DNA of 64,000 bases from a virus (IMGVR_UViG_3300024232_000009:1-64000); one strand, 5' to 3'. Positions 1 to 64,000 are shown, numbered from the stretch's first letter. Translations and numbers: made by a program. The notes: generated by a model not told the origin, from the letters alone.

Positions 1-108
1 TTTGTTCGCGCCAGATGGGCAGATACAGCCAACGGGTAGTACCGGGAGCGCCATTGGAAATGCCGGATACTGTCCTGGCATCCAAGGAGGCAGATCGCCG
101 GCACTCAT
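1..108 (-). CDS. Small Cys-containing phage protein, partial (runs off left edge)
   Basis: ATG at 108 overlaps the stop of the upstream gene (ATGA). Reads MSAGDLPPWMPGQYPAFPMALPVLPVGCICPSGANK and is open to the window edge. Confidence 0.55.
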   Translation of the reverse strand, partial: MSAGDLPPWMPGQYPAFPMALPVLPVGCICPSGANK

Positions 109-497
109 CCCTTCACATCCTTTTCCTCTGCCACGACCACCAACTGATCCTCCGGGCTGTCTCTGATGTCCTGGCGGATCACCCTCGGGAAAATCAGACA
201 CCCATCCGACGCTGTATGGTTCGCCGCCGCATTGTCACCATGGATGTAGAACCCGCTGCGCCCGTGCATCTCATTCGCCAGTTCGGGTTCTAACGGCATC
301 GCGATCGGCCCGAGGTGCCCAACCGGGTCTTGCGGATCACGGATCAGGTAACGCCCAACGGGAATCGGCCCCGTGGCATGGACGTTCTGCATCCCCGGGG
401 CGTTGAGGCCTGGGCCATGCCCCGAGTATCCCCGCGCCAGCAGAGCGCCGTCAGGGCCGTAGAGAGAACCGGTCCGTTGGACGTAGGTAAAGCTCAC
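105..497 (-). CDS. Tlde1/DUF2778-type L,D-transpeptidase-fold peptidoglycan enzyme, putative endolysin
   Basis: YSG...GPIPVGRY...GRSGFYIHGDN...SDGCLI carries the His...Cys catalytic signature. Lies in the lysis position downstream of tail fibre and holin-like genes. Confidence 0.8.
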   Translation of the reverse strand: MSFTYVQRTGSLYGPDGALLARGYSGHGPGLNAPGMQNVHATGPIPVGRYLIRDPQDPVGHLGPIAMPLEPELANEMHGRSGFYIHGDNAAANHTASDGCLIFPRVIRQDIRDSPEDQLVVVAEEKDVKG

Positions 498-706
498 TTG
501 TGGTCCACCGAATGGATCGTCCCCGTAATCTCGAACGGATGCGCGAATCCCGCCTTCCGCGCCATGAGCGTGGCGATGCCATTGGTCATCACCCGGATCG
601 CCTCGACGTAGTCGGGATCGCGCATCAGCGCCTCGGCCATCTTCATTTCCTCTGGTGTCGCGCCGGGGATATCGGCGACATAGTGAACGACGGTGTGCAT
701 TTTCAT
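494..706 (-). CDS. Hypothetical protein (70 aa)
   Basis: Coupled by 4-nt overlaps on both sides; protein-like composition. Confidence 0.7.
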   Translation of the reverse strand: MKMHTVVHYVADIPGATPEEMKMAEALMRDPDYVEAIRVMTNGIATLMARKAGFAHPFEITGTIHSVDHK

Positions 707-1080
707 GTGATCAACCTCCGGATGATTCGCCGCCTGTCTTCAGGCCGCATGTAGTAACCAAGCGCCTCGTGCATGATCTCGGTCGGCCCGTCAAACGGTG
801 GGTCCGCACGCTCCAACGCTCGTCGAAGTCTCCACATGCTTACCATTAGCGCTTTGTCCGACGGGTCCGAATCGGGACAGAACTGTCCAATGCAGCACCG
901 AAGATAATCATGCGAACAAGGTCGCGTCGATCTTATGATAGCGGTTAACATCACGAGCAACTGAAGCGTGAGATAGACGCCATCGACCGCTGACAACTGA
1001 ATGTTCCGCGCCGCCTTTAGCTGGCGGTTCTCCTCCCGCAGCGTTTCGTTTTCGACGCGAAGGGCGGCGATCTGGTCCAC
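703..1080 (-). CDS. OmpR/PhoB-type winged-helix DNA-binding protein with N-terminal coiled coil
   Basis: N-terminal heptads (LRVENETLREENRQL), then KALMVSMWRLRRAL...IMHEALGYYM resembling the recognition helix and wing of OmpR-type wHTH. Confidence 0.6.
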   Translation of the reverse strand: MDQIAALRVENETLREENRQLKAARNIQLSAVDGVYLTLQLLVMLTAIIRSTRPCSHDYLRCCIGQFCPDSDPSDKALMVSMWRLRRALERADPPFDGPTEIMHEALGYYMRPEDRRRIIRRLIT

Positions 1081-1431
1081 TCACTCCGTCCCGCGTCTGT
1101 CCGCTGGCCCCGTCCTCCGATCCGCGACGCCGGTCCTGCGATCCGTGCCGTCCCACCCTTCGCTTCCCTTTTCCGCCAGCGCTCGTGCAACAATTTCTTG
1201 TTGCTGCCCGACCTGCTCCACGACGCCCGCCGCCGCCTCAATTAAGACGGGCTTTATCTGTTCCACGGTCTTCCTGGCAATGACTTCTCCCGCGCCATTA
1301 TGGAGAGCGTTCGTGATCTCGATGACGATCGTCTTTTTGTTTCTGTTTTGCCGATTGATGATTAGGGCTCCCAAAAGGGTCCCAGCGATGCCCCAGACGT
1401 GGTCGAGGATATAAGCGACTTCAGGCGTCAT
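1081..1431 (-). CDS. Membrane protein, possible holin
   Basis: One N-terminal hydrophobic segment (VWGIAGTLLGALII), charged C-terminus with DRRTGxA repeats, position just upstream of the endolysin candidate. Confidence 0.5.
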   Translation of the reverse strand: MTPEVAYILDHVWGIAGTLLGALIINRQNRNKKTIVIEITNALHNGAGEVIARKTVEQIKPVLIEAAAGVVEQVGQQQEIVARALAEKGSEGWDGTDRRTGVADRRTGPADRRGTE

Positions 1432-1443
1432 CGGTGTTCCTCG

Positions 1444-1653
1444 TCAGTCGGATGGGCTGGTTGAGGCGTTGGTTAAAGTCCCCGTCGGCGTGAACGCGCC
1501 ACCGGTTCCTTGATTGATTGGAAACCCTGTGGCGTCGCCAGACATCAGCACACACGGCGTTCCCAACGCCGCCGTCGCCACTGCCGGATCAATAGGCTCT
1601 GCGTCTCCGTATTTTCGGTCAACAAGAGTGCGTCGCAAATCTGACCGGACCAT
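1444..1653 (-). CDS. Stand-alone C-terminal fragment of a LamG-like tail domain (possible remnant)
   Basis: DLRRTL...TPCVLMSGDATGFPINQGTGGAFTPTGTLTNASTSPSD aligns by eye with ANRRNF...TPPLFLTRDGAATTFTVNNGRGGPFSISSG...NPPGS in the 26100-28052 protein. Confidence 0.5.
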   Translation of the reverse strand: MVRSDLRRTLVDRKYGDAEPIDPAVATAALGTPCVLMSGDATGFPINQGTGGAFTPTGTLTNASTSPSD

Positions 1654-1716
1654 TGTGACCTCGGCGTTTTGATCGGGACGGTCGTCATGAATGGTGCCCT
1701 TTCCTATTCTTTAGTG

Positions 1717-1745
1717 TTGATTTTTCCAGACGACCTTTCCAGAGT
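1717..1745 (+). promoter_or_regulatory. Putative sigma70 promoter for a leaderless peptide
   Basis: TTGATT (1717-1722), 17-nt spacer, CAGAGT (1740-1745). The ATG at 1752 falls at the expected start site. Locally AT-rich. Confidence 0.4.
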
Positions 1746-1751
1746 CCGTCC

Positions 1752-1853
1752 ATGGAAACCCTCACGCAATACGCACTCGCCGCGCTGAACGTGGCTGTTG
1801 GGCTCGCGAGCGGCCTGTATGTTGGATTGCATTGGCTGAAGGCCATCAGATAA
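1752..1853 (+). CDS. 33-aa single-TM peptide, moron-like, antisense to the late operon
   Basis: METLTQYALAALNVAVGLASGLYVGLHWLKAIR fills the gap between minus-strand genes and converges on the tail-fibre stop. Below the ORF-track size cutoff. Confidence 0.55.
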   Translation: METLTQYALAALNVAVGLASGLYVGLHWLKAIR

Positions 1854-4800
1854 AAAACCACCACACGCCACCGTCGGCACCCGCGGCACCGTCGCCGCCC
1901 ACTGACGTGCCTCCTCCACCACCCCCGCCGCCGCCTCCTGGTGTCGCTCCGGCGTTCGCATTCCCTCCTGTCGCGGCATTATTGCCACCGCCGCCAGGGC
2001 CACCCGCACCGCCGTAGCGAGTATCGCCAGCCGTGGCCGTGCCGATGCCCGCGTTACCGTCCGCGCCGCCGCCTGTTGCCCCGCCGCCCGACGTTGCGGC
2101 ATTGACGGTTGAACCCTTACTGCCCGCCGCCGATGTGCCAGGAGACGCCGCCGTGACTCCGCCGCCAGCACCGCCACCACCAGCACCCCACATGCTGCCG
2201 CCGCCTACCGCCGCGGCACCCGTCGTGCCCTCGCCGCCACCGCCGCCACCGCCGTATTCCGCGATCTGCCCGGCGGCGCCTTGAATGCCGTTACCGCCCG
2301 CGCCCCCCACGACCGCATTATTCGCGAATGCAGCGGTGACAGGGCCGCCGCCGGCCGCCGACGTGCCGCTGCTACTCGCACCCGAACCGTTCGCTCCTAC
2401 GCCGCCCGCGCCACCACCCCCACCGCCAGCCCATGTGACGGCCGTCGTACCGCCGCCATGGCCAAAGCCGCCGCCGCCAGCGACCGTGATGTTATTGATT
2501 ATGGAAGCAGTGCCGCTGGTTCCAGAATTGCCGACCGCGCTGCTGCCTCCGGTGCCCTTGCCACCTCCGGTTCCGGCGATAATCGTTACGACCGTTCCCA
2601 GATTGGCGACGAGCCATGTATCCTCTTTGCGTGCGCCGCCGCCACCACCAGTGCCGCCCTGCCGCAGGGTGCCCGCTGCTGTTCCGGCCCCACCACCACC
2701 GCCTCCACCTCCTCCATAAGCAGTGAAATGGAACCACGTCGCGGTGCCGGGGACCGACACAGCCGTTGTCCCGGCAGCGATGATCGAACCACTGGCGATG
2801 ACGCCGCCAGTTCCGGCAGATGCTGACAATGTGCCCGCTGTGGAGAGGGTTAAATTAGACCCGATGGCAATCGCTGTTGGTACCGCCGTCGCAGTAGACG
2901 CATTCCCAAGCAATGTCGTCGCCGCTTGCGTAGCAAGCGAGATCGTTCCTGAATTGGTGATTGTTCCCCCGGCGAGACCGCTCCCGGCAACAACGGAAGT
3001 GACGGACCCGGCGGGCACCGCACCGCCATCCTTGATAAGTTTCCCCGTGGTTCCATCGAATACCGCGAGATGTCCGTCAGTTGCACTGGCCGGACCAACA
3101 ACGACCGTGGAGGGATTGAGCGAAAACTGAGTGTAGGTTAGGGGGTCCGTTCCTACCGTCGTAACCTGAGACGTGATCACCCATGTCGTGCTGCCATTAG
3201 CCGTGCCATTAACGACGGGGATCGCTCCCGTATTATTGATATCCGATGGCTGGTCGTAATCCAGCGCGCGAGTGAAGATTGGTGGGAGAATCCCGGTCTG
3301 AATTTGGGTGACGTAGTAGACACCGTTGAATGCACCTGACGGACTCTGAGTGTCATTCTTAACCAGCAGCCGTTGCCCAACGGCAGTGAAGGTATAGCCG
3401 TCGATCGTCACGGCGGTATTCACCGATCCGGTGAAAAACGCACCTATGCCGGAAGCGCCGTTGTTGTATGTGAACCCGCTGGTATCTCCCGCGGACGTGG
3501 TCGCTGCCTGAACTGCCACGGCCGGATTGAGCGCGGCGGCGACGCTATCAACATAAGCTTTATTGGCCGCGTCTGTGTTGCCGGACGGATTGGGCAGACC
3601 AGAAACCGTCGCCGTACCATTGAAGGTTTGCGTCGCGGTCCACGAATTGGCATGTCCGGTGTTCAGATCGACAGTAATCGTCCCTGTCGTGGTGATCGGA
3701 TTGGTGCCGCCCAGCGAAAGCGTGCTGCTTGGACTAGAGACCGTAATACTTGTAACGGACCCCGTCCCCGGAGCGCTGGCCGACAGAGTCCCAGCCGTCG
3801 AGAGGGTGAGATTAGCGCCAATGGCGATATCAGAAGGCACTGCCGCGGCTGTTCCCGGGTTCCCCATCAGCGTTGATGCGGTGCGTGTGGACAGCGACAC
3901 CGTGCCAGTTGTCGTGATGTCGCCGCCAGTGACACCGTTGGCCGTGCTGACCTTCGTTACCGTGCCGCCGCTTCCCGTCGCGACCAGACTGCCACCTGAA
4001 AACGCTAACCCAGACCCAATCGGGATCGCGGTAGGCACAGCGCTCGCGGTCGTCGCGTTGGCGATGATGCTTGACGCGGCGATAGCGGCAACGGAGATCG
4101 TTCCAGTGGTCGTTACCGGACCACCCGTGAGCAGCGCTCCAGTCGCGAGATTGGTGACCGTGCCCGTTCCCAGGCCCGCAATGGCTGAAGCCAGCACGAC
4201 CGCACCGGTACCCGTCGTACTCGCCGCGCTGATCGCTGTTCCATCGCCTGACAGTATGCCCGTGACGGTGGTCGTCAGCGTGATCGCGGGCGTCGTCGTA
4301 TCCGTCGCCACGCTGCCCGCGAAGCCATTGGCTGAGACGACGGAGACCTTCGTGACCGAGCCGCCCGTCAGCGTCCCACCGTCCTTGATCAGCTTCCCTG
4401 TCGTGCCATCAAATAGCGCTACATGGCCATCTACCGCCGAAGATGGGCCCGTGACGAGGCTCGCGATCGAACTCGCCTTCAGGTAGTTGCCGGTCCCGGT
4501 GACATCGACGCCTTTGATGGAATCAGCATTGACCCATTCCGCGGCCTGTCCGACGGTCGGGCCGCCAGACAAGAAGACGTCACCACCACCGAGCGAACTC
4601 AATGTGCCAGCAGGAGACAGGCTCAGACCTGCTCCCACGGCAATTGCCCCACCGGGCCCGACTACCGTACCGGCATTCCCGAACAGGCTGCTCGCCGCGA
4701 GATTTGACGTCACAGTGGCCAGCGTTCCGGCCAGAAGCGTTAGGCCAGCCCCGATCTTGGTTGCCGATCCAGCCTGCCATTGAGGGCTAAGAGTGCCCAA

Positions 4801-5313
4801 CGACAGTGAAAGACCGGCCCCAAAGGTTGAAACCGCGCCGCCGTTCCACTGGACTGTTAGCGTGCCCTTGTCGGTGATCGGGCCACCCGAAATACCCGCT
4901 CCGGAAGTAGCTACCAGTTCGACGCCGCCGGATGGACCAATCGGACCGACGTCGCCTTTCGCGCCTTGATTACTGATCACCCATTTGCGCGGCGGGTATT
5001 TCAATGGCGTATCAAAACTGGTGAAGGTCAGGCTTCCGCCGTGTGGAACCAACACACCTTCATTGAGCGCCAGCGTGCCGATGCGATCGCCATACAACGG
5101 GTAGACGGTCAGATCGTTGGCCGAATCCTCGTTGTAGACGGTGATGGAATTCTGATCCGGGCCGGGGAGCGTCGCGGCTCCACCCGGCACGACCAGACGG
5201 AAGATGTTACCCACCGGGACGAGCGGAGTCCCGGTCTGCTGCGTCACACCGAGCGCGACCAGTCCATCCTGGCCGAACAGCGGTGGCTGGGTCGAACTCG
5301 GGTTGATCGTCAC
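1846..5313 (-). CDS. Long tail fibre / Gly-Thr-rich adhesin-like protein (1155 aa)
   Basis: Short collagen-like triplets (GAKGDVGPIGPSG), DAANKAYVD fibre motif, duplicated FDGTTGKLIKDGG module, four TLxGN...IxIGxxLTLSxAGTLS repeats, glycine-rich C-terminal domain. Confidence 0.85.
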   Translation of the reverse strand: MTINPSSTQPPLFGQDGLVALGVTQQTGTPLVPVGNIFRLVVPGGAATLPGPDQNSITVYNEDSANDLTVYPLYGDRIGTLALNEGVLVPHGGSLTFTSFDTPLKYPPRKWVISNQGAKGDVGPIGPSGGVELVATSGAGISGGPITDKGTLTVQWNGGAVSTFGAGLSLSLGTLSPQWQAGSATKIGAGLTLLAGTLATVTSNLAASSLFGNAGTVVGPGGAIAVGAGLSLSPAGTLSSLGGGDVFLSGGPTVGQAAEWVNADSIKGVDVTGTGNYLKASSIASLVTGPSSAVDGHVALFDGTTGKLIKDGGTLTGGSVTKVSVVSANGFAGSVATDTTTPAITLTTTVTGILSGDGTAISAASTTGTGAVVLASAIAGLGTGTVTNLATGALLTGGPVTTTGTISVAAIAASSIIANATTASAVPTAIPIGSGLAFSGGSLVATGSGGTVTKVSTANGVTGGDITTTGTVSLSTRTASTLMGNPGTAAAVPSDIAIGANLTLSTAGTLSASAPGTGSVTSITVSSPSSTLSLGGTNPITTTGTITVDLNTGHANSWTATQTFNGTATVSGLPNPSGNTDAANKAYVDSVAAALNPAVAVQAATTSAGDTSGFTYNNGASGIGAFFTGSVNTAVTIDGYTFTAVGQRLLVKNDTQSPSGAFNGVYYVTQIQTGILPPIFTRALDYDQPSDINNTGAIPVVNGTANGSTTWVITSQVTTVGTDPLTYTQFSLNPSTVVVGPASATDGHLAVFDGTTGKLIKDGGAVPAGSVTSVVAGSGLAGGTITNSGTISLATQAATTLLGNASTATAVPTAIAIGSNLTLSTAGTLSASAGTGGVIASGSIIAAGTTAVSVPGTATWFHFTAYGGGGGGGGGAGTAAGTLRQGGTGGGGGARKEDTWLVANLGTVVTIIAGTGGGKGTGGSSAVGNSGTSGTASIINNITVAGGGGFGHGGGTTAVTWAGGGGGGAGGVGANGSGASSSGTSAAGGGPVTAAFANNAVVGGAGGNGIQGAAGQIAEYGGGGGGGEGTTGAAAVGGGSMWGAGGGGAGGGVTAASPGTSAAGSKGSTVNAATSGGGATGGGADGNAGIGTATAGDTRYGGAGGPGGGGNNAATGGNANAGATPGGGGGGGGGGTSVGGDGAAGADGGVWWFFI

Positions 5314-6260
5314 GACGCGACAGCCGTGAATATGATCCAGTTGGTCACCTGGACCGGTGGGATATTCTGCGACGTGCCTGTCAGAGCCGAGGTCGCCGTG
5401 GTCGTGACCGAGGTAGATGCCGCAATATTGGTGTAGGCGTTCCTCGTAGTGCCGTCGGCGATGTCACCCCCTGAGATGCTCGTGGCCTGTCCGTCAGCCG
5501 GGCCGCCGCCATTGTTCTGCAAGGAAAAGGCATGTGGATGCCCAGGATCCGTCAGCGTCGTCACCGCAGTACTGGACGCCGTTATAGTGTCGGCCTGGGC
5601 GTGCTGATCACCACCAACGGCACCAAGCGTGGTCGCGGTCACACCGGAGACCGCATTCGTCACCCGGTTCGCGGCCGATCCGCCCATGTTGTCCTTGCCG
5701 AGCGGAACACGTCCGCGCAGATCCGGCAGATTGAACGTCGTGGTCGTGTCGCCGGCACCAAATGCCGTGCCGATCGTGGCGAACAGGGTCGCGTACGTGG
5801 TTCTGCTTACGGCCTGACCATAACAAAGCAGCCATCCCGATGGAGCCGTGGTCCCGCCATAGGGCAGGATCGATCCGATTTGGACACCCCCGAGCGTGGC
5901 CTTGTATTGGTCCAAGGATGCCAGGATCGCGGCCTGAGGCGATAGAATGTTGTCGACCGTCCATATCGGATTGGTGGGAGGGTCGGTGTCGTCAGCCGGC
6001 GCGAGGACGAACTTGTATTCGAGGGTCGGATCCAGCCACAAACCACATGACGTTCCCGTGGCCGATGGCGCGACTTCGCCGCGAGCGTTCAGGACGATTG
6101 GATTCGGGAGAGCGGTATCGCCGGTGGAATCAGTGAAGGCGTTTTGCTTCGTGGTGGTCGATGCCTCATAGGTGAACAGTAGGCCGCCGACGAGAAAGTT
6201 CGCGTCGTCATCCCAAAACTGCTGCACCGGCGCCGGTGACAGATACATCGAACCGGACAT
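5310..6260 (-). CDS. Tail fibre protein with tail-collar domain
   Basis: IGSILPYGGTTAPSGWLLCYGQAVSRTTYATLFATIGTAFGAGDTTTTFNLPDLRGR is the tail-collar signature. N-terminal LFTYEASTTT...NPIVLNARG is a virion-attachment-type domain. Confidence 0.9.
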   Translation of the reverse strand: MSGSMYLSPAPVQQFWDDDANFLVGGLLFTYEASTTTKQNAFTDSTGDTALPNPIVLNARGEVAPSATGTSCGLWLDPTLEYKFVLAPADDTDPPTNPIWTVDNILSPQAAILASLDQYKATLGGVQIGSILPYGGTTAPSGWLLCYGQAVSRTTYATLFATIGTAFGAGDTTTTFNLPDLRGRVPLGKDNMGGSAANRVTNAVSGVTATTLGAVGGDQHAQADTITASSTAVTTLTDPGHPHAFSLQNNGGGPADGQATSISGGDIADGTTRNAYTNIAASTSVTTTATSALTGTSQNIPPVQVTNWIIFTAVAS

Positions 6261-6523
6261 CAGGCGGTTCCCGTGCCGACCAGGTTGTAATAGCTGGTGA
6301 TCGTCGCTCCACCCTTGGTCGCCTTAGTCACCTGATAAGGCCAGATCGACGTTCCGGCCGGGACCGAGACCACAATCGAACTGCCGTCCATCAGAACCAA
6401 TGTGACGGTGCCGGCGACCGACGCGACGATTTGGATGGCGGTTCCGGGGCCGTTGGCCGGGGTATCCTCGGTCAGTTGGACCGCGCCGTAGTAGCTACCA
6501 TGAGCGCCAAGCAGACTGGTCAT
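6260..6523 (-). CDS. Small structural protein resembling the GTA head spike-base family
   Basis: AIQIVASVAGTVTLVLMDGSSIVVSVPAGTSIWPYQVTKAT resembles the RcGTA spike-base pattern (recognised by eye). Confidence 0.55.
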   Translation of the reverse strand: MTSLLGAHGSYYGAVQLTEDTPANGPGTAIQIVASVAGTVTLVLMDGSSIVVSVPAGTSIWPYQVTKATKGGATITSYYNLVGTGTA

Positions 6524-6549
6524 CGGGACTTCTCATGCAAAAGTGAGAT

Positions 6550-6572
6550 GTCCCGGGTATCCGCGCCCCGGT
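6550..6572 (-). promoter_or_regulatory. Late-leader hairpin family copy (upstream of spike-base gene)
   Basis: mRNA strand ACCGG-GGCGCGGATAC-CCGGGAC; same architecture as copies at 23813, 31110, 34559, 37671, 38993 and 41979. Confidence 0.6.
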
Positions 6573-6614
6573 TCGCAGCGCGACTATGCCACGCAGCCTA
6601 CGAAATCAGCAAGG

Positions 6615-7946
6615 TTAGGCTTTGACGTCGAGGGCATACCCGAAGCGGTGAAGGTCCGGCAGCGTCTCAATGACCTTTTCGCCAATGTCGTCGCGGTAAA
6701 TTCGATCGGGCCAACTGACTTGGTCGACTACCTCATAGACCCTTTCCCGGGCCTTTGTAACGGTCTTCCCAAGCGCGGTGGCGCAGGCAACGTATGTGCC
6801 CGCGGTTTGATAAACTGGGCCATCGACGACTTTTCCGCCGTCCATGATGGGACCGATTCCCTTCATAGCCTCGACCAGATGCAAGTCGGGGAGTACCTTC
6901 TCGGCTCCGCGAATTGGAATACCTTCGGAGAGCGCAGGTGGTCTTTCGTCATAAGGAAAATCTGGCCGCGCCATTACGACCACCGCGGCTGGATCATAAC
7001 TGACTTTGAGGCTGTCTTTGCCCGTGAGCGCGCCCTTCATCCAGTTGAGCGGGTCGCCTCGATGGGAGGCAGTCTGAAGCCAGAAGCACGGATAACCAAG
7101 CCTCATGGTAAATTCCAAAAACCAAGCCTTTCCCTTGGTATCGATGATGAAATTCAATGCGGTATCCCCTCGGTGACCAAGGGCGCGGAGAGCTGTCTCC
7201 AACGGCAAGAGAAAGTCATCAGCCAGTTTGTCACTGTCGGTGTAAGCCGTAATCGTGCCCATCTCGCCAGTGGCGGGGCCGATATCGCCGGAACACATCG
7301 GTTTATGTTCCCAACAGAGTTGGAATTTTTCAGGCAAGAAGCCCTCGCTCCCCATCCATCCACTGATCCCAAGTTCGGCCACCCGATCGACCTTTTCTTG
7401 GAGCATCAGTTTGCCCTTGAATTTCACCCCGGCCTTTTTCTTCCGGCGGATCCACCCGACGAGGTCCGCCGCATCTTTGCTCATGAATGTTGCCGACTTG
7501 TCTTCTTCCGATCCGCACGGTTTGAATACCCATGCACGATCGGTCTTCAGAGCAAACGCCTCGACTTCATCGAGACTGTTGAACACCTGATAAGGCGGAA
7601 GGTTAGCGTCGATGGATTCCATCAATTCCATGCCAGCCGACCGTTCGATCTCCAGTTTCGCCGAAGCTGGTGTCGGCGCGAAGATCGACTGTTCGAAACC
7701 AAAATCCCGAAACCGATCCAGTTCCGTGAGATATCGATTGTTCGCAGTCAGGACGATGAGCCCATCCTTGGCCCAGTTCATGTGTTGACGCCAATCGTCA
7801 ACGACGACAAACAATGGGGAAAATCCCGTCGCATATTTCGTCGGTTTTGATTGATACCGGAACAACTTCACGTCATGCCCGGCCAGACCCGCACGCATAG
7901 CCAGGTCGAGCCCGCATCGATCCGAGTCAATAATCAGACAGCGCAT
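6615..7946 (-). CDS. PurD (GAR synthetase)-like ATP-grasp ligase, divergent
   Basis: WEHKPMCSGDIGPATGEMGT corresponds to PurD QDHKR...DTGPNTGGMGA, EFTMRLGYP to EFNARFGDP, and the C-terminal YRDDIG is present. The N-terminal GSGGREH loop is replaced by DSDRCGLDL. Confidence 0.85.
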   Translation of the reverse strand: MRCLIIDSDRCGLDLAMRAGLAGHDVKLFRYQSKPTKYATGFSPLFVVVDDWRQHMNWAKDGLIVLTANNRYLTELDRFRDFGFEQSIFAPTPASAKLEIERSAGMELMESIDANLPPYQVFNSLDEVEAFALKTDRAWVFKPCGSEEDKSATFMSKDAADLVGWIRRKKKAGVKFKGKLMLQEKVDRVAELGISGWMGSEGFLPEKFQLCWEHKPMCSGDIGPATGEMGTITAYTDSDKLADDFLLPLETALRALGHRGDTALNFIIDTKGKAWFLEFTMRLGYPCFWLQTASHRGDPLNWMKGALTGKDSLKVSYDPAAVVVMARPDFPYDERPPALSEGIPIRGAEKVLPDLHLVEAMKGIGPIMDGGKVVDGPVYQTAGTYVACATALGKTVTKARERVYEVVDQVSWPDRIYRDDIGEKVIETLPDLHRFGYALDVKA

Positions 7947-7976
7947 GACATCTGGCCTTCATTCCTTCCGGGGGAG

Positions 7977-8053
7977 TGATATAAAAGCAGAACGCGGCAG
8001 GCCGTTGCCCGACCTGACCGCGTCCCTGACCACCTATCCGTTGGAGCGGAGCG
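7977..8053 (+). promoter_or_regulatory. Extended -10 promoter and structured leader of the HNH gene
   Basis: TGaTATAAA at 7977-7985, then hairpin ACGCGG-CAGG...CCTG-A-CCGCGT, CCCTGACCAC, and a second small stem containing the GGAG ribosome site just before the ATG at 8054. Confidence 0.5.
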
Positions 8054-8524
8054 ATGGCTGCTAAAATTGTGACGCATCGAGTGCCGTTGATCCAGAGGTT
8101 CTGGAGCAAGGTCGAAGTATCTGATGACTGTTGGCTTTGGACATCCGACAGAAAAGACACCGGGTACGGACAATTCCACTATCTCGGAAAAACCAGTCGA
8201 GCACACCGGGTCGCCTGGATTTTGTCTTACGGGGATATTCCCCCAGGACTGAACGTCTTGCACACCTGCGACAATCCGCCATGCGTCAGACCCGACCATC
8301 TGTTTCTTGGCACCACCAAAGACAACATCGAAGACAAGGTTACCAAAGGTCGCGCCTGGGGCGGCAGACGTCTCGCGTGGGAGGATGTCTGCATCATCCG
8401 CGCATCCGGTAGTTCTGCCGTGGATGTGGCTGAAGAATTCTCCGTCAGTAGATCGCTTGTTTCCATGATCCGGACAGGCCGCATTTGGCCGAGACCACAT
8501 CATGACTGGATACCTTCCCAATAA
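8054..8524 (+). CDS. Free-standing HNH homing endonuclease inserted antisense in the late operon
   Basis: RFWSKV...CWLW...GYG...AHRVAW...VLHTCDNPPCVRPDHLFLGTTKDNIED is a classic phage HNH; C-terminal HTH. Confidence 0.92.
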   Translation: MAAKIVTHRVPLIQRFWSKVEVSDDCWLWTSDRKDTGYGQFHYLGKTSRAHRVAWILSYGDIPPGLNVLHTCDNPPCVRPDHLFLGTTKDNIEDKVTKGRAWGGRRLAWEDVCIIRASGSSAVDVAEEFSVSRSLVSMIRTGRIWPRPHHDWIPSQ

Positions 8525-8531
8525 TTCTCAC

Positions 8532-8903
8532 TCACCGGACTTCCCCGTAATCGAAGCGCCCAAGCAGGATAGCGAACATATGTTCGAGCAACATTGCCCC
8601 ACGGTGCTGTCGTTGGTATGGGGCTGAAGGGGAGTCACCGGGCTCTCCGTCGCCGGTGAAGGCCGCGTCGAACGTATCCACGGCCCCCTGCGTTATTCCG
8701 GCCTTCAAGCAGAGTTTCGCCTCCGCCAACTCGTGAAATGCGACGAGGAACACCTCGTCCTGATCCATGACGTCGGCGCCGACAACCTTGATATGCAGAT
8801 CGCCGTTTGACGGGTCAAAATACCAATCGCCGCACTCAGGGAATTTATAAGCGTCCAGGCGCATCTTGTCCGCTGGAACCGCCTCGATGATGATCCGGCT
8901 CAT
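8532..8903 (-). CDS. Small putative metalloprotein with HELAE motif
   Basis: CGDWY...FHELAEAKLC...VDTFD...EPGDSPSAPYQRQH; His/Glu/Asp residues arranged as a possible metal site. Confidence 0.75.
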   Translation of the reverse strand: MSRIIIEAVPADKMRLDAYKFPECGDWYFDPSNGDLHIKVVGADVMDQDEVFLVAFHELAEAKLCLKAGITQGAVDTFDAAFTGDGEPGDSPSAPYQRQHRGAMLLEHMFAILLGRFDYGEVR

Positions 8904-9253
8904 GTTGTTGGCCCCAGGTCTGATCCCCTGGTCGCCTTCATCAGTTTTTCCATGTCGGGCGTAGCCTTCTTTATCGCTACCTCGATATTGCCGAGCGTGA
9001 CACCAGCAATGAACGCCATCCGACCATCCCTGATCCCAGTTTCTTGCGTGGTCAGCTTGCCGGGGAAATTCCTTCGCTCAAAATCATCGAGGAGAGCGAT
9101 GATGGCCGTCTGAACATAATCGGCGTCCGGCAACGGCCCTTTGAAAGCCACCTCACCAGCAACATTGCCTGTTGCCAGATTGCGAATCCCTATTCGCTGC
9201 GTTCCTTGGTCTGGCTCTGAAACCTCGAAAACGTAACCCGTTGGTGTTGTCAT
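8900..9253 (-). CDS. Hypothetical protein (117 aa; start reassigned to MTTPTGY)
   Basis: GGAGG ribosome site upstream of the ATG at 9253; ATGA overlap with the downstream gene. Confidence 0.7.
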   Translation of the reverse strand: MTTPTGYVFEVSEPDQGTQRIGIRNLATGNVAGEVAFKGPLPDADYVQTAIIALLDDFERRNFPGKLTTQETGIRDGRMAFIAGVTLGNIEVAIKKATPDMEKLMKATRGSDLGPTT

Positions 9254-9383
9254 GTCCCTGGATAACCTCCCTAAGATCCTGCTGCAAAGCGTGGCGATCG
9301 GCATTTGGGCGACTTGGCGCGCGCGGCGCGCGGCGCGACCGCCGGCGATGAGTGCCGCAGAACGGTTCGGTTGGTGGTTGGGC

Positions 9384-12041
9384 TCACTGCATGCCCGGCT
9401 GCTGGGGCAGAGTTGGCGCCAGTGCCGCGCCTGCTACTGGCGCGAGGGCCTGCGCGCCGCCGCGCGCTACGTTGGCCAGCGCGTTTTGCGTGCGCGGCAT
9501 GGGATTGGCCGATAGCTTGTTGAGCGCCCAGTTCAATCCCTTGGATCCAGCAGCGGTGTAGGGTGCGGCAGCGACAGCCGCGGCCCCAAGCGCCGCTGGA
9601 TTGAGCCACGCCAGACCACCGCCACCCAGACCCATCAGGCCGAGAAACGCGGTGCGCTCCGCTGTGCCGCTGTCCCTGACCACCTGGGGCAGCACCTGGC
9701 TCGCGGCACCGGACAGGTCTTGGAGCAACGCCGCCCCCTCGGAAAAGGCCCGCTTGTCCTTGCTGGTGTCGCGTCGCCGTACGGCCATGCTCAACCGGTT
9801 CGGCGAGAACACACCATCCGCCCGGCCGCCCGCACCCGAGGCCGCGTCCTGGACGATCTTGAACTTGGCATAGCCGGCGTCGATCCGATCCTTGGCCGCC
9901 TGTAGCAGTGGATTGTTGCGCGCCATCATCTTGTCGAGGGCGGTATCGGCCTCCCGCAGCAATTTCGCCAGATCGCGCTCGTACGGGCTTTTGTCGCGGC
10001 CCTTCGTCCGAACCAAATCGTCCAGCATGGTGCCGATCTTCTGCGTGTCTGTCCCCGTGATCCGGCCCGCCCCGGCCCTGAAGGGTTCCAAAATCTCGCT
10101 CTTGATGATGTGCATCAGTTCATCGCGAAGCCCCTGCGGCAGGTTCATCGACTGCGCTTTCAGGCCGATCGCGTTCAGGTCGTTCATGAAGTCGCGGTCC
10201 AGCGCACCACGCATCCTGGGGATGACCATGTCATACGCATCACTGAAGGACTTTCGCGCTGCTTCAATGGCGTCATGCCCGGCATCCACGCCGGGAGGTA
10301 GTTTGGCGCCGATGTCGTCGAGCGACCGATTGATCGCCGCGCGATTGAAGGTCTCGATGCTCTTGCGCTGCGCTTCCCGGACCTGATTTCCCATGAGCGG
10401 ATGCGAGGAAAGCGCGTCCTCCATCCGCTTCAGTTTGCCGCCCGCCATCTGTCCCGGCGTGAGGGTGACACCCTCGCCCATCAAGGTTTTCACCGCTGCC
10501 TCAAAGTTCGGCTTGACGACCTTGGCGAGCGCGTTTCCGACCGCGCCCAACGCCGCTCCCGCACCGGTGCCGATGGCGACTTCCGCTGCCTTGTCCCGCC
10601 AGTACCGATCGTCCTTCTGGCCGGGCTGAGTGCCGCTTGGCGTCATCGCCGCGCCAATGGCTCCAGCCGCCGCTCCGGAGCGCAGCGCGTTCGCCGCCTT
10701 CACCGCTTTGCCGGCGATGCCCAATGGAGCGACCAGGCCGCCCAGGAACTCGCCAGCGCCGGTGGCGAAGGGGTGTGCCGCTCTGTTCGCGGCGTTTTCT
10801 TTCTCAAGGCGCGCTACGCCCGTTCTGGCGTCCTGAGTGAGGGTTTCACCGCCAGGAATTCCCGCCGCCTGCATCCCCTTGCCGACAAGCTCCTCCGCAC
10901 CCAGAACGGTGTCGCCAAATCCCTTGCCAATCGCGCCGATCGTCGACATGACCATGTTGTCCGGCTGCGGTGCCGCTCCCTGCAAATCCGCCAGAAACGG
11001 ATTCGCTGGTGCGGCCGCTTTCGGTTGCGCCTGCTGCAAATCCGCCATGAATGGGTTTGCTTCGGCCGCCTGCGCACTCGGAATGATCGCGTTGCCGATC
11101 TTCCCGAGCAGAGAGATCGGTTCCTTGGGTGCGGGCTCCTGGGGTTCCTGACGCGGTCCACGCGGCAATTGTCCCCGCTCCACGAAATCGTTCGGCAGGA
11201 GCTTGCCCGACATACCCTGGATTTCGGTCGGCGTTCCCTCGCCCTTCTGGCGGATCGCCACCGGGATGGCGTCCACCCCTTCTTGCTGGGCAAGCAACGC
11301 CCGGTGCCGGCCGTCCTGGGCAGTCACCGTACCGGTGTTGCCCTCGACGTTCATGTCCAGCGTGGGGATCGCCTCGATGGGCTCGCCGCGGTTGAACGAC
11401 CGCATGAGCGACCGACCCGAGGGGCTGTCGAACGGCTTATGTTCCAGGTCCGGCGAGAGGTCCAGGTAATCGGCTGGCTGCATGTAGCGGATGTCGGTGC
11501 CCGGCCGGCCGTCATGCTCCTTCATGGCATAGTCGGAGAAGCGGAACCGGTCATTGCCGAGGACCGGTTCACCGCTGGCGTTGTTCTGCCACAGCACCGA
11601 GGCCGGACGTTCGAAGATGCGTTTGAAGGCGTCCTCGTTGCGGCCTCGGTCATCGACGGTCTGTTGCAACTTCAGGAGCCCGGGGTAATCGCGCTCTTTC
11701 TCCATGCGCGAAAACTGGATCTGGATTTCCGGGTCGGTCCAGTCCGTACCGTGTTTGCTGGCATAGGATTTCAGTTCGTCCAGCCGTTTGTTGTGGTGCT
11801 GGTACATGCCGCCCGACGTGGCCCGGCCCGATTTGTCGAAATCACCGGGGACGGCGGATTTGCCGCCGCTCTCCCGCATGATGTTGTCGACCTCGCCCTT
11901 GACCGCGCCCTGCGTGATGTCGGGATTGTATTTCCGGACCAGGCGTTCAGCGTCGTCTCGGTTCAACCGCACCGCGCGCACGGTGACCGGGCCGGTCGGC
12001 CGTTCGGTCATCAGTCGATCGGGATCATAGTCCGCCATCAA
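9384..12041 (-). CDS. DNA ejection (internal virion) protein with N-terminal phage tail-lysozyme and ParB/Srx-like domains
   Basis: IMRESGG...SGGMYQH...RLDELKSYA...WTDPEIQIQF...FERPA (tail lysozyme), QDGRHRA (ParB/Srx), NPFxADL repeats, then an Ala/Gly-rich helical ejection-protein body. Confidence 0.8.
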   Translation of the reverse strand: MMADYDPDRLMTERPTGPVTVRAVRLNRDDAERLVRKYNPDITQGAVKGEVDNIMRESGGKSAVPGDFDKSGRATSGGMYQHHNKRLDELKSYASKHGTDWTDPEIQIQFSRMEKERDYPGLLKLQQTVDDRGRNEDAFKRIFERPASVLWQNNASGEPVLGNDRFRFSDYAMKEHDGRPGTDIRYMQPADYLDLSPDLEHKPFDSPSGRSLMRSFNRGEPIEAIPTLDMNVEGNTGTVTAQDGRHRALLAQQEGVDAIPVAIRQKGEGTPTEIQGMSGKLLPNDFVERGQLPRGPRQEPQEPAPKEPISLLGKIGNAIIPSAQAAEANPFMADLQQAQPKAAAPANPFLADLQGAAPQPDNMVMSTIGAIGKGFGDTVLGAEELVGKGMQAAGIPGGETLTQDARTGVARLEKENAANRAAHPFATGAGEFLGGLVAPLGIAGKAVKAANALRSGAAAGAIGAAMTPSGTQPGQKDDRYWRDKAAEVAIGTGAGAALGAVGNALAKVVKPNFEAAVKTLMGEGVTLTPGQMAGGKLKRMEDALSSHPLMGNQVREAQRKSIETFNRAAINRSLDDIGAKLPPGVDAGHDAIEAARKSFSDAYDMVIPRMRGALDRDFMNDLNAIGLKAQSMNLPQGLRDELMHIIKSEILEPFRAGAGRITGTDTQKIGTMLDDLVRTKGRDKSPYERDLAKLLREADTALDKMMARNNPLLQAAKDRIDAGYAKFKIVQDAASGAGGRADGVFSPNRLSMAVRRRDTSKDKRAFSEGAALLQDLSGAASQVLPQVVRDSGTAERTAFLGLMGLGGGGLAWLNPAALGAAAVAAAPYTAAGSKGLNWALNKLSANPMPRTQNALANVARGGAQALAPVAGAALAPTLPQQPGMQ

Positions 12042-15000
12042 TCGCCCTCCACGGAGATGATCGGACGGCGTTTCGTGATCGCCTCGATCGTGGTAGCCCC
12101 GCCTTCCCCAGTTGGAATGAAGTACCTCGTATCGTAAGTACCAGGGATTCGCTCGCGGAACACCCCGGCCGCCTCCAGTTCGCCCATGTGGCTATAGAGG
12201 TCTGGTCCGGTCAGTTCGAGACGCCACTCTTGCGCCACGCGGCGGCGCTTGATGATCCAGCCGTTCGCCAGACTGGCGACGCCACCCTCCAGTATCCGCT
12301 CAACAACCTCGGCGGGTTTGATGTTCAGCTTGACGCTCTCGGCCCCCAACCGCGTCAGCGTCTCATTGATGACCTTGTTGTCGACCACGCGCCCGAGCAT
12401 CCGTTCGCCGGCGTCGGTCTGAAGCCGGAAAATCTTTGGCTGGCCGGCCAGGCGGTCCCAAATGGGCAGGATCGCGCCGGTGATGATGTGCAGATCGGCT
12501 TCCTTGAACTCGGGTGTCTTCGCGACCCGTTCATCCCACAGGGTTTTCGCCTCTTTGAGATTGGTGATCCGATTCAGGTTTCCGGTGGCGCGCATTGAGT
12601 CATCCAGTTCGTCTTTGGGCACGAACTGCCAGTCGATCGGCGTGGTGACGCGATAATGCTCGGTCACCAAGCCGTTCGGTTCAACTTTGGTGAAGGTCGT
12701 GGGGGTGACCGCCGAAATGTAGCTGCTTCGCTTGTTCTGGATGAAAAACTCCGGTGCGTTCCAACCCGCGCGCTGCGCCTGACCGGACATCAGATCGGTA
12801 AACGACGTCGGATAGTTGCGGTTGCTGGTCATCAGGTGGACGTGCCGCGTCTCCGCGCCGGAATTTGGATCGGTGTAGACCACCTGATCCGACACCTTGG
12901 TGATCTTGTCCGCCTTGTATGTCTCAGTCCCGGCGTCGAGTGTTCCAGCCGCCGCGGCGCGGTCCACGATGTCACGGAAGCGCGTGGCGAATTCATTGAA
13001 CACCCGGTTCTGGTCGTTGACCTTCAGGCTCAGAACGCGGTTCAGGAATTGCGTCATCGGCGGGAGGTCGTCTCGCAGCGCACCATCAGGCGTCGAGATG
13101 ATCAGTCCCATCTGTTCGGCCAGGTCTTCCTCGCTGAAGCCCTCGACCTTCCCCATGTGAATGTCGACGAACAGTTGCCTAAGACCAGCTTTGGCCTCGT
13201 CGCTTTCCAGGTTGTCCTGTAGGCCAAACATGCCCTGATCACCGGTGCGTCGCTCCCCCTTGGTCAGCGCGCCCAACTGGCCCAATCGACGCGCAATCGA
13301 CGAAATGAACCGTTTCTGCCCCTCCAGATCGGTCGTGACGAGGTGGAAGATCGGTGCGGTCCACTGGTTCGTGCGGTGCGTGCGGCCGAAACCCTGCACT
13401 GCGGTATCCGCCCGCCACCCAGCCTGTACGAGGTAGTGCGAGCGTCGAGCACCGGAATTGCCTCCGATGGCTAGCCGGCCAGTATCGTCTACCCGTTCCG
13501 CCGTTTTGTCGTCGTGGTAGCTACGCCCGGTTCCACCCGCTTGCGAGAAGATCAGGATTTTCTTTTTGCCGCTCTGGAATGAGTTGGCCTCGGCCACGTT
13601 CGCGTCCGTGCCTCGCTTTTCCAGCACCTTCTTCATGCGGCCGGTTTCGTCGGGCTTGTTCACCACCCGCTGCTTGCGACCAGTGACCTCCGCAACCGCC
13701 TCGGGCCCGTAGTGGTTGACCAGAATTTCCAGTGGTCCATCCGGCACCCGGAGGGAGCCAAGGTCCAGCAGCAGCTTTTCCTTGGCCGCGACCGCCTCTG
13801 GATTGGCGACCTTGTTGCCTTCGGAATCAATAACCAGACGCACACGCTCATTGCCGTCCGGATCTATATAGGTCTCGTATTGCCAGATCGGGAAGGCCTT
13901 ATCGACCAACTGCAAGAGTTGATCGCGCGGCGACATATCGAGTTCTTCCAGGTCTTCGTCGCCGCTGGCTTTGCTCTTGTCGAGCGCGCGTTCTTGGCCG
14001 GCCTCGTTGGTGTTGACCAACTGAAGCACCGCCTGACGCCCTTCCGCGAGGTCTTTATCAATCCCCTCGATCACACTCGGCATCTGAAGCGACGTGATCA
14101 ACTGATTGAAGAACCGCTGATGACCACCCCAGAATGCGGACATGATGGCTGACTTCGGCCCACCCTTACCGTCGGCGCCGGTTTCCGCCAGCGCCTCCAT
14201 CATGTTGCGCAGCACGAGTTGCCACGCATCGGCGATCTTGTCGTACATCTCCCGTTGCGGCGGCGTCAGGTCGTGCTGCACCCGGTCATACTCGACGCCG
14301 TCGTAAGACAGAGACCGGGCCGTGTAGTAGCCCAGCGCCTTCATGTCCCGGGCGACGAGTTCCATCGCGGCGACGCCACCGGAGGCTACGCGCGAGAGGA
14401 AGTCGCTCCGATTGGCGAAGGCCGTACCAGGCCCCCATAATCCAAGGCGATCGGCGTAGGCCAGATTGTTGACCTCGGTGGCTCCCGTGGCCGAAACATA
14501 GACCACGCGGGCATTCGGTAGCGCGTTCTGCAGTTCGAGCCCGGCGAGCGCCTTGGCCGCAGCCTCTTTCGTGCCGCGTTTGCCCTTTTCGCTGGTGGCG
14601 TTTGCCATGTTATGAGCTTCGTCGAAGGCGATCACACCGTCGAAGTCCTTGCCGACCCAATCGACGATCTGCTGCACGCGAGTTTTCGGTTCTGCCCCCT
14701 GTGGTTTTTCGATGCCAACTTGCTGCGGCAGCAAAAGCCATTGGCCCATATTGTGGGTCTTGCCGTTCTTCTCCTTGACCTTCCACTCTATCTCCGTTCG
14801 GGTGTCCTTTGATGGTTTGTTGCCGACGATTGTCAATTCAGCGGTCTGGCCAGTTAATGGATGCTGTGCCGTGACTTTGGCACCGTCAAAGAACCCGTGC
14901 CTCCCGTGTTTTTCCCATTCCTCCGGGGTAGCGCCACCAAACTTCTCTCCCGACTTCACCGTGTCATACGTGGTGAACAGAATCCCCTCGTGCTTGATCT

Positions 15001-18000
15001 CGTCACCGGCCTTGATCTTGTTGTGCACCAGGATTTCGTTCGGGTTCTGCCCAAGACCAGCCCAGTCCCTCTTGGCATCATTCGCCAACGGCATCTTCTC
15101 CGACACCCAAATGGCCTTCTTCCTGCCCTGCCATTTGTTGTCCAGGATGATGCCGGCAACCTCACGGCCCTTACCCACGCCAGTCCCGTCGCCAATAAAG
15201 AAGCCCCGGCGCTTCACTACACCGTCCTTGTCCTTTTCCAAGGTCTGCGAATGGGCGTTGCCGGCGTAGACGATCGCCTCCAACTGCGCGGCGGAAACCG
15301 CGCCTTCGGTAATCAGCTTCTTAGGTAGCGCCGTTTTGTAGGTGACCGTCGGCGGCAGCACCGATGCCATGGCCGCGGACTGCACCAATGGGCCAGGATG
15401 TGGCTGCGCACCCTCAATGGTGATCCGCTGCGGCCGGTAATCCTCGTAGACGCTTTCGGTCAGTTCGCCGCCGGTCTGTTCCTCGGGGACGACGATGCTG
15501 GTTTCCAGCAGTTCCGGCGCCGGCGGTGTTACGGCGAGGTCGCTACCATCAGGTCGAGTATGACTTGTATCACCGCCTGGGCTGCTTCCTGGGACGACTT
15601 CGCCTGTTGCAGGCTGGACAGCAAGTTGTCCTGCTCCTCCCTGTGCGTCAGGTTTGGGTTGCTGAACAGTCGGCGCATCGCTTCGTACGCCTCCTGCCGG
15701 CCGTGTGCCGCTCCCAGGCCGAACACCACCTGCTTGATCGCCTCTGGTTCCGGTTGGCTTGGGGCCAGAGGGCGTGGAAGGTCGATCTTGTCCGCTTCCA
15801 GCCCCCACGTCGCCAGTTGGAGGACGTACGGCACCTGCGGATCCGCTGGCTCCTTGGCCTGGTTGAGCCACCGGAGCGCCGCCTGATTGATCGGCCACTG
15901 GTTCACCGGCACTTCCTGGGCGGGCATCGCGCACTCCTTGTAGCGCATCCAACAGTTCAGCCGACGTCAGCGCGGTCGTCACCAATGGTGGTTGGCCGCT
16001 CGGCGCGACCTTGTCGATCACCAGAAGGCGGGTGGGAAACGTCGTGCCGTATTTGCGATAGATTTCGCCACCGACACCGATATTGGCACGAACATCGTAT
16101 TCCGCACCAATTTTCTTCCACCAGTCACGGAATGCTCGGCCGGTGGCGTTATTTCGGCCATCCTTCCCCGCTGTCTCCGCACCCTCTGGCTTCATGCCGT
16201 CGCCCACGATAGCCACCAAACGGCCGCCAGGTTCCAGCCGCTTCAAAGCTTGCTCGATGTGAACCGCGCCGGTTTCCAACACCATCTTGCCGCCCATGCG
16301 GTCACCGGCCGACGAGAACGGCGGGTTCATCACCACCACGGTCGGCTTGATGTCGCGCGGCAGGATGTTGTGAAGCTGCTCGGCGTTTTCCTTCGTGATC
16401 CGGTCGAACGGCAGGGTTTCCATCATGGTGCGGCGCTGCGGCGAGATTTCGTTGCCGACCACCTTCGCGCCCGCGTTCATGGCGTGCACTGCGATGCCCC
16501 CGGTGCCGGCTGACGGCTCGATCACGGTTTCACCCGGGCGGATGTTCGCCACCCATGAGATCGCGAAGGCATAATCCGGTGGCGTGCTGAACTGCTGAAG
16601 TTTGACCTTGTCGCCGGACCGGACAGTCTGCGTCGGGAGCCAGGATTTGATCTCGGCCAGTTGCGCGGCCTGCTCATTGGCGCGTGCGAGGTCGCCGGTC
16701 GGGGCGAACCGTTCGGGCTGCTTGGCGATGAACAGGTTCACGCCGCTTTCGACCGCGTCATACATCCGATCGCGCGAGAAAGCGTTGTCGGCGAGTTTTC
16801 CCTCATAAACGAACTCGGCCGCGCTCTGCACCGACTGCGGCTTAATGGCCCGATCTTCACCGAGAGGCATCTTCTCCCGCTCGTGCAGCCATTGCGCGAC
16901 GATCCGCGCCATCATCCCATCGGGACCATACATCGTACGGAGCCGATCCATGTTGTTCGCCAGTAGCGGGTCCATGTCGCTGTTGGCGTCGGGGAAGGCT
17001 GACACCGGTGCGTTGGCCTGGTTCTTCTTCGCCTGCTGCTCGGCCACGTCGAGCGACGATGGGATCGGTCGATCGGTCAGAGGGAGTTGCCCGGTATCGG
17101 GCCTCTCCCATGGCAGATATCCCTGCTCGCGCCACACATGCTCAAGCGCGCGAATTTCAGCCGGCGTGCGATCGATCCCCTCCTGAACAGCGATATCACC
17201 CGGCGACCAGCCGCGCTTCAGCATGTCGCGGATGTCGTCCATCTGGTCTTCGAGCCCCGGATCGTCAGCCTGGCGATAGGCTTCGTCCAGTGCGACCTCT
17301 TCGATGCCCGCTTTGATGCGACGCTGGTTTTCCAGTTCCTCGGCGTCCGGCAGGGCGTCCTGCGCGGCATCGACGGCGTCTCTCAGTCGCTCATGCTCCG
17401 CACGGACCGCCAGATACTCGTCGTCGCCAATACGCTGCGCACGATAGTCAGCAGTCGCCTTCTCGAATGTCGGCTGATAGGCACGCCACGCGGCGTCAGC
17501 GGCGGCGAAGGCTTCCTCGGGTGTCTGTGCCGATGGCTCGGGAGTGGCCTCACCCATCAGCGCGCGCGCGCCGGGGAAGATCGCCATCGCACCCTGCCAC
17601 TCCGAAGCGTCGGGCTTCACGTTCAGATCGTCCAGGGCTTCCCGCACCTCGGCGGCGGTGGCGCTGCCGTTCGCGGCATGATTGGCGATCGAGCGCAGCG
17701 CGCTCGGCACGGTCATCTGCCCGCTTTCCACCCGATCGACGGCTTGCCGCACCGGGGACTTTTCGGCCACAGGCGCGGGTGCTGGCGCCGTTGCGGCGGG
17801 CTTCGGCGCGGCTGGTTCCGCCGTTGGTTGCGTCGCCGACGACCGGATGAACCACCCACCATCCTTGCGGAAGCTGTACGGATCAAGCGCCTTGGCTTCG
17901 TCGCGGCCGATGTCCCTACGGATCGTCCCCGTGAGGGTTTTCCCCTTCTTGGTGACGTGGGTGACGATCTCGGGCTCGATCGGCGCTGGTGCCGATTCAG

Positions 18001-20701
18001 CCAAAACCCGATCGACCGGTTGCTCTGGGTTGGCGATTTGAGCCTTTTCGATTCCCTCGAATTTGATCCCAAGCTGTCCGTTCGGCATCGTCTTGATACT
18101 CTCGACGACCCAAGGCTTTGGACCGCGCACCATGATGCTATCGCCGGGCTTCAGATTGCCCGAGCGCACTTGCTCCATACCCGGCGTGGTCGATTGCCCA
18201 CGCAATTCGTCTGGGGATTCTTCAGCCGGTGGCGTTTCGCCTGTTGGAGTTTGCTGTGTGCGGCCACCGCTCAGCCCGGACAACGCACCCCGCAACTCAT
18301 CGGGCGGTTCATCGACAGGGGCGACACGCGGGCCTTCTTTCTCCCGCTCTTGTTTTGCTGTTTCCGAAGCTGTGAGGGCGGCCTTTTCTTCGGCCACCGG
18401 CCGGAACGCCATTTCCTTCTGATCGGGCGGCGGCACCGACATTTCCATGCCGCCCTTCGTCGGGCGCAGCCGCACCTTCTCGACGATGCGCACGCCGTCC
18501 TTGACGATCGAATGGACGCCCTGCGGGTTGGCGAACAGCGGGTCGCCTTCCTCGTTTTCGCCGATTTGCTTCCAGTCGCCAGAGGGCTTTTCGGTGCTGT
18601 CCGTCGATGCTGGTTTTTCGGGCGCTTCTGCCTTCTTTTCGGGTTTGGCCGCTGGTTTCGGCGCTGGCGCATCGGCCCACGGTTCATCGGCGAACCGGAA
18701 CTGCCGCTTCCGGTCGTCCGGGTTCTTCGGCACCAGGCCTTTCTCGTTTTCGGTGACTGACTCGGTCCATGGCACGCCGTTGTCCATGATCGCTCGGACA
18801 CCGTTCGGGTTCACGACCAGCACGTCGCCCTGGTGGTTTTTCTTCGGCTGGCCGTTGTCGTCCAGCACCGGAGACCAGGGGCCGCCGTGCGCCTCGATCG
18901 TGGGAGCGGGGGGGGCTTGCTCGCTGGCCGCCGGCTGCCCGCTGTCCTCTGCCTGCTGCCCGCTGGGCTTCTCCTTATCGTCATCCGCTGGCGGGGCTGG
19001 AAGCGGCACGCCGGTCCGGTTGACGTGACGAACGTCCGTAAGAGTGTCTGCCTTGATGGTGTGCTGTAGGCCGTTGGCGTCGATGACGCCAATCCCGCCA
19101 TTACGATCAAATCCCTCGACTGCGCCGACGATCGTCCGGCCGTCCTTGTCTTTGCCGGAAACGACATCATCCGGGCGAAGAGAGCGCGCCATCGCCCGCT
19201 GTTCGACCGGCAATTCGTTCACGACGGAGATGAACTGCTCGAACTCGCGGACGCGGCGTTTTACCTCTCGCTGCTCGCGCGGTGATAGGTCGGGGTTTTC
19301 CGCGAGTTCGTTCAGATGCTCAATGCGGCCCGCCAGAGGGTGATCCGGATTCCGGTCGTAGCCAGCCGTGCGCAAGTCCTGGAACGTCTCCACCGTCGGC
19401 GGTGCACTCGGTTCCGGCCGGGCGACCGGTTCCGACGCGGCCTCGACGACGGGCGCCTCTACCGTAGCGGCCGGCGCTTCTGGCGTGGGTGGCACGTAAT
19501 CGGTCGGCACCAGGCTCCGGATGCTCCGCTGGTATTCCTGATACCAGTCCGGTTCCGGCGTGGGTTCGCCCGCTGGCGTGGGAGCGGACGATTTTTCCAG
19601 GTCGCGCACCCGTTCGGCCATCGTCTGCAGTTCCAGCAGATGGGCGCGGTTGCGCTCTATCGCTGGGGCGAGCAATTCGGGCGTCGCGCCTCGCTCGCGC
19701 AGCGTCCTGATTTCCTCGGCATGCTGCTGGGCAAGTTCAACGCCTTGCTGGATGCGGGCTTTCGCCTCACTCAGGGGCGAAGCGGCCGGCGGGGCTCCTT
19801 CTGGTGTTGGCGCATTGGCGGGGCCTTCCGGGCGCGGCCTTGGTCCAATCGGTTCGGGAGAAGCGGGCGCGCCACCCGGCAATGGTTCGGGAGGTACGAA
19901 GCCAGGCTCGACGCGGCCTCCACGCCCCGGTGGCGGCAGCCGCATCTGATCACTGAGGCCCAATCCACCAGGGGCGCGGCTGAAGCCACCAAGCGCGGCG
20001 GCGGCGGCGGCGAGGTCTGCCCGCTGCCGTGGATCGGTCATGTCGAATTTCAGCGGGTCCAGCCCGAGCCCGCGGATGACCGCGCGCGCCGACTCAGGCG
20101 AGTAGCCCCATTCGACGTCGCCGGTCTCGACGTTCTTCCGGTATGGCAGCCCCGAACCATACTCGTATCCCGGCTTGTTCGCGTAGCCGCTGGTGATGTC
20201 CTCGTATTGGCGCTCCAGCAGGGTCTTGATGGCGTTGCCAGGAGCGTTGCCGATGGTGTCCAGCGCCTTGACCGCCGCGCGACCAACGGGAGCGAGCGCA
20301 TCACCAACACGGGACATGATACCGGGTTGCTCTGCTGGTTTCGCGTCCTCGGCAGGCGGCACGATCCAGTCGTCGGCCTCCGCTGGTGCGGCTTGCTTTC
20401 CCTTCCCCTTGTTGTCGGAGGCGGTTGGGACGATCCAATCATCAACCTCGGCAGCCCTTACGGATGCCCGGATTACGCCGCCAGCCGTCGGTTCCGCCTC
20501 CGGGTTGATGACCTCTCGCGGATCAGCCCCCTCCAATAAATCGCGGCTGGCCATTCCTTCCTTGATCTGGTCCGGGAAATCGCCACCACCCTTGGGATTG
20601 GGAGGGTTCGGACGCCACCTGCGCATGGTGCGGTCCGTCCAATCTCCTTCGTCTTCTTCCGGCGATCTACTCTGGTTTCGAAGTAACGCATTGATCGCCA
20701 T
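12038..20701 (-). CDS. Giant polyvalent ejection protein: N6-adenine methyltransferase plus strawberry-notch SF2 helicase (DarB-like)
   Basis: QQFSTPP, EPSAGTG and MNPPFS (methyltransferase, about 16000-16800); GFFIGDGTGVGKGRE, FDEAH, SATGA, SQAGGTGRSYH, QGFGRTHRTNQ (strawberry notch, about 12900-15450). Sits among ejection genes with TAATG coupling. Confidence 0.9.
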   Translation of the reverse strand: MAINALLRNQSRSPEEDEGDWTDRTMRRWRPNPPNPKGGGDFPDQIKEGMASRDLLEGADPREVINPEAEPTAGGVIRASVRAAEVDDWIVPTASDNKGKGKQAAPAEADDWIVPPAEDAKPAEQPGIMSRVGDALAPVGRAAVKALDTIGNAPGNAIKTLLERQYEDITSGYANKPGYEYGSGLPYRKNVETGDVEWGYSPESARAVIRGLGLDPLKFDMTDPRQRADLAAAAAALGGFSRAPGGLGLSDQMRLPPPGRGGRVEPGFVPPEPLPGGAPASPEPIGPRPRPEGPANAPTPEGAPPAASPLSEAKARIQQGVELAQQHAEEIRTLRERGATPELLAPAIERNRAHLLELQTMAERVRDLEKSSAPTPAGEPTPEPDWYQEYQRSIRSLVPTDYVPPTPEAPAATVEAPVVEAASEPVARPEPSAPPTVETFQDLRTAGYDRNPDHPLAGRIEHLNELAENPDLSPREQREVKRRVREFEQFISVVNELPVEQRAMARSLRPDDVVSGKDKDGRTIVGAVEGFDRNGGIGVIDANGLQHTIKADTLTDVRHVNRTGVPLPAPPADDDKEKPSGQQAEDSGQPAASEQAPPAPTIEAHGGPWSPVLDDNGQPKKNHQGDVLVVNPNGVRAIMDNGVPWTESVTENEKGLVPKNPDDRKRQFRFADEPWADAPAPKPAAKPEKKAEAPEKPASTDSTEKPSGDWKQIGENEEGDPLFANPQGVHSIVKDGVRIVEKVRLRPTKGGMEMSVPPPDQKEMAFRPVAEEKAALTASETAKQEREKEGPRVAPVDEPPDELRGALSGLSGGRTQQTPTGETPPAEESPDELRGQSTTPGMEQVRSGNLKPGDSIMVRGPKPWVVESIKTMPNGQLGIKFEGIEKAQIANPEQPVDRVLAESAPAPIEPEIVTHVTKKGKTLTGTIRRDIGRDEAKALDPYSFRKDGGWFIRSSATQPTAEPAAPKPAATAPAPAPVAEKSPVRQAVDRVESGQMTVPSALRSIANHAANGSATAAEVREALDDLNVKPDASEWQGAMAIFPGARALMGEATPEPSAQTPEEAFAAADAAWRAYQPTFEKATADYRAQRIGDDEYLAVRAEHERLRDAVDAAQDALPDAEELENQRRIKAGIEEVALDEAYRQADDPGLEDQMDDIRDMLKRGWSPGDIAVQEGIDRTPAEIRALEHVWREQGYLPWERPDTGQLPLTDRPIPSSLDVAEQQAKKNQANAPVSAFPDANSDMDPLLANNMDRLRTMYGPDGMMARIVAQWLHEREKMPLGEDRAIKPQSVQSAAEFVYEGKLADNAFSRDRMYDAVESGVNLFIAKQPERFAPTGDLARANEQAAQLAEIKSWLPTQTVRSGDKVKLQQFSTPPDYAFAISWVANIRPGETVIEPSAGTGGIAVHAMNAGAKVVGNEISPQRRTMMETLPFDRITKENAEQLHNILPRDIKPTVVVMNPPFSSAGDRMGGKMVLETGAVHIEQALKRLEPGGRLVAIVGDGMKPEGAETAGKDGRNNATGRAFRDWWKKIGAEYDVRANIGVGGEIYRKYGTTFPTRLLVIDKVAPSGQPPLVTTALTSAELLDALQGVRDARPGSAGEPVADQSGGAPVAQPGQGASGSAGAVRPPTGDVGAGSGQDRPSTPSGPKPTGTRGDQAGGVRPGSGTRPAGGVRSDAPTVQQPKPDAQGGAGQLAVQPATGEVVPGSSPGGDTSHTRPDGSDLAVTPPAPELLETSIVVPEEQTGGELTESVYEDYRPQRITIEGAQPHPGPLVQSAAMASVLPPTVTYKTALPKKLITEGAVSAAQLEAIVYAGNAHSQTLEKDKDGVVKRRGFFIGDGTGVGKGREVAGIILDNKWQGRKKAIWVSEKMPLANDAKRDWAGLGQNPNEILVHNKIKAGDEIKHEGILFTTYDTVKSGEKFGGATPEEWEKHGRHGFFDGAKVTAQHPLTGQTAELTIVGNKPSKDTRTEIEWKVKEKNGKTHNMGQWLLLPQQVGIEKPQGAEPKTRVQQIVDWVGKDFDGVIAFDEAHNMANATSEKGKRGTKEAAAKALAGLELQNALPNARVVYVSATGATEVNNLAYADRLGLWGPGTAFANRSDFLSRVASGGVAAMELVARDMKALGYYTARSLSYDGVEYDRVQHDLTPPQREMYDKIADAWQLVLRNMMEALAETGADGKGGPKSAIMSAFWGGHQRFFNQLITSLQMPSVIEGIDKDLAEGRQAVLQLVNTNEAGQERALDKSKASGDEDLEELDMSPRDQLLQLVDKAFPIWQYETYIDPDGNERVRLVIDSEGNKVANPEAVAAKEKLLLDLGSLRVPDGPLEILVNHYGPEAVAEVTGRKQRVVNKPDETGRMKKVLEKRGTDANVAEANSFQSGKKKILIFSQAGGTGRSYHDDKTAERVDDTGRLAIGGNSGARRSHYLVQAGWRADTAVQGFGRTHRTNQWTAPIFHLVTTDLEGQKRFISSIARRLGQLGALTKGERRTGDQGMFGLQDNLESDEAKAGLRQLFVDIHMGKVEGFSEEDLAEQMGLIISTPDGALRDDLPPMTQFLNRVLSLKVNDQNRVFNEFATRFRDIVDRAAAAGTLDAGTETYKADKITKVSDQVVYTDPNSGAETRHVHLMTSNRNYPTSFTDLMSGQAQRAGWNAPEFFIQNKRSSYISAVTPTTFTKVEPNGLVTEHYRVTTPIDWQFVPKDELDDSMRATGNLNRITNLKEAKTLWDERVAKTPEFKEADLHIITGAILPIWDRLAGQPKIFRLQTDAGERMLGRVVDNKVINETLTRLGAESVKLNIKPAEVVERILEGGVASLANGWIIKRRRVAQEWRLELTGPDLYSHMGELEAAGVFRERIPGTYDTRYFIPTGEGGATTIEAITKRRPIISVEGD
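15529..15927 (-). CDS. Probable overprinted gene (132 aa) in an alternative frame inside the giant protein linker
   Basis: AAGGAG 6 nt before the ATG. The product (MPAQEVPVNQWPINQAALRWLNQAKE...) reads as amphipathic helices, while the host frame here is a G/P/S-rich disordered linker. Confidence 0.6.
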   Translation of the reverse strand: MPAQEVPVNQWPINQAALRWLNQAKEPADPQVPYVLQLATWGLEADKIDLPRPLAPSQPEPEAIKQVVFGLGAAHGRQEAYEAMRRLFSNPNLTHREEQDNLLSSLQQAKSSQEAAQAVIQVILDLMVATSP

Positions 20702-22932
20702 TACCGTCCCGCCGCTGGTTTGCCCTGTGCGTTATACAGTCTGCCGTCGGGCGCGCGCCACATCTGACGGCTCGGGCTATAAGCGCTGCCAGCCGGGACC
20801 GTCTCTGGGCGTGCTGGAACGGTCGGCGGCGTGCGGGCGGGCTCGTTGGGCTCGGCACCAACTGGGCGCGACGGCGCGAGCGGCGTCGGGGCTGCTGTCC
20901 CAAGGGCGCGCTGCGCCGCACCGGGCCCGTAAGCCTCATCGAACTGCGGCGCCATGGCGGGGTTCTGCCGCAACCGATCAACAGAGGTCGGCACCGGCGT
21001 CGGCCACGTCTTCGCGGCGGGGGCGGCTGCACCGGCGTCCGGCTTCTTCGGTTCGCCGAGACGTTGCTCCTTCCGAGCTTCATCGAACGACCGGATACGC
21101 GCCTGGCCTTCCTCGTGCATCGATTGGGCCACGGCTTTGAACGATGCAGGCGTCATGTTCACGCCAGCCCACTTCTCGGCTTCTTTCCGCGCACCCTCGG
21201 CGAGTTGCGCGATGGACGCCTGACCACCTGACAGGATACGCGCGGACTCATTGGCGACCGCCTGCATGTGGAAGAACAGTTGCGAATAGGCAGGGTCACC
21301 GGTCCACCTCTGCTCGCCGCGTACGAGGGCGTTGATGATCGGCGAAAGGTCGGACCCAGGCAGTTTTTTGAAGTCCTCCAGCACTTGATCGACGTTGTAA
21401 TCAAGCTGCTTCACCGCGGCGACGGTGGCCCCCCGGATCGTGCCGAGCTGCTGATCGCTGCGCTTGCCGGTGGCATATTCGATGCCCCGCATGGCCAGTT
21501 CGACGCCGGCCTGTTCGGCTGTCATGCCCGTGTCGGCCATGATCTTCTCGATGGCACCCTCACGCGCCTCCTTGCGCGCCTGGACGGCCGATTTTCCATA
21601 ACCCATGACGATCTGATTCAACGGCTGGCCGGTCGACGCCTGCGCCGCCAAGGACGCCTTCGCTTCCGGGGTTTCCGGAACGCCCTGGTTTTCCGCGTCC
21701 TGTCGCCCTCTCGTCGCAGCCCCCGCCTTGTCACCAGTGAGTTGCACCTTGCGCCGGTCCTCGGCGGCCTGGATCCGGCGATTGAGTTCGGCCACCTCAG
21801 TCTTATTCTTCGGATCAACCGGACGACCGAGTTCCGTCTCATAGCCTTGCGTGACGATCTGCTTGGTCGCGTCACGGTCCTGATTGGCCGCGGACGGGGG
21901 ACCGCCCAGTCGTTGCGCGCCACCAGGCGTGTAGGGCTCGCCATTGAGCGTCAGGCTTTTCCCGGTTCCCTTCTGGTGCTGGTACTGCTCGTTCGTGGTC
22001 GGATCGGTCAGAATTTCCCAACCCTTGCTCGGATCCTCGGGTTTCGCCTTTTGCGCGGCTTCACGTTCGCGCCGGATCGCTTCGAGGTTCGCTTGCCCCT
22101 CGGTCCAGTCGGGATGCTCCGTTTTGATGTCGGCCAGGATCGCTTCCCTGGTCTTGGCCCCCATCGGCACCCGCCCCGTACCAGTCTTGTGCGCTCCGGT
22201 CAGTTTGTCTTCCGGAACCGGCGTGCCATCGAGGTAGGTTGCCTTGGGACCGCTCGCATTCGGCCGAAGAATGAACGGTCGGTTGTCGCTATCGGTCATC
22301 GCCGTGGTGCCGACACGGTCGTCCCGGATTTTGTTTTCTTTGTCGATCCTCTGCTCTTTGAGCCAGTTCTGATACTGGCTGTAGCCCATGGCGCGCTGGC
22401 GGAATTCGTTCGGATCAAACTTCGTCGGCAGGCGTTGAGCCTCTTCCGGCGAGATCGTGCCGCTCTTCAGCAGGCGTTCGGTCGCCTCCGTGGTCGCCTT
22501 CTGCGCCGCCGCAGCGGCCTGCTCGGGAGACGTGTTGCTGCCCGGCTGTAAAGCCCGCTCGTAGGCTTCCAGGATCGGCGCGTACGTGCCGTTCAGCATG
22601 TCGGCCTTCTCGACCACCGCCCGAGTGCGAAGGCTGTCCATCTGCATTTGGCGCTGCTGGTTCACCAACTGGTTCTGCCCGAGCTTCAACCCGACATTCG
22701 GGTCGATCGACATCACCTTGGACAGCGTCTCGCTGGTCGGATTGCCAGTCTTGTCGATCGCGCCCGGTGCACCGAGGACGTTGCGCAGGGCGTTCACCTG
22801 CTGGATCTGCTGTTGCTCCTGCTGCATGGCCATGGTCTGCCGTGCATTGGCAATCATTGCCCCGTAATCTGGTCCCACATTAGGTGTGGGCCGGAATGCA
22901 AGTGGGATTTGAGCGTTAACAGAACCCGACAT
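20701..22932 (-). CDS. DNA ejection / DNA transfer protein (743 aa)
   Basis: Gln/Ala-rich helical protein following the gp7-like pilot; position matches the P22 ejection cluster. Confidence 0.75.
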   Translation of the reverse strand: MSGSVNAQIPLAFRPTPNVGPDYGAMIANARQTMAMQQEQQQIQQVNALRNVLGAPGAIDKTGNPTSETLSKVMSIDPNVGLKLGQNQLVNQQRQMQMDSLRTRAVVEKADMLNGTYAPILEAYERALQPGSNTSPEQAAAAAQKATTEATERLLKSGTISPEEAQRLPTKFDPNEFRQRAMGYSQYQNWLKEQRIDKENKIRDDRVGTTAMTDSDNRPFILRPNASGPKATYLDGTPVPEDKLTGAHKTGTGRVPMGAKTREAILADIKTEHPDWTEGQANLEAIRREREAAQKAKPEDPSKGWEILTDPTTNEQYQHQKGTGKSLTLNGEPYTPGGAQRLGGPPSAANQDRDATKQIVTQGYETELGRPVDPKNKTEVAELNRRIQAAEDRRKVQLTGDKAGAATRGRQDAENQGVPETPEAKASLAAQASTGQPLNQIVMGYGKSAVQARKEAREGAIEKIMADTGMTAEQAGVELAMRGIEYATGKRSDQQLGTIRGATVAAVKQLDYNVDQVLEDFKKLPGSDLSPIINALVRGEQRWTGDPAYSQLFFHMQAVANESARILSGGQASIAQLAEGARKEAEKWAGVNMTPASFKAVAQSMHEEGQARIRSFDEARKEQRLGEPKKPDAGAAAPAAKTWPTPVPTSVDRLRQNPAMAPQFDEAYGPGAAQRALGTAAPTPLAPSRPVGAEPNEPARTPPTVPARPETVPAGSAYSPSRQMWRAPDGRLYNAQGKPAAGR

Positions 22933-22944
22933 CAGATTTTACCT

Positions 22945-23775
22945 TCAGCCTGTTGCGAAACCAGGCGCTATCGACTGACCGGTTGGATCCAAGGAAATAT
23001 ATGACGGCGTTCCACTGCCGTCGTTCGCACCAGAGGAAACCAATCCCTTTAACCAGGACTGAAACTGCGGATTTTGGAACGCTGATCCGATGGCTGTCCC
23101 GGCTTGGCCAAAGCCTCCTGTAATCGCGTTGGCGCCTCCTACCTGCCCGGCCGCCAGGGCATTCCCCCCGCCGATCGTGTTCGCTCCGATCTGACTGGCC
23201 ACTCCGGTTCCGATGCCACCCAAATTGGCCGCTGCGTTCTGTCCCGAGCCCGCCAGGTTGGACAGATTCCCCAACAGATTTCCCCATGCGCCACTGAAGT
23301 TGCCGAGGTACTGGTTGAAGTTCTGGTTTGCCAGTCCTTGTCCAGTCTGCTGCAATGCCCGGAGAGCGTTGCCCCCCACATTACCGTGCGCCGAGTTCGT
23401 GACGGCGTTGGTGCCCTGCTGAAGCTGGTACTGGTAACCGGGGGAGCCCTGGAATGTCCTGGGATCGATGTTGCCCGCGCCCGTTCCGCCAGCGCCACCG
23501 TAGCCCAGCATTTGCAGGAGCGGGCTTGTCGCACCCGCACCGCCCGCGCCAATACCCAAGAGCCGCTGGAGTTCGCCGAGCGCGTTGCCGCCGGCTTCGA
23601 CATACGGCTGCATCCGGCCAACCGTTTCGCCATACATCTGGCGTTCAAGTTCGGTTGCCTTATTGGCTGCGTCGGCCTGTGTTTTCGCGGCATCTTTCGA
23701 CGCGGACGCGCCGATAAGGCCACTACCAATCGATCCTGCGGCGGCTAATCCGGCACCAGCGATGGCCCACGGCAT
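22945..23775 (-). CDS. DNA transfer (pilot) protein, P22 gp7-like
   Basis: MPWAIAGAGLAAAGSIGSGLIGASASKDAAKTQADAA...MQPYVEAG...FQGSPGYQYQLQQG is typical of gp7-type proteins. Start reassigned from 23802. Confidence 0.8.
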   Translation of the reverse strand: MPWAIAGAGLAAAGSIGSGLIGASASKDAAKTQADAANKATELERQMYGETVGRMQPYVEAGGNALGELQRLLGIGAGGAGATSPLLQMLGYGGAGGTGAGNIDPRTFQGSPGYQYQLQQGTNAVTNSAHGNVGGNALRALQQTGQGLANQNFNQYLGNFSGAWGNLLGNLSNLAGSGQNAAANLGGIGTGVASQIGANTIGGGNALAAGQVGGANAITGGFGQAGTAIGSAFQNPQFQSWLKGLVSSGANDGSGTPSYISLDPTGQSIAPGFATG

Positions 23776-23812
23776 TCGAGTATCCCCAGCGCGATGCGCC
23801 ACAGAAAGGAGA

Positions 23813-23835
23813 CACCCGGGGAGGCCCGTCCCGGT
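23813..23835 (-). promoter_or_regulatory. Late-leader hairpin family copy (upstream of pilot gene)
   Basis: Plus strand CACCCGGGGAGGCCCGTCCCGGT; 20 of 23 positions identical to the 38993 copy. Confidence 0.65.
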
Positions 23836-23876
23836 TCGGCGATGTCAGGTTAGCATTTGGTCGGAAGTGGAAGCAA

Positions 23877-24218
23877 TCAGGAGAAAAGTATGCCGTCGAG
23901 GGCGCTTGCCTCGACCGCCGAACCTGAATCGATCTTCGCCTGGATAAACCCACCGGCCGCGAGAACAGGGACGTCGACATCGAGAACGCTGTTCGGCGCG
24001 ACCACTAATGCCGGACAAAATGTGTTGGTGACCGTGGCCGCACCACCCGACGGAATGCCGTACGCGGTCACCGCGCGCGAGACCGTATCGGTGTTGGTGA
24101 ACCGGATCCGACCTCGAGCGAGAAGGATTTGCGTCGGGACGGTGGTCACCGTGTAGAGCGTCGCCGCTGTCGTGGTCAGCGTGGTCGGCGGGAAGAGTTG
24201 GACGACCTGGACCGTCAT
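23877..24218 (-). CDS. Small beta-rich virion protein
   Basis: Thr/Val-rich 113 aa (ATLYTV...IRFTNTD...L.AGGFIQA) in the tail cluster. Confidence 0.7.
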   Translation of the reverse strand: MTVQVVQLFPPTTLTTTAATLYTVTTVPTQILLARGRIRFTNTDTVSRAVTAYGIPSGGAATVTNTFCPALVVAPNSVLDVDVPVLAAGGFIQAKIDSGSAVEASALDGILFS

Positions 24219-24230
24219 TGTGGCATCCTT

Positions 24231-25145
24231 TTAGGAAATGTTCAGCAGCGGGTTGGTCGCGATGACCGCGCCACCATTGCACACGTAGAGTTCGAAGACA
24301 TCGCGCGCCGCCGCGGTCGGTGTGATGGTGATCGCACCACCTCCCGCCTTTTGGTAGCCGGAATTGATCGACAAGGTGAAGGCGGCGGTGGTTCCGTTCA
24401 CGATCTCGATATTGCCTTCCATGCCGCCTGCGACATTCGTCGGGAAAGCCAGCGTTCCGTTCATGGTCAGCGTGCACACGAAGTTGTGGGAGATGGCAAA
24501 ATCCGGCGTGATCGTCGCCGCGCTGGTCAATGTGGCCAGAGGAAGGATCGAACCGCTGTTACGATGTTCCATTCCCATGAAGGTCAGGGTTTCGATGTTG
24601 CTGACCTGACGCCGCAGGGTATCGACCTCTCCTCTTTCATCACGGATCGTGAACGCCAGTTCGCTTCCCGCCGTCGTGGCTGTTCCCTCTGTCGCGTTCA
24701 GGATATTGCCATCGAGCGACAAATTCTCGCCGACAAAGATTTCCGACACTGGGGCGGCAACCCCCAAAGGATTGCCAGCGAGGGTGCGCGCCGCCAAATT
24801 CGCCGCCGCCAGGGTGCCGTTTTCGAACGAAAGAGACGGAGCGACGGTCTGCGGTGTGGCAGGCGCCTCGGTGCCCTGGCTATTGCCCAGAAGGGTGCGC
24901 GACGGGCTGTTGGCTGGTTCCAGCGTCCCGCCGTCGGTGATCGACGTCGCGTTGAAGAAGCTGTTCGCGCCGATCACCAGGGGGTTGAGCAACCGGCCGG
25001 ACAGATTGGTGATGTCGTTCAGGTAGCGCCACCAACCACGGCTGACGCCCATCGTTTCAGGTTTGATCTTCCCGTCCCGGTCGGGTTCGCCACGTCCGTC
25101 GAGGAACGGCTCCCGCGGCTGAAGGATATTCGGCTTGTCGGCCAT
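24231..25145 (-). CDS. Tail-associated structural protein (needle/plug position)
   Basis: N-terminal SRGWWRYLNDI motif, two RTLxGN repeats shared with the long fibre, beta-rich C-terminus. Confidence 0.65.
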   Translation of the reverse strand: MADKPNILQPREPFLDGRGEPDRDGKIKPETMGVSRGWWRYLNDITNLSGRLLNPLVIGANSFFNATSITDGGTLEPANSPSRTLLGNSQGTEAPATPQTVAPSLSFENGTLAAANLAARTLAGNPLGVAAPVSEIFVGENLSLDGNILNATEGTATTAGSELAFTIRDERGEVDTLRRQVSNIETLTFMGMEHRNSGSILPLATLTSAATITPDFAISHNFVCTLTMNGTLAFPTNVAGGMEGNIEIVNGTTAAFTLSINSGYQKAGGGAITITPTAAARDVFELYVCNGGAVIATNPLLNIS

Positions 25146-25543
25146 TAAACGATGCCGTTTTCCTCAAAGATCTCGATCTCTCCGTTGCGGCTCACATTAT
25201 GCACACACAAGATGACCGTCTTATCCTCCAATGCCTGAAACAGATGCTTCACCTTGGCGTCGATGACGATTTGCTGGGGAGAAACGAACTCGCCCAGGTA
25301 GGAGCTATCTTTCCACACCGCCACCTTTCCGGAAGCGATCACCGAAGTATGCGGGTAATTATGCGCGTGCTGCGGAATGTAGGTTCCGGCACAATGGATC
25401 AAGGTCGCGACGATGCCTATGCCATCGACCATTTCAAAAGAAACGGTGTTGGGCTGTTCAGGGTGGCGAACGAATTGAGAGGGAAGCGCTGGGTCCATGG
25501 CCGCCTTGATCACCGATGGTCCGACCGAAACTGCTGGCATCAT
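25145..25543 (-). CDS. Cupin-domain protein
   Basis: YIPQHAHNYPHTSVIASGKV...IDAKVKHLFQALED is a cupin metal-binding pattern. Confidence 0.8.
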   Translation of the reverse strand: MMPAVSVGPSVIKAAMDPALPSQFVRHPEQPNTVSFEMVDGIGIVATLIHCAGTYIPQHAHNYPHTSVIASGKVAVWKDSSYLGEFVSPQQIVIDAKVKHLFQALEDKTVILCVHNVSRNGEIEIFEENGIV

Positions 25544-26103
25544 AATCTCCTTGTGCAGACAATGAGCGCGATCCGCTCCGTGTCGCCTTGGTTGTGGACG
25601 CTGTGCACCAATAGGTTGTTGAATGTCCAGACCGACCCAGGCCGCATGACCACCGTCTCATCCTCACTGGTGTTGAAGCATTGATCGTTCGCCCGCAGCG
25701 GCATCCACAGCTTGGTCGTGTAGTACTCGCTGTGCCATGTGCCCAGATCGTGATGCGGGTACACGTTGCGCCCGGCCGGGATCTTGGTCATCAGCACGCC
25801 ACCAAGGCGCAGCCGCGGACTTTCGGCGAGGATCGGAGCGATCATCGCGATCACGGTGCGGCGCATCGACGGCAGGATTTCCGCGGCCGGATACCAGACC
25901 GATCTATGCTCGGTCCGATAGTCCTCGGGCTCGCGCAATTCCTCGCGGGCGCGGTAACGAACCCAAATGTCCGACGTTTCTCGATGCGGGCCCACCCCCA
26001 TCAGACGGCCAGGGTTTTCGTTCCACAGTTCGGGGTGCGCATCGAGTTCCGCGAGCAGCGGCGCCACGTCGACACCTTCGGCAATCAGCGTGAAGTTTTT
26101 CAT
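25540..26103 (-). CDS. Aspartyl/asparaginyl beta-hydroxylase-family 2OG-Fe(II) oxygenase
   Basis: IPAGRNVYPHHD...MRPGSVWTFNNLLVHSVHNQGDTERIALIVC contains HxD...H...R. Confidence 0.85.
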   Translation of the reverse strand: MKNFTLIAEGVDVAPLLAELDAHPELWNENPGRLMGVGPHRETSDIWVRYRAREELREPEDYRTEHRSVWYPAAEILPSMRRTVIAMIAPILAESPRLRLGGVLMTKIPAGRNVYPHHDLGTWHSEYYTTKLWMPLRANDQCFNTSEDETVVMRPGSVWTFNNLLVHSVHNQGDTERIALIVCTRRL

Positions 26104-28052
26104 GAGACATCGACCTCCGCATCGAGGATTGCCGTAACGAACGGATCAGACGATGACAATTCGAAAATTCGGTCCGCGCCACTAAAGCGGCGAGTGGCAC
26201 CCAGTCTATTCGCCTTCACGGTGAAATTGGTTTCTCCTTCACGGCCCACGGGGATAATCCTCTCATCACTGAATGTGTGACCGCCGTCATCACTCCACCG
26301 CAGGACCACCTGCGGCCTTGCATCCGGCACGATGCCCGCGCCGGTCTGCATGTCCACGCTCAACCAGTGGAACCGCACCGCCTGGTTCGTCGTCGCTGGG
26401 AGCGCCCGCCACCGGCGCAGCCAGCGTCTTTGCGTACCGTTGTCCGTCAGGGTCGCCGGATTGAAGGCATACAGGTTCCCATTCCGGTAATCGCCGAGGA
26501 CGCCGCGGCCAGCGGCGGCTGGCGTGAAGACGGTCGTGCTGGTGGACGAGCCAGGCGGGTTTGTCGCGGGATCACCAAGCGTTCCGCTTGAAATACTGAA
26601 TGGACCACCACGCCCATTGTTGACCGTGAACGTCGTCGCCGCACCGTCTCGGGTGAGAAAGAGCGGTGGCGTAACACCAAAGGGGTTTTCTCCGGTGACA
26701 CCCAAGAACCGTGCACCACCGGTCGCTGAAATGAAATTCCGCCGATTGGCCTCTACCGTGAGATCAACGAAATCACCGGTTTGGCCAAACCAGAGATCGG
26801 CCACAGTAGCGGTTTTGTCAGTCGGCGGCGGACCAGTCGGTGCGTCACCATCCCCCCAGATCAACGTCCCATCCGGCGAAATTCCCAATGCTTCGCCCTG
26901 AAAAAAATCTCCAAAGTCCGCGACGGTCGGTAGCTTGTGAATGACGTTCGCAGCGTCCCAATAGACCGGCCACTTTTGTGTAAAGCCATCCTCGAACGAC
27001 CATCCGCAAACGATCGTGCCATCATCGGACACCCCAGTCGCGGTTGACTCCCCACCGCCCGGAAGAGCGCCCAGGTTGGTCGCTGTCGTTCCATCCCAAC
27101 GGACTGCCCAGTTATCGCCGCCGGCATCCTGCATTTGGCCTACGGCAACTCCGGTTGGAACTCCAGCGGCAATTCCGTTTATACTTCCTGGCGGGCCGCC
27201 CGGAAACCGATCCAGGACATGGCAAACGCCGTAGAATGTAACGCCGTTATGCGCCGTCGTCGTTGTCAGGCTGTCCCAATAGCATGGTCCGATGTTGGGG
27301 TTGCCAGTAGGATTGTCGATCCCACCATAAATCAACCCGCCGCTCGGCGTTGTTCCTGTGGTGCAGACGCGAGCGAAAGACGAGACGCCATTACTCGTGC
27401 CAAACGGCAACCCCGGGAGAGGATAGCATGCCCCCCCATACCAGAAACAAGCGCCGTCGCCCCCGAAATAAGTGAACCCGGCGAAGCCAACAACCGTCGC
27501 GCCCGTCGAGTCGCACGATGATGCGCTGGTCGTCGAATCAACCGTGGCACCCGTTGGATCAGGCAATAGTGCGGGCGTACCATTGTCCCAGATCGTTGCT
27601 CGATTGATAAGTCCGGGGCCACCCGTGCTGGTGCCCACGACGTAACGTCCATTATCGGACATGGCCCGGTAATTAAACAGTGAACCGCCTAGTCCAGCGG
27701 CAACCTGGGTGCCCGAATATCCCGCGAACGGCAGCAATATGGTCCCGGTTGTTCCGCCACCGGTCCATCGGACCGGCTGCGCGGACATGAAATCGCTCCA
27801 ACCATAAATAATTGAACTATCTGTTGAAATGTTTATTGCTTGCGTATCGCCTCCAGGCGAAACGTCATCCAGCGCCGTGACGGCCGTACCTAACCACTTT
27901 ACCGCCTTTATGTTGCTGCCATTGTAAGACTGTCCGACGACATTGTTCGAAGTCTGAACGCCGCCGCGTGGCAGATTTGGATCGACATCGACCACCAGAG
28001 GATCAAGTTGACTGACCGAGAACGAGACCCATTTAAGCGCGACGATACTCAT
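26100..28052 (-). CDS. C-terminal part of split gp10 tail hub, preceded by a HAF-repeat beta-propeller and the second half of a LamG-like domain
   Basis: Start reassigned to ATG 28052 (ATGA overlap). Contains A..IS.DG..I.G repeats, ADLWFG...NPPGS, then GDYRNGNLY...DMQTG...PQVVLRWSDDGGHTFSDE...RIFELSSSDP (gp10 C-terminus). Confidence 0.8.
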   Translation of the reverse strand: MSIVALKWVSFSVSQLDPLVVDVDPNLPRGGVQTSNNVVGQSYNGSNIKAVKWLGTAVTALDDVSPGGDTQAINISTDSSIIYGWSDFMSAQPVRWTGGGTTGTILLPFAGYSGTQVAAGLGGSLFNYRAMSDNGRYVVGTSTGGPGLINRATIWDNGTPALLPDPTGATVDSTTSASSCDSTGATVVGFAGFTYFGGDGACFWYGGACYPLPGLPFGTSNGVSSFARVCTTGTTPSGGLIYGGIDNPTGNPNIGPCYWDSLTTTTAHNGVTFYGVCHVLDRFPGGPPGSINGIAAGVPTGVAVGQMQDAGGDNWAVRWDGTTATNLGALPGGGESTATGVSDDGTIVCGWSFEDGFTQKWPVYWDAANVIHKLPTVADFGDFFQGEALGISPDGTLIWGDGDAPTGPPPTDKTATVADLWFGQTGDFVDLTVEANRRNFISATGGARFLGVTGENPFGVTPPLFLTRDGAATTFTVNNGRGGPFSISSGTLGDPATNPPGSSTSTTVFTPAAAGRGVLGDYRNGNLYAFNPATLTDNGTQRRWLRRWRALPATTNQAVRFHWLSVDMQTGAGIVPDARPQVVLRWSDDGGHTFSDERIIPVGREGETNFTVKANRLGATRRFSGADRIFELSSSDPFVTAILDAEVDVS

Positions 28053-30334
28053 GTCACGACCTCGACTTTCCACGCATGGTCGGCGGCGGGCGCGATCGGA
28101 TTGCTCGACGACCACGTCAACGAGGCCGCCGTCAGTCGACTTTCGACCAGCAAGCCCGAGATTACAGTGTTGGCATACACCTCGATGTCCTGGTTCGCGG
28201 TGTCGATCGCCATCATCACGTTCACCCAAGTGGTCCAAGTGGCGAAATTGTATGTCGCCACCACGATCGGGTTCGCATCCCCATCCCATGCTGACACGGT
28301 GATTTGCGGCGTTCCCGTGCTATCGTTCTGAATGACGATTTCCATTCCGGGTGTCGCACCTGCGCCCTGGTTGCTGAAAATAAGCCCCGTCGCCGCAGCA
28401 TCCGACAAATCAAGCCAGACCGAAAACATCGCCGTCGAGAAGCTGATCGGCAGGCCATTCAATCCGGTCAGAGTGTCAAGTTCGGTCGGGTCGGTGATTT
28501 TGACCGCTTCGGGCGAATACGCGCTGTTGGTTTGCGCGAGCGTTCCGGAGCCACGCCACGGCGTCCAGGCATTCCCCCAATGGCGCTTGAATTCGCCATT
28601 GTCGAACGCGGCCAGACGGTGCCAGAGAGGATACCCGACCAAGGCAGAGGCGGTTTGATCGTACTCCCAGGTCTTGTCCGCTTCGGGGAAAGTCAGCACG
28701 TAGTATTCGTGGCCGCCTTCCTGTCTCGCGTAACCGATCGCATCGCCGAGATTGGGATATTTGTCGAATTCAGCAGTCATCGCCTGCGTCGAAATGGTCG
28801 TCACACGGTAGCCCTTGGCAGCGACCACGATGCCTTGGCCCTGATTGTTACGGGACAGCCAAACCAATTCCTCGCCGACCGTCGCCGGCGAGAACGGCGC
28901 CATGCAACCCGTCTCGATGTGGACGCTGGTGATCGGCGCGAATGGGAAATTCGGCAGCCCCTGATCCACCCAGACCTCGGTGTTGTCGGTTTTGAGGACG
29001 AACACCTCGTCATGGATGACATGGAGGCTGATCGTATTGTCCGGCGACTGGTTTGCCAGCCCAAAACTCAGCGCTGGCCACGTCGAAAGGTCCAGGGACT
29101 CGGATGCCGCCACATTCTGCTGCCCGAGGAACACAAGCACGCCGAAGCCATCGCTGATCCCGCCGACGATCGGGTTGGGGAACGGTAGATCGACCGGGAT
29201 GAGACCGACAAATGAACCAAATGACGGACTTGTCAGGGTTAGGCCGGAACCAGATCCAGAGGTGGCTCTCTGTGAAAAGAGCGTCGCCGGCGTGTCGATC
29301 GCCCCTGGCTGTGTGATCGTGAACGCGATCACCGATCCGGTTGGACCAACGCCAGTGACGAGATACGTGGCGTCGCCCGTGCCACCCGAGACGAACCCGG
29401 CCGCGCCGATGACGTAGCCGTGGCCGCCGTTCGCCAGAACAGACGCCGTGATCGGCCCCGCCGCTGTGATGTTCAGCGTGAAACCGACACCGAGGTTATT
29501 TTGGATCCCCGGAGCCGCCTGTGTGGAGGCCGTCGCCAGGGTGCTGTAGGCGGTCCCGCGGTTCAGCAGGACGAACGTGGTCACAACGCCACCGGAAACC
29601 CCTGTCACCCGGTAAACGGCATCCCGCGACCCGCTGGTGATAATCCCCGTGTCGCCGACCGCATACCCGGTCCCGCCCGCGCCCAGTGTCGCTGCGGTGA
29701 TGCCCGCGCCCGCCGCCGTCACATTGATGGTCAGACCGCTTCCGCCCCCCGGATGCGGTTGAATGGCTGTCGTCGCCACGCCGCTGGCGGTCGCATAGGT
29801 CGTGCCAGCGTTGGCCAGCGTATAGGTGGTGATCGGATTGTCCGCGATCGCAGTGATGGTGATGATCGGGTAGGAGGTCTGTACCCCGCTGTTCGCCTGC
29901 AGCGTGACGGTATCGTTGACCGCGTACAGGCCGCCATGGAGATTGATCGTGCCGCCAGTCAAAGGGTAACCGCCAGGGACGATCCACCCACCGACCCCAT
30001 CGACGATCATAAGCTGGCGGGTGTTCTGAAACATCGATACCGGCGTGTCCTGGTCGCCGATGGTCCCGCACAGCGTTTTCACCAACCCGGTGGTAACGCT
30101 CCACACCTCCTGGCCGGAAACGACGTAGAGCAAGTTGCCCAACGGCAGCACGCCCCGGATCGGCCCATCGCCGACCGTGACGACCAGATCGAGGCCGGAC
30201 GCGAGGAACAGGAACCCAGGGACTTTCCCGTCCTTGGTCTCGATCACCTCGGCGATGATGTTGATTGCTTCGTTATCGGCCGCGTTCGGGCTGCGCTGCG
30301 TCGAGAAGCCGCCAAGTATTGGGGACTTCGGCAT
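28049..30334 (-). CDS. N-terminal part of P22 gp10-like packaged-DNA stabilization protein with inserted repeats and first half of a LamG-like domain
   Basis: PILGGFSTQRS...GPIRG...; DNTEVW...FPF...IETGC...YARQEGGHEYYVLTFPEADKTWEYD...WH are gp10 motifs. The gp10 core stops at about 28550. Confidence 0.85.
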   Translation of the reverse strand: MPKSPILGGFSTQRSPNAADNEAINIIAEVIETKDGKVPGFLFLASGLDLVVTVGDGPIRGVLPLGNLLYVVSGQEVWSVTTGLVKTLCGTIGDQDTPVSMFQNTRQLMIVDGVGGWIVPGGYPLTGGTINLHGGLYAVNDTVTLQANSGVQTSYPIITITAIADNPITTYTLANAGTTYATASGVATTAIQPHPGGGSGLTINVTAAGAGITAATLGAGGTGYAVGDTGIITSGSRDAVYRVTGVSGGVVTTFVLLNRGTAYSTLATASTQAAPGIQNNLGVGFTLNITAAGPITASVLANGGHGYVIGAAGFVSGGTGDATYLVTGVGPTGSVIAFTITQPGAIDTPATLFSQRATSGSGSGLTLTSPSFGSFVGLIPVDLPFPNPIVGGISDGFGVLVFLGQQNVAASESLDLSTWPALSFGLANQSPDNTISLHVIHDEVFVLKTDNTEVWVDQGLPNFPFAPITSVHIETGCMAPFSPATVGEELVWLSRNNQGQGIVVAAKGYRVTTISTQAMTAEFDKYPNLGDAIGYARQEGGHEYYVLTFPEADKTWEYDQTASALVGYPLWHRLAAFDNGEFKRHWGNAWTPWRGSGTLAQTNSAYSPEAVKITDPTELDTLTGLNGLPISFSTAMFSVWLDLSDAAATGLIFSNQGAGATPGMEIVIQNDSTGTPQITVSAWDGDANPIVVATYNFATWTTWVNVMMAIDTANQDIEVYANTVISGLLVESRLTAASLTWSSSNPIAPAADHAWKVEVVT

Positions 30335-31083
30335 CAGTTACGCCCGGTCCCACGATCCGAGTAAATATTGTAGACCTGATTTCCTCGGCTCACGAGTTCC
30401 GGATCGAACACGGCCACCTGGGTGCGCATGTTATTACGTTTTACGATTCCCTTCGTCTCCTTCGCCTCCAGGATGACCAGCGGGTCCAGCGTACCGCTGA
30501 CAAAGTAGGGCTTGAGAGACAGGCACAGATTGGTGGTGACCGCGCGTTTGTAGCCGGGCGGCAGGCTGAACACCGTCGCCGCGCTCTGGAAATTGCCAAG
30601 CTGGTGGTAGGACAGAAACGAGCAGGTGTAGCCGACCGACGGCGTGGGCCACACATTGATGATGCCGAGCGGAAATTGCGGGTCGTAGAACAGATGGTCC
30701 GGCAGATCGGAGTTGGCGACCGCCGTGGTCTGGATGTTCCACGTAAGCTGATCGACCACGTCCATCAGGTAGCGGTTGAGGTTGTTGTCGAGCAGATAGG
30801 CCGAGCCCGGTGCATCGCTCACGCGCAACGGTCGCTCGCCGACGATGTCCGGATTCAGCGAGGCCGGTCCGATGGTGTATTGGAATTGCCCCGGAACGAG
30901 CGGGAAGGTCTGGGTGATCCAATCGAAGGTGGCGAGGCTTTCGTTCGACCACACATCCATCATGTCGTTTAGCGTTGACAGCGACCGGCTCAGATCGGCG
31001 GCGCTGATGGTGTCGCCTGGGCTGTAGATGCCCATCAGTTCGAGCGCGTCCTGAATGATATCTCGGGCGGTCACGACGGGCAT
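30334..31083 (-). CDS. Head-tail adaptor, P22 gp4-like
   Basis: TARDIIQDALELMGI...LSTLNDMMDVW...LPPGYKRAVTTNL; located between head genes and gp10. Confidence 0.8.
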   Translation of the reverse strand: MPVVTARDIIQDALELMGIYSPGDTISAADLSRSLSTLNDMMDVWSNESLATFDWITQTFPLVPGQFQYTIGPASLNPDIVGERPLRVSDAPGSAYLLDNNLNRYLMDVVDQLTWNIQTTAVANSDLPDHLFYDPQFPLGIINVWPTPSVGYTCSFLSYHQLGNFQSAATVFSLPPGYKRAVTTNLCLSLKPYFVSGTLDPLVILEAKETKGIVKRNNMRTQVAVFDPELVSRGNQVYNIYSDRGTGRN

Positions 31084-31109
31084 GGGCGGTATCCGGGCGA
31101 TGATGGAGC

Positions 31110-31132
31110 CGCCCGGCGAGGCGCGTGCCGGT
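31110..31132 (-). promoter_or_regulatory. Late-leader hairpin family copy (upstream of gp4)
   Basis: Plus strand CGCCCGGCGAGGCGCGTGCCGGT; compensatory C..G versus G..C pair relative to the 38993 copy. Confidence 0.65.
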
Positions 31133-31189
31133 CCGCAGGTGATAGATTAGCGAGTTGTCAGGCCGATTGGTAGCGGGTCAGCACTCAGT

Positions 31190-31993
31190 CTATTTCGCCG
31201 CCTCGCGCTCGGCCTTCTTGCGAGCCAGGGTGGCCAGCCGCTTCTGCTGGGGCGTTTGTTTCGGTTCGGTCGGTTCGCGGAATATCACCGGTGGCGGTTC
31301 AAGCTGCTGCACTGGGAAAACTTCCAGCATGTTGACCTCGGTATCGACCGCAGGTGCGGCCACCGGCATTTCCGAACTCGGCGAGGCGGGTTGCGGCGCA
31401 CCGCCTGTCAGCAGTGCGGCCAGTTGCGCGAAGCCGGCGCTCATTTTGTCTTCGATCCCGTCCAACCGCTTTTCCACGACATCGAGGCGCTTCTCCGCTT
31501 CGGACGGCGGCCGGAATTGTTCAGCGACGATGATGTCGGTTGTGGTGTTCTCTCCCGGCGCGGATGCCCCCGGGGGTTCGGTGCCCAGCGCAGCGGCTTC
31601 TTCCTCGGCCGAGTTGAACAGCTTGCCGTTGACCCATTTCGGATACTCGACCGGCTGATAGCTGTCCTTCACCGGCACCGCGGCGGCCACTGCCTTGGCG
31701 AACGCGGCAGGATCAGATTTGCCGAGTGGTCGGTAGCCATCCGCTGCGTGACGCGCCTCTGTATCGGCGTCATGCACCAGCACATCAGGATATCGGATTG
31801 GCTGGCTTCCCCTGTAAAGCAGTTGTCCGGTCGGCCTTCCGTTCTCATCCACAACCTTGATTTCCTTGTCCGGGATGCCCGGTTGAAACCCAGGGTGCCT
31901 CATGTGCAACGGATACCGCTGGTGTTCGGTCGCCGACCCGCCGGGACGAACGATGCCCTCGCCCGGCTTTTGCATCGTACGCTGGTCGATCAA
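31190..31993 (-). CDS. Hypothetical phage protein (267 aa)
   Basis: YPLHMRHP, YPDVLVHDA..E and YPKWVNG motifs with a short coiled coil; coupled to the upstream gene. Confidence 0.7.
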   Translation of the reverse strand: MIDQRTMQKPGEGIVRPGGSATEHQRYPLHMRHPGFQPGIPDKEIKVVDENGRPTGQLLYRGSQPIRYPDVLVHDADTEARHAADGYRPLGKSDPAAFAKAVAAAVPVKDSYQPVEYPKWVNGKLFNSAEEEAAALGTEPPGASAPGENTTTDIIVAEQFRPPSEAEKRLDVVEKRLDGIEDKMSAGFAQLAALLTGGAPQPASPSSEMPVAAPAVDTEVNMLEVFPVQQLEPPPVIFREPTEPKQTPQQKRLATLARKKAEREAAK

Positions 31994-32205
31994 GTCTTCC
32001 TCCTCATGACCTTGCCGAGAACCTCGCGCTCGGTCGCCGCATGCTTCTTCACGGCGTCCATGAGCTTGGGGTCTCGTTTGATCTCTTCGGCCCGTTTCAG
32101 GGTAGAGAGAGCTTCTCTCGCCTGCCAGTCGTGATCAGAGAATGTCGCCGGCACGGCGGCACCTACCGAGCGGGCTTTGTTGCCTTTCTTCGTCGACGAT
32201 TTCAT
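31990..32205 (-). CDS. Small basic phage protein (71 aa)
   Basis: Start reassigned to the ATGA overlap at 32205; DWQAREALSTLKRAEEIKRDPKLM. Confidence 0.7.
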   Translation of the reverse strand: MKSSTKKGNKARSVGAAVPATFSDHDWQAREALSTLKRAEEIKRDPKLMDAVKKHAATEREVLGKVMRRKT

Positions 32206-32642
32206 GTCGGTTGCTCCCGGTTCGCATTCCAAGGCTTGAAGGCCCGCATGGCATCCGCGGTCAACTCTGGCGCGGACCAATCACCCTTAAAGTGGATTGC
32301 CCGATCGTCAATCGTCAACCACGCAGCGGGCTTCTCGTGGGCGAACTCGATGCTGATGACGTTTTTACCGCTCAGAATGTCATCGGCACTATCCAGATCA
32401 TTTGCCTTCGCCCACTCGGCGTATCGCTCGTGCATCCATTCCTGCATGGCACGAAGGAGTTCTTCGGTCTTTGACCTAGACGAGTAAATGACAAGTTTGA
32501 ATTGCTTTTGTGTCTCCATAGCCCACTCGAAGAAGCCCGGGACGACAGAGCCGTAAATCTCACCGCCCTTCCAACCCTTCTCGTAGCTGTGAATAACACC
32601 GTCAAAATCGACGCAGAGCGTCGGTTTGAAGTCCGACATCAC
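32202..32642 (-). CDS. HAD-superfamily phosphatase
   Basis: LCVDFDGVIH (motif I), VIYSSR (motif II), EKP...IDDR (motifs III/IV). Confidence 0.85.
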   Translation of the reverse strand: MMSDFKPTLCVDFDGVIHSYEKGWKGGEIYGSVVPGFFEWAMETQKQFKLVIYSSRSKTEELLRAMQEWMHERYAEWAKANDLDSADDILSGKNVISIEFAHEKPAAWLTIDDRAIHFKGDWSAPELTADAMRAFKPWNANREQPT

Positions 32643-33445
32643 GCCGCCTCCTTCATCTTGGCCAGCGTCGCCCGGATGCTGTCACCGAACGTCGCTCCCC
32701 ATGCTTTCGAACCGCGGTGGGTGAACCTGATCTCCGGGTCCACCCAGACCTTCCCGCCCATTTCGCGCCACCGCTCAGTGAACCAGTAATCCTCGCCCCA
32801 CCAGCCGCCGATATCCGACGATACCACAAGGCCAAGCGACCGTCTCAGGTGCGCGATCGCTTCCTCCCGCGTGAGATCCTCCAGGTCGGTCTTGCGTAGT
32901 GCCTCCATGTCGGTGTCGACGTAGCGGGCTTCGAAGATGTTGAACTGGAGCAGTCGCTCCCCGTAGATGTCCGTCTCGTAGTACTTGCCGACCTTCTGCG
33001 CCATTTGTTCAAGGACATGCCGCTTGATCCGCATGAACCCGGTCGGCGCGAGTTGCGCGAGATAGAGCCCGTCTTTCTCGATCATTTGGCCATCGGGCGC
33101 CAGTTCGAGTGTCACGGGGAACGACAGCGCATCCTTCTTTTGCGGATACACGCCACAGATCACGTCCTCGGGACGCTGGAGCAGGCGCACAACCGCGTCA
33201 GGATCCCAACCGATATCGTCATCGAGCCAGAACAGGTCGGTCGCGTGCGGCGTGGACAGTAGGAACTGCGAGGCGATGCGGTTGCGCACCTTGCCAAGGT
33301 ACGGGTCGCCGGCGAGCAGGGTCATGCTGTAGCCAATACCGGCGTTGGCCAGCGCCGCCTGGGTTTCCATGATCGACAGAACGAACTCTCGCTCCGGTTT
33401 CCCCTGGAACGACGGCACGCCAAACACGACAAACTGGGGAGGCAT
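32639..33445 (-). CDS. GT-A fold glycosyltransferase-like protein
   Basis: VFGVPS...VRNRIASQFL...DLFWLDDDIGW...VICGVYPQK...PTGFMRIKRHVL...GEDYWFTERWREMGGKVWVDP...H.G. Confidence 0.85.
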   Translation of the reverse strand: MPPQFVVFGVPSFQGKPEREFVLSIMETQAALANAGIGYSMTLLAGDPYLGKVRNRIASQFLLSTPHATDLFWLDDDIGWDPDAVVRLLQRPEDVICGVYPQKKDALSFPVTLELAPDGQMIEKDGLYLAQLAPTGFMRIKRHVLEQMAQKVGKYYETDIYGERLLQFNIFEARYVDTDMEALRKTDLEDLTREEAIAHLRRSLGLVVSSDIGGWWGEDYWFTERWREMGGKVWVDPEIRFTHRGSKAWGATFGDSIRATLAKMKEAA

Positions 33446-34284
33446 CAGATGGTCCTTTCAGCTTCGAGGCGGGCCAGGAGAGCGATCGCATTCTCCTTCG
33501 CCGCGATGTAAGTTTCATCAGGCTCGCCGCCGGCACTCCACTGCGCCATCAGCGCATCCGCCCGCGCGAGGAACTGCCGGTCGCGCTCTTCGAAATGCGC
33601 CATGATCGGCGCGATGTCCCGCGGCGGAATACCGAGTTCGGCGGATACCCAGCGCGCCTCACGGACGCGGTCCGGCCTGGTCGCGGCGAATACCCCGATC
33701 CAAAAGGCCAGTTCCCGCATACGGGTGGTCTTGTCGGTGCGGGGGCCGGCGCACTTCGACGTGAGGGCGACGCGCGGGAAACCGTGCACCAGGGCATCGA
33801 CTTCCTCGACGGCGCTATCATCAAACCAGAACGGGAAGATCGCGGGGTTGGCGGGACCGGGGAGGGCAGCGCGCCATGCCGGTGGCAGGATATATTGCGC
33901 GGGACCGACCAGGTGAATGCTATCGAGCCACAAAACACGATTGGGGAACTGCATCACGCCAGAGGCGAGGTCATGATCCCAGTGCGGCGCGATGATCACG
34001 GACCGGTCCGTCCAAAGCAGGAATGCCGCCTCTTTGTCGGCCGCGGCGATCAGCCGGTTGTTGATCTCACCCAGGCCGAGCGGGCGCGGACCGAACGATG
34101 ATTTGACGTTCACGCCGCGCGCCAGCAACCGGGAGGCGATCTCCATTGTTTCCGTGTCGCCGTGATCATGGCCCACGATGTACTGGACCTCATGATGACC
34201 GCTGCGGGTCTTTTCGAGCGAGAGGATCGACGCGGCGAGATCAAGTGGACGCCCGCGCGAGGGCACGCCAACAGCGATTTTCAT
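33445..34284 (-). CDS. Second GT-A fold glycosyltransferase-like protein (degenerate DxD)
   Basis: IAVGVPSRGRP...IVGHD..D...INNRL...LLWTDRSVI...WD...FPFWFDDS. Confidence 0.65.
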   Translation of the reverse strand: MKIAVGVPSRGRPLDLAASILSLEKTRSGHHEVQYIVGHDHGDTETMEIASRLLARGVNVKSSFGPRPLGLGEINNRLIAAADKEAAFLLWTDRSVIIAPHWDHDLASGVMQFPNRVLWLDSIHLVGPAQYILPPAWRAALPGPANPAIFPFWFDDSAVEEVDALVHGFPRVALTSKCAGPRTDKTTRMRELAFWIGVFAATRPDRVREARWVSAELGIPPRDIAPIMAHFEERDRQFLARADALMAQWSAGGEPDETYIAAKENAIALLARLEAERTI

Positions 34285-34547
34285 CAGGCGTTTCCTTGGA
34301 CTGGCGTAAGAATTTGCCGGATACCGGAGGCGACATTCTGCGTGATCAGATTGAACGCATGAACTGGATCGGTCTGGCTCATGAAGCTGCTCAACAGGAC
34401 CGTGCCAAGGATGTCCGGAGTGTAGGCGCCTCCGACCTCATTCAGCATGAGTAAGATTTTTCCGGCGGTTTCCCTGACGATTTTTTCATGCTCAGGAGAT
34501 GGGGTTGCCCCAATTCTCCCCATGAACTCTATCGGTTCATCAGCCAA
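34284..34547 (-). CDS. Hypothetical protein (87 aa)
   Basis: TGATG coupling to the GT gene; helical composition. Confidence 0.65.
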   Translation of the reverse strand: MADEPIEFMGRIGATPSPEHEKIVRETAGKILLMLNEVGGAYTPDILGTVLLSSFMSQTDPVHAFNLITQNVASGIRQILTPVQGNA

Positions 34548-34558
34548 GGCGCTCTCTC

Positions 34559-34602
34559 CACCCGGCTATCAGCCGCCGGTAGGCACCCGGCTGGATGCCG
34601 GT
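34559..34602 (-). promoter_or_regulatory. Tandem pair of late-leader hairpins (upstream of GT cluster)
   Basis: Plus strand CACCCGGCTATCAGCCGCCGGT (34559-34580) and CACCCGGCTGGATGCCGGT (34584-34602). Confidence 0.6.
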
Positions 34603-34641
34603 GGGGGAAGTAACAACCCCCACCGTTACCCTGTCAAATGG

Positions 34642-36075
34642 TTAGCTGCCGGACATTAGGCCCAGTGAGACCAGCGCGTTGCGCGCTGCGTTGGCCACGT
34701 TGGTCGTGCCAGTATCGGCCGCGAAGACCGGCTGGGCCATTGCATTGCCCGAGGTGGTGTCGATCAGCGCCTGGAAGTTGGCCACTGTGTAGACCTCGGC
34801 CGGCGTCGGAGTGATCGCCGTCGCGGTCGCGTTGCAGAAGTTGATCGCCAGGGTGTTCAACGCGGACACCCGGACACCGACGATACCAAGGCCGCGCTGC
34901 GCCGTCGGCTTGTTCACGATCACCACCGAACCAGAAACCAGGCCCGTGACAGTGAAGGTCTGCTCGGCAGTCGTGTTGGCCGCGACCACGGTTGGCGTCA
35001 GGGTCGGGCTGTAGACGACCGCTGGTGCCGCCGGTGCCATCCGGTTCAGCGTGATCAGGTAGATTTCCGAAGCCGTCGGCGTGAGGGTGCCAGCCGTCGG
35101 ATTGACGAACGTCTCCTTCAGCGTGTTCGCCGCCGATACGCGGCCGGCGACCAGGCCAAGGCCCGCCTGCAGCGTGGGCTTCTGCACACCGATCTGCACG
35201 TCATCGACCAGCACGTTCGCCGAGGTCAGCGTGATATCGGCGGTCGTGATGGTCGCCACGGTCGCCGGCGTTAGCGTTGAGTTCGCCGCGATCAGGACCG
35301 TGTTGTTGTCCGCGCCGATACCCGCCGTCTGGAAGAAGGAATAGGTCTGACCAGCGGTCGGCGTCAGGGTTCCGGTCGTCAGGTTGGCGAAAGTGATGCC
35401 GACCGAGTCATCGCCCGCGATGCGCACGCCGACGATATCCAACCCGGCGTTGGTCGTTGGCTTGTTGACCGCGATCGCGCTCCCAACCGCGAGGCCGGGC
35501 ACGGTGAACAACTGCTCGACCGTGGTGCTGGATACCACCGCGGCGGGGGTCAGTACCGCCGTGAGGACGCCAATCCCGCGCACGCCGACGATCCCGTAAA
35601 CCTGAGAAGCGGTCGGGGTCAGGGTGCCAGCGGAGAAGTTGTTGAACGTCAGACCGATTACGTTCGCCGAGGACTGGCGCACGTTGCCGACACCAATCCC
35701 CGCCTGAGAGGTCGGCTTGTTGACGATCATGAAGTCTCCGGTGATCGGCGTCAGAGTGCTCCCGGTGCCGTTCTGGACGGTGATCGACTGCTCCGCACTC
35801 GTCAGGGTCACCACGGAAGATGGCGACTGCAAAGAGGCGAAGGTCATCACCAGGCCGCCAGCCTGGCCGGTGTTAACCGCGGCCTCCAGCGAGCCGGCGG
35901 GCTGCACGATCGGGGTCGCGCCGTAGAAGCCGAGTTTATCGCTCGCGCTGAAGCCCATCTGGGTGCCAGGGCCGCCGCGCAATCCATTGCCGTCGGAAAG
36001 TTGCCGGACGTTCGAGGTAGTGGTGACGTTGCCCGTCGTGCTGGGCTCACCGGTGCCGTTGTTGGTGCCGCTCAT
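34642..36075 (-). CDS. Putative capsid decoration / minor head protein with four tandem beta-repeat domains
   Basis: Four roughly 90-aa repeats (LTPxxV..T..EQ.FTV.GL...VNKPT.QAGLG....RVS..N.L..TF.N.T..TLTPT...Y) and an N-terminal KLGFYGATPIVQPA; second gene after coat. Confidence 0.7.
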   Translation of the reverse strand: MSGTNNGTGEPSTTGNVTTTSNVRQLSDGNGLRGGPGTQMGFSASDKLGFYGATPIVQPAGSLEAAVNTGQAGGLVMTFASLQSPSSVVTLTSAEQSITVQNGTGSTLTPITGDFMIVNKPTSQAGIGVGNVRQSSANVIGLTFNNFSAGTLTPTASQVYGIVGVRGIGVLTAVLTPAAVVSSTTVEQLFTVPGLAVGSAIAVNKPTTNAGLDIVGVRIAGDDSVGITFANLTTGTLTPTAGQTYSFFQTAGIGADNNTVLIAANSTLTPATVATITTADITLTSANVLVDDVQIGVQKPTLQAGLGLVAGRVSAANTLKETFVNPTAGTLTPTASEIYLITLNRMAPAAPAVVYSPTLTPTVVAANTTAEQTFTVTGLVSGSVVIVNKPTAQRGLGIVGVRVSALNTLAINFCNATATAITPTPAEVYTVANFQALIDTTSGNAMAQPVFAADTGTTNVANAARNALVSLGLMSGS

Positions 36076-36076
36076 G

Positions 36077-36400
36077 TCAGTTCACTCCATTCGGGGAAAT
36101 TGGCGTCATCGGATAGGCTTCCGCCTTGGTCCAATCGCGGCGCCCTTGGGTGAGGATCTGGCGGTTGACCGCTTCGACCATCTGCCCGCAGGCATCCGCG
36201 CACATCATCGGGCCCAGAAACACGACCTTTCCGGTCTCGCGCACGGTGACGCCAACCTGGAAGAGCGGCTCTGGCTCTTTCTGCTGGGTCATTCTCGCCG
36301 CCATCTCCGGGTCGATCGGACGCCCGTTGCGCTCTTGTTCAAGGAGCGAACGGTAATCTTCCCGGAGTTTGCGTTGCGCGCGTCGCTGGGCCCGGTTCAT
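36077..36400 (-). CDS. Hypothetical protein (107 aa; start at TGATG overlap with coat stop)
   Basis: MNRAQRRAQRKL... is in frame with the ORF-track call 36077-36469. Confidence 0.7.
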   Translation of the reverse strand: MNRAQRRAQRKLREDYRSLLEQERNGRPIDPEMAARMTQQKEPEPLFQVGVTVRETGKVVFLGPMMCADACGQMVEAVNRQILTQGRRDWTKAEAYPMTPISPNGVN

Positions 36401-37584
36401 CAGTTCGTCAACCGGCAAGCAAGCTCGTTGTAGAACTGGGCGACGCCAAACAGGATATCGATACGGCACGGGGTCACGTCATTCCAGACGTCATAGGCCC
36501 GGACGATACGCATCGAGATATTGCGGAACATTTGCCGGGCCGCGAAGTCGACGCCTCCTGGCAGTTCCATCGGCACACACACGAGGCCCATGGCATCGCG
36601 GGTGAAGCCCATGTTCTGGAAGTAGGAGGTGCTGGCGCTGCCCAGCGGTGTGATAACTGCACCGTTGGCCGGGCCCGCCGACACGTTCTGGTATGCGCCA
36701 GAGGTCGTGATCGCCGGGGAGATTTGCAGCGTTGCGTTGCCGCCTGCGTCAGATGCCGCAACCGCAGTCACGGTGAACTGTTTCAGCGTCCCGGTGCTGA
36801 GATAGTTCTGGGGGTTGACCGCGTACACGCCGGCCATGGTGAAGGTATCACCGACGTTCAGCAGGGCCGCGATGCTGGCCGTCCAGCCATTGGTGATGAT
36901 GCTCGAACCGCTCTGGTTCGCGCCATTGACCACCGGTGTGCCGGCGTAAGCGCCAACGGTCTGCGCCTGGACGTTCTGATCCAGGTAGATTTCGAAATTG
37001 GCGATCGCCGCGAGGAAGCCCTTCAGCGCGGGTTCGGCGACAGAGCGGGTGAACAGGTTGCTCACACCGTTGGCGATGGCCCAGTAAGCGGCCGGGTTCA
37101 GGATCAGCACGCGGCCATCCTGCGGCGCCGCGTTCTCATCGAGGCGCTGGCCAACCGCGGCGATCGACGCGAAGGAGTTCGGCGGCGTGCCGGGGGTGCC
37201 GACCTCGTTGGAAAACTGGTTCCACAGCGCCAGCACCGAGGTATCGATGGTGTTCGCCAGGGTTTCCGCGGCGGGCTTGCAGTACCGCTCCGAGTATTCC
37301 TCGATCGTCAGGGTCAGTTCCTGCGAGGAAAACTGGAAGTCAACGTGCGCCTGCGTCGAAATGCTGATCGACGTCGAGGGCTCGGTGATGTCCTGGATCT
37401 GAAGTGCCGGACCAAGCGTGACGGTGAAGCGGTTCGGCTTGCGGACAGTCAGCGTGGTGCCGATTTTGACGAACTGGTTCTCGAACTGACGATTGACCTT
37501 GCCCGCGGCGACCAGGTTGTTCGTCAAGATGACCAGCGTTTCCTTGGTGATCAAGGACGGCGTGAGCAGGGCGTTCGTGGCCAA
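36400..37584 (-). CDS. Major capsid protein, P22 gp5 (coat) family
   Basis: MATNALLT...KIGTTLTVRKP...VDFQFSSQELTL...KPAAETLANTID...RIDILFG. Confidence 0.93.
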   Translation of the reverse strand: MATNALLTPSLITKETLVILTNNLVAAGKVNRQFENQFVKIGTTLTVRKPNRFTVTLGPALQIQDITEPSTSISISTQAHVDFQFSSQELTLTIEEYSERYCKPAAETLANTIDTSVLALWNQFSNEVGTPGTPPNSFASIAAVGQRLDENAAPQDGRVLILNPAAYWAIANGVSNLFTRSVAEPALKGFLAAIANFEIYLDQNVQAQTVGAYAGTPVVNGANQSGSSIITNGWTASIAALLNVGDTFTMAGVYAVNPQNYLSTGTLKQFTVTAVAASDAGGNATLQISPAITTSGAYQNVSAGPANGAVITPLGSASTSYFQNMGFTRDAMGLVCVPMELPGGVDFAARQMFRNISMRIVRAYDVWNDVTPCRIDILFGVAQFYNELACRLTN

Positions 37585-37670
37585 GGGATTTCTCCTGTGC
37601 GCCCCGCATGGGGCGTGTTCAGTTGTTCATGGGAATTGTCCTCGAACCCGAGATGCGCTCTCGGTCGCGA

Positions 37671-37727
37671 TACCCGGTCATGCCGGTGGGTAGGCGGTCG
37701 TCACCCGGCCGAAGCCGGTGGGTAGGC
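37671..37727 (-). promoter_or_regulatory. Tandem pair of late-leader hairpins between scaffold and coat
   Basis: 14-bp direct repeat GCCGGTGGGTAGGC at 37682 and 37714, each part of an mRNA hairpin CACCGG-loop-CCGGGT. Confidence 0.7.
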
Positions 37728-38957
37728 TTAGTGCAGTCCACCTTCCGGGAAGAACGGGCGCCGGGTGGCGCGCAGTGCTTCGTTCCGTTTGGCGGCGTAG
37801 GCTTCCATATCAGGCTCTTCGTCTGATCGGTCGCCAGCATTCCGTCCGCTGTCAATTGGCTCGATCGGTTCTTCGCGCGGCGCACGCCGGCGAGGGGGAT
37901 TGGCCAACCTCTCGGCGATACGGCCGATTTCGATGAAGTGCGACGCGGCATCCGGCATGTTCGCGATGCGCGCCGCCTCTTCGGTGTTCTGTCCCAGGAA
38001 GTACGCGACTTCGGGGCCGTTCTCGACCTTCATGATGGCGAACGCCATCGGTTTGGAGATCACCGGTCCACCCTCGGCGGGGTCGGCCTCGGCCACCTCC
38101 GCGTAATCGGCGTATTTCTCCATCGTGGCGGCGCGGCGTTCGTTCCAGGTGTTGTTGAGCTTGACGAGTTCCGCCTCCTGGGCGTCCTTTTCCTCTTGCT
38201 CTTTGGTGGCGCGCTCTTCGGCTTCCGCCGCGGCCTTCTTCTCGGCCGCTTCCTTTTCCGCCGCCCGGAGACCATCGCGGCGTGCCCAATCTGTCAGAGC
38301 ATCATCGTAGGCGTCCGGGTCGTCGAAGGCGTCGCGGGTCGGGCGCGGGTCAGTATCGGCGACCTCATCGACCTTGGTTTCGGTCGGGACACGCGCCTTC
38401 AGTTCCGCGAGTTCCACCCGGGCAGCTTCGGCCGCGGCTTCCGCATCGCGAGCCTTCTTGCCGGCGCTGGTAGCGGCCTCCCGCTCCTTCTGGACGATCT
38501 GATCCCGGGCAAGATTGACCGCCGTTTCCCATGCTTCGCTGCCGACCTTCGCCTTGGCTGCTTTCTCCAGCGCCTGGCGATACTCCTTGGCCTTTTTCTT
38601 CTCGGTCAGGATTTGACGGCGGGCCCAGTCGGGAAGGCGATCGGATACCGCCGCTTCATCCTCGACCTCCTTGCCGTCGACGCTGAGTTCCTCGGCATCG
38701 TCATCGCCCTTGGCATCATCGGCTTTCGCCATCTCGCCAGTTTTTTCAGGGTCCGTACCATCACCTTTGCGCGCGGCATCGGCGAGTGCGAGGTCTTCCG
38801 GGCTGATTTCCTTGGAGACGCCGCCTGTCTGGTCCGTCGCGTCGTTCGAGGCTGACTCGGGGGGCTTCGGCAGTTCCGCCAACGGCTGATCCGACACCGC
38901 TGCCAAGGGTATGGCGCTACGAACGATGATGTCGGGTTGACGCGCTGCGAGTGCCAT
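37728..38957 (-). CDS. Scaffolding protein
   Basis: Acidic, Ala/Glu/Lys-rich helical protein with RPTRDAFDD...YDDALTDW, MEKYADY..V and GPEVAYFLGQN motifs, directly before coat. Confidence 0.85.
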   Translation of the reverse strand: MALAARQPDIIVRSAIPLAAVSDQPLAELPKPPESASNDATDQTGGVSKEISPEDLALADAARKGDGTDPEKTGEMAKADDAKGDDDAEELSVDGKEVEDEAAVSDRLPDWARRQILTEKKKAKEYRQALEKAAKAKVGSEAWETAVNLARDQIVQKEREAATSAGKKARDAEAAAEAARVELAELKARVPTETKVDEVADTDPRPTRDAFDDPDAYDDALTDWARRDGLRAAEKEAAEKKAAAEAEERATKEQEEKDAQEAELVKLNNTWNERRAATMEKYADYAEVAEADPAEGGPVISKPMAFAIMKVENGPEVAYFLGQNTEEAARIANMPDAASHFIEIGRIAERLANPPRRRAPREEPIEPIDSGRNAGDRSDEEPDMEAYAAKRNEALRATRRPFFPEGGLH

Positions 38958-38992
38958 GGGCGGCGATAATCCTATAGCGATTTGGATTCCGT

Positions 38993-39015
38993 CACCCGGG
39001 GAGGCGCTTCCCGGT
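38993..39015 (-). promoter_or_regulatory. Late-leader hairpin family copy (upstream of scaffold)
   Basis: Plus strand CACCCGGGGAGGCGCTTCCCGGT. A candidate CTTGAC -35 box lies on the minus strand at about 39054-39059. Confidence 0.65.
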
Positions 39016-39193
39016 CAGCTAAGTCGGCGAGTTAGACCAGTGTTTTACCGCGCGTCAAGTCTCACGATTGGAAGTTCGGTTGCCAAACGACTGAGTCGGT
39101 GGCATTTCTCCTCCGTGAGGCGTCGGGCATAGTGCTGTATCTCTCGACGGCATGCAGTGCGATGGTACGGCCCGTCTGGCGTCTCACTGCTGG

Positions 39194-39267
39194 GCGATCA
39201 TAACTCAATGGTAGAGTGCCAGTCTGCCAGTCTGGCTACGAAGGTTCGATTCCTTCTGGTCGCTCCA
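39194..39267 (+). tRNA. tRNA-Gly(GCC)
   Basis: Acceptor GCGATCA/TGGTCGC, D arm ACTC-AATGGTA-GAGT, anticodon loop CTGCCAG, T arm GAAGG-TTCGATT-CCTTC, U73 and encoded CCA. The anticodon stem has a U-U mismatch. Confidence 0.85.
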
Positions 39268-39331
39268 GGCTCCCACATCCGATCGACATCATCGTCCAGC
39301 CGGTCAGGCCCGCAAACTGGATAGAACGTGG

Positions 39332-39598
39332 TTAGGCGCCTGGATCGACCGTCTTTTCGCGCTGCGCCTTCATCTCGGCAACCAATTTCTCAATGCCGCT
39401 GGCGATGCGCTCCTGCGTACCGGCAAGTGAACTGATCGCGGCGATGAAATCGGGCGGGACCATCAGCATCATGCCCACCGGAGCGGGCACGCCACCGGTG
39501 GACTTCTTCTTCCCCTTGGGCTTTGGTTTGGTCGCTGGCTTCGCTGGCGGTTCGTCGGCGTCATGGTGCGCGATTGGATCCCACTCGCCGCCGCTCAT
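39332..39598 (-). CDS. Hypothetical protein (88 aa)
   Basis: ATGA overlap with the portal stop. Confidence 0.7.
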   Translation of the reverse strand: MSGGEWDPIAHHDADEPPAKPATKPKPKGKKKSTGGVPAPVGMMLMVPPDFIAAISSLAGTQERIASGIEKLVAEMKAQREKTVDPGA

Positions 39599-41970
39599 GC
39601 TGCCCTCGCTGGCTTGCCATCAGGCCCAAGGGTCCACTTCTGCCCGTTGCGGAAAGTGGTCACTCGATCCGGCCGCAAATGCTGAAGCGCTTCGGGCGGT
39701 GGCGTATCATCCGCGGGCGAAGCGTCTTGACCCGCACCGCCTGCACCATCCGCGCCTTCCGCCTCTTCGTCGTTGGCCGCGTCCGGTTCCTCCAGCGCGT
39801 GCATCAGCGACGTGACGCCTTCACCAAGCTGGCTGATCTGCGCGGCGATGTGCGTGTTGAAGTTGGCGCTCGCCTTCTCCTGGATCGCGGCCATCTTGGT
39901 CTCGACGTCGGACACGATCTTGATCAGCTTGGCCTCGAAGTCCTTCTGTATCTTCTCGGCCTCGAGCGCGCGATCTTCCTTCTTGTCCTGGAGCGCGGCC
40001 ATCGCCGCCTGGAGCTGCTGCGTCAGTTCCTTCAGCGCCTGCTCTTGCTGCGTCAGCACCGCCTGCACCTGCGGCGGTACGTCCTTCATGTCCGGCGTCA
40101 TCAGGCCTGGCGGGATCGTCTTGGCGAGGCGCGTCGCGATTTCCTCGGCACCTGGCCAATCCTGATTTTTGGCGAAAAGATCGGCGACGAGTGCCGCGGT
40201 CTGCGGGAGCGCCTTCATGAACGCCATCATGTTTTCGGCCGCCTCGATGCGCTTCGTCGCGTAGCTCGGGCCGATCGTCACCGTCACGCCGTATTTGCCG
40301 AATTTCGGGTTGAACAGCTTGCGGGTTTTGCCGTCGGCCTTCTTCTCTTCGCCCATGGCCTTGCCGAGCGTCGGATCGACCTTGACCTGTTCCTCCTTGT
40401 CGTCCTCGCGGAGGATCGTCACCACGCGCGGGTCGTCGTAAATCTTCGGGATCACCTCCACGAAAATCTCGCCGGTCCGCTTCAGAGCGCGAGCCAGGTT
40501 GTCGACGTAGTGGAAGGAGCCAAGGTCACCGGACCGGCGAAGCTCGCGGATCGCCTTCCCTGACTCATCGATCATCCGCTCGTTCATCGTGGCGTCGAAC
40601 CGGATACCGGTTGTCGCCATCATGTCCTGCCCGGCGTTCACGCCGGCCTGGACCACGCCGGCCGGAATCCCCGCCATCGGCTGCCGCTGCGGCGGCGGCG
40701 CCTGCGTCCCGCCAACCGACGTGCCTTTGTAAGACAGATAGGGCATGTTTTTGACGTTGGCGTTCTTCCACTCGTCCTCGTGCCCCTCGATCTGGCCTTC
40801 CTCGACCACCCAGGGCGATTTGGGCTGGAGCGCGATCAGTTCCGTCTCCGCGGTGCGCCAATAATTGAACATGCGCTGCGGATCTTTGGCGTGACGGATG
40901 ACGCCCGAGTATTTGACCTTCCCCTCGATGTCGATCTCGTCACCGACAACCTTGACGATCGGGATGGTGGAGCCCTGCCACTCGCGTTTCATCAGCACGT
41001 CGTTGGCCGTGATCTTGTACCACATGACCTTGGGAACCCGGCTCTCGCGTTCGTCCACGATTTGCACGCGCTTGCGCCCGATCCGAGCCAAGGTCATCTC
41101 GTCCAGTTCGTCGTACCAGCCAACATGGCCATTATCGAGTTCGACCAGCTTGCGCGTCTTGTAGTCGACCTCGAAATACTCGGCGATCCGAACCTCGTCC
41201 TTGGCGATCCAGTTGGTGAACTTCTCCCCTATTCCGCCTTCCGTGTAGTTGAGCGGGTCAGCGTCGGGGTATTTTTCCTCGTACTCGTCACGCGGCATCA
41301 TCTCGGTGATGAAGCCCCACTTGGCATCTGCGGCGGTCGGGTCTTGGTGCGCCGGATCCAGATAGACGGTGAACGGATTGCGGATGCGCCGGACCACCAG
41401 CACCAGATTGAAGCTGTCCGGCGCCTCCCGCTCGGTCAGGATACGCCAGTAACCCCAGCCCATGGTCACCGCGTCATCGAACGCCGTGTCGTAGGCGATA
41501 TCGGCCGCGCAGTCTCGTTCAATGAACCGGATCAGCCCACGGTACATCTTCGCGACCTCGGGGTCGCCGCGATCGCCAACCGGGCTGATGTTGATCGATG
41601 GACGGTTCTGGCGCTGATCGTTGACGATCTGATGAATAAACGTCGGCAGCTTGTTGATCGTCAGGCATGGCCGCTTATCCAGGTTGCGCTGGGCCATGAT
41701 CTCTTTCGGCCACTGGTCGCCAGCCTTGAACAGGCGGTCATCGAGGGCTGATTTTCGGTTGTCGCTCTCCGCTGTGATCGCCTTTTCCATGCGCTTACGC
41801 GCGCGGCTCAACAGCTTTTCCTTTTCGGCTTCCTGCCCCTTTGGGAAGCCCAGTGCGGTGCCCTTGTCGTCGCCAAGCATCGACGCTGGACTGACCTTAT
41901 TCATCGCACTGTCCACGGATGGCATGCGAATTCGCCCGTTATCCTTGGGCTTGTCTACTGCCTGCGCCAA
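39595..41970 (-). CDS. Portal protein, P22-like
   Basis: GDQWP...RPCLTINKL...YDTAFDDAVTMGWGYWRI...GIIR-type SGVIRHAKDPQRMFNYW...ESGKAI...YGVTVTIGPSYATKR. TTG start; exact start uncertain. Confidence 0.95.
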   Translation of the reverse strand: MAQAVDKPKDNGRIRMPSVDSAMNKVSPASMLGDDKGTALGFPKGQEAEKEKLLSRARKRMEKAITAESDNRKSALDDRLFKAGDQWPKEIMAQRNLDKRPCLTINKLPTFIHQIVNDQRQNRPSINISPVGDRGDPEVAKMYRGLIRFIERDCAADIAYDTAFDDAVTMGWGYWRILTEREAPDSFNLVLVVRRIRNPFTVYLDPAHQDPTAADAKWGFITEMMPRDEYEEKYPDADPLNYTEGGIGEKFTNWIAKDEVRIAEYFEVDYKTRKLVELDNGHVGWYDELDEMTLARIGRKRVQIVDERESRVPKVMWYKITANDVLMKREWQGSTIPIVKVVGDEIDIEGKVKYSGVIRHAKDPQRMFNYWRTAETELIALQPKSPWVVEEGQIEGHEDEWKNANVKNMPYLSYKGTSVGGTQAPPPQRQPMAGIPAGVVQAGVNAGQDMMATTGIRFDATMNERMIDESGKAIRELRRSGDLGSFHYVDNLARALKRTGEIFVEVIPKIYDDPRVVTILREDDKEEQVKVDPTLGKAMGEEKKADGKTRKLFNPKFGKYGVTVTIGPSYATKRIEAAENMMAFMKALPQTAALVADLFAKNQDWPGAEEIATRLAKTIPPGLMTPDMKDVPPQVQAVLTQQEQALKELTQQLQAAMAALQDKKEDRALEAEKIQKDFEAKLIKIVSDVETKMAAIQEKASANFNTHIAAQISQLGEGVTSLMHALEEPDAANDEEAEGADGAGGAGQDASPADDTPPPEALQHLRPDRVTTFRNGQKWTLGPDGKPARAA

Positions 41971-41978
41971 TGTTCGAA

Positions 41979-42029
41979 CACCCGCTCAATCGCGGTTCAT
42001 GTGCCCGTGTAGACCGCGCCACGGTTCGC
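41979..42029 (-). promoter_or_regulatory. Tandem pair of late-leader hairpins upstream of portal
   Basis: mRNA GCGAACCGTGGCGCGGTCTACACGGGCACAT (near-identical to the 6550 copy, with a compensatory T-A pair) followed by ACCGC-GATTGA-GCGGGTG. Confidence 0.6.
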
Positions 42030-42170
42030 TTCGGCGACCGTAACACTCTTGACGAACGTGTGTCCATTACGTCACGGTGCGGCGTGCGGTGAAGCGCAGC
42101 AAGGCAACCGAAAGAACCACAAACTGGCCCGACGTCACCCCAGATGCGGGCCATTTCTTTGTACGCAACA

Positions 42171-42202
42171 GAAAACCCGCCCAGGTTGCCCCAGGCGGGT
42201 TC
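42171..42202 (-). terminator. Rho-independent terminator
   Basis: Minus strand AACCCGCC-N12-GGCGGGTTTTC immediately after the 42221 stop. Confidence 0.75.
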
Positions 42203-42220
42203 CGTCCGAAAAATCCGGCA

Positions 42221-42568
42221 TTACGACTTCGCGTTGATGGCGTCCAAGCCGTCCTTCACCGCGCCAACCCGAGTGTTGATCGAGTTGGCCGCGTCGACCA
42301 TTTCCTGAGTGATCGTGGTACCGGGCGTCATGCTGGCGAGCAGCCGGTCCACGTCCGCGCTGATCTCGGTCACATCGGTGCCAATGGCATCGAGTTTGGC
42401 ATTGGTTTCCGCCTGCGCGGCGGCGAGTTGTTCGGCAAGAGTTCCAGACATGGTTTCGATCCTTTTCACAGTGGCGAGGATTTCAGACAACACAGGGCAC
42501 GCGAGCGGCCCGCACAGGTCAATCGTCGTGACACCCGGCAGATGAATGTGGATGCTGCGGTCGATCAT
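42221..42568 (-). CDS. Coiled-coil phage protein
   Basis: MIDRSIHIHL...TLAEQLAAAQAETNAKLDAIGTDV; start tentatively 42568. Confidence 0.65.
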   Translation of the reverse strand: MIDRSIHIHLPGVTTIDLCGPLACPVLSEILATVKRIETMSGTLAEQLAAAQAETNAKLDAIGTDVTEISADVDRLLASMTPGTTITQEMVDAANSINTRVGAVKDGLDAINAKS

Positions 42569-42627
42569 GCGAACCCTCTGCAACCAGAGACGGAGCCGGG
42601 TCAAATTACAAAACCGTGTCCTGACCG

Positions 42628-42945
42628 TCAAACCGGATACCCATCCCCCTCTGGCGGCACACCCATGGCCTGCTGAAGCACCGCGCCGTTCACCTGATCG
42701 ACGTAGTGCACCAGGTTGTCCAGGTCGGTCAGCCGGATCAGCACGTAGACCTCCGCGGCCGGGTGGAAGAGGACCACGGCAGGCTCCAGGGGCGGTTCGT
42801 TGAACAGCCGCCCCTCCATGCTCGCCGGCAGGCCAGGCAGCGCGTCACGGTCGATCAGCGGCAAGCTGGGGATGTCGATGTCCGTCGTGGCGATCGGCTG
42901 GCCATCGTAATCGAGCAGTCGGTGGCGTCGGTGGGTGTCGGTCAC
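42628..42945 (-). CDS. Hypothetical protein
   Basis: GTGA-coupled start at 42945. Confidence 0.6.
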   Translation of the reverse strand: MTDTHRRHRLLDYDGQPIATTDIDIPSLPLIDRDALPGLPASMEGRLFNEPPLEPAVVLFHPAAEVYVLIRLTDLDNLVHYVDQVNGAVLQQAMGVPPEGDGYPV

Positions 42946-43127
42946 GCGATTGCTCCCAACCCGGCAAACTGCCGCTTCATATCGAAGCGACGCCACAATT
43001 CCGCGCGCCATTTAGCTTCGGCGTCAGCATCGGCATAGATCACGCTGTTTGTCCCCGGAGGATACGAGAGGCGCGCAATGGCTCGAATAAACAGATTGTC
43101 GTCGTCATACGGAGGCTTCTCGCTCAC
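42942..43127 (-). CDS. Hypothetical protein (61 aa)
   Basis: Coupled chain of 4-nt overlaps. Confidence 0.6.
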   Translation of the reverse strand: MSEKPPYDDDNLFIRAIARLSYPPGTNSVIYADADAEAKWRAELWRRFDMKRQFAGLGAIA

Positions 43128-43336
43128 TTCACCTCTCCAGGCGGGTCATTCCGCTCAATCGCTTCCTCGATCCGGTCCAGTATCTCGTCCTTCTGGGCGC
43201 GGCGCGATTTCCCGGCCGGCGCGAGCGGCGCGGTCACCCAGTAAGTACCATGCCCGCTATATCCGGAATAGGTGATCGCGTCCTCCCCGGTGCGCGGATC
43301 CCAGAACAGCGTCTTGGTCCAGCCAGTCAGGGGCAT
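43124..43336 (-). CDS. Hypothetical protein (70 aa)
   Basis: TGATG/GTGA coupling on both sides. Confidence 0.65.
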   Translation of the reverse strand: MPLTGWTKTLFWDPRTGEDAITYSGYSGHGTYWVTAPLAPAGKSRRAQKDEILDRIEEAIERNDPPGEVK

Positions 43337-43758
43337 CAGTCATCCCGTTCGGCCGCGCGCCACACGCCCATGGCGACGTTGCGCAGCAGCGCGTCGATGT
43401 CGATGAAGTCGTGTTCCGGCTTCGGCGTGTCATAGCGCGAAGTGAACATGATCTGCACGGTATGACCGCTGCGAGGCTTATTCCACTCGGTCGGCGCCCA
43501 GTGTGCATCGAAGATCGGCCGCAGCCAGCGTTCGAGTTCCAGCCACCCACCAACGCGCCACATGCGTAGGCTGGGGACGCCGTCCGGCCACGCCTTCGCC
43601 GCCTCTCTGACTGCCTCACACAGTTCGAACAAACCGTTTGGCTGTCCGTACGGGTGCTGGCGCACTGCCCACATGGCGATCTGCCCCACCACCTCACTGT
43701 CGGTGATCAGGCGCGGCTTTCCGGTGTCGTCGACAGCCAGGGTGATCGTGTCGCTCAT
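43336..43758 (-). CDS. Hypothetical protein (140 aa)
   Basis: Start MSDTITL at the ATGA overlap. Confidence 0.65.
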   Translation of the reverse strand: MSDTITLAVDDTGKPRLITDSEVVGQIAMWAVRQHPYGQPNGLFELCEAVREAAKAWPDGVPSLRMWRVGGWLELERWLRPIFDAHWAPTEWNKPRSGHTVQIMFTSRYDTPKPEHDFIDIDALLRNVAMGVWRAAERDD

Positions 43759-43952
43759 GATGGCTTGCGTCCTTCCTCGTATTCCTCGCGGCGGTCCATC
43801 GAATGATGAACCAGAATGCCGTCCTTCATGGTCGGCTTGCACCAGCACGCGGGGTTGTCACCCTCGTGATCGCGCAGATCGTCCATCGGATACACCGCCG
43901 GCGGTCGCCCATTCCATGGACCGTCAGCGCGCCAACGCGACGTCGTGTTCAC
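43755..43952 (-). CDS. Small Cys/His protein (H..CWCKP...VHH)
   Basis: GTGA-coupled start at 43952; probable metal-binding motif. Confidence 0.6.
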   Translation of the reverse strand: MNTTSRWRADGPWNGRPPAVYPMDDLRDHEGDNPACWCKPTMKDGILVHHSMDRREEYEEGRKPS

Positions 43953-44140
43953 GCCGGCCTCGTCGGCACATGCACTACCCGCCGCGTCCACCCGGGCTGG
44001 GTGTGCCAGATCGGCCGCGTGCGCAAGCTGTCCATCCGCTGGAGCGCGCGCACCCGCATCGCCGGCGTCCACCTATCGGTCTGGCACCACAAAACCTGCG
44101 GCGTTTGGGTGGTGATGACGGTGGCGTGGCGCGGCAGCAT
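43949..44140 (-). CDS. Hypothetical protein (63 aa)
   Basis: TGATG start and GTGA end fill the gap in the chain exactly. Confidence 0.5.
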   Translation of the reverse strand: MLPRHATVITTQTPQVLWCQTDRWTPAMRVRALQRMDSLRTRPIWHTQPGWTRRVVHVPTRPA

Positions 44141-44433
44141 CACTTCGGCCTCGCAGGTTGATCCGGGGCCAGCATCAGCGCCTTCAGCCGGTCGATCAGC
44201 CAATTCGTCTGCGCCATGGTCATGCCGCTGTCGAGCAGCACCAGACCACCGGCCTCGGTCTCGGAAAGCACCACGCAATGCGGTAGGTTCATCTTCGCCG
44301 CGGCACCGAGGACTTCATCTACCGAATGGAACGAAGTCGGGATGCGTAAGAGTTGCGGCGGCTTCGGAGACGCCGCGCCTTTCGGCATTTCTACCTTCAA
44401 ATCGGACCGAGGGATCACGTCCGTTTCTTTCAT
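44140..44433 (-). CDS. Hypothetical protein (97 aa)
   Basis: ATGA-coupled start MKETDV. Confidence 0.65.
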   Translation of the reverse strand: MKETDVIPRSDLKVEMPKGAASPKPPQLLRIPTSFHSVDEVLGAAAKMNLPHCVVLSETEAGGLVLLDSGMTMAQTNWLIDRLKALMLAPDQPARPK

Positions 44434-44795
44434 GCCAGCGCCTTCCGCGCAATCTGATCGATGAGCGACAGCGCGGTCCATGGTCGGTCCTGTCGCACGC
44501 CGGTCACCTCACGGATCGCGCGCAAGGCTGCCTCGTGTCCGATATCAGAAGCCTTCCTGTTCCGGGCGCTCGGGATCGCCAGGAACAGCACGCACTCGCC
44601 CGCCTCCGTGCAGTGCGGTTCGTTCTGGCAGTAGGACATGCTGCGCATGTGGCATTCCAGACCGCTGTGCGCGGGCGGCGGCGTCCGGACAGGAGCGTCA
44701 GGGAAGTCCGTGTATTCCGGCCGAGACAGAACTTCATGCGCCTTCGCAATCACCTTGGCCGGGTCCGAGGGCGGCATCGGCAGGATGTCCATCAC
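44430..44795 (-). CDS. Hypothetical Cys-containing protein (121 aa)
   Basis: CH...YCQNEPHC...C cluster; coupled on both sides. Confidence 0.6.
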   Translation of the reverse strand: MMDILPMPPSDPAKVIAKAHEVLSRPEYTDFPDAPVRTPPPAHSGLECHMRSMSYCQNEPHCTEAGECVLFLAIPSARNRKASDIGHEAALRAIREVTGVRQDRPWTALSLIDQIARKALA

Positions 44796-45091
44796 ACGTC
44801 CCCCGTCGGCAGTTCGTTCGGCACCACCTTCTCGACCTCGGACGACAGCGCGATCGCCCCGATCTGCTCCATCAGCCGCCCATGCGTGTCGGCCATCGCC
44901 GTGCGCAACCGGCCATACGCCTGCTCGACCGCCACCAGCCGGTCAACGTCCTTCTGGGTGACCTCGCGCTTATCGTCGATCGCCACGTCATACATTGTCA
45001 GAGGCATGTTGCTTCGATCCTTTGGCCAACCGCAAAACCGACACGCCCCGCGCTCATAGATACACCACGAAACGCACGGTTCTGGCCGCAT
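44792..45091 (-). CDS. Hypothetical protein (99 aa)
   Basis: Coupled chain; N-terminal C..C...C..C. Confidence 0.55.
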   Translation of the reverse strand: MRPEPCVSWCIYERGACRFCGWPKDRSNMPLTMYDVAIDDKREVTQKDVDRLVAVEQAYGRLRTAMADTHGRLMEQIGAIALSSEVEKVVPNELPTGDV

Positions 45092-45273
45092 TAGCTCATT
45101 TTTTGGGTCTGGCTGGGCTTTCCATACCGGGTCTTCATATCCACCTGCGGCACCTTCGCCGGCGGCATCTGTTTGGCGGTCTTGTTCACGCCCGAGCCCT
45201 TGATCTTGCCCTGCGGCTTCTCGGCCTTGTGCTTGCCGCCCGCCGCCTTCATTGCCTTAACTGGCGCCTTCAT
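45091..45273 (-). CDS. Small Lys-rich basic protein (60 aa)
   Basis: Coupled chain; about 25% Lys, no aromatic core. Confidence 0.6.
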   Translation of the reverse strand: MKAPVKAMKAAGGKHKAEKPQGKIKGSGVNKTAKQMPPAKVPQVDMKTRYGKPSQTQKMS

Positions 45274-45536
45274 CGGTTTGCTCCGTCGTTGGTTGGTCGT
45301 TTCAGGTAGTGGCCGCGGTCGATGTAGCCCGTGGACCCAGCCAGGTTCGTCGCGGCTGACCTGATCTGTTCAGCCGTCCACGGCCCAACGGAGGCGACGT
45401 GCGAGTTGTCGCAGTAAACGCACCACCATTCCTCGCCGGTCTCCGGGTGCTTTCCCTTTAGCCCGGCCATGCCGCCAATCTCGGTCGGCTCGTAGCCGTA
45501 TTCCGGGTTGGCCCGAATGATGTCGTCGGCTGTCAT
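45270..45536 (-). CDS. Hypothetical protein (88 aa)
   Basis: ATGA coupling on both sides. Confidence 0.65.
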   Translation of the reverse strand: MTADDIIRANPEYGYEPTEIGGMAGLKGKHPETGEEWWCVYCDNSHVASVGPWTAEQIRSAATNLAGSTGYIDRGHYLKRPTNDGANR

Positions 45537-45715
45537 GACGCCCCCATAGCTTCAACCTTACCCGCAAGCATTTCTTGCCCCAGGTGGATAAGAAAGCGGC
45601 CGAGGATTTCCGGCGGGCAGTCTTTCCGATCAATCACCGCGATCTGATCGAACGACTGGCCGCCGTCCGCCACCACGAAACTCAGTGTGATCGCGTACTG
45701 GGTTCCGTCGATCAC
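45533..45715 (-). CDS. Hypothetical protein (60 aa)
   Basis: Coupled chain. Confidence 0.55.
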   Translation of the reverse strand: MIDGTQYAITLSFVVADGGQSFDQIAVIDRKDCPPEILGRFLIHLGQEMLAGKVEAMGAS

Positions 45716-45897
45716 CTGCGCTGTCCCATAGACCCTTCACCCGACGACGCCGACAGCCGCGGCTTACCGTCCCTGGTGAAGTTCCGGTCCTTCGCCCCGT
45801 CCTTCGGCGTGACGTTGTGCGGCGGGCCCTTCTTCTTCTTGCCCTTCGCGGGCAGGACCGGCGTCAGTGTACTGTTCTTCATGGTGTGACCCTTCAC
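45712..45897 (-). CDS. Small basic protein (61 aa)
   Basis: Coupled chain; KGKKKKGP. Confidence 0.55.
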   Translation of the reverse strand: MKGHTMKNSTLTPVLPAKGKKKKGPPHNVTPKDGAKDRNFTRDGKPRLSASSGEGSMGQRR

Positions 45898-46424
45898 AGT
45901 TCGATTTCCCGCGCGACGATCTTCGGTGCCTCAACCTCGCGGATTTGGTCAAGGTCAAGTTCACGCTTGCCGGGTGGCGGCGGTTCAGCGGGCACGGCCT
46001 CGGCCTGGGTAGGCGCCACCTCCAAGCCCTGGTAGCCCGGCTGCTGCCACGGCTGAAGAACGGATTGGCCAAGCCCCTGGTCAATCCCCTGACCAAGGTA
46101 CTGCTGGATCGCCAGCGCCTGCAGGTAAGCCTGCTGCTGTTGCTCGGCATTATAGCGTTGTGCAACGCCCATCCACTGAGGCGTGCTTGGCGTGGTGATC
46201 GTGCCACCGCCCACCAACACCGAACCAATCGCACCACCAGCGATAGACCACGGCATGCCGTTATTCCTTCCTCGTGGTGGAGACTGCGACCCCATTATCG
46301 CCTGCCGGTTCCGCTCGGCGATTTCCGCCATGACAGCCCTGTCCTGCTTTCGGCAGGCTTCCTCCCAGCGTCGGTCATCCGCAGGCGTCGCGTTCAGTGG
46401 AGGGCCGCTACCGTATGCCATCAC
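45894..46424 (-). CDS. Gln/Gly/Pro-rich low-complexity protein (176 aa)
   Basis: Coupled chain; ends KRELDL...REIEL. Confidence 0.6.
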   Translation of the reverse strand: MMAYGSGPPLNATPADDRRWEEACRKQDRAVMAEIAERNRQAIMGSQSPPRGRNNGMPWSIAGGAIGSVLVGGGTITTPSTPQWMGVAQRYNAEQQQQAYLQALAIQQYLGQGIDQGLGQSVLQPWQQPGYQGLEVAPTQAEAVPAEPPPPGKRELDLDQIREVEAPKIVAREIEL

Positions 46425-46687
46425 TTCCTCTTTGGTTTCGTCACCTTCGCCGTGCCCTTGTTCGATTTCGTGATCCTCGCGACTTTCTTCACCTTGCCAC
46501 CCTTGGAATAGCCACCAAGCGCGTCAGGAGCGTTGTAGAACTGGCGCATTTCAGCGGTCATCTTGCTCGGCGGCTGAGACATCTGCTTTTGCTGCCCGTC
46601 TCGAAGAAATTTGCGCGCACGACTATCCGCCGCCCGGCTCTCGTTGGTATCTGACTCGATGTAGGCTGGCAGATCGTCTCTGGCCAT
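46421..46687 (-). CDS. Basic protein with KGGKV motif (88 aa)
   Basis: YSKGGKVKKV...NKGTAKVTKPKRK; paralogous to the adjacent gene. Confidence 0.7.
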   Translation of the reverse strand: MARDDLPAYIESDTNESRAADSRARKFLRDGQQKQMSQPPSKMTAEMRQFYNAPDALGGYSKGGKVKKVARITKSNKGTAKVTKPKRK

Positions 46688-47010
46688 TAGCGCTTACTCC
46701 CCTTCGGCATAGTCACTTTCGCCGTTCCTCGGTTTACCGCCGCCATCTTGCGATCGCCATACTTCTGCGCGGACGCCCGCTTGATGACGTGCTCTCCCTT
46801 CTGCGCCGCGATCAACCCGTCGTCGCGCCCGACCGGTTTGCCAGCGACCTTGGTCACCTTCCCGCCCTTCGCCTTCTGCGGCGGCTTCTCGGGTTCGCGT
46901 TTGTCGCCGCCCTTTTTCCCGCCAGAGGCGGCTTCCTCTACCTTCCGCGCAAACCCCTCCGCGAGCGTCTTTCGCGGGTCCCGTATCCCGAGAGTGTCGA
47001 ACAGCGCCAT
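46687..47010 (-). CDS. Basic protein with KGGKV...GEHVI motif (107 aa)
   Basis: KAKGGKVTKV...DGLIAAQKGEHVIKRASAQKYG...NRGTAKVTMPKGSKR. Confidence 0.7.
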   Translation of the reverse strand: MALFDTLGIRDPRKTLAEGFARKVEEAASGGKKGGDKREPEKPPQKAKGGKVTKVAGKPVGRDDGLIAAQKGEHVIKRASAQKYGDRKMAAVNRGTAKVTMPKGSKR

Positions 47011-47174
47011 CAGCGTTTTCCTTTCGGTTTGGTCTTCGCGGGACGATCGCGGACAACCGCGTTCGCGGCCATAGCGGCGCGCTTCGGCGATCCTGTCTGT
47101 TTCAGGACCGATTCCTCAATTGCATCCCACTGGCGCTTGCGAGCGGGCGTGTTGGCCTTCTTCGAACGTGGCAT
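47010..47174 (-). CDS. Small basic protein (54 aa)
   Basis: Start MPRSKK at the TGATG overlap. Confidence 0.65.
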   Translation of the reverse strand: MPRSKKANTPARKRQWDAIEESVLKQTGSPKRAAMAANAVVRDRPAKTKPKGKR

Positions 47175-48124
47175 CAGATCCCCTCCGGTCCCATGCGCCA
47201 CGGCTCGCACTCCCGGTGCTGGAACGGGTTGTGCGTCGGCTTCGGGGTATCAGGAACGGTCGGCGCGTTTGCCGCGGTGAACTGGGCCAGCCGCGTGTTC
47301 AGGTCGGCGATCGTCGCGTCGCGCGCGGCAATCTCGTCCCGCGCCTGCTTTCGACCGTCCAATCGGGCACAGCGTATGACCTCCGTTAGCCGCGCGTGCG
47401 CCATCGGGTCATCGCGCCGGCCCTCGCGATCCATCAGAACCTTCGCGACGAACTCGGGCGGATGCTGGGTCGGCGGCCCATTTGCCAGACGATCAACTTC
47501 GCCCTTCAGGTGGTCCCGCTCAGTCACCATCCTGGCGCACTGCGCGGACCATTCATCCCGATCGTGCGCCATGGTGTTGTAAGCCCTGCGCCACGTCTCA
47601 GCATCGGCGCGCGCCGCGTCCCGCTCCCGCACCAGATCGTCCGAGGGCGTGTGGGGCAGATACGACACCGCCCCCTGCATCGCGTCCTTCCACGCCGCCT
47701 CGTCGACGTCGATTGCCGACACGAAGAAAGGCGGCTTTGGCTCCAAGGCGACGGACACCGGCCCCTCGATAGCGCTCATCGCCTCCGTGACGCGATCAAT
47801 TTTGAAGTCATGGGTATGCCCAAGGTCCATCGCAGTCGCTGCCACAGTTGTCCCCTGCTTGACCGTGTAGCTGATCGGCTTGCGGAGGCGCTGCCCTGGT
47901 TGAAGCGGGGTCGTGCCGCCGTTCGTCTTCATCGCCGCAACCTGCTCGGGCGTCCACTGCTCGCCCTCGGCGAATTCGAAGTAGAGGATTTGCTCGGGCC
48001 ACAACCGACAATCAGCCGAGGCAACTATTGATAGGTCACCACGCTCTCGGTACAGGATGGTCTTATTCATGTAGGGTTTCGACACCCACCCGCTCGGTAG
48101 ATCAACCTCAGTTTCCCGTTCCAT
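47174..48124 (-). CDS. Hypothetical protein with coiled coil (316 aa)
   Basis: GGAGG ribosome site before ATG 48124; heptad region LVRERDAARADAETWRR. Confidence 0.7.
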   Translation of the reverse strand: MERETEVDLPSGWVSKPYMNKTILYRERGDLSIVASADCRLWPEQILYFEFAEGEQWTPEQVAAMKTNGGTTPLQPGQRLRKPISYTVKQGTTVAATAMDLGHTHDFKIDRVTEAMSAIEGPVSVALEPKPPFFVSAIDVDEAAWKDAMQGAVSYLPHTPSDDLVRERDAARADAETWRRAYNTMAHDRDEWSAQCARMVTERDHLKGEVDRLANGPPTQHPPEFVAKVLMDREGRRDDPMAHARLTEVIRCARLDGRKQARDEIAARDATIADLNTRLAQFTAANAPTVPDTPKPTHNPFQHRECEPWRMGPEGI

Positions 48125-48136
48125 CCTCACCTCCTG

Positions 48137-48217
48137 TCAACGCCCAAACAGCAGCCACTCAATCGTCCCTATCACTGCGGCCACGCCGATACCAAGCAGG
48201 ATCACGAACTCAGTCAC
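48137..48217 (-). CDS. 26-aa single-TM peptide
   Basis: GTG start overlapping the upstream gene end; MTEFVILLGIGVAAVIGTIEWLLFGR. Confidence 0.5.
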   Translation of the reverse strand: MTEFVILLGIGVAAVIGTIEWLLFGR

Positions 48218-48419
48218 GGCTCGCCCAACCAATCGCGTCGGCCAAGAACAGCGCTTCGCCATCGATCGAGGGATACGCCACTGTGCTGTAGCGGATCCCG
48301 AGGCGCTTCGCTTCCGCCGCCTTCGTCAGCGCCTCACGCATCTTTTGGCGCGGATCATTCCAATAGGCGATGATCTGGTCGACGCGACGGCGCTTTTCAT
48401 GGTCCGTCATATCCATCAC
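48210..48419 (-). CDS. Hypothetical protein (69 aa)
   Basis: Coupled chain. Confidence 0.6.
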   Translation of the reverse strand: MMDMTDHEKRRRVDQIIAYWNDPRQKMREALTKAAEAKRLGIRYSTVAYPSIDGEALFLADAIGWASRD

Positions 48420-48589
48420 GTCCTGAACTCCTCATCCGCCGGCACGTAGCTGAACGCCACATGCTTACCGTCCACCTTCCCGCACCCGTGGCACCGAAAC
48501 CCGATCCACACCACGCCGCGCGCGGTCACGGACACCACCTCGCCACGGTTCCAACGCAGCAGGTGCGCGAGACGGTGCAGCCAGGTCAT
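48416..48589 (-). CDS. Small Zn-ribbon-like protein (57 aa)
   Basis: ATGA-coupled; H...FRCHGCGKV. Confidence 0.6.
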   Translation of the reverse strand: MTWLHRLAHLLRWNRGEVVSVTARGVVWIGFRCHGCGKVDGKHVAFSYVPADEEFRT

Positions 48590-48735
48590 GGCATCCTCAA
48601 GACGGCTGCAATCGCCGCGCACGCCAAGGAGAGCATCGCAAACGGGATGGTCTGCCGAGGGTTGTAGAGCATCGCACCTAACCCGATCCCCATCAGAGCC
48701 GCCGCCGCGACCACGAACGTATAGCTTTCGCTCAT
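48586..48735 (-). CDS. 49-aa two-TM membrane peptide
   Basis: MSESYTFVVAAAALMGIGLGAMLYNPRQTIPFAMLSLACAAIAAVLRMP; ATGA coupling. Confidence 0.6.
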   Translation of the reverse strand: MSESYTFVVAAAALMGIGLGAMLYNPRQTIPFAMLSLACAAIAAVLRMP

Positions 48736-49055
48736 GGCTCGAACGGCACAGCGCGCCACTCCCGCTCGCCGCTGGTCCGGCAGAACCATTCCTGCTGGAG
48801 TTCCTGCCGGTCGCCAAGGTGCTTGTCGTTCCACATGATCGGGAACCCCTTCCACCGGAACATAGGCAACGGCTCCCACGTCTTACCCACCGACGGCGTC
48901 AATACGATCACGGACGGGTCAGGCGTGTCGGCCTGCAACCCGGCCATCTGCGTACGCTCCCATACGCACCGCTCGCAGTGGCCGCACGCGGAGCCCAGCG
49001 CATACGATCCCCGACACGTCGGCTTGGTGAAGGTCTCGAACGGCGGCCTGCTCAC
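48732..49055 (-). CDS. Hypothetical protein with Cys cluster (107 aa)
   Basis: C.G...LG.ACGHCERC...LQQ.W......EWR.VP. Confidence 0.65.
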   Translation of the reverse strand: MSRPPFETFTKPTCRGSYALGSACGHCERCVWERTQMAGLQADTPDPSVIVLTPSVGKTWEPLPMFRWKGFPIMWNDKHLGDRQELQQEWFCRTSGEREWRAVPFEP

Positions 49056-49321
49056 AACGCGCCCTCCCGGATGCGTGCCGCCCGCAACGGCGCATACTCC
49101 CAGAACCGCTTGTATCCACGGTCGGTCCAGACGACGTCAGCCGCCAGCACCTCGGCCCAAAACGGACTCCCCGGATAGTTCTCGCCGGCGATGACCGTGT
49201 CGCCGTCCTTTCGGTCCTTGCTCGGGTCGTCGGGCTTCTCCGGGTCCGGTATGCCCTCGACCAACCGAACGAACCCCTCGCCCAGGTTGACGACGTGGTA
49301 GCGCTTGCCGGCCTCGATCAT
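49052..49321 (-). CDS. Hypothetical protein (89 aa)
   Basis: Coupled chain. Confidence 0.65.
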   Translation of the reverse strand: MIEAGKRYHVVNLGEGFVRLVEGIPDPEKPDDPSKDRKDGDTVIAGENYPGSPFWAEVLAADVVWTDRGYKRFWEYAPLRAARIREGAL

Positions 49322-49734
49322 AGCTGCCCTTCCTGTTTAAGCTGCCTGACCCGCTGCACCGCGTTCTCGCTGGCCATTTGCAGGAGCGACGACATCGAGT
49401 TACCCAAAAACGTCAACATCGCCTGCGGCAGAACGTCCAGGATCGCGTCACGTATCGTTTGCTTCACCTTCGGATCCGCCAACAACTCGCCCATGACTGT
49501 CTTACACATGGCCACAGCCGTGCTTTCCGCCGCAGCGACGGCCGGACTGGCAATCTCCCGGGTATGATACCCTTCCTTGATCTGCCGACGGTCGAACAGC
49601 GCCTGCTTTACGGCGCGACGGACCAGCTCCGTCATCGCGTCCTCGTCACCGATCAACGACATCAGCGTGTCGTCCTTGAGTCGCTGAACGATCCGTTCCT
49701 CGAGGCTCATCGTCGCTGAATTCGTGCTGCTCAT
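49318..49734 (-). CDS. Hypothetical helical protein (138 aa)
   Basis: Coupled chain. Confidence 0.7.
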   Translation of the reverse strand: MSSTNSATMSLEERIVQRLKDDTLMSLIGDEDAMTELVRRAVKQALFDRRQIKEGYHTREIASPAVAAAESTAVAMCKTVMGELLADPKVKQTIRDAILDVLPQAMLTFLGNSMSSLLQMASENAVQRVRQLKQEGQL

Positions 49735-50114
49735 GCCTTCTTGCCCTTCCCTGGGTTGATCGCGCCGACCAAAAGCTTGCGTCGATACTCCCGCTCGGCA
49801 TCGGTCAGTGGTTTGGCCTCAACCGCACCAGTCAAAACGGGGCCTAATGGGGAGGCCGACACAACCGCTTCCAATGATGCCTTCGGAGCTGCGGCGCGAA
49901 GCACCTTCCCCACCTGCCGCGCCTTCGCCGCCAATTTGGTCGAGCCGCGCGAGGGTGGCACCGGTAGCGCCGTCTCGTTCGCCTCGGGCCGCCGCATCCG
50001 CATCCGCACCAGTTCAGCGAGGGTCAGACTGAGCGCCTTTGCCTGCGCTTCCCAATCGGCCAGCTCCTCGGGTGTTGTACGCACAATCAGTCGGCTCGTT
50101 CGCTTCTCTGCCAT
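49731..50114 (-). CDS. Ribbon-helix-helix (MobC-like) DNA-binding protein
   Basis: KRTSRLIVRTTPEELADWEAQAKALSLTLAELVR; start at 50114 with GAGGGG upstream. Confidence 0.6.
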   Translation of the reverse strand: MAEKRTSRLIVRTTPEELADWEAQAKALSLTLAELVRMRMRRPEANETALPVPPSRGSTKLAAKARQVGKVLRAAAPKASLEAVVSASPLGPVLTGAVEAKPLTDAEREYRRKLLVGAINPGKGKKA

Positions 50115-50190
50115 CGAATCCCCCTCGTGTGCGTACAGAGGCTGGCATATTCTGTGCGTACGTTCAATGCCGCGTACGCACAGATAGGCG

Positions 50191-50697
50191 TCACACCCTC
50201 CCGACGTGCCCCTTCGCGCGCTCGGCCCGCCACTTCTCGGCCATCGGGTCGGGGCCGGCCATCGCACCCATGGAGAAGCCAGGACGCGGCGCTGAAGGTG
50301 TCTTCGTGGTGAAGATGCCTTCCGGCTTGGCCGGCGCAACAACGACGGGAGGCGGCGCAACAGGCGCGGGCTTCGGTGCAACGGGTTCAGGCTTGGCGAT
50401 CGGGATCACGATGCGCAGCGACCGCGCCCGGTTCTGCACCGCCTTGTCGCTCGGCATCTCGGGCCCGGGCATTCGCCGCAGCAGCGGGCAATACTGGTGC
50501 GGCATCATGCGATCTTCGATGACAAAGTGCCGCAGCGCGGCCAACCTGTCGTCCGTCAGCCACCTGCCGCGCACGACAACCTTGTCGACTGCCTCGGCCA
50601 GCGCCGCGCGTTCGATCCCGCGTAATTCGTCCTCGGCAACGGCCAACGCCCGCTTGATCGCCGCGATCCTCGCACGTAGATGATCCCGGCGCGTCAC
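50191..50697 (-). CDS. GcrA-like HTH regulator
   Basis: WLTDDRLAALRHF...SDKAVQNRARSLRI resembles the GcrA N-terminal HTH. GTGA overlap with the terL stop. Confidence 0.45.
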   Translation of the reverse strand: MTRRDHLRARIAAIKRALAVAEDELRGIERAALAEAVDKVVVRGRWLTDDRLAALRHFVIEDRMMPHQYCPLLRRMPGPEMPSDKAVQNRARSLRIVIPIAKPEPVAPKPAPVAPPPVVVAPAKPEGIFTTKTPSAPRPGFSMGAMAGPDPMAEKWRAERAKGHVGRV

Positions 50698-53330
50698 GCC
50701 CCCATCCACGACTGGGTGGGGCCCGTCGCCGCCTCCACCATCTCACGACGGCCCTCGCGTGCTGGCGCGCGGTCCTTCACCGGCTCGGCGAACGTCAGCG
50801 CGACCGCGTCGCCCTCGTCAGGCGAGCGGATGCCGCGCTTCTTCATGTCCTCCTTGCTTTCGAGCACCATCTTCCCGTCCAGCGTCCGGTAATGGAAGCC
50901 TGGGGCCGAGAGATCACTCTGAAGGCTGTTAAGCTCCGGGAGATCGGCGCCGCCCACCTGACCCAGCCAATCGGCCAGCCGCTCCCACATTTGCGCCCGA
51001 CGGTTGAGCGGGCCGGCGCGCTTCGTGCCGTCGCGCAGGATCGTCACCTCTTGGTGCGCGGGATCGCCGAAGTTCACCAGCTTCAGCACCTTGGAGTAGG
51101 GTTCACCCCAGCTATTGAGGATATCGAAGAGCTTATCGCCGCCGCCGCCGACGTCCATGAACACGGCGTCCGGCTTGTCCTGATCGATGATGTCGCGCAG
51201 CCACGCCAGTTGCTCGTTAGTGCCGATGCCCGACCGGCTTTCGACCTTCGTCACCTTGCGGCCGCGGCGCCACGCCACCGAAAACCGACCATTCAGGCCG
51301 CGCCCGCCCGGGTCCACGCCGATGACCAGCGCGCCCAGGCCATCGCACACGTTACGCCGCGCCGCCATGACGAGCTCGGGATCGATGAACGAGTTCGCCG
51401 CCGTATATTGGAACATCTCCATCGGGCAGTTGTGCACGAGGATGCCACCGGCATCGAAGCATTCGGCCCCCGGGATCGTCAGGTCATAGACCGGCCGAGT
51501 TCCCGCCTCTGTCACCGAGGCCACACGATCCAGCAGGTTCGCATCCTGCCCAGGACGCCCTTGTCCATTCGATCGATAGCCACTTAGTCGGTCCTGTTTC
51601 CGCTGCGAGATAAACCCGACCTCACGTAGAAACAGGCGTGTCTCCTTGGCGCGCAGCACGAGCGCATTCCCTGGGAACACGCGACCGTCCTTCGCGATCT
51701 TGCGTTCCCTGGTGCGCCGACACGTGATGCCGAAGCCGAGCAACAGGTGCTGCACGTCCCGAAGGAACGCCTCGTGCTTCGAGAACAGAGAAACACCAGC
51801 GCCGCTTCGCTGGCAGAACCCGTCTGCCTCGAACAGCGCGCGCAAGAACTCCCGCACGATCGGTTTGGGAGAGGCGAATATGCACTCAGGCACCTTGACG
51901 ATGCGATGCGGCGCGGAGGGCCGGATCACATCCAGCGCGCGCAGCACATCAGCAAAGCCGGCACGGCCTATGCGAACCTCGACGCCGCCCCCCTGCTTGC
52001 CGACAGGCCGCGTTGTTGGCTCGCCTATGAACTCGGCAACCAAAGCCAACACGTCAGTCACCACATCGTCGTCAACGCCAGTGCAGACGATTGAGAATGT
52101 CCCATCGTGCCATGAGCCATCACCCATGAAGTAGCCGAGTAACCGGGCGAACCGCTCTGTGACGGCGAGGCGCGACACCACACATGGGAACGGATGCCAT
52201 TCGACCACGGCGTGATTGCGGGCGAACCGCGGCACAGCGAGTTGAACGATCTCACCCTCGGTTTCACCCGCCTCAATCCAAGAACCGTCATGTCGAGCGA
52301 TGCGATGGTCTGGCGTGCAGATGACCTCGTAACCCATCTCGGTCCTGACCTTGACCGTTTCCCGCTCGCCATTGGCCATCACAGCAGACACGGCGCCGGT
52401 TTGCGTCGAGCAACCCACCTTAACCTGCTCGATGGGCACCAAGCCGGCTTCGTGGACACCAACACGCTGACCAGCGGCAATGCAGGCCGGGTACTCCTGC
52501 TTGAACAGCTTCGGGTTCTTCAGCTCGAGGATCTTCGCACGGCGCCAGCACATTTGCGCGTCGGTCAGCTTGTAGAGCGCCTGATACTCGCGTTCCTCAT
52601 CGTCGCATGCGAACCCCGGCTCAGGCTCGCGCGCATACTCGCCGGCGACGAACCACGGGATGAATACCGCCTCGTAGTCGCCGATACCGCCCTCGGCCTG
52701 CTGCCAGTCAGCATGGAACAGACCGGTGGGCCCGTTGCCGGTGCTTTCCTTGATGATCTCGGTCCCTACGCGGTCAGGCACCGTCTGGACGACGCCCGCC
52801 TGGTGCGCCTCCGCGTTCGCGCTGAACGCCACCTCTGACCAGTGCAGCATCTGGATCGTCTGGGACCGGCCCGTGCCCTTGTTCGACGCCACGCCCACTG
52901 CGTAGCCGCTGTCGAGCTTGTCGAAGTAGAGCTCCTTCTCGTTCGACGCGCCCGTGCTGGGTCGAAGCGGCGTGTGTTCGTGGAACCGCGTCACCATTTC
53001 GAATAGCGCATCCGTGCCGGCCTGGCTGTGCGTCAGGATGAACGTGCGCAGTCCCTTGCGCAGGCTGGTGCGGTGATAGAACCGTCCTCCCACGTAGGTG
53101 CTCGCAGTCGTTTGCCGGCCCTTGCCGACGATGATGCGCACCTTGCCCGTCTTCGCGCGCTGCGCCTCTATGCGCTCGTGCAAATACCGCTGCTGGCTGT
53201 TCATCACGAACGGGATGATCAGCCCGTCCTTGTCCCTGATCTTCAGGCATTCCGCCGCGTAGCGCGGGTAATCGTCGCGTAGCCGCTTCAGATTGGCGAG
53301 GAACCGGTCCTCAGTCGTCGAGCCGGCCAA
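50694..53330 (-). CDS. terL: Terminase large subunit (intein-containing)
   Basis: RIIVGKGRQTTAST (ATPase), LHWSEVAF, ESTGNG, QEYPA|C, GVDPGG, SPDEGDAVALTFA (nuclease). TTG start at 53330 with GGAGG 6 nt upstream. Confidence 0.93.
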   Translation of the reverse strand: MAGSTTEDRFLANLKRLRDDYPRYAAECLKIRDKDGLIIPFVMNSQQRYLHERIEAQRAKTGKVRIIVGKGRQTTASTYVGGRFYHRTSLRKGLRTFILTHSQAGTDALFEMVTRFHEHTPLRPSTGASNEKELYFDKLDSGYAVGVASNKGTGRSQTIQMLHWSEVAFSANAEAHQAGVVQTVPDRVGTEIIKESTGNGPTGLFHADWQQAEGGIGDYEAVFIPWFVAGEYAREPEPGFACDDEEREYQALYKLTDAQMCWRRAKILELKNPKLFKQEYPACIAAGQRVGVHEAGLVPIEQVKVGCSTQTGAVSAVMANGERETVKVRTEMGYEVICTPDHRIARHDGSWIEAGETEGEIVQLAVPRFARNHAVVEWHPFPCVVSRLAVTERFARLLGYFMGDGSWHDGTFSIVCTGVDDDVVTDVLALVAEFIGEPTTRPVGKQGGGVEVRIGRAGFADVLRALDVIRPSAPHRIVKVPECIFASPKPIVREFLRALFEADGFCQRSGAGVSLFSKHEAFLRDVQHLLLGFGITCRRTRERKIAKDGRVFPGNALVLRAKETRLFLREVGFISQRKQDRLSGYRSNGQGRPGQDANLLDRVASVTEAGTRPVYDLTIPGAECFDAGGILVHNCPMEMFQYTAANSFIDPELVMAARRNVCDGLGALVIGVDPGGRGLNGRFSVAWRRGRKVTKVESRSGIGTNEQLAWLRDIIDQDKPDAVFMDVGGGGDKLFDILNSWGEPYSKVLKLVNFGDPAHQEVTILRDGTKRAGPLNRRAQMWERLADWLGQVGGADLPELNSLQSDLSAPGFHYRTLDGKMVLESKEDMKKRGIRSPDEGDAVALTFAEPVKDRAPAREGRREMVEAATGPTQSWMGA
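51429..52484 (-). other. Intein (352 aa) with LAGLIDADG homing endonuclease
   Basis: N-junction CIAAGQRV, C-junction YDLTI...GILVHN|C, internal LLGYFMGDG and FLRALFEADG. Confidence 0.93.
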
Positions 53331-53580
53331 GCAAAGCCTCCAACGTCGGGAGATCGGTGCTGTGCTCGATCGCGCGCCGCTTCGGTGCGATGTATTGCGC
53401 CAGTTCGGCGAACATGCGCCCGCGCAGCTCCATCGGGTTATTCTTGCCCATGGCGATGCGCGCCATGCCCACGATGGGATCGCAGCCCAGCTTGGCGAGC
53501 CGCTCGGCGACCTCAAGCGTGCGCTTGTTCGGCGCTCCCTTTGGCCGTCCAGCGCCTTGCCGCTTGCCACCTACCGGCAT
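53311..53580 (-). CDS. terS: Terminase small subunit
   Basis: GGKRQGAGRPKGAPNKRT...DP...MARIA...AELAQYIAPKRRAIE; overlaps the terL start. Confidence 0.8.
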   Translation of the reverse strand: MPVGGKRQGAGRPKGAPNKRTLEVAERLAKLGCDPIVGMARIAMGKNNPMELRGRMFAELAQYIAPKRRAIEHSTDLPTLEALLGRLDD

Positions 53581-53800
53581 GATTTATTCTGATTTGAAAT
53601 TGGCACTATCACGTAGCCGCGCGCGTCGATGGCGACCACGCCCCACAGTCTGGTGTCGGGCGGGAAGCTGAGAACGTCACCGACACGGATCAGCGGCTTG
53701 GTCAGTTTCTGTCTCCACTCGTGGAAACGGCCCGCCTGGATCACTCCTGGGTAGCGGGCCGCTTCACTCGGACGCGCCAACCCGGCGCGGATGTATGAGG

Positions 53801-54010
53801 TTAGCCGCGCGCCTTTTCGCCACCACTGCCAAGCCAACCTGCTGGCGGGTCGCGATCGAGCATGCGCGGGTTCGAGGGAGCAGACGACTCGATGGGGTAG
53901 CGCGTGTTACCCGGGCGCGAGCCCGAGCCTGTGCTGGTGTCCATCTTCGCCGAGGTCTGCGATGGAGCGCGCACGGTCCCTTGGACCGGGCTTCCGAGGG
54001 GCTGACCCAT
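53801..54010 (-). CDS. Small Ser/Pro/Gly-rich protein (69 aa)
   Basis: AAGGAG 7 nt before ATG 54010. Confidence 0.6.
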   Translation of the reverse strand: MGQPLGSPVQGTVRAPSQTSAKMDTSTGSGSRPGNTRYPIESSAPSNPRMLDRDPPAGWLGSGGEKARG

Positions 54011-54073
54011 TTGTGATCTCCTTCCATGTTGCAACGCCGCCATCTACTACCCGAATGTCACGCTCCGCAAGCC

Positions 54074-54901
54074 TCACAACAACAATCCATTGCGTTGGGC
54101 GAAATCCACCGGATGCTCGGCCCCCTTCCTTAGATTACATGGTGGGCACAGCAGTTGAATATTGCGATGCGAATTGGACCCGCCGAGTTTCAACGGCATG
54201 ACGTGATCAACGTGATATTTGGCCTTCAAGCTGGCGCGACAGGCTGGATTGGCGCATCGACCCCGCTGTCTTTTCAACAACGCCTCGATGTGGCGACGTT
54301 GAAAATTGCCGCCAGTTTGGGTTGTGCGTTCCAACCGTCGTAAGCGTTTAATCGCTCCAGCGGCTTTGATTGCCGGCGCGTTTCGTTTGCGCCCCTCTTT
54401 CTCTCGCGCATGCAGCATTTTGAGGTTCGCCACGCGAAACTCGGCTGATTGTCTACCAGCACACGACCGACAATACGGCTTCAGCCCGTCCCATGACTTC
54501 GTGCTCTTGTTGAAAGCATCAAAGTCCTTCTCGATCTCACAACGGGTACATATCTTAGTTCGGATTGCAAAACAGGTCCGATATATTTCAATCCTGGGAC
54601 GATGAACCTCTGCATTCTGGATGATTTTAAGGATCGTTGATCGCCTGACCCCAAAGTCCGCCGCCAGGACGCTCATACTCGTCGGCAGCAAATACCGCCG
54701 CACGACCTCGGCGTTGCGTTCTGTCTTCTTGTTCGGCCGGACGGGAATTATCGGCGCGCGAACTGCGCCGGCCACTTTAACGATCTGACTAATCCGCTGC
54801 GGAGTGACCCCGAACTCGACAGACAACGCCTCTAGGCTGGTAGGCAGAAGGTATCGGCGAACAATCTCAGCATTCCGCACTGGGTCTCCCCAGTCTTTCA
54901 T
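54074..54901 (-). CDS. HNH endonuclease with duplicated N-terminal HTH and Zn finger
   Basis: RNAEIVRRYLLPTS...EFGV twice; KICTRC...YCRSC; RCANPAC...HVDHVMPLKLGGSN...NIQLLCPPCNLRKG. Confidence 0.9.
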   Translation of the reverse strand: MKDWGDPVRNAEIVRRYLLPTSLEALSVEFGVTPQRISQIVKVAGAVRAPIIPVRPNKKTERNAEVVRRYLLPTSMSVLAADFGVRRSTILKIIQNAEVHRPRIEIYRTCFAIRTKICTRCEIEKDFDAFNKSTKSWDGLKPYCRSCAGRQSAEFRVANLKMLHAREKEGRKRNAPAIKAAGAIKRLRRLERTTQTGGNFQRRHIEALLKRQRGRCANPACRASLKAKYHVDHVMPLKLGGSNSHRNIQLLCPPCNLRKGAEHPVDFAQRNGLLL

Positions 54902-55068
54902 CGGTTCACCAGCCGGTTGAGGATGAACCGGACGCGCTGGCGTGCGAGCCTGGCGTAGAGGGACTCGGTCTCGGCGTGGGTGCGCTGCATGCGGCGATAG
55001 TCGGCGCGCACGATGGCGAGCTGCACGCTGTCGTCGTAATCGAGCCAGCCGGGCCAGTAATCAGGCAT
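54898..55068 (-). CDS. Hypothetical protein (56 aa)
   Basis: AAGGAG before ATG 55068; ATGA overlap with the HNH gene. Confidence 0.55.
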   Translation of the reverse strand: MPDYWPGWLDYDDSVQLAIVRADYRRMQRTHAETESLYARLARQRVRFILNRLVNR

Positions 55069-55393
55069 CGGCTCGCTCCTTCGCGACCAAGGCTGCGATG
55101 GCACGTCGGATGGTGTCGGTGCGCGTCACCGCGTCGCCGGTCTGCCGTCTGAGGCTGGCGCAATAGTCGTCGAGGGCAGCCAGTTCAGCCTCAGTCAACC
55201 GCAGCAGAATAGTCTTTGTGCGGGTGGAGCCAGCCTCCGGTGGGGAGGGCGACACTTCAGCGCCCACCAGTTCAATGACGAGTGACCCCGTGGACACTCC
55301 GACCTCGACGGCAATTCGTTTGAGCGATGCCAACATTCCCACCGGAAAGCGCACCGCGAACAACTCTGTTCCGCCTGCCCTGGGCTTCGTCAC
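55061..55393 (-). CDS. Tandem ribbon-helix-helix regulator
   Basis: Two RHH-like units (FAVRFPVGMLASLKRIA...GSLVIELV; TILLRLTEAELAALDDYC...RTDTIRRAI). GAGGTG site before GTG 55393. Confidence 0.7.
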   Translation of the reverse strand: MTKPRAGGTELFAVRFPVGMLASLKRIAVEVGVSTGSLVIELVGAEVSPSPPEAGSTRTKTILLRLTEAELAALDDYCASLRRQTGDAVTRTDTIRRAIAALVAKERADA

Positions 55394-55406
55394 GATCACC
55401 TCATAT

Positions 55407-55451
55407 TTGTATAACAAATCTCTTGTATAACATTCATGGACGTTATACAAG
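55407..55451. promoter_or_regulatory. Three TTGTATAAC boxes (putative operators) in the divergent promoter region
   Basis: TTGTATAAC at 55407 and 55423; perfect 10-bp inverted repeat CTTGTATAAC-N10-GTTATACAAG (55422-55451). Confidence 0.7.
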
Positions 55452-55531
55452 CCATTCCTGAGACCTGATTAACCGCTACGTAAGAGATCGATACCCGCGC
55501 CTCGGGGCTTTCAGGGGCAGGAGACAGGACC

Positions 55532-55738
55532 ATGGCAATATCCGTTCGCAAACTGACCCTCGACCTTCACACCGACCTCTCTAACCTCGACGCTTACGCT
55601 GGTAACCGCGTCATGATCGCGGCGCTCATCGCCACCGCGAGCGAGAAAATCGCAGTTATCACCGCGCACCTGAACGATACCGCCGCCGCTGCTGGTCTCG
55701 ACGCTCCCGGCATCATCCTCGACGGTAAAGCTGCCTGA
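55532..55738 (+). CDS. Hypothetical protein (68 aa), first gene of the rightward operon
   Basis: CAGGAG/CAGGAC ribosome site; clean ORF. Confidence 0.7.
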   Translation: MAISVRKLTLDLHTDLSNLDAYAGNRVMIAALIATASEKIAVITAHLNDTAAAAGLDAPGIILDGKAA

Positions 55739-55833
55739 CGCTCCACCCGAGGGATAGGCCAGCAGGCTGGTCTATCTCCCGCGTGACGCGGATCGACAGG
55801 GCGCCTCGCCTGATTTCAGGGGCTGGAACGAAA

Positions 55834-57426
55834 ATGAGCGAGACGAAAAGCAAGTCCTTGGAGCGCACCGCCGATGTGGCGGCCTTGCTCCGGGCCCGTA
55901 ACCCCCTCCTTTGGATCGTATCGCGCGAAGAGGCGCGGGTTGAGGCCGCGTTGTTCGAGGCCGCGGCATCAGCCGGCTACGTCGCGCGGACCTGGGACGT
56001 TGGCCAGGGCGTGGCTGACATGGGCGGGCGCGTTCAGCCTAACCTCGCCTCGCCTGACCCGGGCGACATGCTGCGGGTCATCGGCGAGCGCGCCCAACGC
56101 GGCGGCGAGCGTGGTGTGTGGATCCTCCGCGATCTCGCACCGTGGCTGTCCGGATCGATCGGGCTGACCACCTGCCGTCAACTCCGGAACCTCGCGCGCA
56201 TCCTGCCCACCATCGCGCGCGACAACGCGCAAGCCGTCATCGTGCTATCCACCAGCGCCGATGTGCCGCCCGAGCTGGCGAACCATGCGACCGTCATTGA
56301 ATGGCCAATGCCCGACCGCGAGGAAATCGCCGCCATCCTCGACGCCGCGATCAACGCGCTACCCGACACGATGAAGGAGACCGCCGCGCCGAACGGCACG
56401 CGCGATGCGGCAATCGATGCCGCGATCGGGCTGTCAGGCGAGGAAGCCGCCGCATGCTACGCGCGGTCGTTGGTGCAGCACCGCGCCATCGTCCCGGCGA
56501 CGGTCGCCAAGGAGAAGAAGCGGGTCATCGCCCGCGAGCGCGTGCTGGAATGGTACGATCCTCTCCTGGGCGGGCTGGACGCGGTTGGCGGGCTGGACGT
56601 GCTGAAGGGCTGGCTTGCCTCGCGCCGCCAGGCCTACAGCGCCAAGGCCCGCGCCTATGGCCTGCCCGCGCCGCGTGGCGCGATGCTGGTTGGCATTCCG
56701 GGGTGCGGCAAATCGTTGACCGCGAAAGCCATCGCGACGGCATGGGGCGTGCCGCTACTGCGCCTCGACCTGGGTTCGCTCAAGAGCAAGTTCGTAGGGG
56801 AGTCCGAGGGCAATCTTCGCCGCGCGCTGCGGGTCGTGGAGGCTATCGGCCGCTGCGTCGTGTGGCTGGACGAGATTGAAAAAGCACTGGCCGGCGCGAC
56901 CCAGGGCGCGGCCGACGGCGGCGTATCGTCCGATGCGCTTGGCACGATCCTGTCGTGGATGCAGGAGCGCGCGGGCGAGGCGTTCGTTATTGCCACCGCC
57001 AACGACGTGACCAGCCTACCGCCGGAACTGATGCGCAAGGGGCGGTTCGATGAGATTTGGTTCGTCGACCTTCCGACCTATCAGGAGCGCGCGGACATCG
57101 CTATTGCCGCGCTGAAGGCCAACGGTCGGGGAGATAACCGGACCATCGACCTTCCGGCTATCGCCAACGCCACGGCGGGCTTCACCGGATCCGAGATTGC
57201 CGCGCTTGTCCCGGACGCCATGTACACCGCGTTCGCCGACGGCGGGCGGGACATCATCACCTCGGACATGCTGATGGCCGCGGCGACGGTCGTCCCGCTG
57301 TCTAAGACATCAGCCGAGAAGATCGCCACGCTCCGCTCATGGGCCGAGGGACGCGCGCGCCGCGCCACCACCGCCGAGGCCGCTATCGCCGGGGGCACCA
57401 TCGCCGCCCGGTCCATCGATCTCTGA
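55834..57426 (+). CDS. Ycf46-like AAA+ ATPase
   Basis: Degenerate N-domain (LLRARNPLLWIVSREEAR) plus Walker A GIPGCGKS, Walker B VVWLDEIEK and SRH ATAND...LPPELMRKGRFDE. Confidence 0.9.
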   Translation: MSETKSKSLERTADVAALLRARNPLLWIVSREEARVEAALFEAAASAGYVARTWDVGQGVADMGGRVQPNLASPDPGDMLRVIGERAQRGGERGVWILRDLAPWLSGSIGLTTCRQLRNLARILPTIARDNAQAVIVLSTSADVPPELANHATVIEWPMPDREEIAAILDAAINALPDTMKETAAPNGTRDAAIDAAIGLSGEEAAACYARSLVQHRAIVPATVAKEKKRVIARERVLEWYDPLLGGLDAVGGLDVLKGWLASRRQAYSAKARAYGLPAPRGAMLVGIPGCGKSLTAKAIATAWGVPLLRLDLGSLKSKFVGESEGNLRRALRVVEAIGRCVVWLDEIEKALAGATQGAADGGVSSDALGTILSWMQERAGEAFVIATANDVTSLPPELMRKGRFDEIWFVDLPTYQERADIAIAALKANGRGDNRTIDLPAIANATAGFTGSEIAALVPDAMYTAFADGGRDIITSDMLMAAATVVPLSKTSAEKIATLRSWAEGRARRATTAEAAIAGGTIAARSIDL

Positions 57427-57452
57427 ACCTCACACACAAGGACACCACGACA

Positions 57453-58243
57453 ATGCAAATCTCAACTCTGCGCCCCGGATTGCTCGTATCACTTAAAACC
57501 TCCATGCGCGGCAACGTCAGCTACACGAAGATGGACATCGAGGCCGACCACCTAACCGATGACGGCACCCGGCAGGCCGCATGGGAGACCAAGCGGGGCA
57601 TCGAGCATCCGCGCGAGCATGAGGAAGCGACCAAGATCCGCAGCAAGGCGCGGAGCCTGATTACCTCGGTTTGCTCGCCGTCATCGTTCGGCCTGCTTTG
57701 CCCCGCGTCCGACGGGGAGAAGCTGACCGCCGCGGTGGAAGAGGCGCGCGGTCTGGCCGATGCGTTCAACCGCACCGCCAACGTGACCCGTATCGCGGTC
57801 TACGTGATCATCGGGCGCGTCGCCGCTGATGACGTGGAGGCAATCCGCGCGATCAATGGCGAGATCCGCGACCTCATGACCGCCATGGAACGCGGCCTTC
57901 GGAACCTCGACGTCCAGGCGGTCCGGGACGCCGCCAACAAGGCGAAAGCATTAAGCACGATGCTGTCACCAGACGCGGCGGAACGGGCCCAACGCGGCAT
58001 CGACGCCGCCCGCAGCGCGGCCCGCAAGATCGTCAAGGCCGGCGAACAGGCGCGGCGGAACTCGATGAGCAAACGATGCGCACGATCCAGCAGTCGCGCG
58101 CGGGCTTCATCGACATGGACGACGCCGCCGAGGTGCGCGAGGCCACCGTGACCGGCCGCGCGATCGACCTGGACGCCGACATGCCGGATCCCCCGCCCCC
58201 GGCTCCCGCCGCTGGCGTCGCCACCCCCGCCATTGAATTCTGA
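57453..58243 (+). pseudogene. AAA partner protein with a 1-nt frameshift near 58052
   Basis: Frame reads MQISTLRPGLLV...RKIVKAGEQA, then the protein-like continuation (AELDEQTMRTIQQSRAGFIDMD...RAIDLD...IEF*) resumes in another frame. Could be a sequencing error. Confidence 0.65.
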
Positions 58244-58257
58244 GGGAGACCACCGCA

Positions 58258-58602
58258 ATGCCGTGCGACACCCAACGCCGCCCAAATCAGACCTTTGACC
58301 AACGGAAAGCGGAGGTGCGCACGGCTATCGCGCGCCTGTCCGTCCTGCTGGCGAATGGCCAGGCCAAGGCCATCGTCTCCCGCGCTACCGGTTCGGTGGC
58401 GTTCAGGGGATGGGCCGAAGGCGAGACCGCCCGCGTGACTGACGCCTGCGCTTACCGGATCGTGATGGCGACCGGATCAGCCCTGGCGAAGCAGGCCATC
58501 GCGAAGGCGGAAATGCTGGCCGGCCGGACGGTTGACCGTGCGGCGTTGACCAATGGTTGGCACTCCCATGATGGGGGCGAGACTTTTCATAAAGGCCACT
58601 GA
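58258..58602 (+). CDS. Third gene of the AAA cassette (MPCDT...WHSHDGG protein)
   Basis: GGGAG site; Cys at both N-terminus and middle, His-rich C-terminus (WHSHDGGETFHKGH). Confidence 0.75.
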   Translation: MPCDTQRRPNQTFDQRKAEVRTAIARLSVLLANGQAKAIVSRATGSVAFRGWAEGETARVTDACAYRIVMATGSALAKQAIAKAEMLAGRTVDRAALTNGWHSHDGGETFHKGH

Positions 58603-58684
58603 CTGACCCTGACGTCCCCTGTACCCGCGCCGTGCTGGACAGGGAACGCCTGGAGCAGAAACCCAGGTCAACCAAGGAGCAACC

Positions 58685-60688
58685 ATGTTCAGCGAATTCA
58701 AGGCCGCGATCGACCGCCAGTGGCAGGCGATGAGCAAACACGAGCTATTCCGCACCGGAGCCGACAAGGACGCGATGTGGACCACCTACCTCGGATCATT
58801 CCCCAAGGGGAGCAATCCGATCTTCCGCGAGCGAACCGAGCATGATTGCTCGTGCTGCCGTCAGTTCGTGCGCGCGATCGGTGACGTCGTCGCCATCGTG
58901 GACGGCAGGATCGTGAGCCTTTGGGACATCGAAACGCCCAACCAGGCCTATCAGACCGTGGCCCAGGCCATGGCCGAGCTTGTCCGTGAGAAGACCATCG
59001 ACAACGTATTTCTGCACACCGAGGCGACCGCCGGCACCGACAAGAATTATGAACAGACCGACACTGGCGCACTGACATGGGAGCATTTCTTCGTGCGCCT
59101 GCCCAACAGCCGGGTTTGCAGGGGTGTGGATATCGGGCCACGGTTGTCCGAGACGCGCGCGCTTCATGACGTGCTGAAACGCAGCCTTGTCGAGATCAAG
59201 GTCGATGCCGTTGACGCAGTGCTGGAACTGATCGGACAGAACGCGCTCTACCGAGGGCAGGAACATCAGCACGCGCTGACCACGTTCCGCCAGACACAGA
59301 CCGCTTTCGCGCAACTCTCGCCGACGAACCTGGAACCGTTCGTGTGGTCCCAAATCGGCACGCTTCCCGGTTCGGTGTCCAAAATCCGCAACACCAGCAT
59401 TGGTACGCTGCTGGTCGACCTGTCCGAGGGCATGGACCTGGAAGGCGCGGTCCGCAAATTCGAGGCCATGGTGGCGCCTGCCAACTACAAACGGCCCACG
59501 GCGCTAGTAACGCCGGCGATGGTGGCGAAAGCAAAGGCCACCGTGGAGGAACTGGGCCTTACGTCGGCCCTGGAACGCCGGTACGCCCACCTGACCGACA
59601 TCACGGTCAACAACGTGCTGTACGCGGACCGGAGCGCCAAGAAGGCGATGAGCGGCGGCGCGTTCGATGACATCGCGACGTCGGCCGCGGTCAAGCCCGC
59701 GTCATTCGAGAAGGCCCAGAATGTCGGCATCGCCGAATTCCTCGCCGAGGTGCTGCCGCAGTCTACCAGCGTCGAATTGCTCGTGGAAAACCGCCACGCG
59801 GGCAATCTGGTCAGCTTGATCGCCCCGGTAGACCCGAACGCTGGCCAGTTGTTCAGGTGGGATAACCGCTTCTCGTGGTCCTATGCGGGAGACTTCGCTG
59901 ACTCGGTGAAGGAGCGGGTCAAAAAGGCGGGCGGCAACGTCACCGGGGAACTGTGCTGTCGGCTGGGTTGGTTCAACACCGACGATCTGGACTTTCACAT
60001 GGTCGAGCCTGGGCCCGAGCATATCTACTATGCCAACAAAATCAGCCGCGTGTCGCGCGGTCAACTGGACGTGGATATGAACGTCATGACCCTCGTGCGC
60101 GATCCCGTAGAAAATATCTTCTACGAGACAACCGCCAGGATGCGCGAAGGCACATACCAACTCGCCGTGAACCAGTTCACCAAACGGAACACGGCTGACG
60201 TTGGCTTTGAAGCTGAAATCGACTTCAAGGGCACTGTCTATCGCTTCGCCTACCCGAAAGCACTGCGGCTCGGCGAAACTGTCACGGTGGCCACCTTCCG
60301 CTACAGTCACGCCAAGGGGCTCGAAATCATTGAGTCCCTCCCGTCGACAACAACCTCCCGGAAGGTCTGGAATATCGACACAGGCACCTTCAACCGGGTG
60401 AACGTCGTCATGCTCTCGCCCAACCACTGGGACGGGCATGGCGTGGGCAACCGGCACCACTTCTTCATGCTGGCAAACTGCCAGAACGACGGCACCGCTC
60501 GGGGCTTCTACAACGAATTCCTCCGCGGCGACCTCGATCAGCACCGGAAGGTGCTGGAACTCGTGGGTGCGAAGATGCGCACCGACGAGGCGACCAATCA
60601 GTTGAGCGGCCTCGGCTTCTCATCGACCCAACGCAACGACGCGATCGTTCGCGTGAACGGCGCGCGGGTTGTCCGCGTGCAATTCTAA
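58685..60688 (+). CDS. Large conserved phage protein of unknown function with a YfaP/DUF2135-like module
   Basis: N-terminal EHDCSCCRQF; internal L.W...DDLDFH...P...GQLDVDMN...PVENIFY; AAGGAG ribosome site. Confidence 0.75.
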   Translation: MFSEFKAAIDRQWQAMSKHELFRTGADKDAMWTTYLGSFPKGSNPIFRERTEHDCSCCRQFVRAIGDVVAIVDGRIVSLWDIETPNQAYQTVAQAMAELVREKTIDNVFLHTEATAGTDKNYEQTDTGALTWEHFFVRLPNSRVCRGVDIGPRLSETRALHDVLKRSLVEIKVDAVDAVLELIGQNALYRGQEHQHALTTFRQTQTAFAQLSPTNLEPFVWSQIGTLPGSVSKIRNTSIGTLLVDLSEGMDLEGAVRKFEAMVAPANYKRPTALVTPAMVAKAKATVEELGLTSALERRYAHLTDITVNNVLYADRSAKKAMSGGAFDDIATSAAVKPASFEKAQNVGIAEFLAEVLPQSTSVELLVENRHAGNLVSLIAPVDPNAGQLFRWDNRFSWSYAGDFADSVKERVKKAGGNVTGELCCRLGWFNTDDLDFHMVEPGPEHIYYANKISRVSRGQLDVDMNVMTLVRDPVENIFYETTARMREGTYQLAVNQFTKRNTADVGFEAEIDFKGTVYRFAYPKALRLGETVTVATFRYSHAKGLEIIESLPSTTTSRKVWNIDTGTFNRVNVVMLSPNHWDGHGVGNRHHFFMLANCQNDGTARGFYNEFLRGDLDQHRKVLELVGAKMRTDEATNQLSGLGFSSTQRNDAIVRVNGARVVRVQF

Positions 60689-60702
60689 CCCAGGAGACCA
60701 CC

Positions 60703-61068
60703 ATGTTCGAAAAAGCCACTCGCCTGAAACTGCGGTTTGAAAGCAGCCATGGGCCACTACTCGCGGAAGACCTCTGGGATTTGCCGCTGAAGTCCCTGGA
60801 CAACCTGGCCGTCGGGCTGAAGCGCAGTCTCGAGACCGATACGACCTCGTTCATCAACGAGAGGAAGCCGGACGAGACCGTGCAACTCCGCTTCGACATC
60901 GCGAAGCACGTCATCGACGTGCGGCTTAACGAGGCGCAGCAGGCCAAGGACGCGAAGGATCGGGCGCAGAAGAAACAGCAGATCCTCGGCATCCTCGCCA
61001 CGCGCGAGAACGCCAAGCTGGAAGGCGCCAGCGAGGACGAACTGAGGGCGCTGCTCGCCAGCCTCTGA
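60703..61068 (+). CDS. Partner protein of the 667-aa gene (MFEKATRLKLRF...EDLWDLPL)
   Basis: CAGGAG site; helical with a C-terminal coiled coil. Confidence 0.8.
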   Translation: MFEKATRLKLRFESSHGPLLAEDLWDLPLKSLDNLAVGLKRSLETDTTSFINERKPDETVQLRFDIAKHVIDVRLNEAQQAKDAKDRAQKKQQILGILATRENAKLEGASEDELRALLASL

Positions 61069-61107
61069 CCGTGCCGCGAGACGTACCCGGGTCGTCCGGG
61101 GCGTTTC

Positions 61108-61437
61108 GTGCAACGGCCAGCACAGGAGGTTCCAATTACAAATCACCCTAATCGCAGCAAACGCACTGCTGCCACCAACGATACAGGTTACCCGCAGACG
61201 CCCGGGATCGAAGCCACGGCCAAGCAGGTAATCAGCGCCATAGAGCGCGGCGAACGCCTCGCGAGAGCATTCGACCGCCAGGACCGGATCAAAGCGAACG
61301 CCCGCGATATGTTCGCGGTCCTGCAAGCCATCTCCGGCTGCCCGCAGGCCGCTCCCTGGTTGGCTCGCCTGCCGTTTGGCGACGGCAACACCTGGGACGC
61401 GCTACAGGCCGTCCTCGTTGCGGTTGAAAATCAATGA
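61108..61437 (+). CDS. Hypothetical protein; best ribosome site points to an ATT start at 61135
   Basis: AGGAGG-N5-ATT ACA AAT CAC (TNHPNRSK). Confidence 0.55.
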   Translation: MQRPAQEVPITNHPNRSKRTAATNDTGYPQTPGIEATAKQVISAIERGERLARAFDRQDRIKANARDMFAVLQAISGCPQAAPWLARLPFGDGNTWDALQAVLVAVENQ

Positions 61438-61601
61438 CCCCCGACACCCGCCGCCTGATCAGCCAGGCACTCGCGAAATCGTTGGCGTTCAAACAATGCG
61501 GCGACGATGCCAAGGCGTCCATGTGGGCGTGGCGCCTGCTGGAAATGCTTGGAGACGCGGGGATCCGCCCCGAGCCTTTGAGCGCGGAGGAAAAACCGTG
61601 A
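61434..61601 (+). CDS. Hypothetical protein (55 aa)
   Basis: ATGA start and GTGA end coupling; MTPDTRRLISQALAKSLAFKQCG. Confidence 0.6.
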   Translation: MTPDTRRLISQALAKSLAFKQCGDDAKASMWAWRLLEMLGDAGIRPEPLSAEEKP

Positions 61602-61978
61602 CCAATCTCTATGCGCTCGATGGCATCTGTCACAACGCTGAACCGGGCACCTACGGCCACGAGTGCGGTAAGCCCGCGAAGTGGCTTGGCACGGGCGCCA
61701 GCGGCTTCCAGAGTGGCTTCTGCGACGATTGCAAGGCCCACGGCTACGAGGCAAAGGGGATGGTCGCATGGGTGCCTGCTGGCACTCCCTGGCGCGTCGA
61801 GCAATGGCGCTGCGATAGCGACTTCAAGGGCTGGCAGGTGGTGCGCGACCTCGATGACGGGGTGAAATCCTACGCTGCACTGCTGGAAGCCCCGACCGGC
61901 CCCGTAGACGGCTGGCGACACCGGATCGCGGCGCAAACGCTCGCGGTCGACCTCAATAAACGGGAGTTAGGAATATGA
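61598..61978 (+). CDS. Cys/His-containing hypothetical protein (126 aa)
   Basis: GGAGG before the GTG; CHN...HECGKP...FCDDC. Confidence 0.65.
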   Translation: MTNLYALDGICHNAEPGTYGHECGKPAKWLGTGASGFQSGFCDDCKAHGYEAKGMVAWVPAGTPWRVEQWRCDSDFKGWQVVRDLDDGVKSYAALLEAPTGPVDGWRHRIAAQTLAVDLNKRELGI

Positions 61979-62223
61979 CGCTCCATCTTTTTTCGTGCGA
62001 AAATTCGGACAACGATATTTGTGGGCTGTGCGGTGAACGTGGTGCCGACAAGATGGCTCTATGGACCGGTGGCGGCGTCTACTGGCCTGGCGAGCATCGG
62101 CCAGATGGAGAAATGGTGCACCAAACGTGCGAACAAGCCGAGACGCGCCGCGCGCACGCCGCTCTAAGCCAACCACAACGTGACGCGGTGTTACGATCAA
62201 TTACAGGAGGAGCGTGGCCATGA
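61975..62223 (+). CDS. Hypothetical Zn-binding protein (82 aa)
   Basis: ICGLCG...HQTC; ATGA coupling. Confidence 0.65.
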   Translation: MTLHLFSCENSDNDICGLCGERGADKMALWTGGGVYWPGEHRPDGEMVHQTCEQAETRRAHAALSQPQRDAVLRSITGGAWP

Positions 62224-62441
62224 CAGAGATCGCCGGATACGCGGCGGAATACGCATCGACCGACGGCATGTTCTGCATGGGCTTCGGGGAGACCCAGGCC
62301 ATCGCGCAAATGCGGGCGAACTTCCAAATCTCGGGCGCATCGGCCGGGATGAAGGCCCTGATGCGGACGCGGATCACCTATCGCCCGGTCGGGGCGGATG
62401 AGGCGAGCGAGATCATGGAAATGCTGGACACGCCCTACTGA
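62220..62441 (+). CDS. Hypothetical protein (73 aa)
   Basis: AGGAG site; ATGA coupling. Confidence 0.65.
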   Translation: MTEIAGYAAEYASTDGMFCMGFGETQAIAQMRANFQISGASAGMKALMRTRITYRPVGADEASEIMEMLDTPY

Positions 62442-62512
62442 ACAACGCCGGGACTGAAATCCGATTGAAAGCCGTTCCGTGACACACGGGACGGGCAACA
62501 CCGGAGTCACCC

Positions 62513-62707
62513 ATGCAAATCACGTTGAACGCAATCACTTACCGGCGCGTCCTCGACCTCGATGGCAACCCCGTCGTGCTACGTCCCAGCGGCAAACAAT
62601 GGCGCGTCGCCTCGCGCGAACAAAGCGCGAAAATCCTGGCGGGATTGTTGAGGCCAGCACTCGGGAATGTCGTTCCGTATCGTACGGTCCCCGACAAACA
62701 CACTTAG
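62513..62707 (+). CDS. Hypothetical protein (64 aa)
   Basis: CGGAG site before the ATG. Confidence 0.6.
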   Translation: MQITLNAITYRRVLDLDGNPVVLRPSGKQWRVASREQSAKILAGLLRPALGNVVPYRTVPDKHT

Positions 62708-62800
62708 ATTAACGATTTTTCGCTGGTAATTTCTTCAATCTTGCGATTTAACCGTGGGTGCGCGGTTTTTATCTGTCCCGCGCATACCCACCCCACACTT

Positions 62801-62839
62801 GGCCCGCCCTTCACTCGCTCGGGGGCGGGTCCTTTTTTT
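62801..62839 (+). terminator. Rho-independent terminator ending the rightward operon
   Basis: GGCCCGCCC...GGGCGGGTCC followed by T7. Confidence 0.8.
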
Positions 62840-62866
62840 GTTTGTCGGGGAGCGCGCCCGATTCCG

Positions 62867-64000
62867 TCAAGCGTTAACCACCTCGGCGAACAACCCAGCA
62901 TCGCGCTCCACCCGTCGGCGAGCCATATCAGCGTATTCCGGGTTCAACTCGATCAGGATGGCATCGCGGCCCAAACGATCAGCCACGAGGCCAGAGGTTC
63001 CGGCCCCGCCGAACGGATCCAACACAGTGCACGGGCGCACTACGGCGTCGCATGAGCATGTCGGTTCCCAAGAATAGGCTTTCTCTCGCATCCCTTCGAG
63101 GATGCGGCGTTTCACGTCACTGGCGTTCTGCACCCCCGCGCTGTCGTGACCCTTCGTGGATCGCCCGCTATAGCCGCCAGAGGCGTCAGCACCGGACGCG
63201 GCGCGGTGCACCATGTCAGGCTCACCCTTGGTTGTAATCCTGGCCAACGGAGCACCACAGGCCGAACAACAGCCATGTGCGGACGTGGCCGCCAAGATGC
63301 AACGCTCTGCCAGATCGGGCGGAAAGGTGGCGAAGTGCGCCTCGGAGAATGGTTGCGTTGCCATGGTCCAAACATTCCGGCAATTCGCTCCCATCGCCTG
63401 CTGCTCGTCTTTTGGCATGGCGTCCCAACGATCATTGAAACCATCGTGACGGCGTCCGTGTCCGCGTTGCTTGTCCGTTCGCCCCACCGCTTTCATGGTC
63501 CCATTGATTTTGGCCCCTCCGTTGGCTCTAGCCGAGCCCTCCTGCGCCTCAATATTTTGTGCCAATCTGGCGATAGATGCTTCGGCCATCGGTTGTCGGA
63601 TTGCTTCCGCGTCCCAGAAATAATCATGACCTGACCACAAATTGACGCGCTGCCAGATTTGTTTGACCTCCTCCGGTGAGCCGGATGGCGCGGTGCGGAC
63701 CTCTTCTTTCGTTTTACGGTGTATCCAACGATAATCTGGTTCAGGGTGATTGCGCGTGCCCGACCTGTTCCGGTGCGTCCAGAATGTATGATCACCGGAT
63801 TTTACGAACAGAAACAAATGCTCATGCGCTGAAGTAGGACGATCGGTAACGCTTTCGGGCATGGGATTAGGTTTTGCCCAGATGATGTCGGACCGTAGCC
63901 ACCACCCCGCAGAGCGCAGGGCAAATGCCGCCATCCAAGGGATGCCGATCAAGTCTTTCGGCTTTAACCCAGGCAGCGGCATCCGATTGGGCTGTGTGTT
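62867..64000 (-). CDS. Site-specific DNA methyltransferase (N4/N6, beta class), N-terminus outside the window
   Basis: KPKDLIGIPW...DIIWAKPNPMPESVTDR...HFATFPPDL...VLDPFGGAGT...IELNPEY. The frame is open to the window edge. Confidence 0.9.
   Translation of the reverse strand, partial: NTQPNRMPLPGLKPKDLIGIPWMAAFALRSAGWWLRSDIIWAKPNPMPESVTDRPTSAHEHLFLFVKSGDHTFWTHRNRSGTRNHPEPDYRWIHRKTKEEVRTAPSGSPEEVKQIWQRVNLWSGHDYFWDAEAIRQPMAEASIARLAQNIEAQEGSARANGGAKINGTMKAVGRTDKQRGHGRRHDGFNDRWDAMPKDEQQAMGANCRNVWTMATQPFSEAHFATFPPDLAERCILAATSAHGCCSACGAPLARITTKGEPDMVHRAASGADASGGYSGRSTKGHDSAGVQNASDVKRRILEGMREKAYSWEPTCSCDAVVRPCTVLDPFGGAGTSGLVADRLGRDAILIELNPEYADMARRRVERDAGLFAEVVNA

Follow-up and report, generated by a model that had tools for sequence, protein, structure and literature searches.

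Hairpins in the leaders of virion genes

The window analysed here is a 64,000-nt stretch of the 88-kb genome of a soil phage. It carries 11 copies of a small hairpin at seven loci, all on the mRNA (minus) strand and all in late intergenic DNA, which comes to 1.2 kb (1,211 nt) altogether; the genes behind them are virion genes (portal, scaffold, coat, gp4-like, ejection and tail). The common pattern is A-CC(G)NN–loop–N'N'(C)GG-G, with stems of 4-6 bp, loops of 3-12 nt and a folding energy of -6 to -11 kcal/mol per single copy. We distinguished a long-loop class (8–11-nt loops, many of 9-10) from a short-loop class; in tandem copies the distance between the two half-sites ranges from 3 to 12 nt.

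All coordinates of hairpins, boxes and pairing segments given here refer to the minus strand. The portal leader holds one copy at 42004..42025 (ACCGTG, 10-nt loop, CACGGG; stem 42024-42005; 25.4 bits) and another at 41981..41996 (4-bp stem, 6-nt loop; stem 41995-41982), and the scaffold leader a single one at 38995..39015 (ACCGGG, AAGCGCCTC, CCCGGG; stem 39014-38996; 31.5 bits). Three copies precede the coat gene, at 37704..37719 (stem 37718-37705), 37673..37687 (stem 37686-37674) and 37647..37665 (6-bp stem, 37664-37648), and the first of these, which has a C(UUCG)G tetraloop, begins ~9 nt past the scaffold stop codon. Short-loop copies stand in rows of two to four in the scaffold-coat spacer, which is devoid of a promoter, and several of the hairpin loops are UNCG tetraloops. 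Two more copies, at 34586..34602 (stem 34601-34587) and 34561..34580 (stem 34579-34562; 26.8 bits), lie ahead of an 87-aa gene that heads the glycosyltransferase (GT) cluster, and single copies precede a 249-aa gp4-like gene (31112..31132; stem 31131-31113; 31.6 bits), the ejection-protein gene (23815..23835; stem 23834-23816; 31.5 bits) and an 87-aa gene upstream of the tail-spike genes (6552..6572; stem 6571-6553; 27.2 bits). Ten of these copies at the same seven loci had been listed in a sequence-only reading, and all were present on the minus strand; the eleventh, at 37664-37648, was added here. The loop A-NNN-GCCTC common to three copies and the stretch GCGAACCGxGGCGCGG..TACxCGGG.ACAT common to the 6571 and 42024 copies are as that reading had described them, and its statement that the copies are intergenic, in one orientation and without a U-tract holds for all 11.

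The loose 4-bp pattern is common, with ~14 matches per strand in a shuffled 64-kb window. The minus strand of the 88-kb genome contains 32 matches, 11 of them inside the late intergenic gaps, which total 1,211 nt (binomial P = 3e-13); it is their location, not their count, that excludes a chance origin. When all combinations of closing dinucleotide and flank were compared, A/CC/G was the top class in the late gaps. A covariance model seeded with the 11 window copies (seed scores 20-32 bits) returned nothing above 16.2 bits beyond the seeds on either strand of the 88-kb genome. The observation that the family marks these leaders holds. Searches of Rfam 15 yielded no family for the hairpins at the gathering score, which only a tRNA-Gly passed, and no match overlapping any hairpin at E <= 5, in agreement with the earlier proposal of an element outside the described families. 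We conclude that this RNA motif is genuine and has no counterpart in Rfam. No U-tract or T-run follows any copy and the terminator scan lists none of them, which rules out intrinsic (Rho-independent) terminators. A true intrinsic terminator is present at 42201-42168.

Conservation and covariation in related phages

The motif was found at the same leaders in ~20 related metagenomic phages, with 21 of 22 covariance-model matches on the coat strand. The outer pairs do not vary, and covariation is seen at the two inner ones (GC/AU/UA/CG exchanges, with 100% pairing in 18 distinct sequences), as the sequence-only reading had anticipated from the window copies. A pairing test anchored on ACCG..CGGG only, and not selecting for inner pairing, gave both inner positions paired in 36% of cases (73/202) on the coat strand outside mapped genes; the corresponding shares were 7-8% within genes and 3% for the opposite strand. 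The ACC...GGG signature is kept in relatives of 41-69% G+C with differing stems (CCCGC, CCAGCA, CCAAG). Orthologues with compensatory changes were found for the scaffold-leader hairpin in nine relatives, and further orthologues were found for the third coat-leader hairpin (ACCGAG..CTCGGG; L003, L004, L015 and L023), the gp4-like-gene hairpin (L001, L004, L005, L006, L023, G003 and G004) and the ejection-gene hairpin (G004). Gene content near the conserved leaders is highly mosaic, and in the more distant relatives L038-L042 the corresponding scaffold-coat site is occupied by a canonical GC hairpin with T-run. Compensatory stem changes, variable loops, non-complementary flanks (5' A, 3' G), strict strand bias and the lack of an Rfam family together support the view, already put forward from the sequence, that the hairpin acts single-stranded and not as a symmetric DNA operator.

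Promoter-like boxes and probable late transcription units

A host-type (sigma-70-like) box lies directly upstream of the hairpin at six of the seven loci. The portal boxes (42037..42066; TGGACA, 18 nt, TGt-TACGGT) end 11 nt from the hairpin's A, and the same box type (TGcTACGGT / TGcTACCGT) recurs in G004 and G001. At the scaffold leader (39029..39058; TTGACG, 16-17 nt, TCTAAC(TC)), TTGACG-N17-TA is conserved across relatives, the TTGACG block and the -10 TA being kept in 9-10 leaders despite only 36-50% protein identity. Boxes also precede the ejection gene (23847..23876; TTGCTT, 18 nt, TGc-TAACCT), a -10-like TAATCT (31144..31149) lies 11 nt upstream of the A of the gp4-like-gene hairpin, and putative boxes are found at the 87-aa gene upstream of the tail-spike genes (6583..6612; TTGCTG, 18 nt, TGg-CATAGT) and at the GT cluster (34607..34637; TTGACA, 18-19 nt, TGt-TACTTC). 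At this 34.6-kb GT locus the first hairpin is a mere 4 nt away from the -10 box, and a transcript from these boxes may start inside the hairpin's 5' arm.

The five long-loop copies of the window sit 10-15 nt downstream of a -10 box. Among 69 non-redundant long-loop matches, 19 have TAnnnT 10-14 nt upstream (1.9% background, P = 4e-17), and 12 of these 19 carry the extended -10 TG (P = 7e-11), which gives the box TGnTAnnnT. Under strict sigma-70 criteria the late region yielded no promoter, and no phage RNA polymerase or sigma factor was detected among ~50 larger or late-proximal proteins, a set that covers a minority of the small ORFs. Because the hairpin lies 10-14 nt past the -10 box, it probably marks the 5' end of separate late transcription units. 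Judged from the -10 boxes, the long-loop hairpins would begin ~4-7 nt into late transcripts, and the late region would comprise some six units that all start with this hairpin module. Hence the earlier placement in late-gene leaders stands, while most loci appear to head units of their own and not to belong to one long operon.

Predicted pairing of the hairpin shoulder with the pre-start region

The 3' shoulder of the hairpin (CGGG+NN) is complementary to the 10 nt preceding the start codon. Duplex energies averaged -8.05 kcal/mol for cognate and -6.57 kcal/mol for non-cognate pairs (permutation p = 0.0004, n = 22, a sample that counts orthologous leaders of common ancestry). In four window leaders this helix is part of the minimum free energy (MFE) fold, and enforcing the hairpin, hereafter H1, costs 3-9 kcal/mol of stability. 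For scaffold leaders, RNAalifold recovered the helix with covariation; in the window it spans 38958..38994, where GGGTG pairs with CGCCC just ahead of the ATG in both the consensus and the MFE fold, and the Shine-Dalgarno GGATT pairs with AATCC. Ahead of the gp4-like gene, CCGCCC (31084..31093) pairs with the shoulder GGGCGG (-13.0 kcal/mol), and ahead of the 87-aa gene upstream of the tail-spike genes, GTCCCG (6524..6533) pairs with CGGGAC (-11.0 kcal/mol), the same fold pairing the Shine-Dalgarno GAGAA with ATCTC. For the ejection gene, GGATACTCGA (23776..23785) pairs with the shoulder CGGGTGTCT (-11.6 kcal/mol), a pairing that favours the ATG at 23775 as the true start codon; the G004 orthologue has an 8-bp helix of -14.2 kcal/mol. 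The overlap between H1 and the long-range helix is just 2-3 bp. With H1 enforced, most of the Shine-Dalgarno-sequestering helix persists in the fold, so a switch between them may be only a small modulation.

A four-cysteine protein as a candidate partner

A 99-aa protein encoded at 44792..45091 (minus strand), with a CxxxC..CxxC arrangement and a long helix, is a candidate trans-acting partner. Its gene belongs to an operon that lies just upstream of the late region and ends at a terminator before the first late promoter. The protein was found in every genome with the multi-copy motif and was absent from 9 of 10 complete relatives without model matches, the tenth (G008) having both the protein and two hairpins; at least three genomes (L053/G016, L030/G019 and L068/G017) have descriptor-level hairpins and no detectable four-cysteine protein. 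Co-occurrence of protein and motif is confounded by phylogeny. No Pfam, PHROG or PDB match and no recognisable RNA-binding fold were found for the protein, which as a hairpin partner is only a lead. The scaffold, RHH and KGGKV proteins suggested from the sequence gained no support as partners; only the four-cysteine protein tracks the hairpin.

Discussion

The hairpin probably helps control the amount of each virion protein. Tentatively, and at somewhat short of an even chance, we regard it as a module of the leaders through which the translation and the stability of late mRNAs are adjusted and which may be locked by a protein. H1 would be built into the 5' leaders of late virion-gene transcripts, and its invariant 3' strand, (C)GG-G with the next 2-4 nt, would have two alternative partners: the 5' arm A-CC(G), which forms H1, and a C-rich segment of 5-8 nt just ahead of the start codon, which would form a long-range helix enclosing the Shine-Dalgarno sequence. 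H1 would then serve as an anti-sequestering arm, leaving the ribosome site more open when formed and closed when the long-range helix prevails, and its position near the 5' end might slow 5'-end-dependent mRNA decay. A phage or host protein may recognise H1 and so balance all late units together; the invariance of the unpaired A and G and of the C-G, C-G closing pairs, along with loop conservation, suggests this. We infer the start sites, the switching, the protein partner and the effect on protein yield. The tandem scaffold-coat copies are not beside a start codon and are poorly explained by a switch.

Several known systems share features with this module. In phage Mu, Com acts on mom at one site for one gene, where a hairpin adjoins a helix that hides the ribosome-binding site (RBS) and the balance would be shifted by a small zinc-binding phage protein. 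The leaders described here also show, in silico, a hairpin adjoining an RBS-sequestering helix, but there are 11 copies at seven loci and the candidate four-cysteine protein has no detectable similarity to Com. The class III (phi10) 5' stem-loop and the RNase III sites of T7 are likewise phage-wide structured elements at or between highly expressed late genes that shape mRNA stability and yield; T7, however, has its own polymerase and its RNase III sites need a duplex of ~20 bp, and the stems of 4-6 bp found here, against about two helical turns, rule out RNase III processing of that type. The boxB hairpin of lambda nut has a 5-bp stem, lies a short way past a promoter and is recognised in its RNA form by a small phage protein. 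Our hairpins resemble it in their short stems soon after a promoter-like box and differ in having loops of 3-12 nt with varied sequence, no fixed pentaloop and many copies per genome; no boxA-like block was found in the leader alignments and no N-like protein was identified. The phage also encodes small basic proteins that are uncharacterised. Hairpin promoters of the N4 virion-RNA-polymerase type are ruled out by the loops (3-12 nt against 3 nt) and by the late, not early, genes. Such promoters also go with a giant virion RNA polymerase gene, and the domains found in the 2887-aa virion protein are of the strawberry-notch helicase type, with none of a polymerase.

The promoter-early stem-loop (PeSL) cassettes of T4-like phages (Arbiol et al. 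2010, PMC2839356; Comeau et al. 2014, PMC4122927) are similar in being short intergenic cassettes repeated at many loci per phage and conserved in relatives, and in combining a sigma-70-type promoter (putative in our leaders) with a GC-rich stem-loop that lacks a clear U-tract, with a Shine-Dalgarno sequence and with the beginning of the following gene. PeSLs flank early non-essential ORFans in hyperplastic regions, whereas the hairpins here head virion-gene units. The PeSL stem-loop lies between -35 and -10 or over the -10 box and mainly stops upstream transcription (PMC2839356), whereas ours lies wholly downstream of the -10 box (10-14 nt) and thus belongs to the transcript that it heads; only here are the flanks and the closing pairs fixed, and only here do promoter-less rows stand ahead of the coat gene.

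Among other explanations, one that we think rather unlikely is that the hairpins are plain mRNA stabilisers or processing barriers against 5'-end-dependent RNase E and 3' exonucleases, with half-lives setting stoichiometry and with neither a switch nor a dedicated protein. Hairpins of this kind are used by T7 phi10 transcripts, E. coli ompA and the Rhodobacter puf operon. The long-loop copies near the 5' end, the first coat-leader copy ~9 nt past the scaffold stop, the rows of 2-4 copies, the UNCG tetraloops and the GC hairpin with T-run at the scaffold-coat spot of L038-L042 all agree with it. However, a stabiliser needs no fixed unpaired A and G, no fixed C-G, C-G closing pairs across 41-69% G+C and no conserved loops; stems of only 4-6 bp with many loops of 9-10 nt (-6 to -11 kcal/mol) fit it poorly, the probable 5' overhang of 4-6 nt is at or beyond the protective limit in E. 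coli, and the cognate pre-start complementarity is left unexplained. It is improbable that the hairpins are promoter-proximal and intercistronic attenuators, which would halt or pause the host RNA polymerase until a Q-, N- or GafZ-like phage antiterminator appears and so time or balance late expression. A hairpin directly after each late promoter box and a small four-cysteine protein encoded just upstream of the late region would suit this mechanism, and precedents come from gene-transfer agents: in the Caulobacter cluster, GC-rich inverted-repeat rows after the first gene terminate strongly and are bypassed by GafZ (PMC11150451), and in Bartonella the late promoter is followed by a terminator that a Q21-like protein reads through (10.1101/2024.11.20.624540). 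Against it, the U-tract is missing from every copy, the stems are short and the loops long, the hairpin would end near +26 and so very close to the promoter, the leader alignments lack a conserved -10-like pause element (NANNNT) in the interval from the -10 box to the hairpin, and no Q, N or GafZ homologue was found among the proteins scanned.

Action as DNA, either as the operator of a dimeric phage regulator or as a PeSL-type recombination linker moving gene modules, seems very unlikely to us. The near-constant long-loop spacer of 9-10 bp at +5 to +26 of the promoter boxes would accord with an operator, and the mosaic gene content around conserved leaders recalls PeSL cassettes (PMC2839356). 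Half-site positions 4-5, however, vary between copies without ever losing complementarity, a constraint not expected of a dimer that reads both halves, and the asymmetric flanks (A...G, not A...T), the tandem-copy spacing of 3 to 12 nt and the strict strand bias argue for RNA.

A far-reaching but improbable further reading is that the hairpins serve as operators in a late regulon under the control of the orphan 99-aa four-cysteine protein. Bound to H1 of every late leader, this candidate binder would keep the 3' strand from the start-site helix; alternatively, it might modify the polymerase that has just made H1. If this were true, six transcription units would be switched on together, and a Com- or N-like principle would span a whole virion module that moves between otherwise mosaic phage genomes.

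A hairpin family in the late-gene leaders

All ten hairpins that the sequence-only reading had placed at seven late-gene loci were recovered on the minus strand, together with an eleventh copy absent from its list (37664-37648, minus). The aligned copies have a 5′ A-C-C-G and a 3′ C-G-G-G in common, with stems of 4–6 bp and loops of 4–10 nt. A loose 4-bp pattern gave ~14 chance matches per strand in the shuffled 64-kb window; late intergenic DNA (1,211 nt) holds 11 of the 32 minus-strand pattern matches of the 88-kb genome (P = 3e-13), and A/CC/G is the dominant hairpin class within late intergenic gaps. In a background scan with a covariance model seeded on the 11 window copies, the seeds scored 20–32 bits and the rest of the 88 kb, on either strand, at most 16.2 bits. 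Every sizeable late-gene gap contains a copy except 9305-9383 and 1432-1845, and no copy was found in early-region gaps. Rfam yielded no matching family, neither at its gathering score nor with E ≤ 5, consistent with the earlier description of the element as unnamed.

Several known site types were considered and rejected. A likeness to a sigma-54 promoter in the loop (GG-N10-GC) appeared only in the 31131 copy and was dismissed by inspection, because copies with short loops have no room for such a promoter. An ECF-type -35 (GAACC) at the 5′ arm has no conserved -10 box at the right distance, and a restriction or methylation site (paired CCGG) does not account for the stems CCGTG, CCGAG, CCCGC and CCAGCA, which lack CCGG.

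The virus record, of which the window covers the first 64 kb, is a single sequence of 88,242 bp (G+C ~62%) whose overlapping ends indicate a circular assembly. It encodes P22-type portal, scaffold, coat, head-closure and DNA-ejection proteins, all on the minus strand, and a large terminase subunit split by an intein with a LAGLIDADG domain (50694-53570, minus). DNA similarity to known phages is limited to traces, and coat-gene relatives were found in genomes or MAGs of Beta-, Gamma- and Alphaproteobacteria. A Pfam match to Tad5 (E = 2e-21), an inhibitor of type I Thoeris, was obtained for a 170-aa protein (43336-43848, minus). A sub-threshold Rfam match to suhB/mmgR at 62768-62846 (+; 25.9 bits, gathering score 41) overlaps a weak match to the Rhizobiales sRNA Atu_C7; this stretch may be a small RNA, and the matches give a weak hint of an alphaproteobacterial host.

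Conservation and covariation in related phages

A coat-protein search yielded 80 IMG/VR loci (63–90% identity) and a further 9 in genomes or MAGs. The same signature lies ahead of scaffold, coat, gp4-like and portal genes in ~20 distinct phages, almost always on the coat strand, and four complete or near-complete relatives, taken as whole sequences, show the same layout. Over 645 kb, the window-derived model returned 22 matches at E ≤ 1, with ~1 expected by chance, and 21 of these are on the coat strand. Their three outer pairs are invariant, and the inner pairs vary on both sides while always remaining paired (GC 12, AU 3, UA 2 and CG 1 at one pair; CG 9, GC 8 and UA 1 at the other). Because the alignment of these matches is model-fitted, we added a test in which ACCG...CGGG served as the only anchor. 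On the coat strand outside mapped genes, 36% of anchor pairs have both inner positions paired, compared with 7–8% within genes and 3% for the opposite strand. The A-CC...GG-G frame is kept with stems such as CCCGC, CCAGCA, CCAGA and CCAAG in genomes of 41–69% G+C. The bias of G-U over A-C mismatches, used as an RNA test, gave no signal, the one-mismatch candidates being mostly coding background. The motif is real, conserved and structured.

Copies near putative promoters

Copies with loops of 8–11 nt form the first element of a leader. A TAnnnT hexamer lies 10–14 nt upstream of the long-loop copy in 19 of 69 non-redundant matches (background, 1.9%), a count made without an ORF-length filter, which drops most true leaders; TGn precedes the hexamer in 12 of the 19. 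The scaffold leader instead carries a TTGACG block, a 16–17-nt spacer and a TA box, kept in ten phages despite scaffold-protein identities of only 36–50%. A purine is usual 7 nt past the -10 box. The late boxes are of a weaker or extended -10 type. Because a strict sigma-70 scan found no site in 23–42.8 kb and picked up none of them, we can only infer promoter activity: judged by sequence, the boxes would be host-type promoters, with the hairpin starting at ~+4 to +7, and the late region would comprise ~six units. The 2887-aa virion protein contains strawberry-notch helicase domains but no domain of an RNA polymerase, and no phage RNA polymerase or sigma factor was found in ~50 further proteins scanned.

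The operon preceding the portal promoter box stops at a canonical intrinsic terminator (42201-42168, minus), in which TTTTCTGTT follows a 13-bp GC stem. The first late unit begins after this terminator, which marks the border between early/middle and late genes. Between the portal and scaffold units, a tRNA-Gly(GCC) gene (39194-39267, +) runs antisense; in related loci this slot holds 11 (L005) or 10 (L006) late-strand tRNA genes, or two antisense ones (L033). The slot is a tRNA insertion hot-spot, which fits a promoter of its own for the scaffold gene.

A predicted competing helix at the ribosome site

In four leaders (scaffold, gp4-like, ejection and spike-base), the minimum free energy fold joins the 3′ strand of the hairpin (the shoulder, CGGG plus 2–4 nt) to the nucleotides immediately ahead of the start codon, in a helix that encloses the Shine-Dalgarno sequence; hairpin-enforced folds are 3–9 kcal/mol less stable. 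The variable bases of the two strands covary (GGGCGG/CCGCCC, CGGGAC/GUCCCG, CGGGUG/CACCCG, GGGUAUC/GAUACCC). Among 22 non-redundant long-loop leaders, cognate duplexes averaged -8.05 kcal/mol vs -6.57 kcal/mol for non-cognate ones (permutation p = 0.0004). RNAalifold on ten scaffold leaders recovered both this helix and an inner Shine-Dalgarno helix, with compensatory changes. Since the competing helix overlaps the hairpin by just 2–3 bp, its effect may be graded rather than all-or-none.

Within the scaffold leader, the helix at 38994-38958 (minus) pairs the Shine-Dalgarno sequence as AATCC/GGATT, and its counterparts in two related loci read TTTCCTG/CAGGAAA (L012) and TCTCC/GGAGA (L007). This leader is more conserved than the scaffold protein itself. 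By analogy, the helix is a candidate operator for P22-like scaffold autoregulation. To our knowledge, the mechanism by which the P22 scaffolding protein autoregulates post-transcriptionally was never explained. The scaffold protein was rejected as an RNA binder here, being acidic and having no basic or known RNA-binding region.

Tandem copies in the scaffold-coat spacer

The scaffold-coat spacer represents a second setting, with no promoter-like box and two to four short-loop copies in a row. The linkers between tandem copies are C/A-rich and G-poor, with a composition resembling Rho-loading or ribosome-standby sequence. Such linkers, often made of heptad repeats (examples are GACCACC, CCTACCG and AAGCCTG), were noted in the coat leaders of seven related loci (L007-L011, L015 and L023) and of the window (37700-37690). 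The last coat-leader copy also shows the competing-helix layout, with GGG, Shine-Dalgarno sequence and CCC followed by a mini-ORF. From the hairpin row to the coat start (37630-37582, minus), the order is a Shine-Dalgarno GAGGA, a 3-codon mini-ORF (ATG AAC AAC TGA, 37630-37619), a GC hairpin (CGCCCC ATGC GGGGCG, 37615-37600), AGGAG (37596-37592) and the TTG start codon (37584), all on the minus strand. The same order, with A/C-rich mini-ORFs of 3–6 codons, was found in at least 11 distinct related coat leaders, and this arrangement may be a ribosome-delivery or re-initiation device.

A candidate protein partner

Non-structural genes are highly mosaic across the hairpin-rich genomes, and only two small non-structural proteins are common to all five that were fully compared. 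A 70-aa protein (43124-43336) was rejected as a partner because the five hairpin-free genomes tested all have it too. A 99-aa four-cysteine protein (44792-45091, minus) combines a conserved CxxxC...CxxC motif with a long helix. It is carried by genomes G000-G005 and G011-G013 and by a new contig (L113) that also has a leader hairpin; these carriers are at the same time the closest relatives by coat identity. It is missing in 9 of 10 complete relatives without model matches; the scaffold leader of the exception, G008, bears two hairpins. Genomes that lack a detectable homologue can have one or two descriptor-level hairpins. The protein has no Pfam or PHROG family, and a word-index search returned only itself. 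Its AF2 model is confident (pLDDT 90.6) and has no PDB match at E ≤ 0.001. With clustering at 50%, a profile search gave 174 representatives, in most of which the gene call omits the N-terminal cysteine motif, and the public gene call for this genome starts the protein at an internal Met. The closeness of its carriers, the hairpins in genomes without it and the absence of a family or fold match are serious caveats, and the protein is only a lead as a putative hairpin partner. Three very basic small proteins (45091-45273, 46687-47010 and 47010-47210, minus; net charge +12 to +15) are encoded in the interval from the terminase to the portal gene. Some of the hairpin-rich relatives have conserved them, and they could be internal head proteins or nucleic-acid binders.

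Possible roles of the leader hairpins

The reading we tentatively prefer is that of a promoter-proximal leader module tuning ribosome access and mRNA stability of the late units, perhaps under protein control. Functionally, the hairpins can be compared with Mu Com/mom, the T7 phi10 5′ stem-loop and lambda boxB. That the hairpins serve as a plain stabiliser is possible, if rather unlikely. A role as attenuators is more doubtful still: as the sequence-only reading had stated, no U-tract was found at the hairpins, nor was a pause element or, among the proteins scanned, an antiterminator homologue. This alternative is nevertheless kept alive by alphaproteobacterial gene-transfer agents, in which terminating GC-rich repeats are bypassed by GafZ (PMC11150451) or a Q21-like protein allows read-through of a terminator placed after a promoter (10.1101/2024.11.20.624540). 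We regard a DNA-level element as very improbable. The preference for RNA structure over a DNA operator held up: the conserved flanks are asymmetric and non-complementary, the strand bias is strong and loop length varies, and these features point to an element acting single-stranded, most simply as RNA.

No described equivalent of the motif was found. Closest to it among described elements is the PeSL cassette of T4-like phages, in which a promoter and a stem-loop form a repeated unit (PMC2839356, PMC4122927). However, PeSLs go with early ORFans, place the stem-loop within or before the -10 box, and have been proposed to terminate upstream transcription and to act as recombination linkers, in all of which they differ from the leader module favoured here.

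New here are a motif missing from Rfam and a putative promoter consensus, TGnTAnnnT, for these soil phages. How tailed phages dependent on host RNA polymerase balance proteins needed in 12 to >400 copies per virion is poorly understood beyond a few model phages. In this clade the starts of the late units carry a compact RNA module that is repeated and well conserved. The module comes with an evident competing helix around the ribosome site and with a protein as candidate partner; although the phage has not been cultured, all of these are accessible to reporter and in vitro assays.
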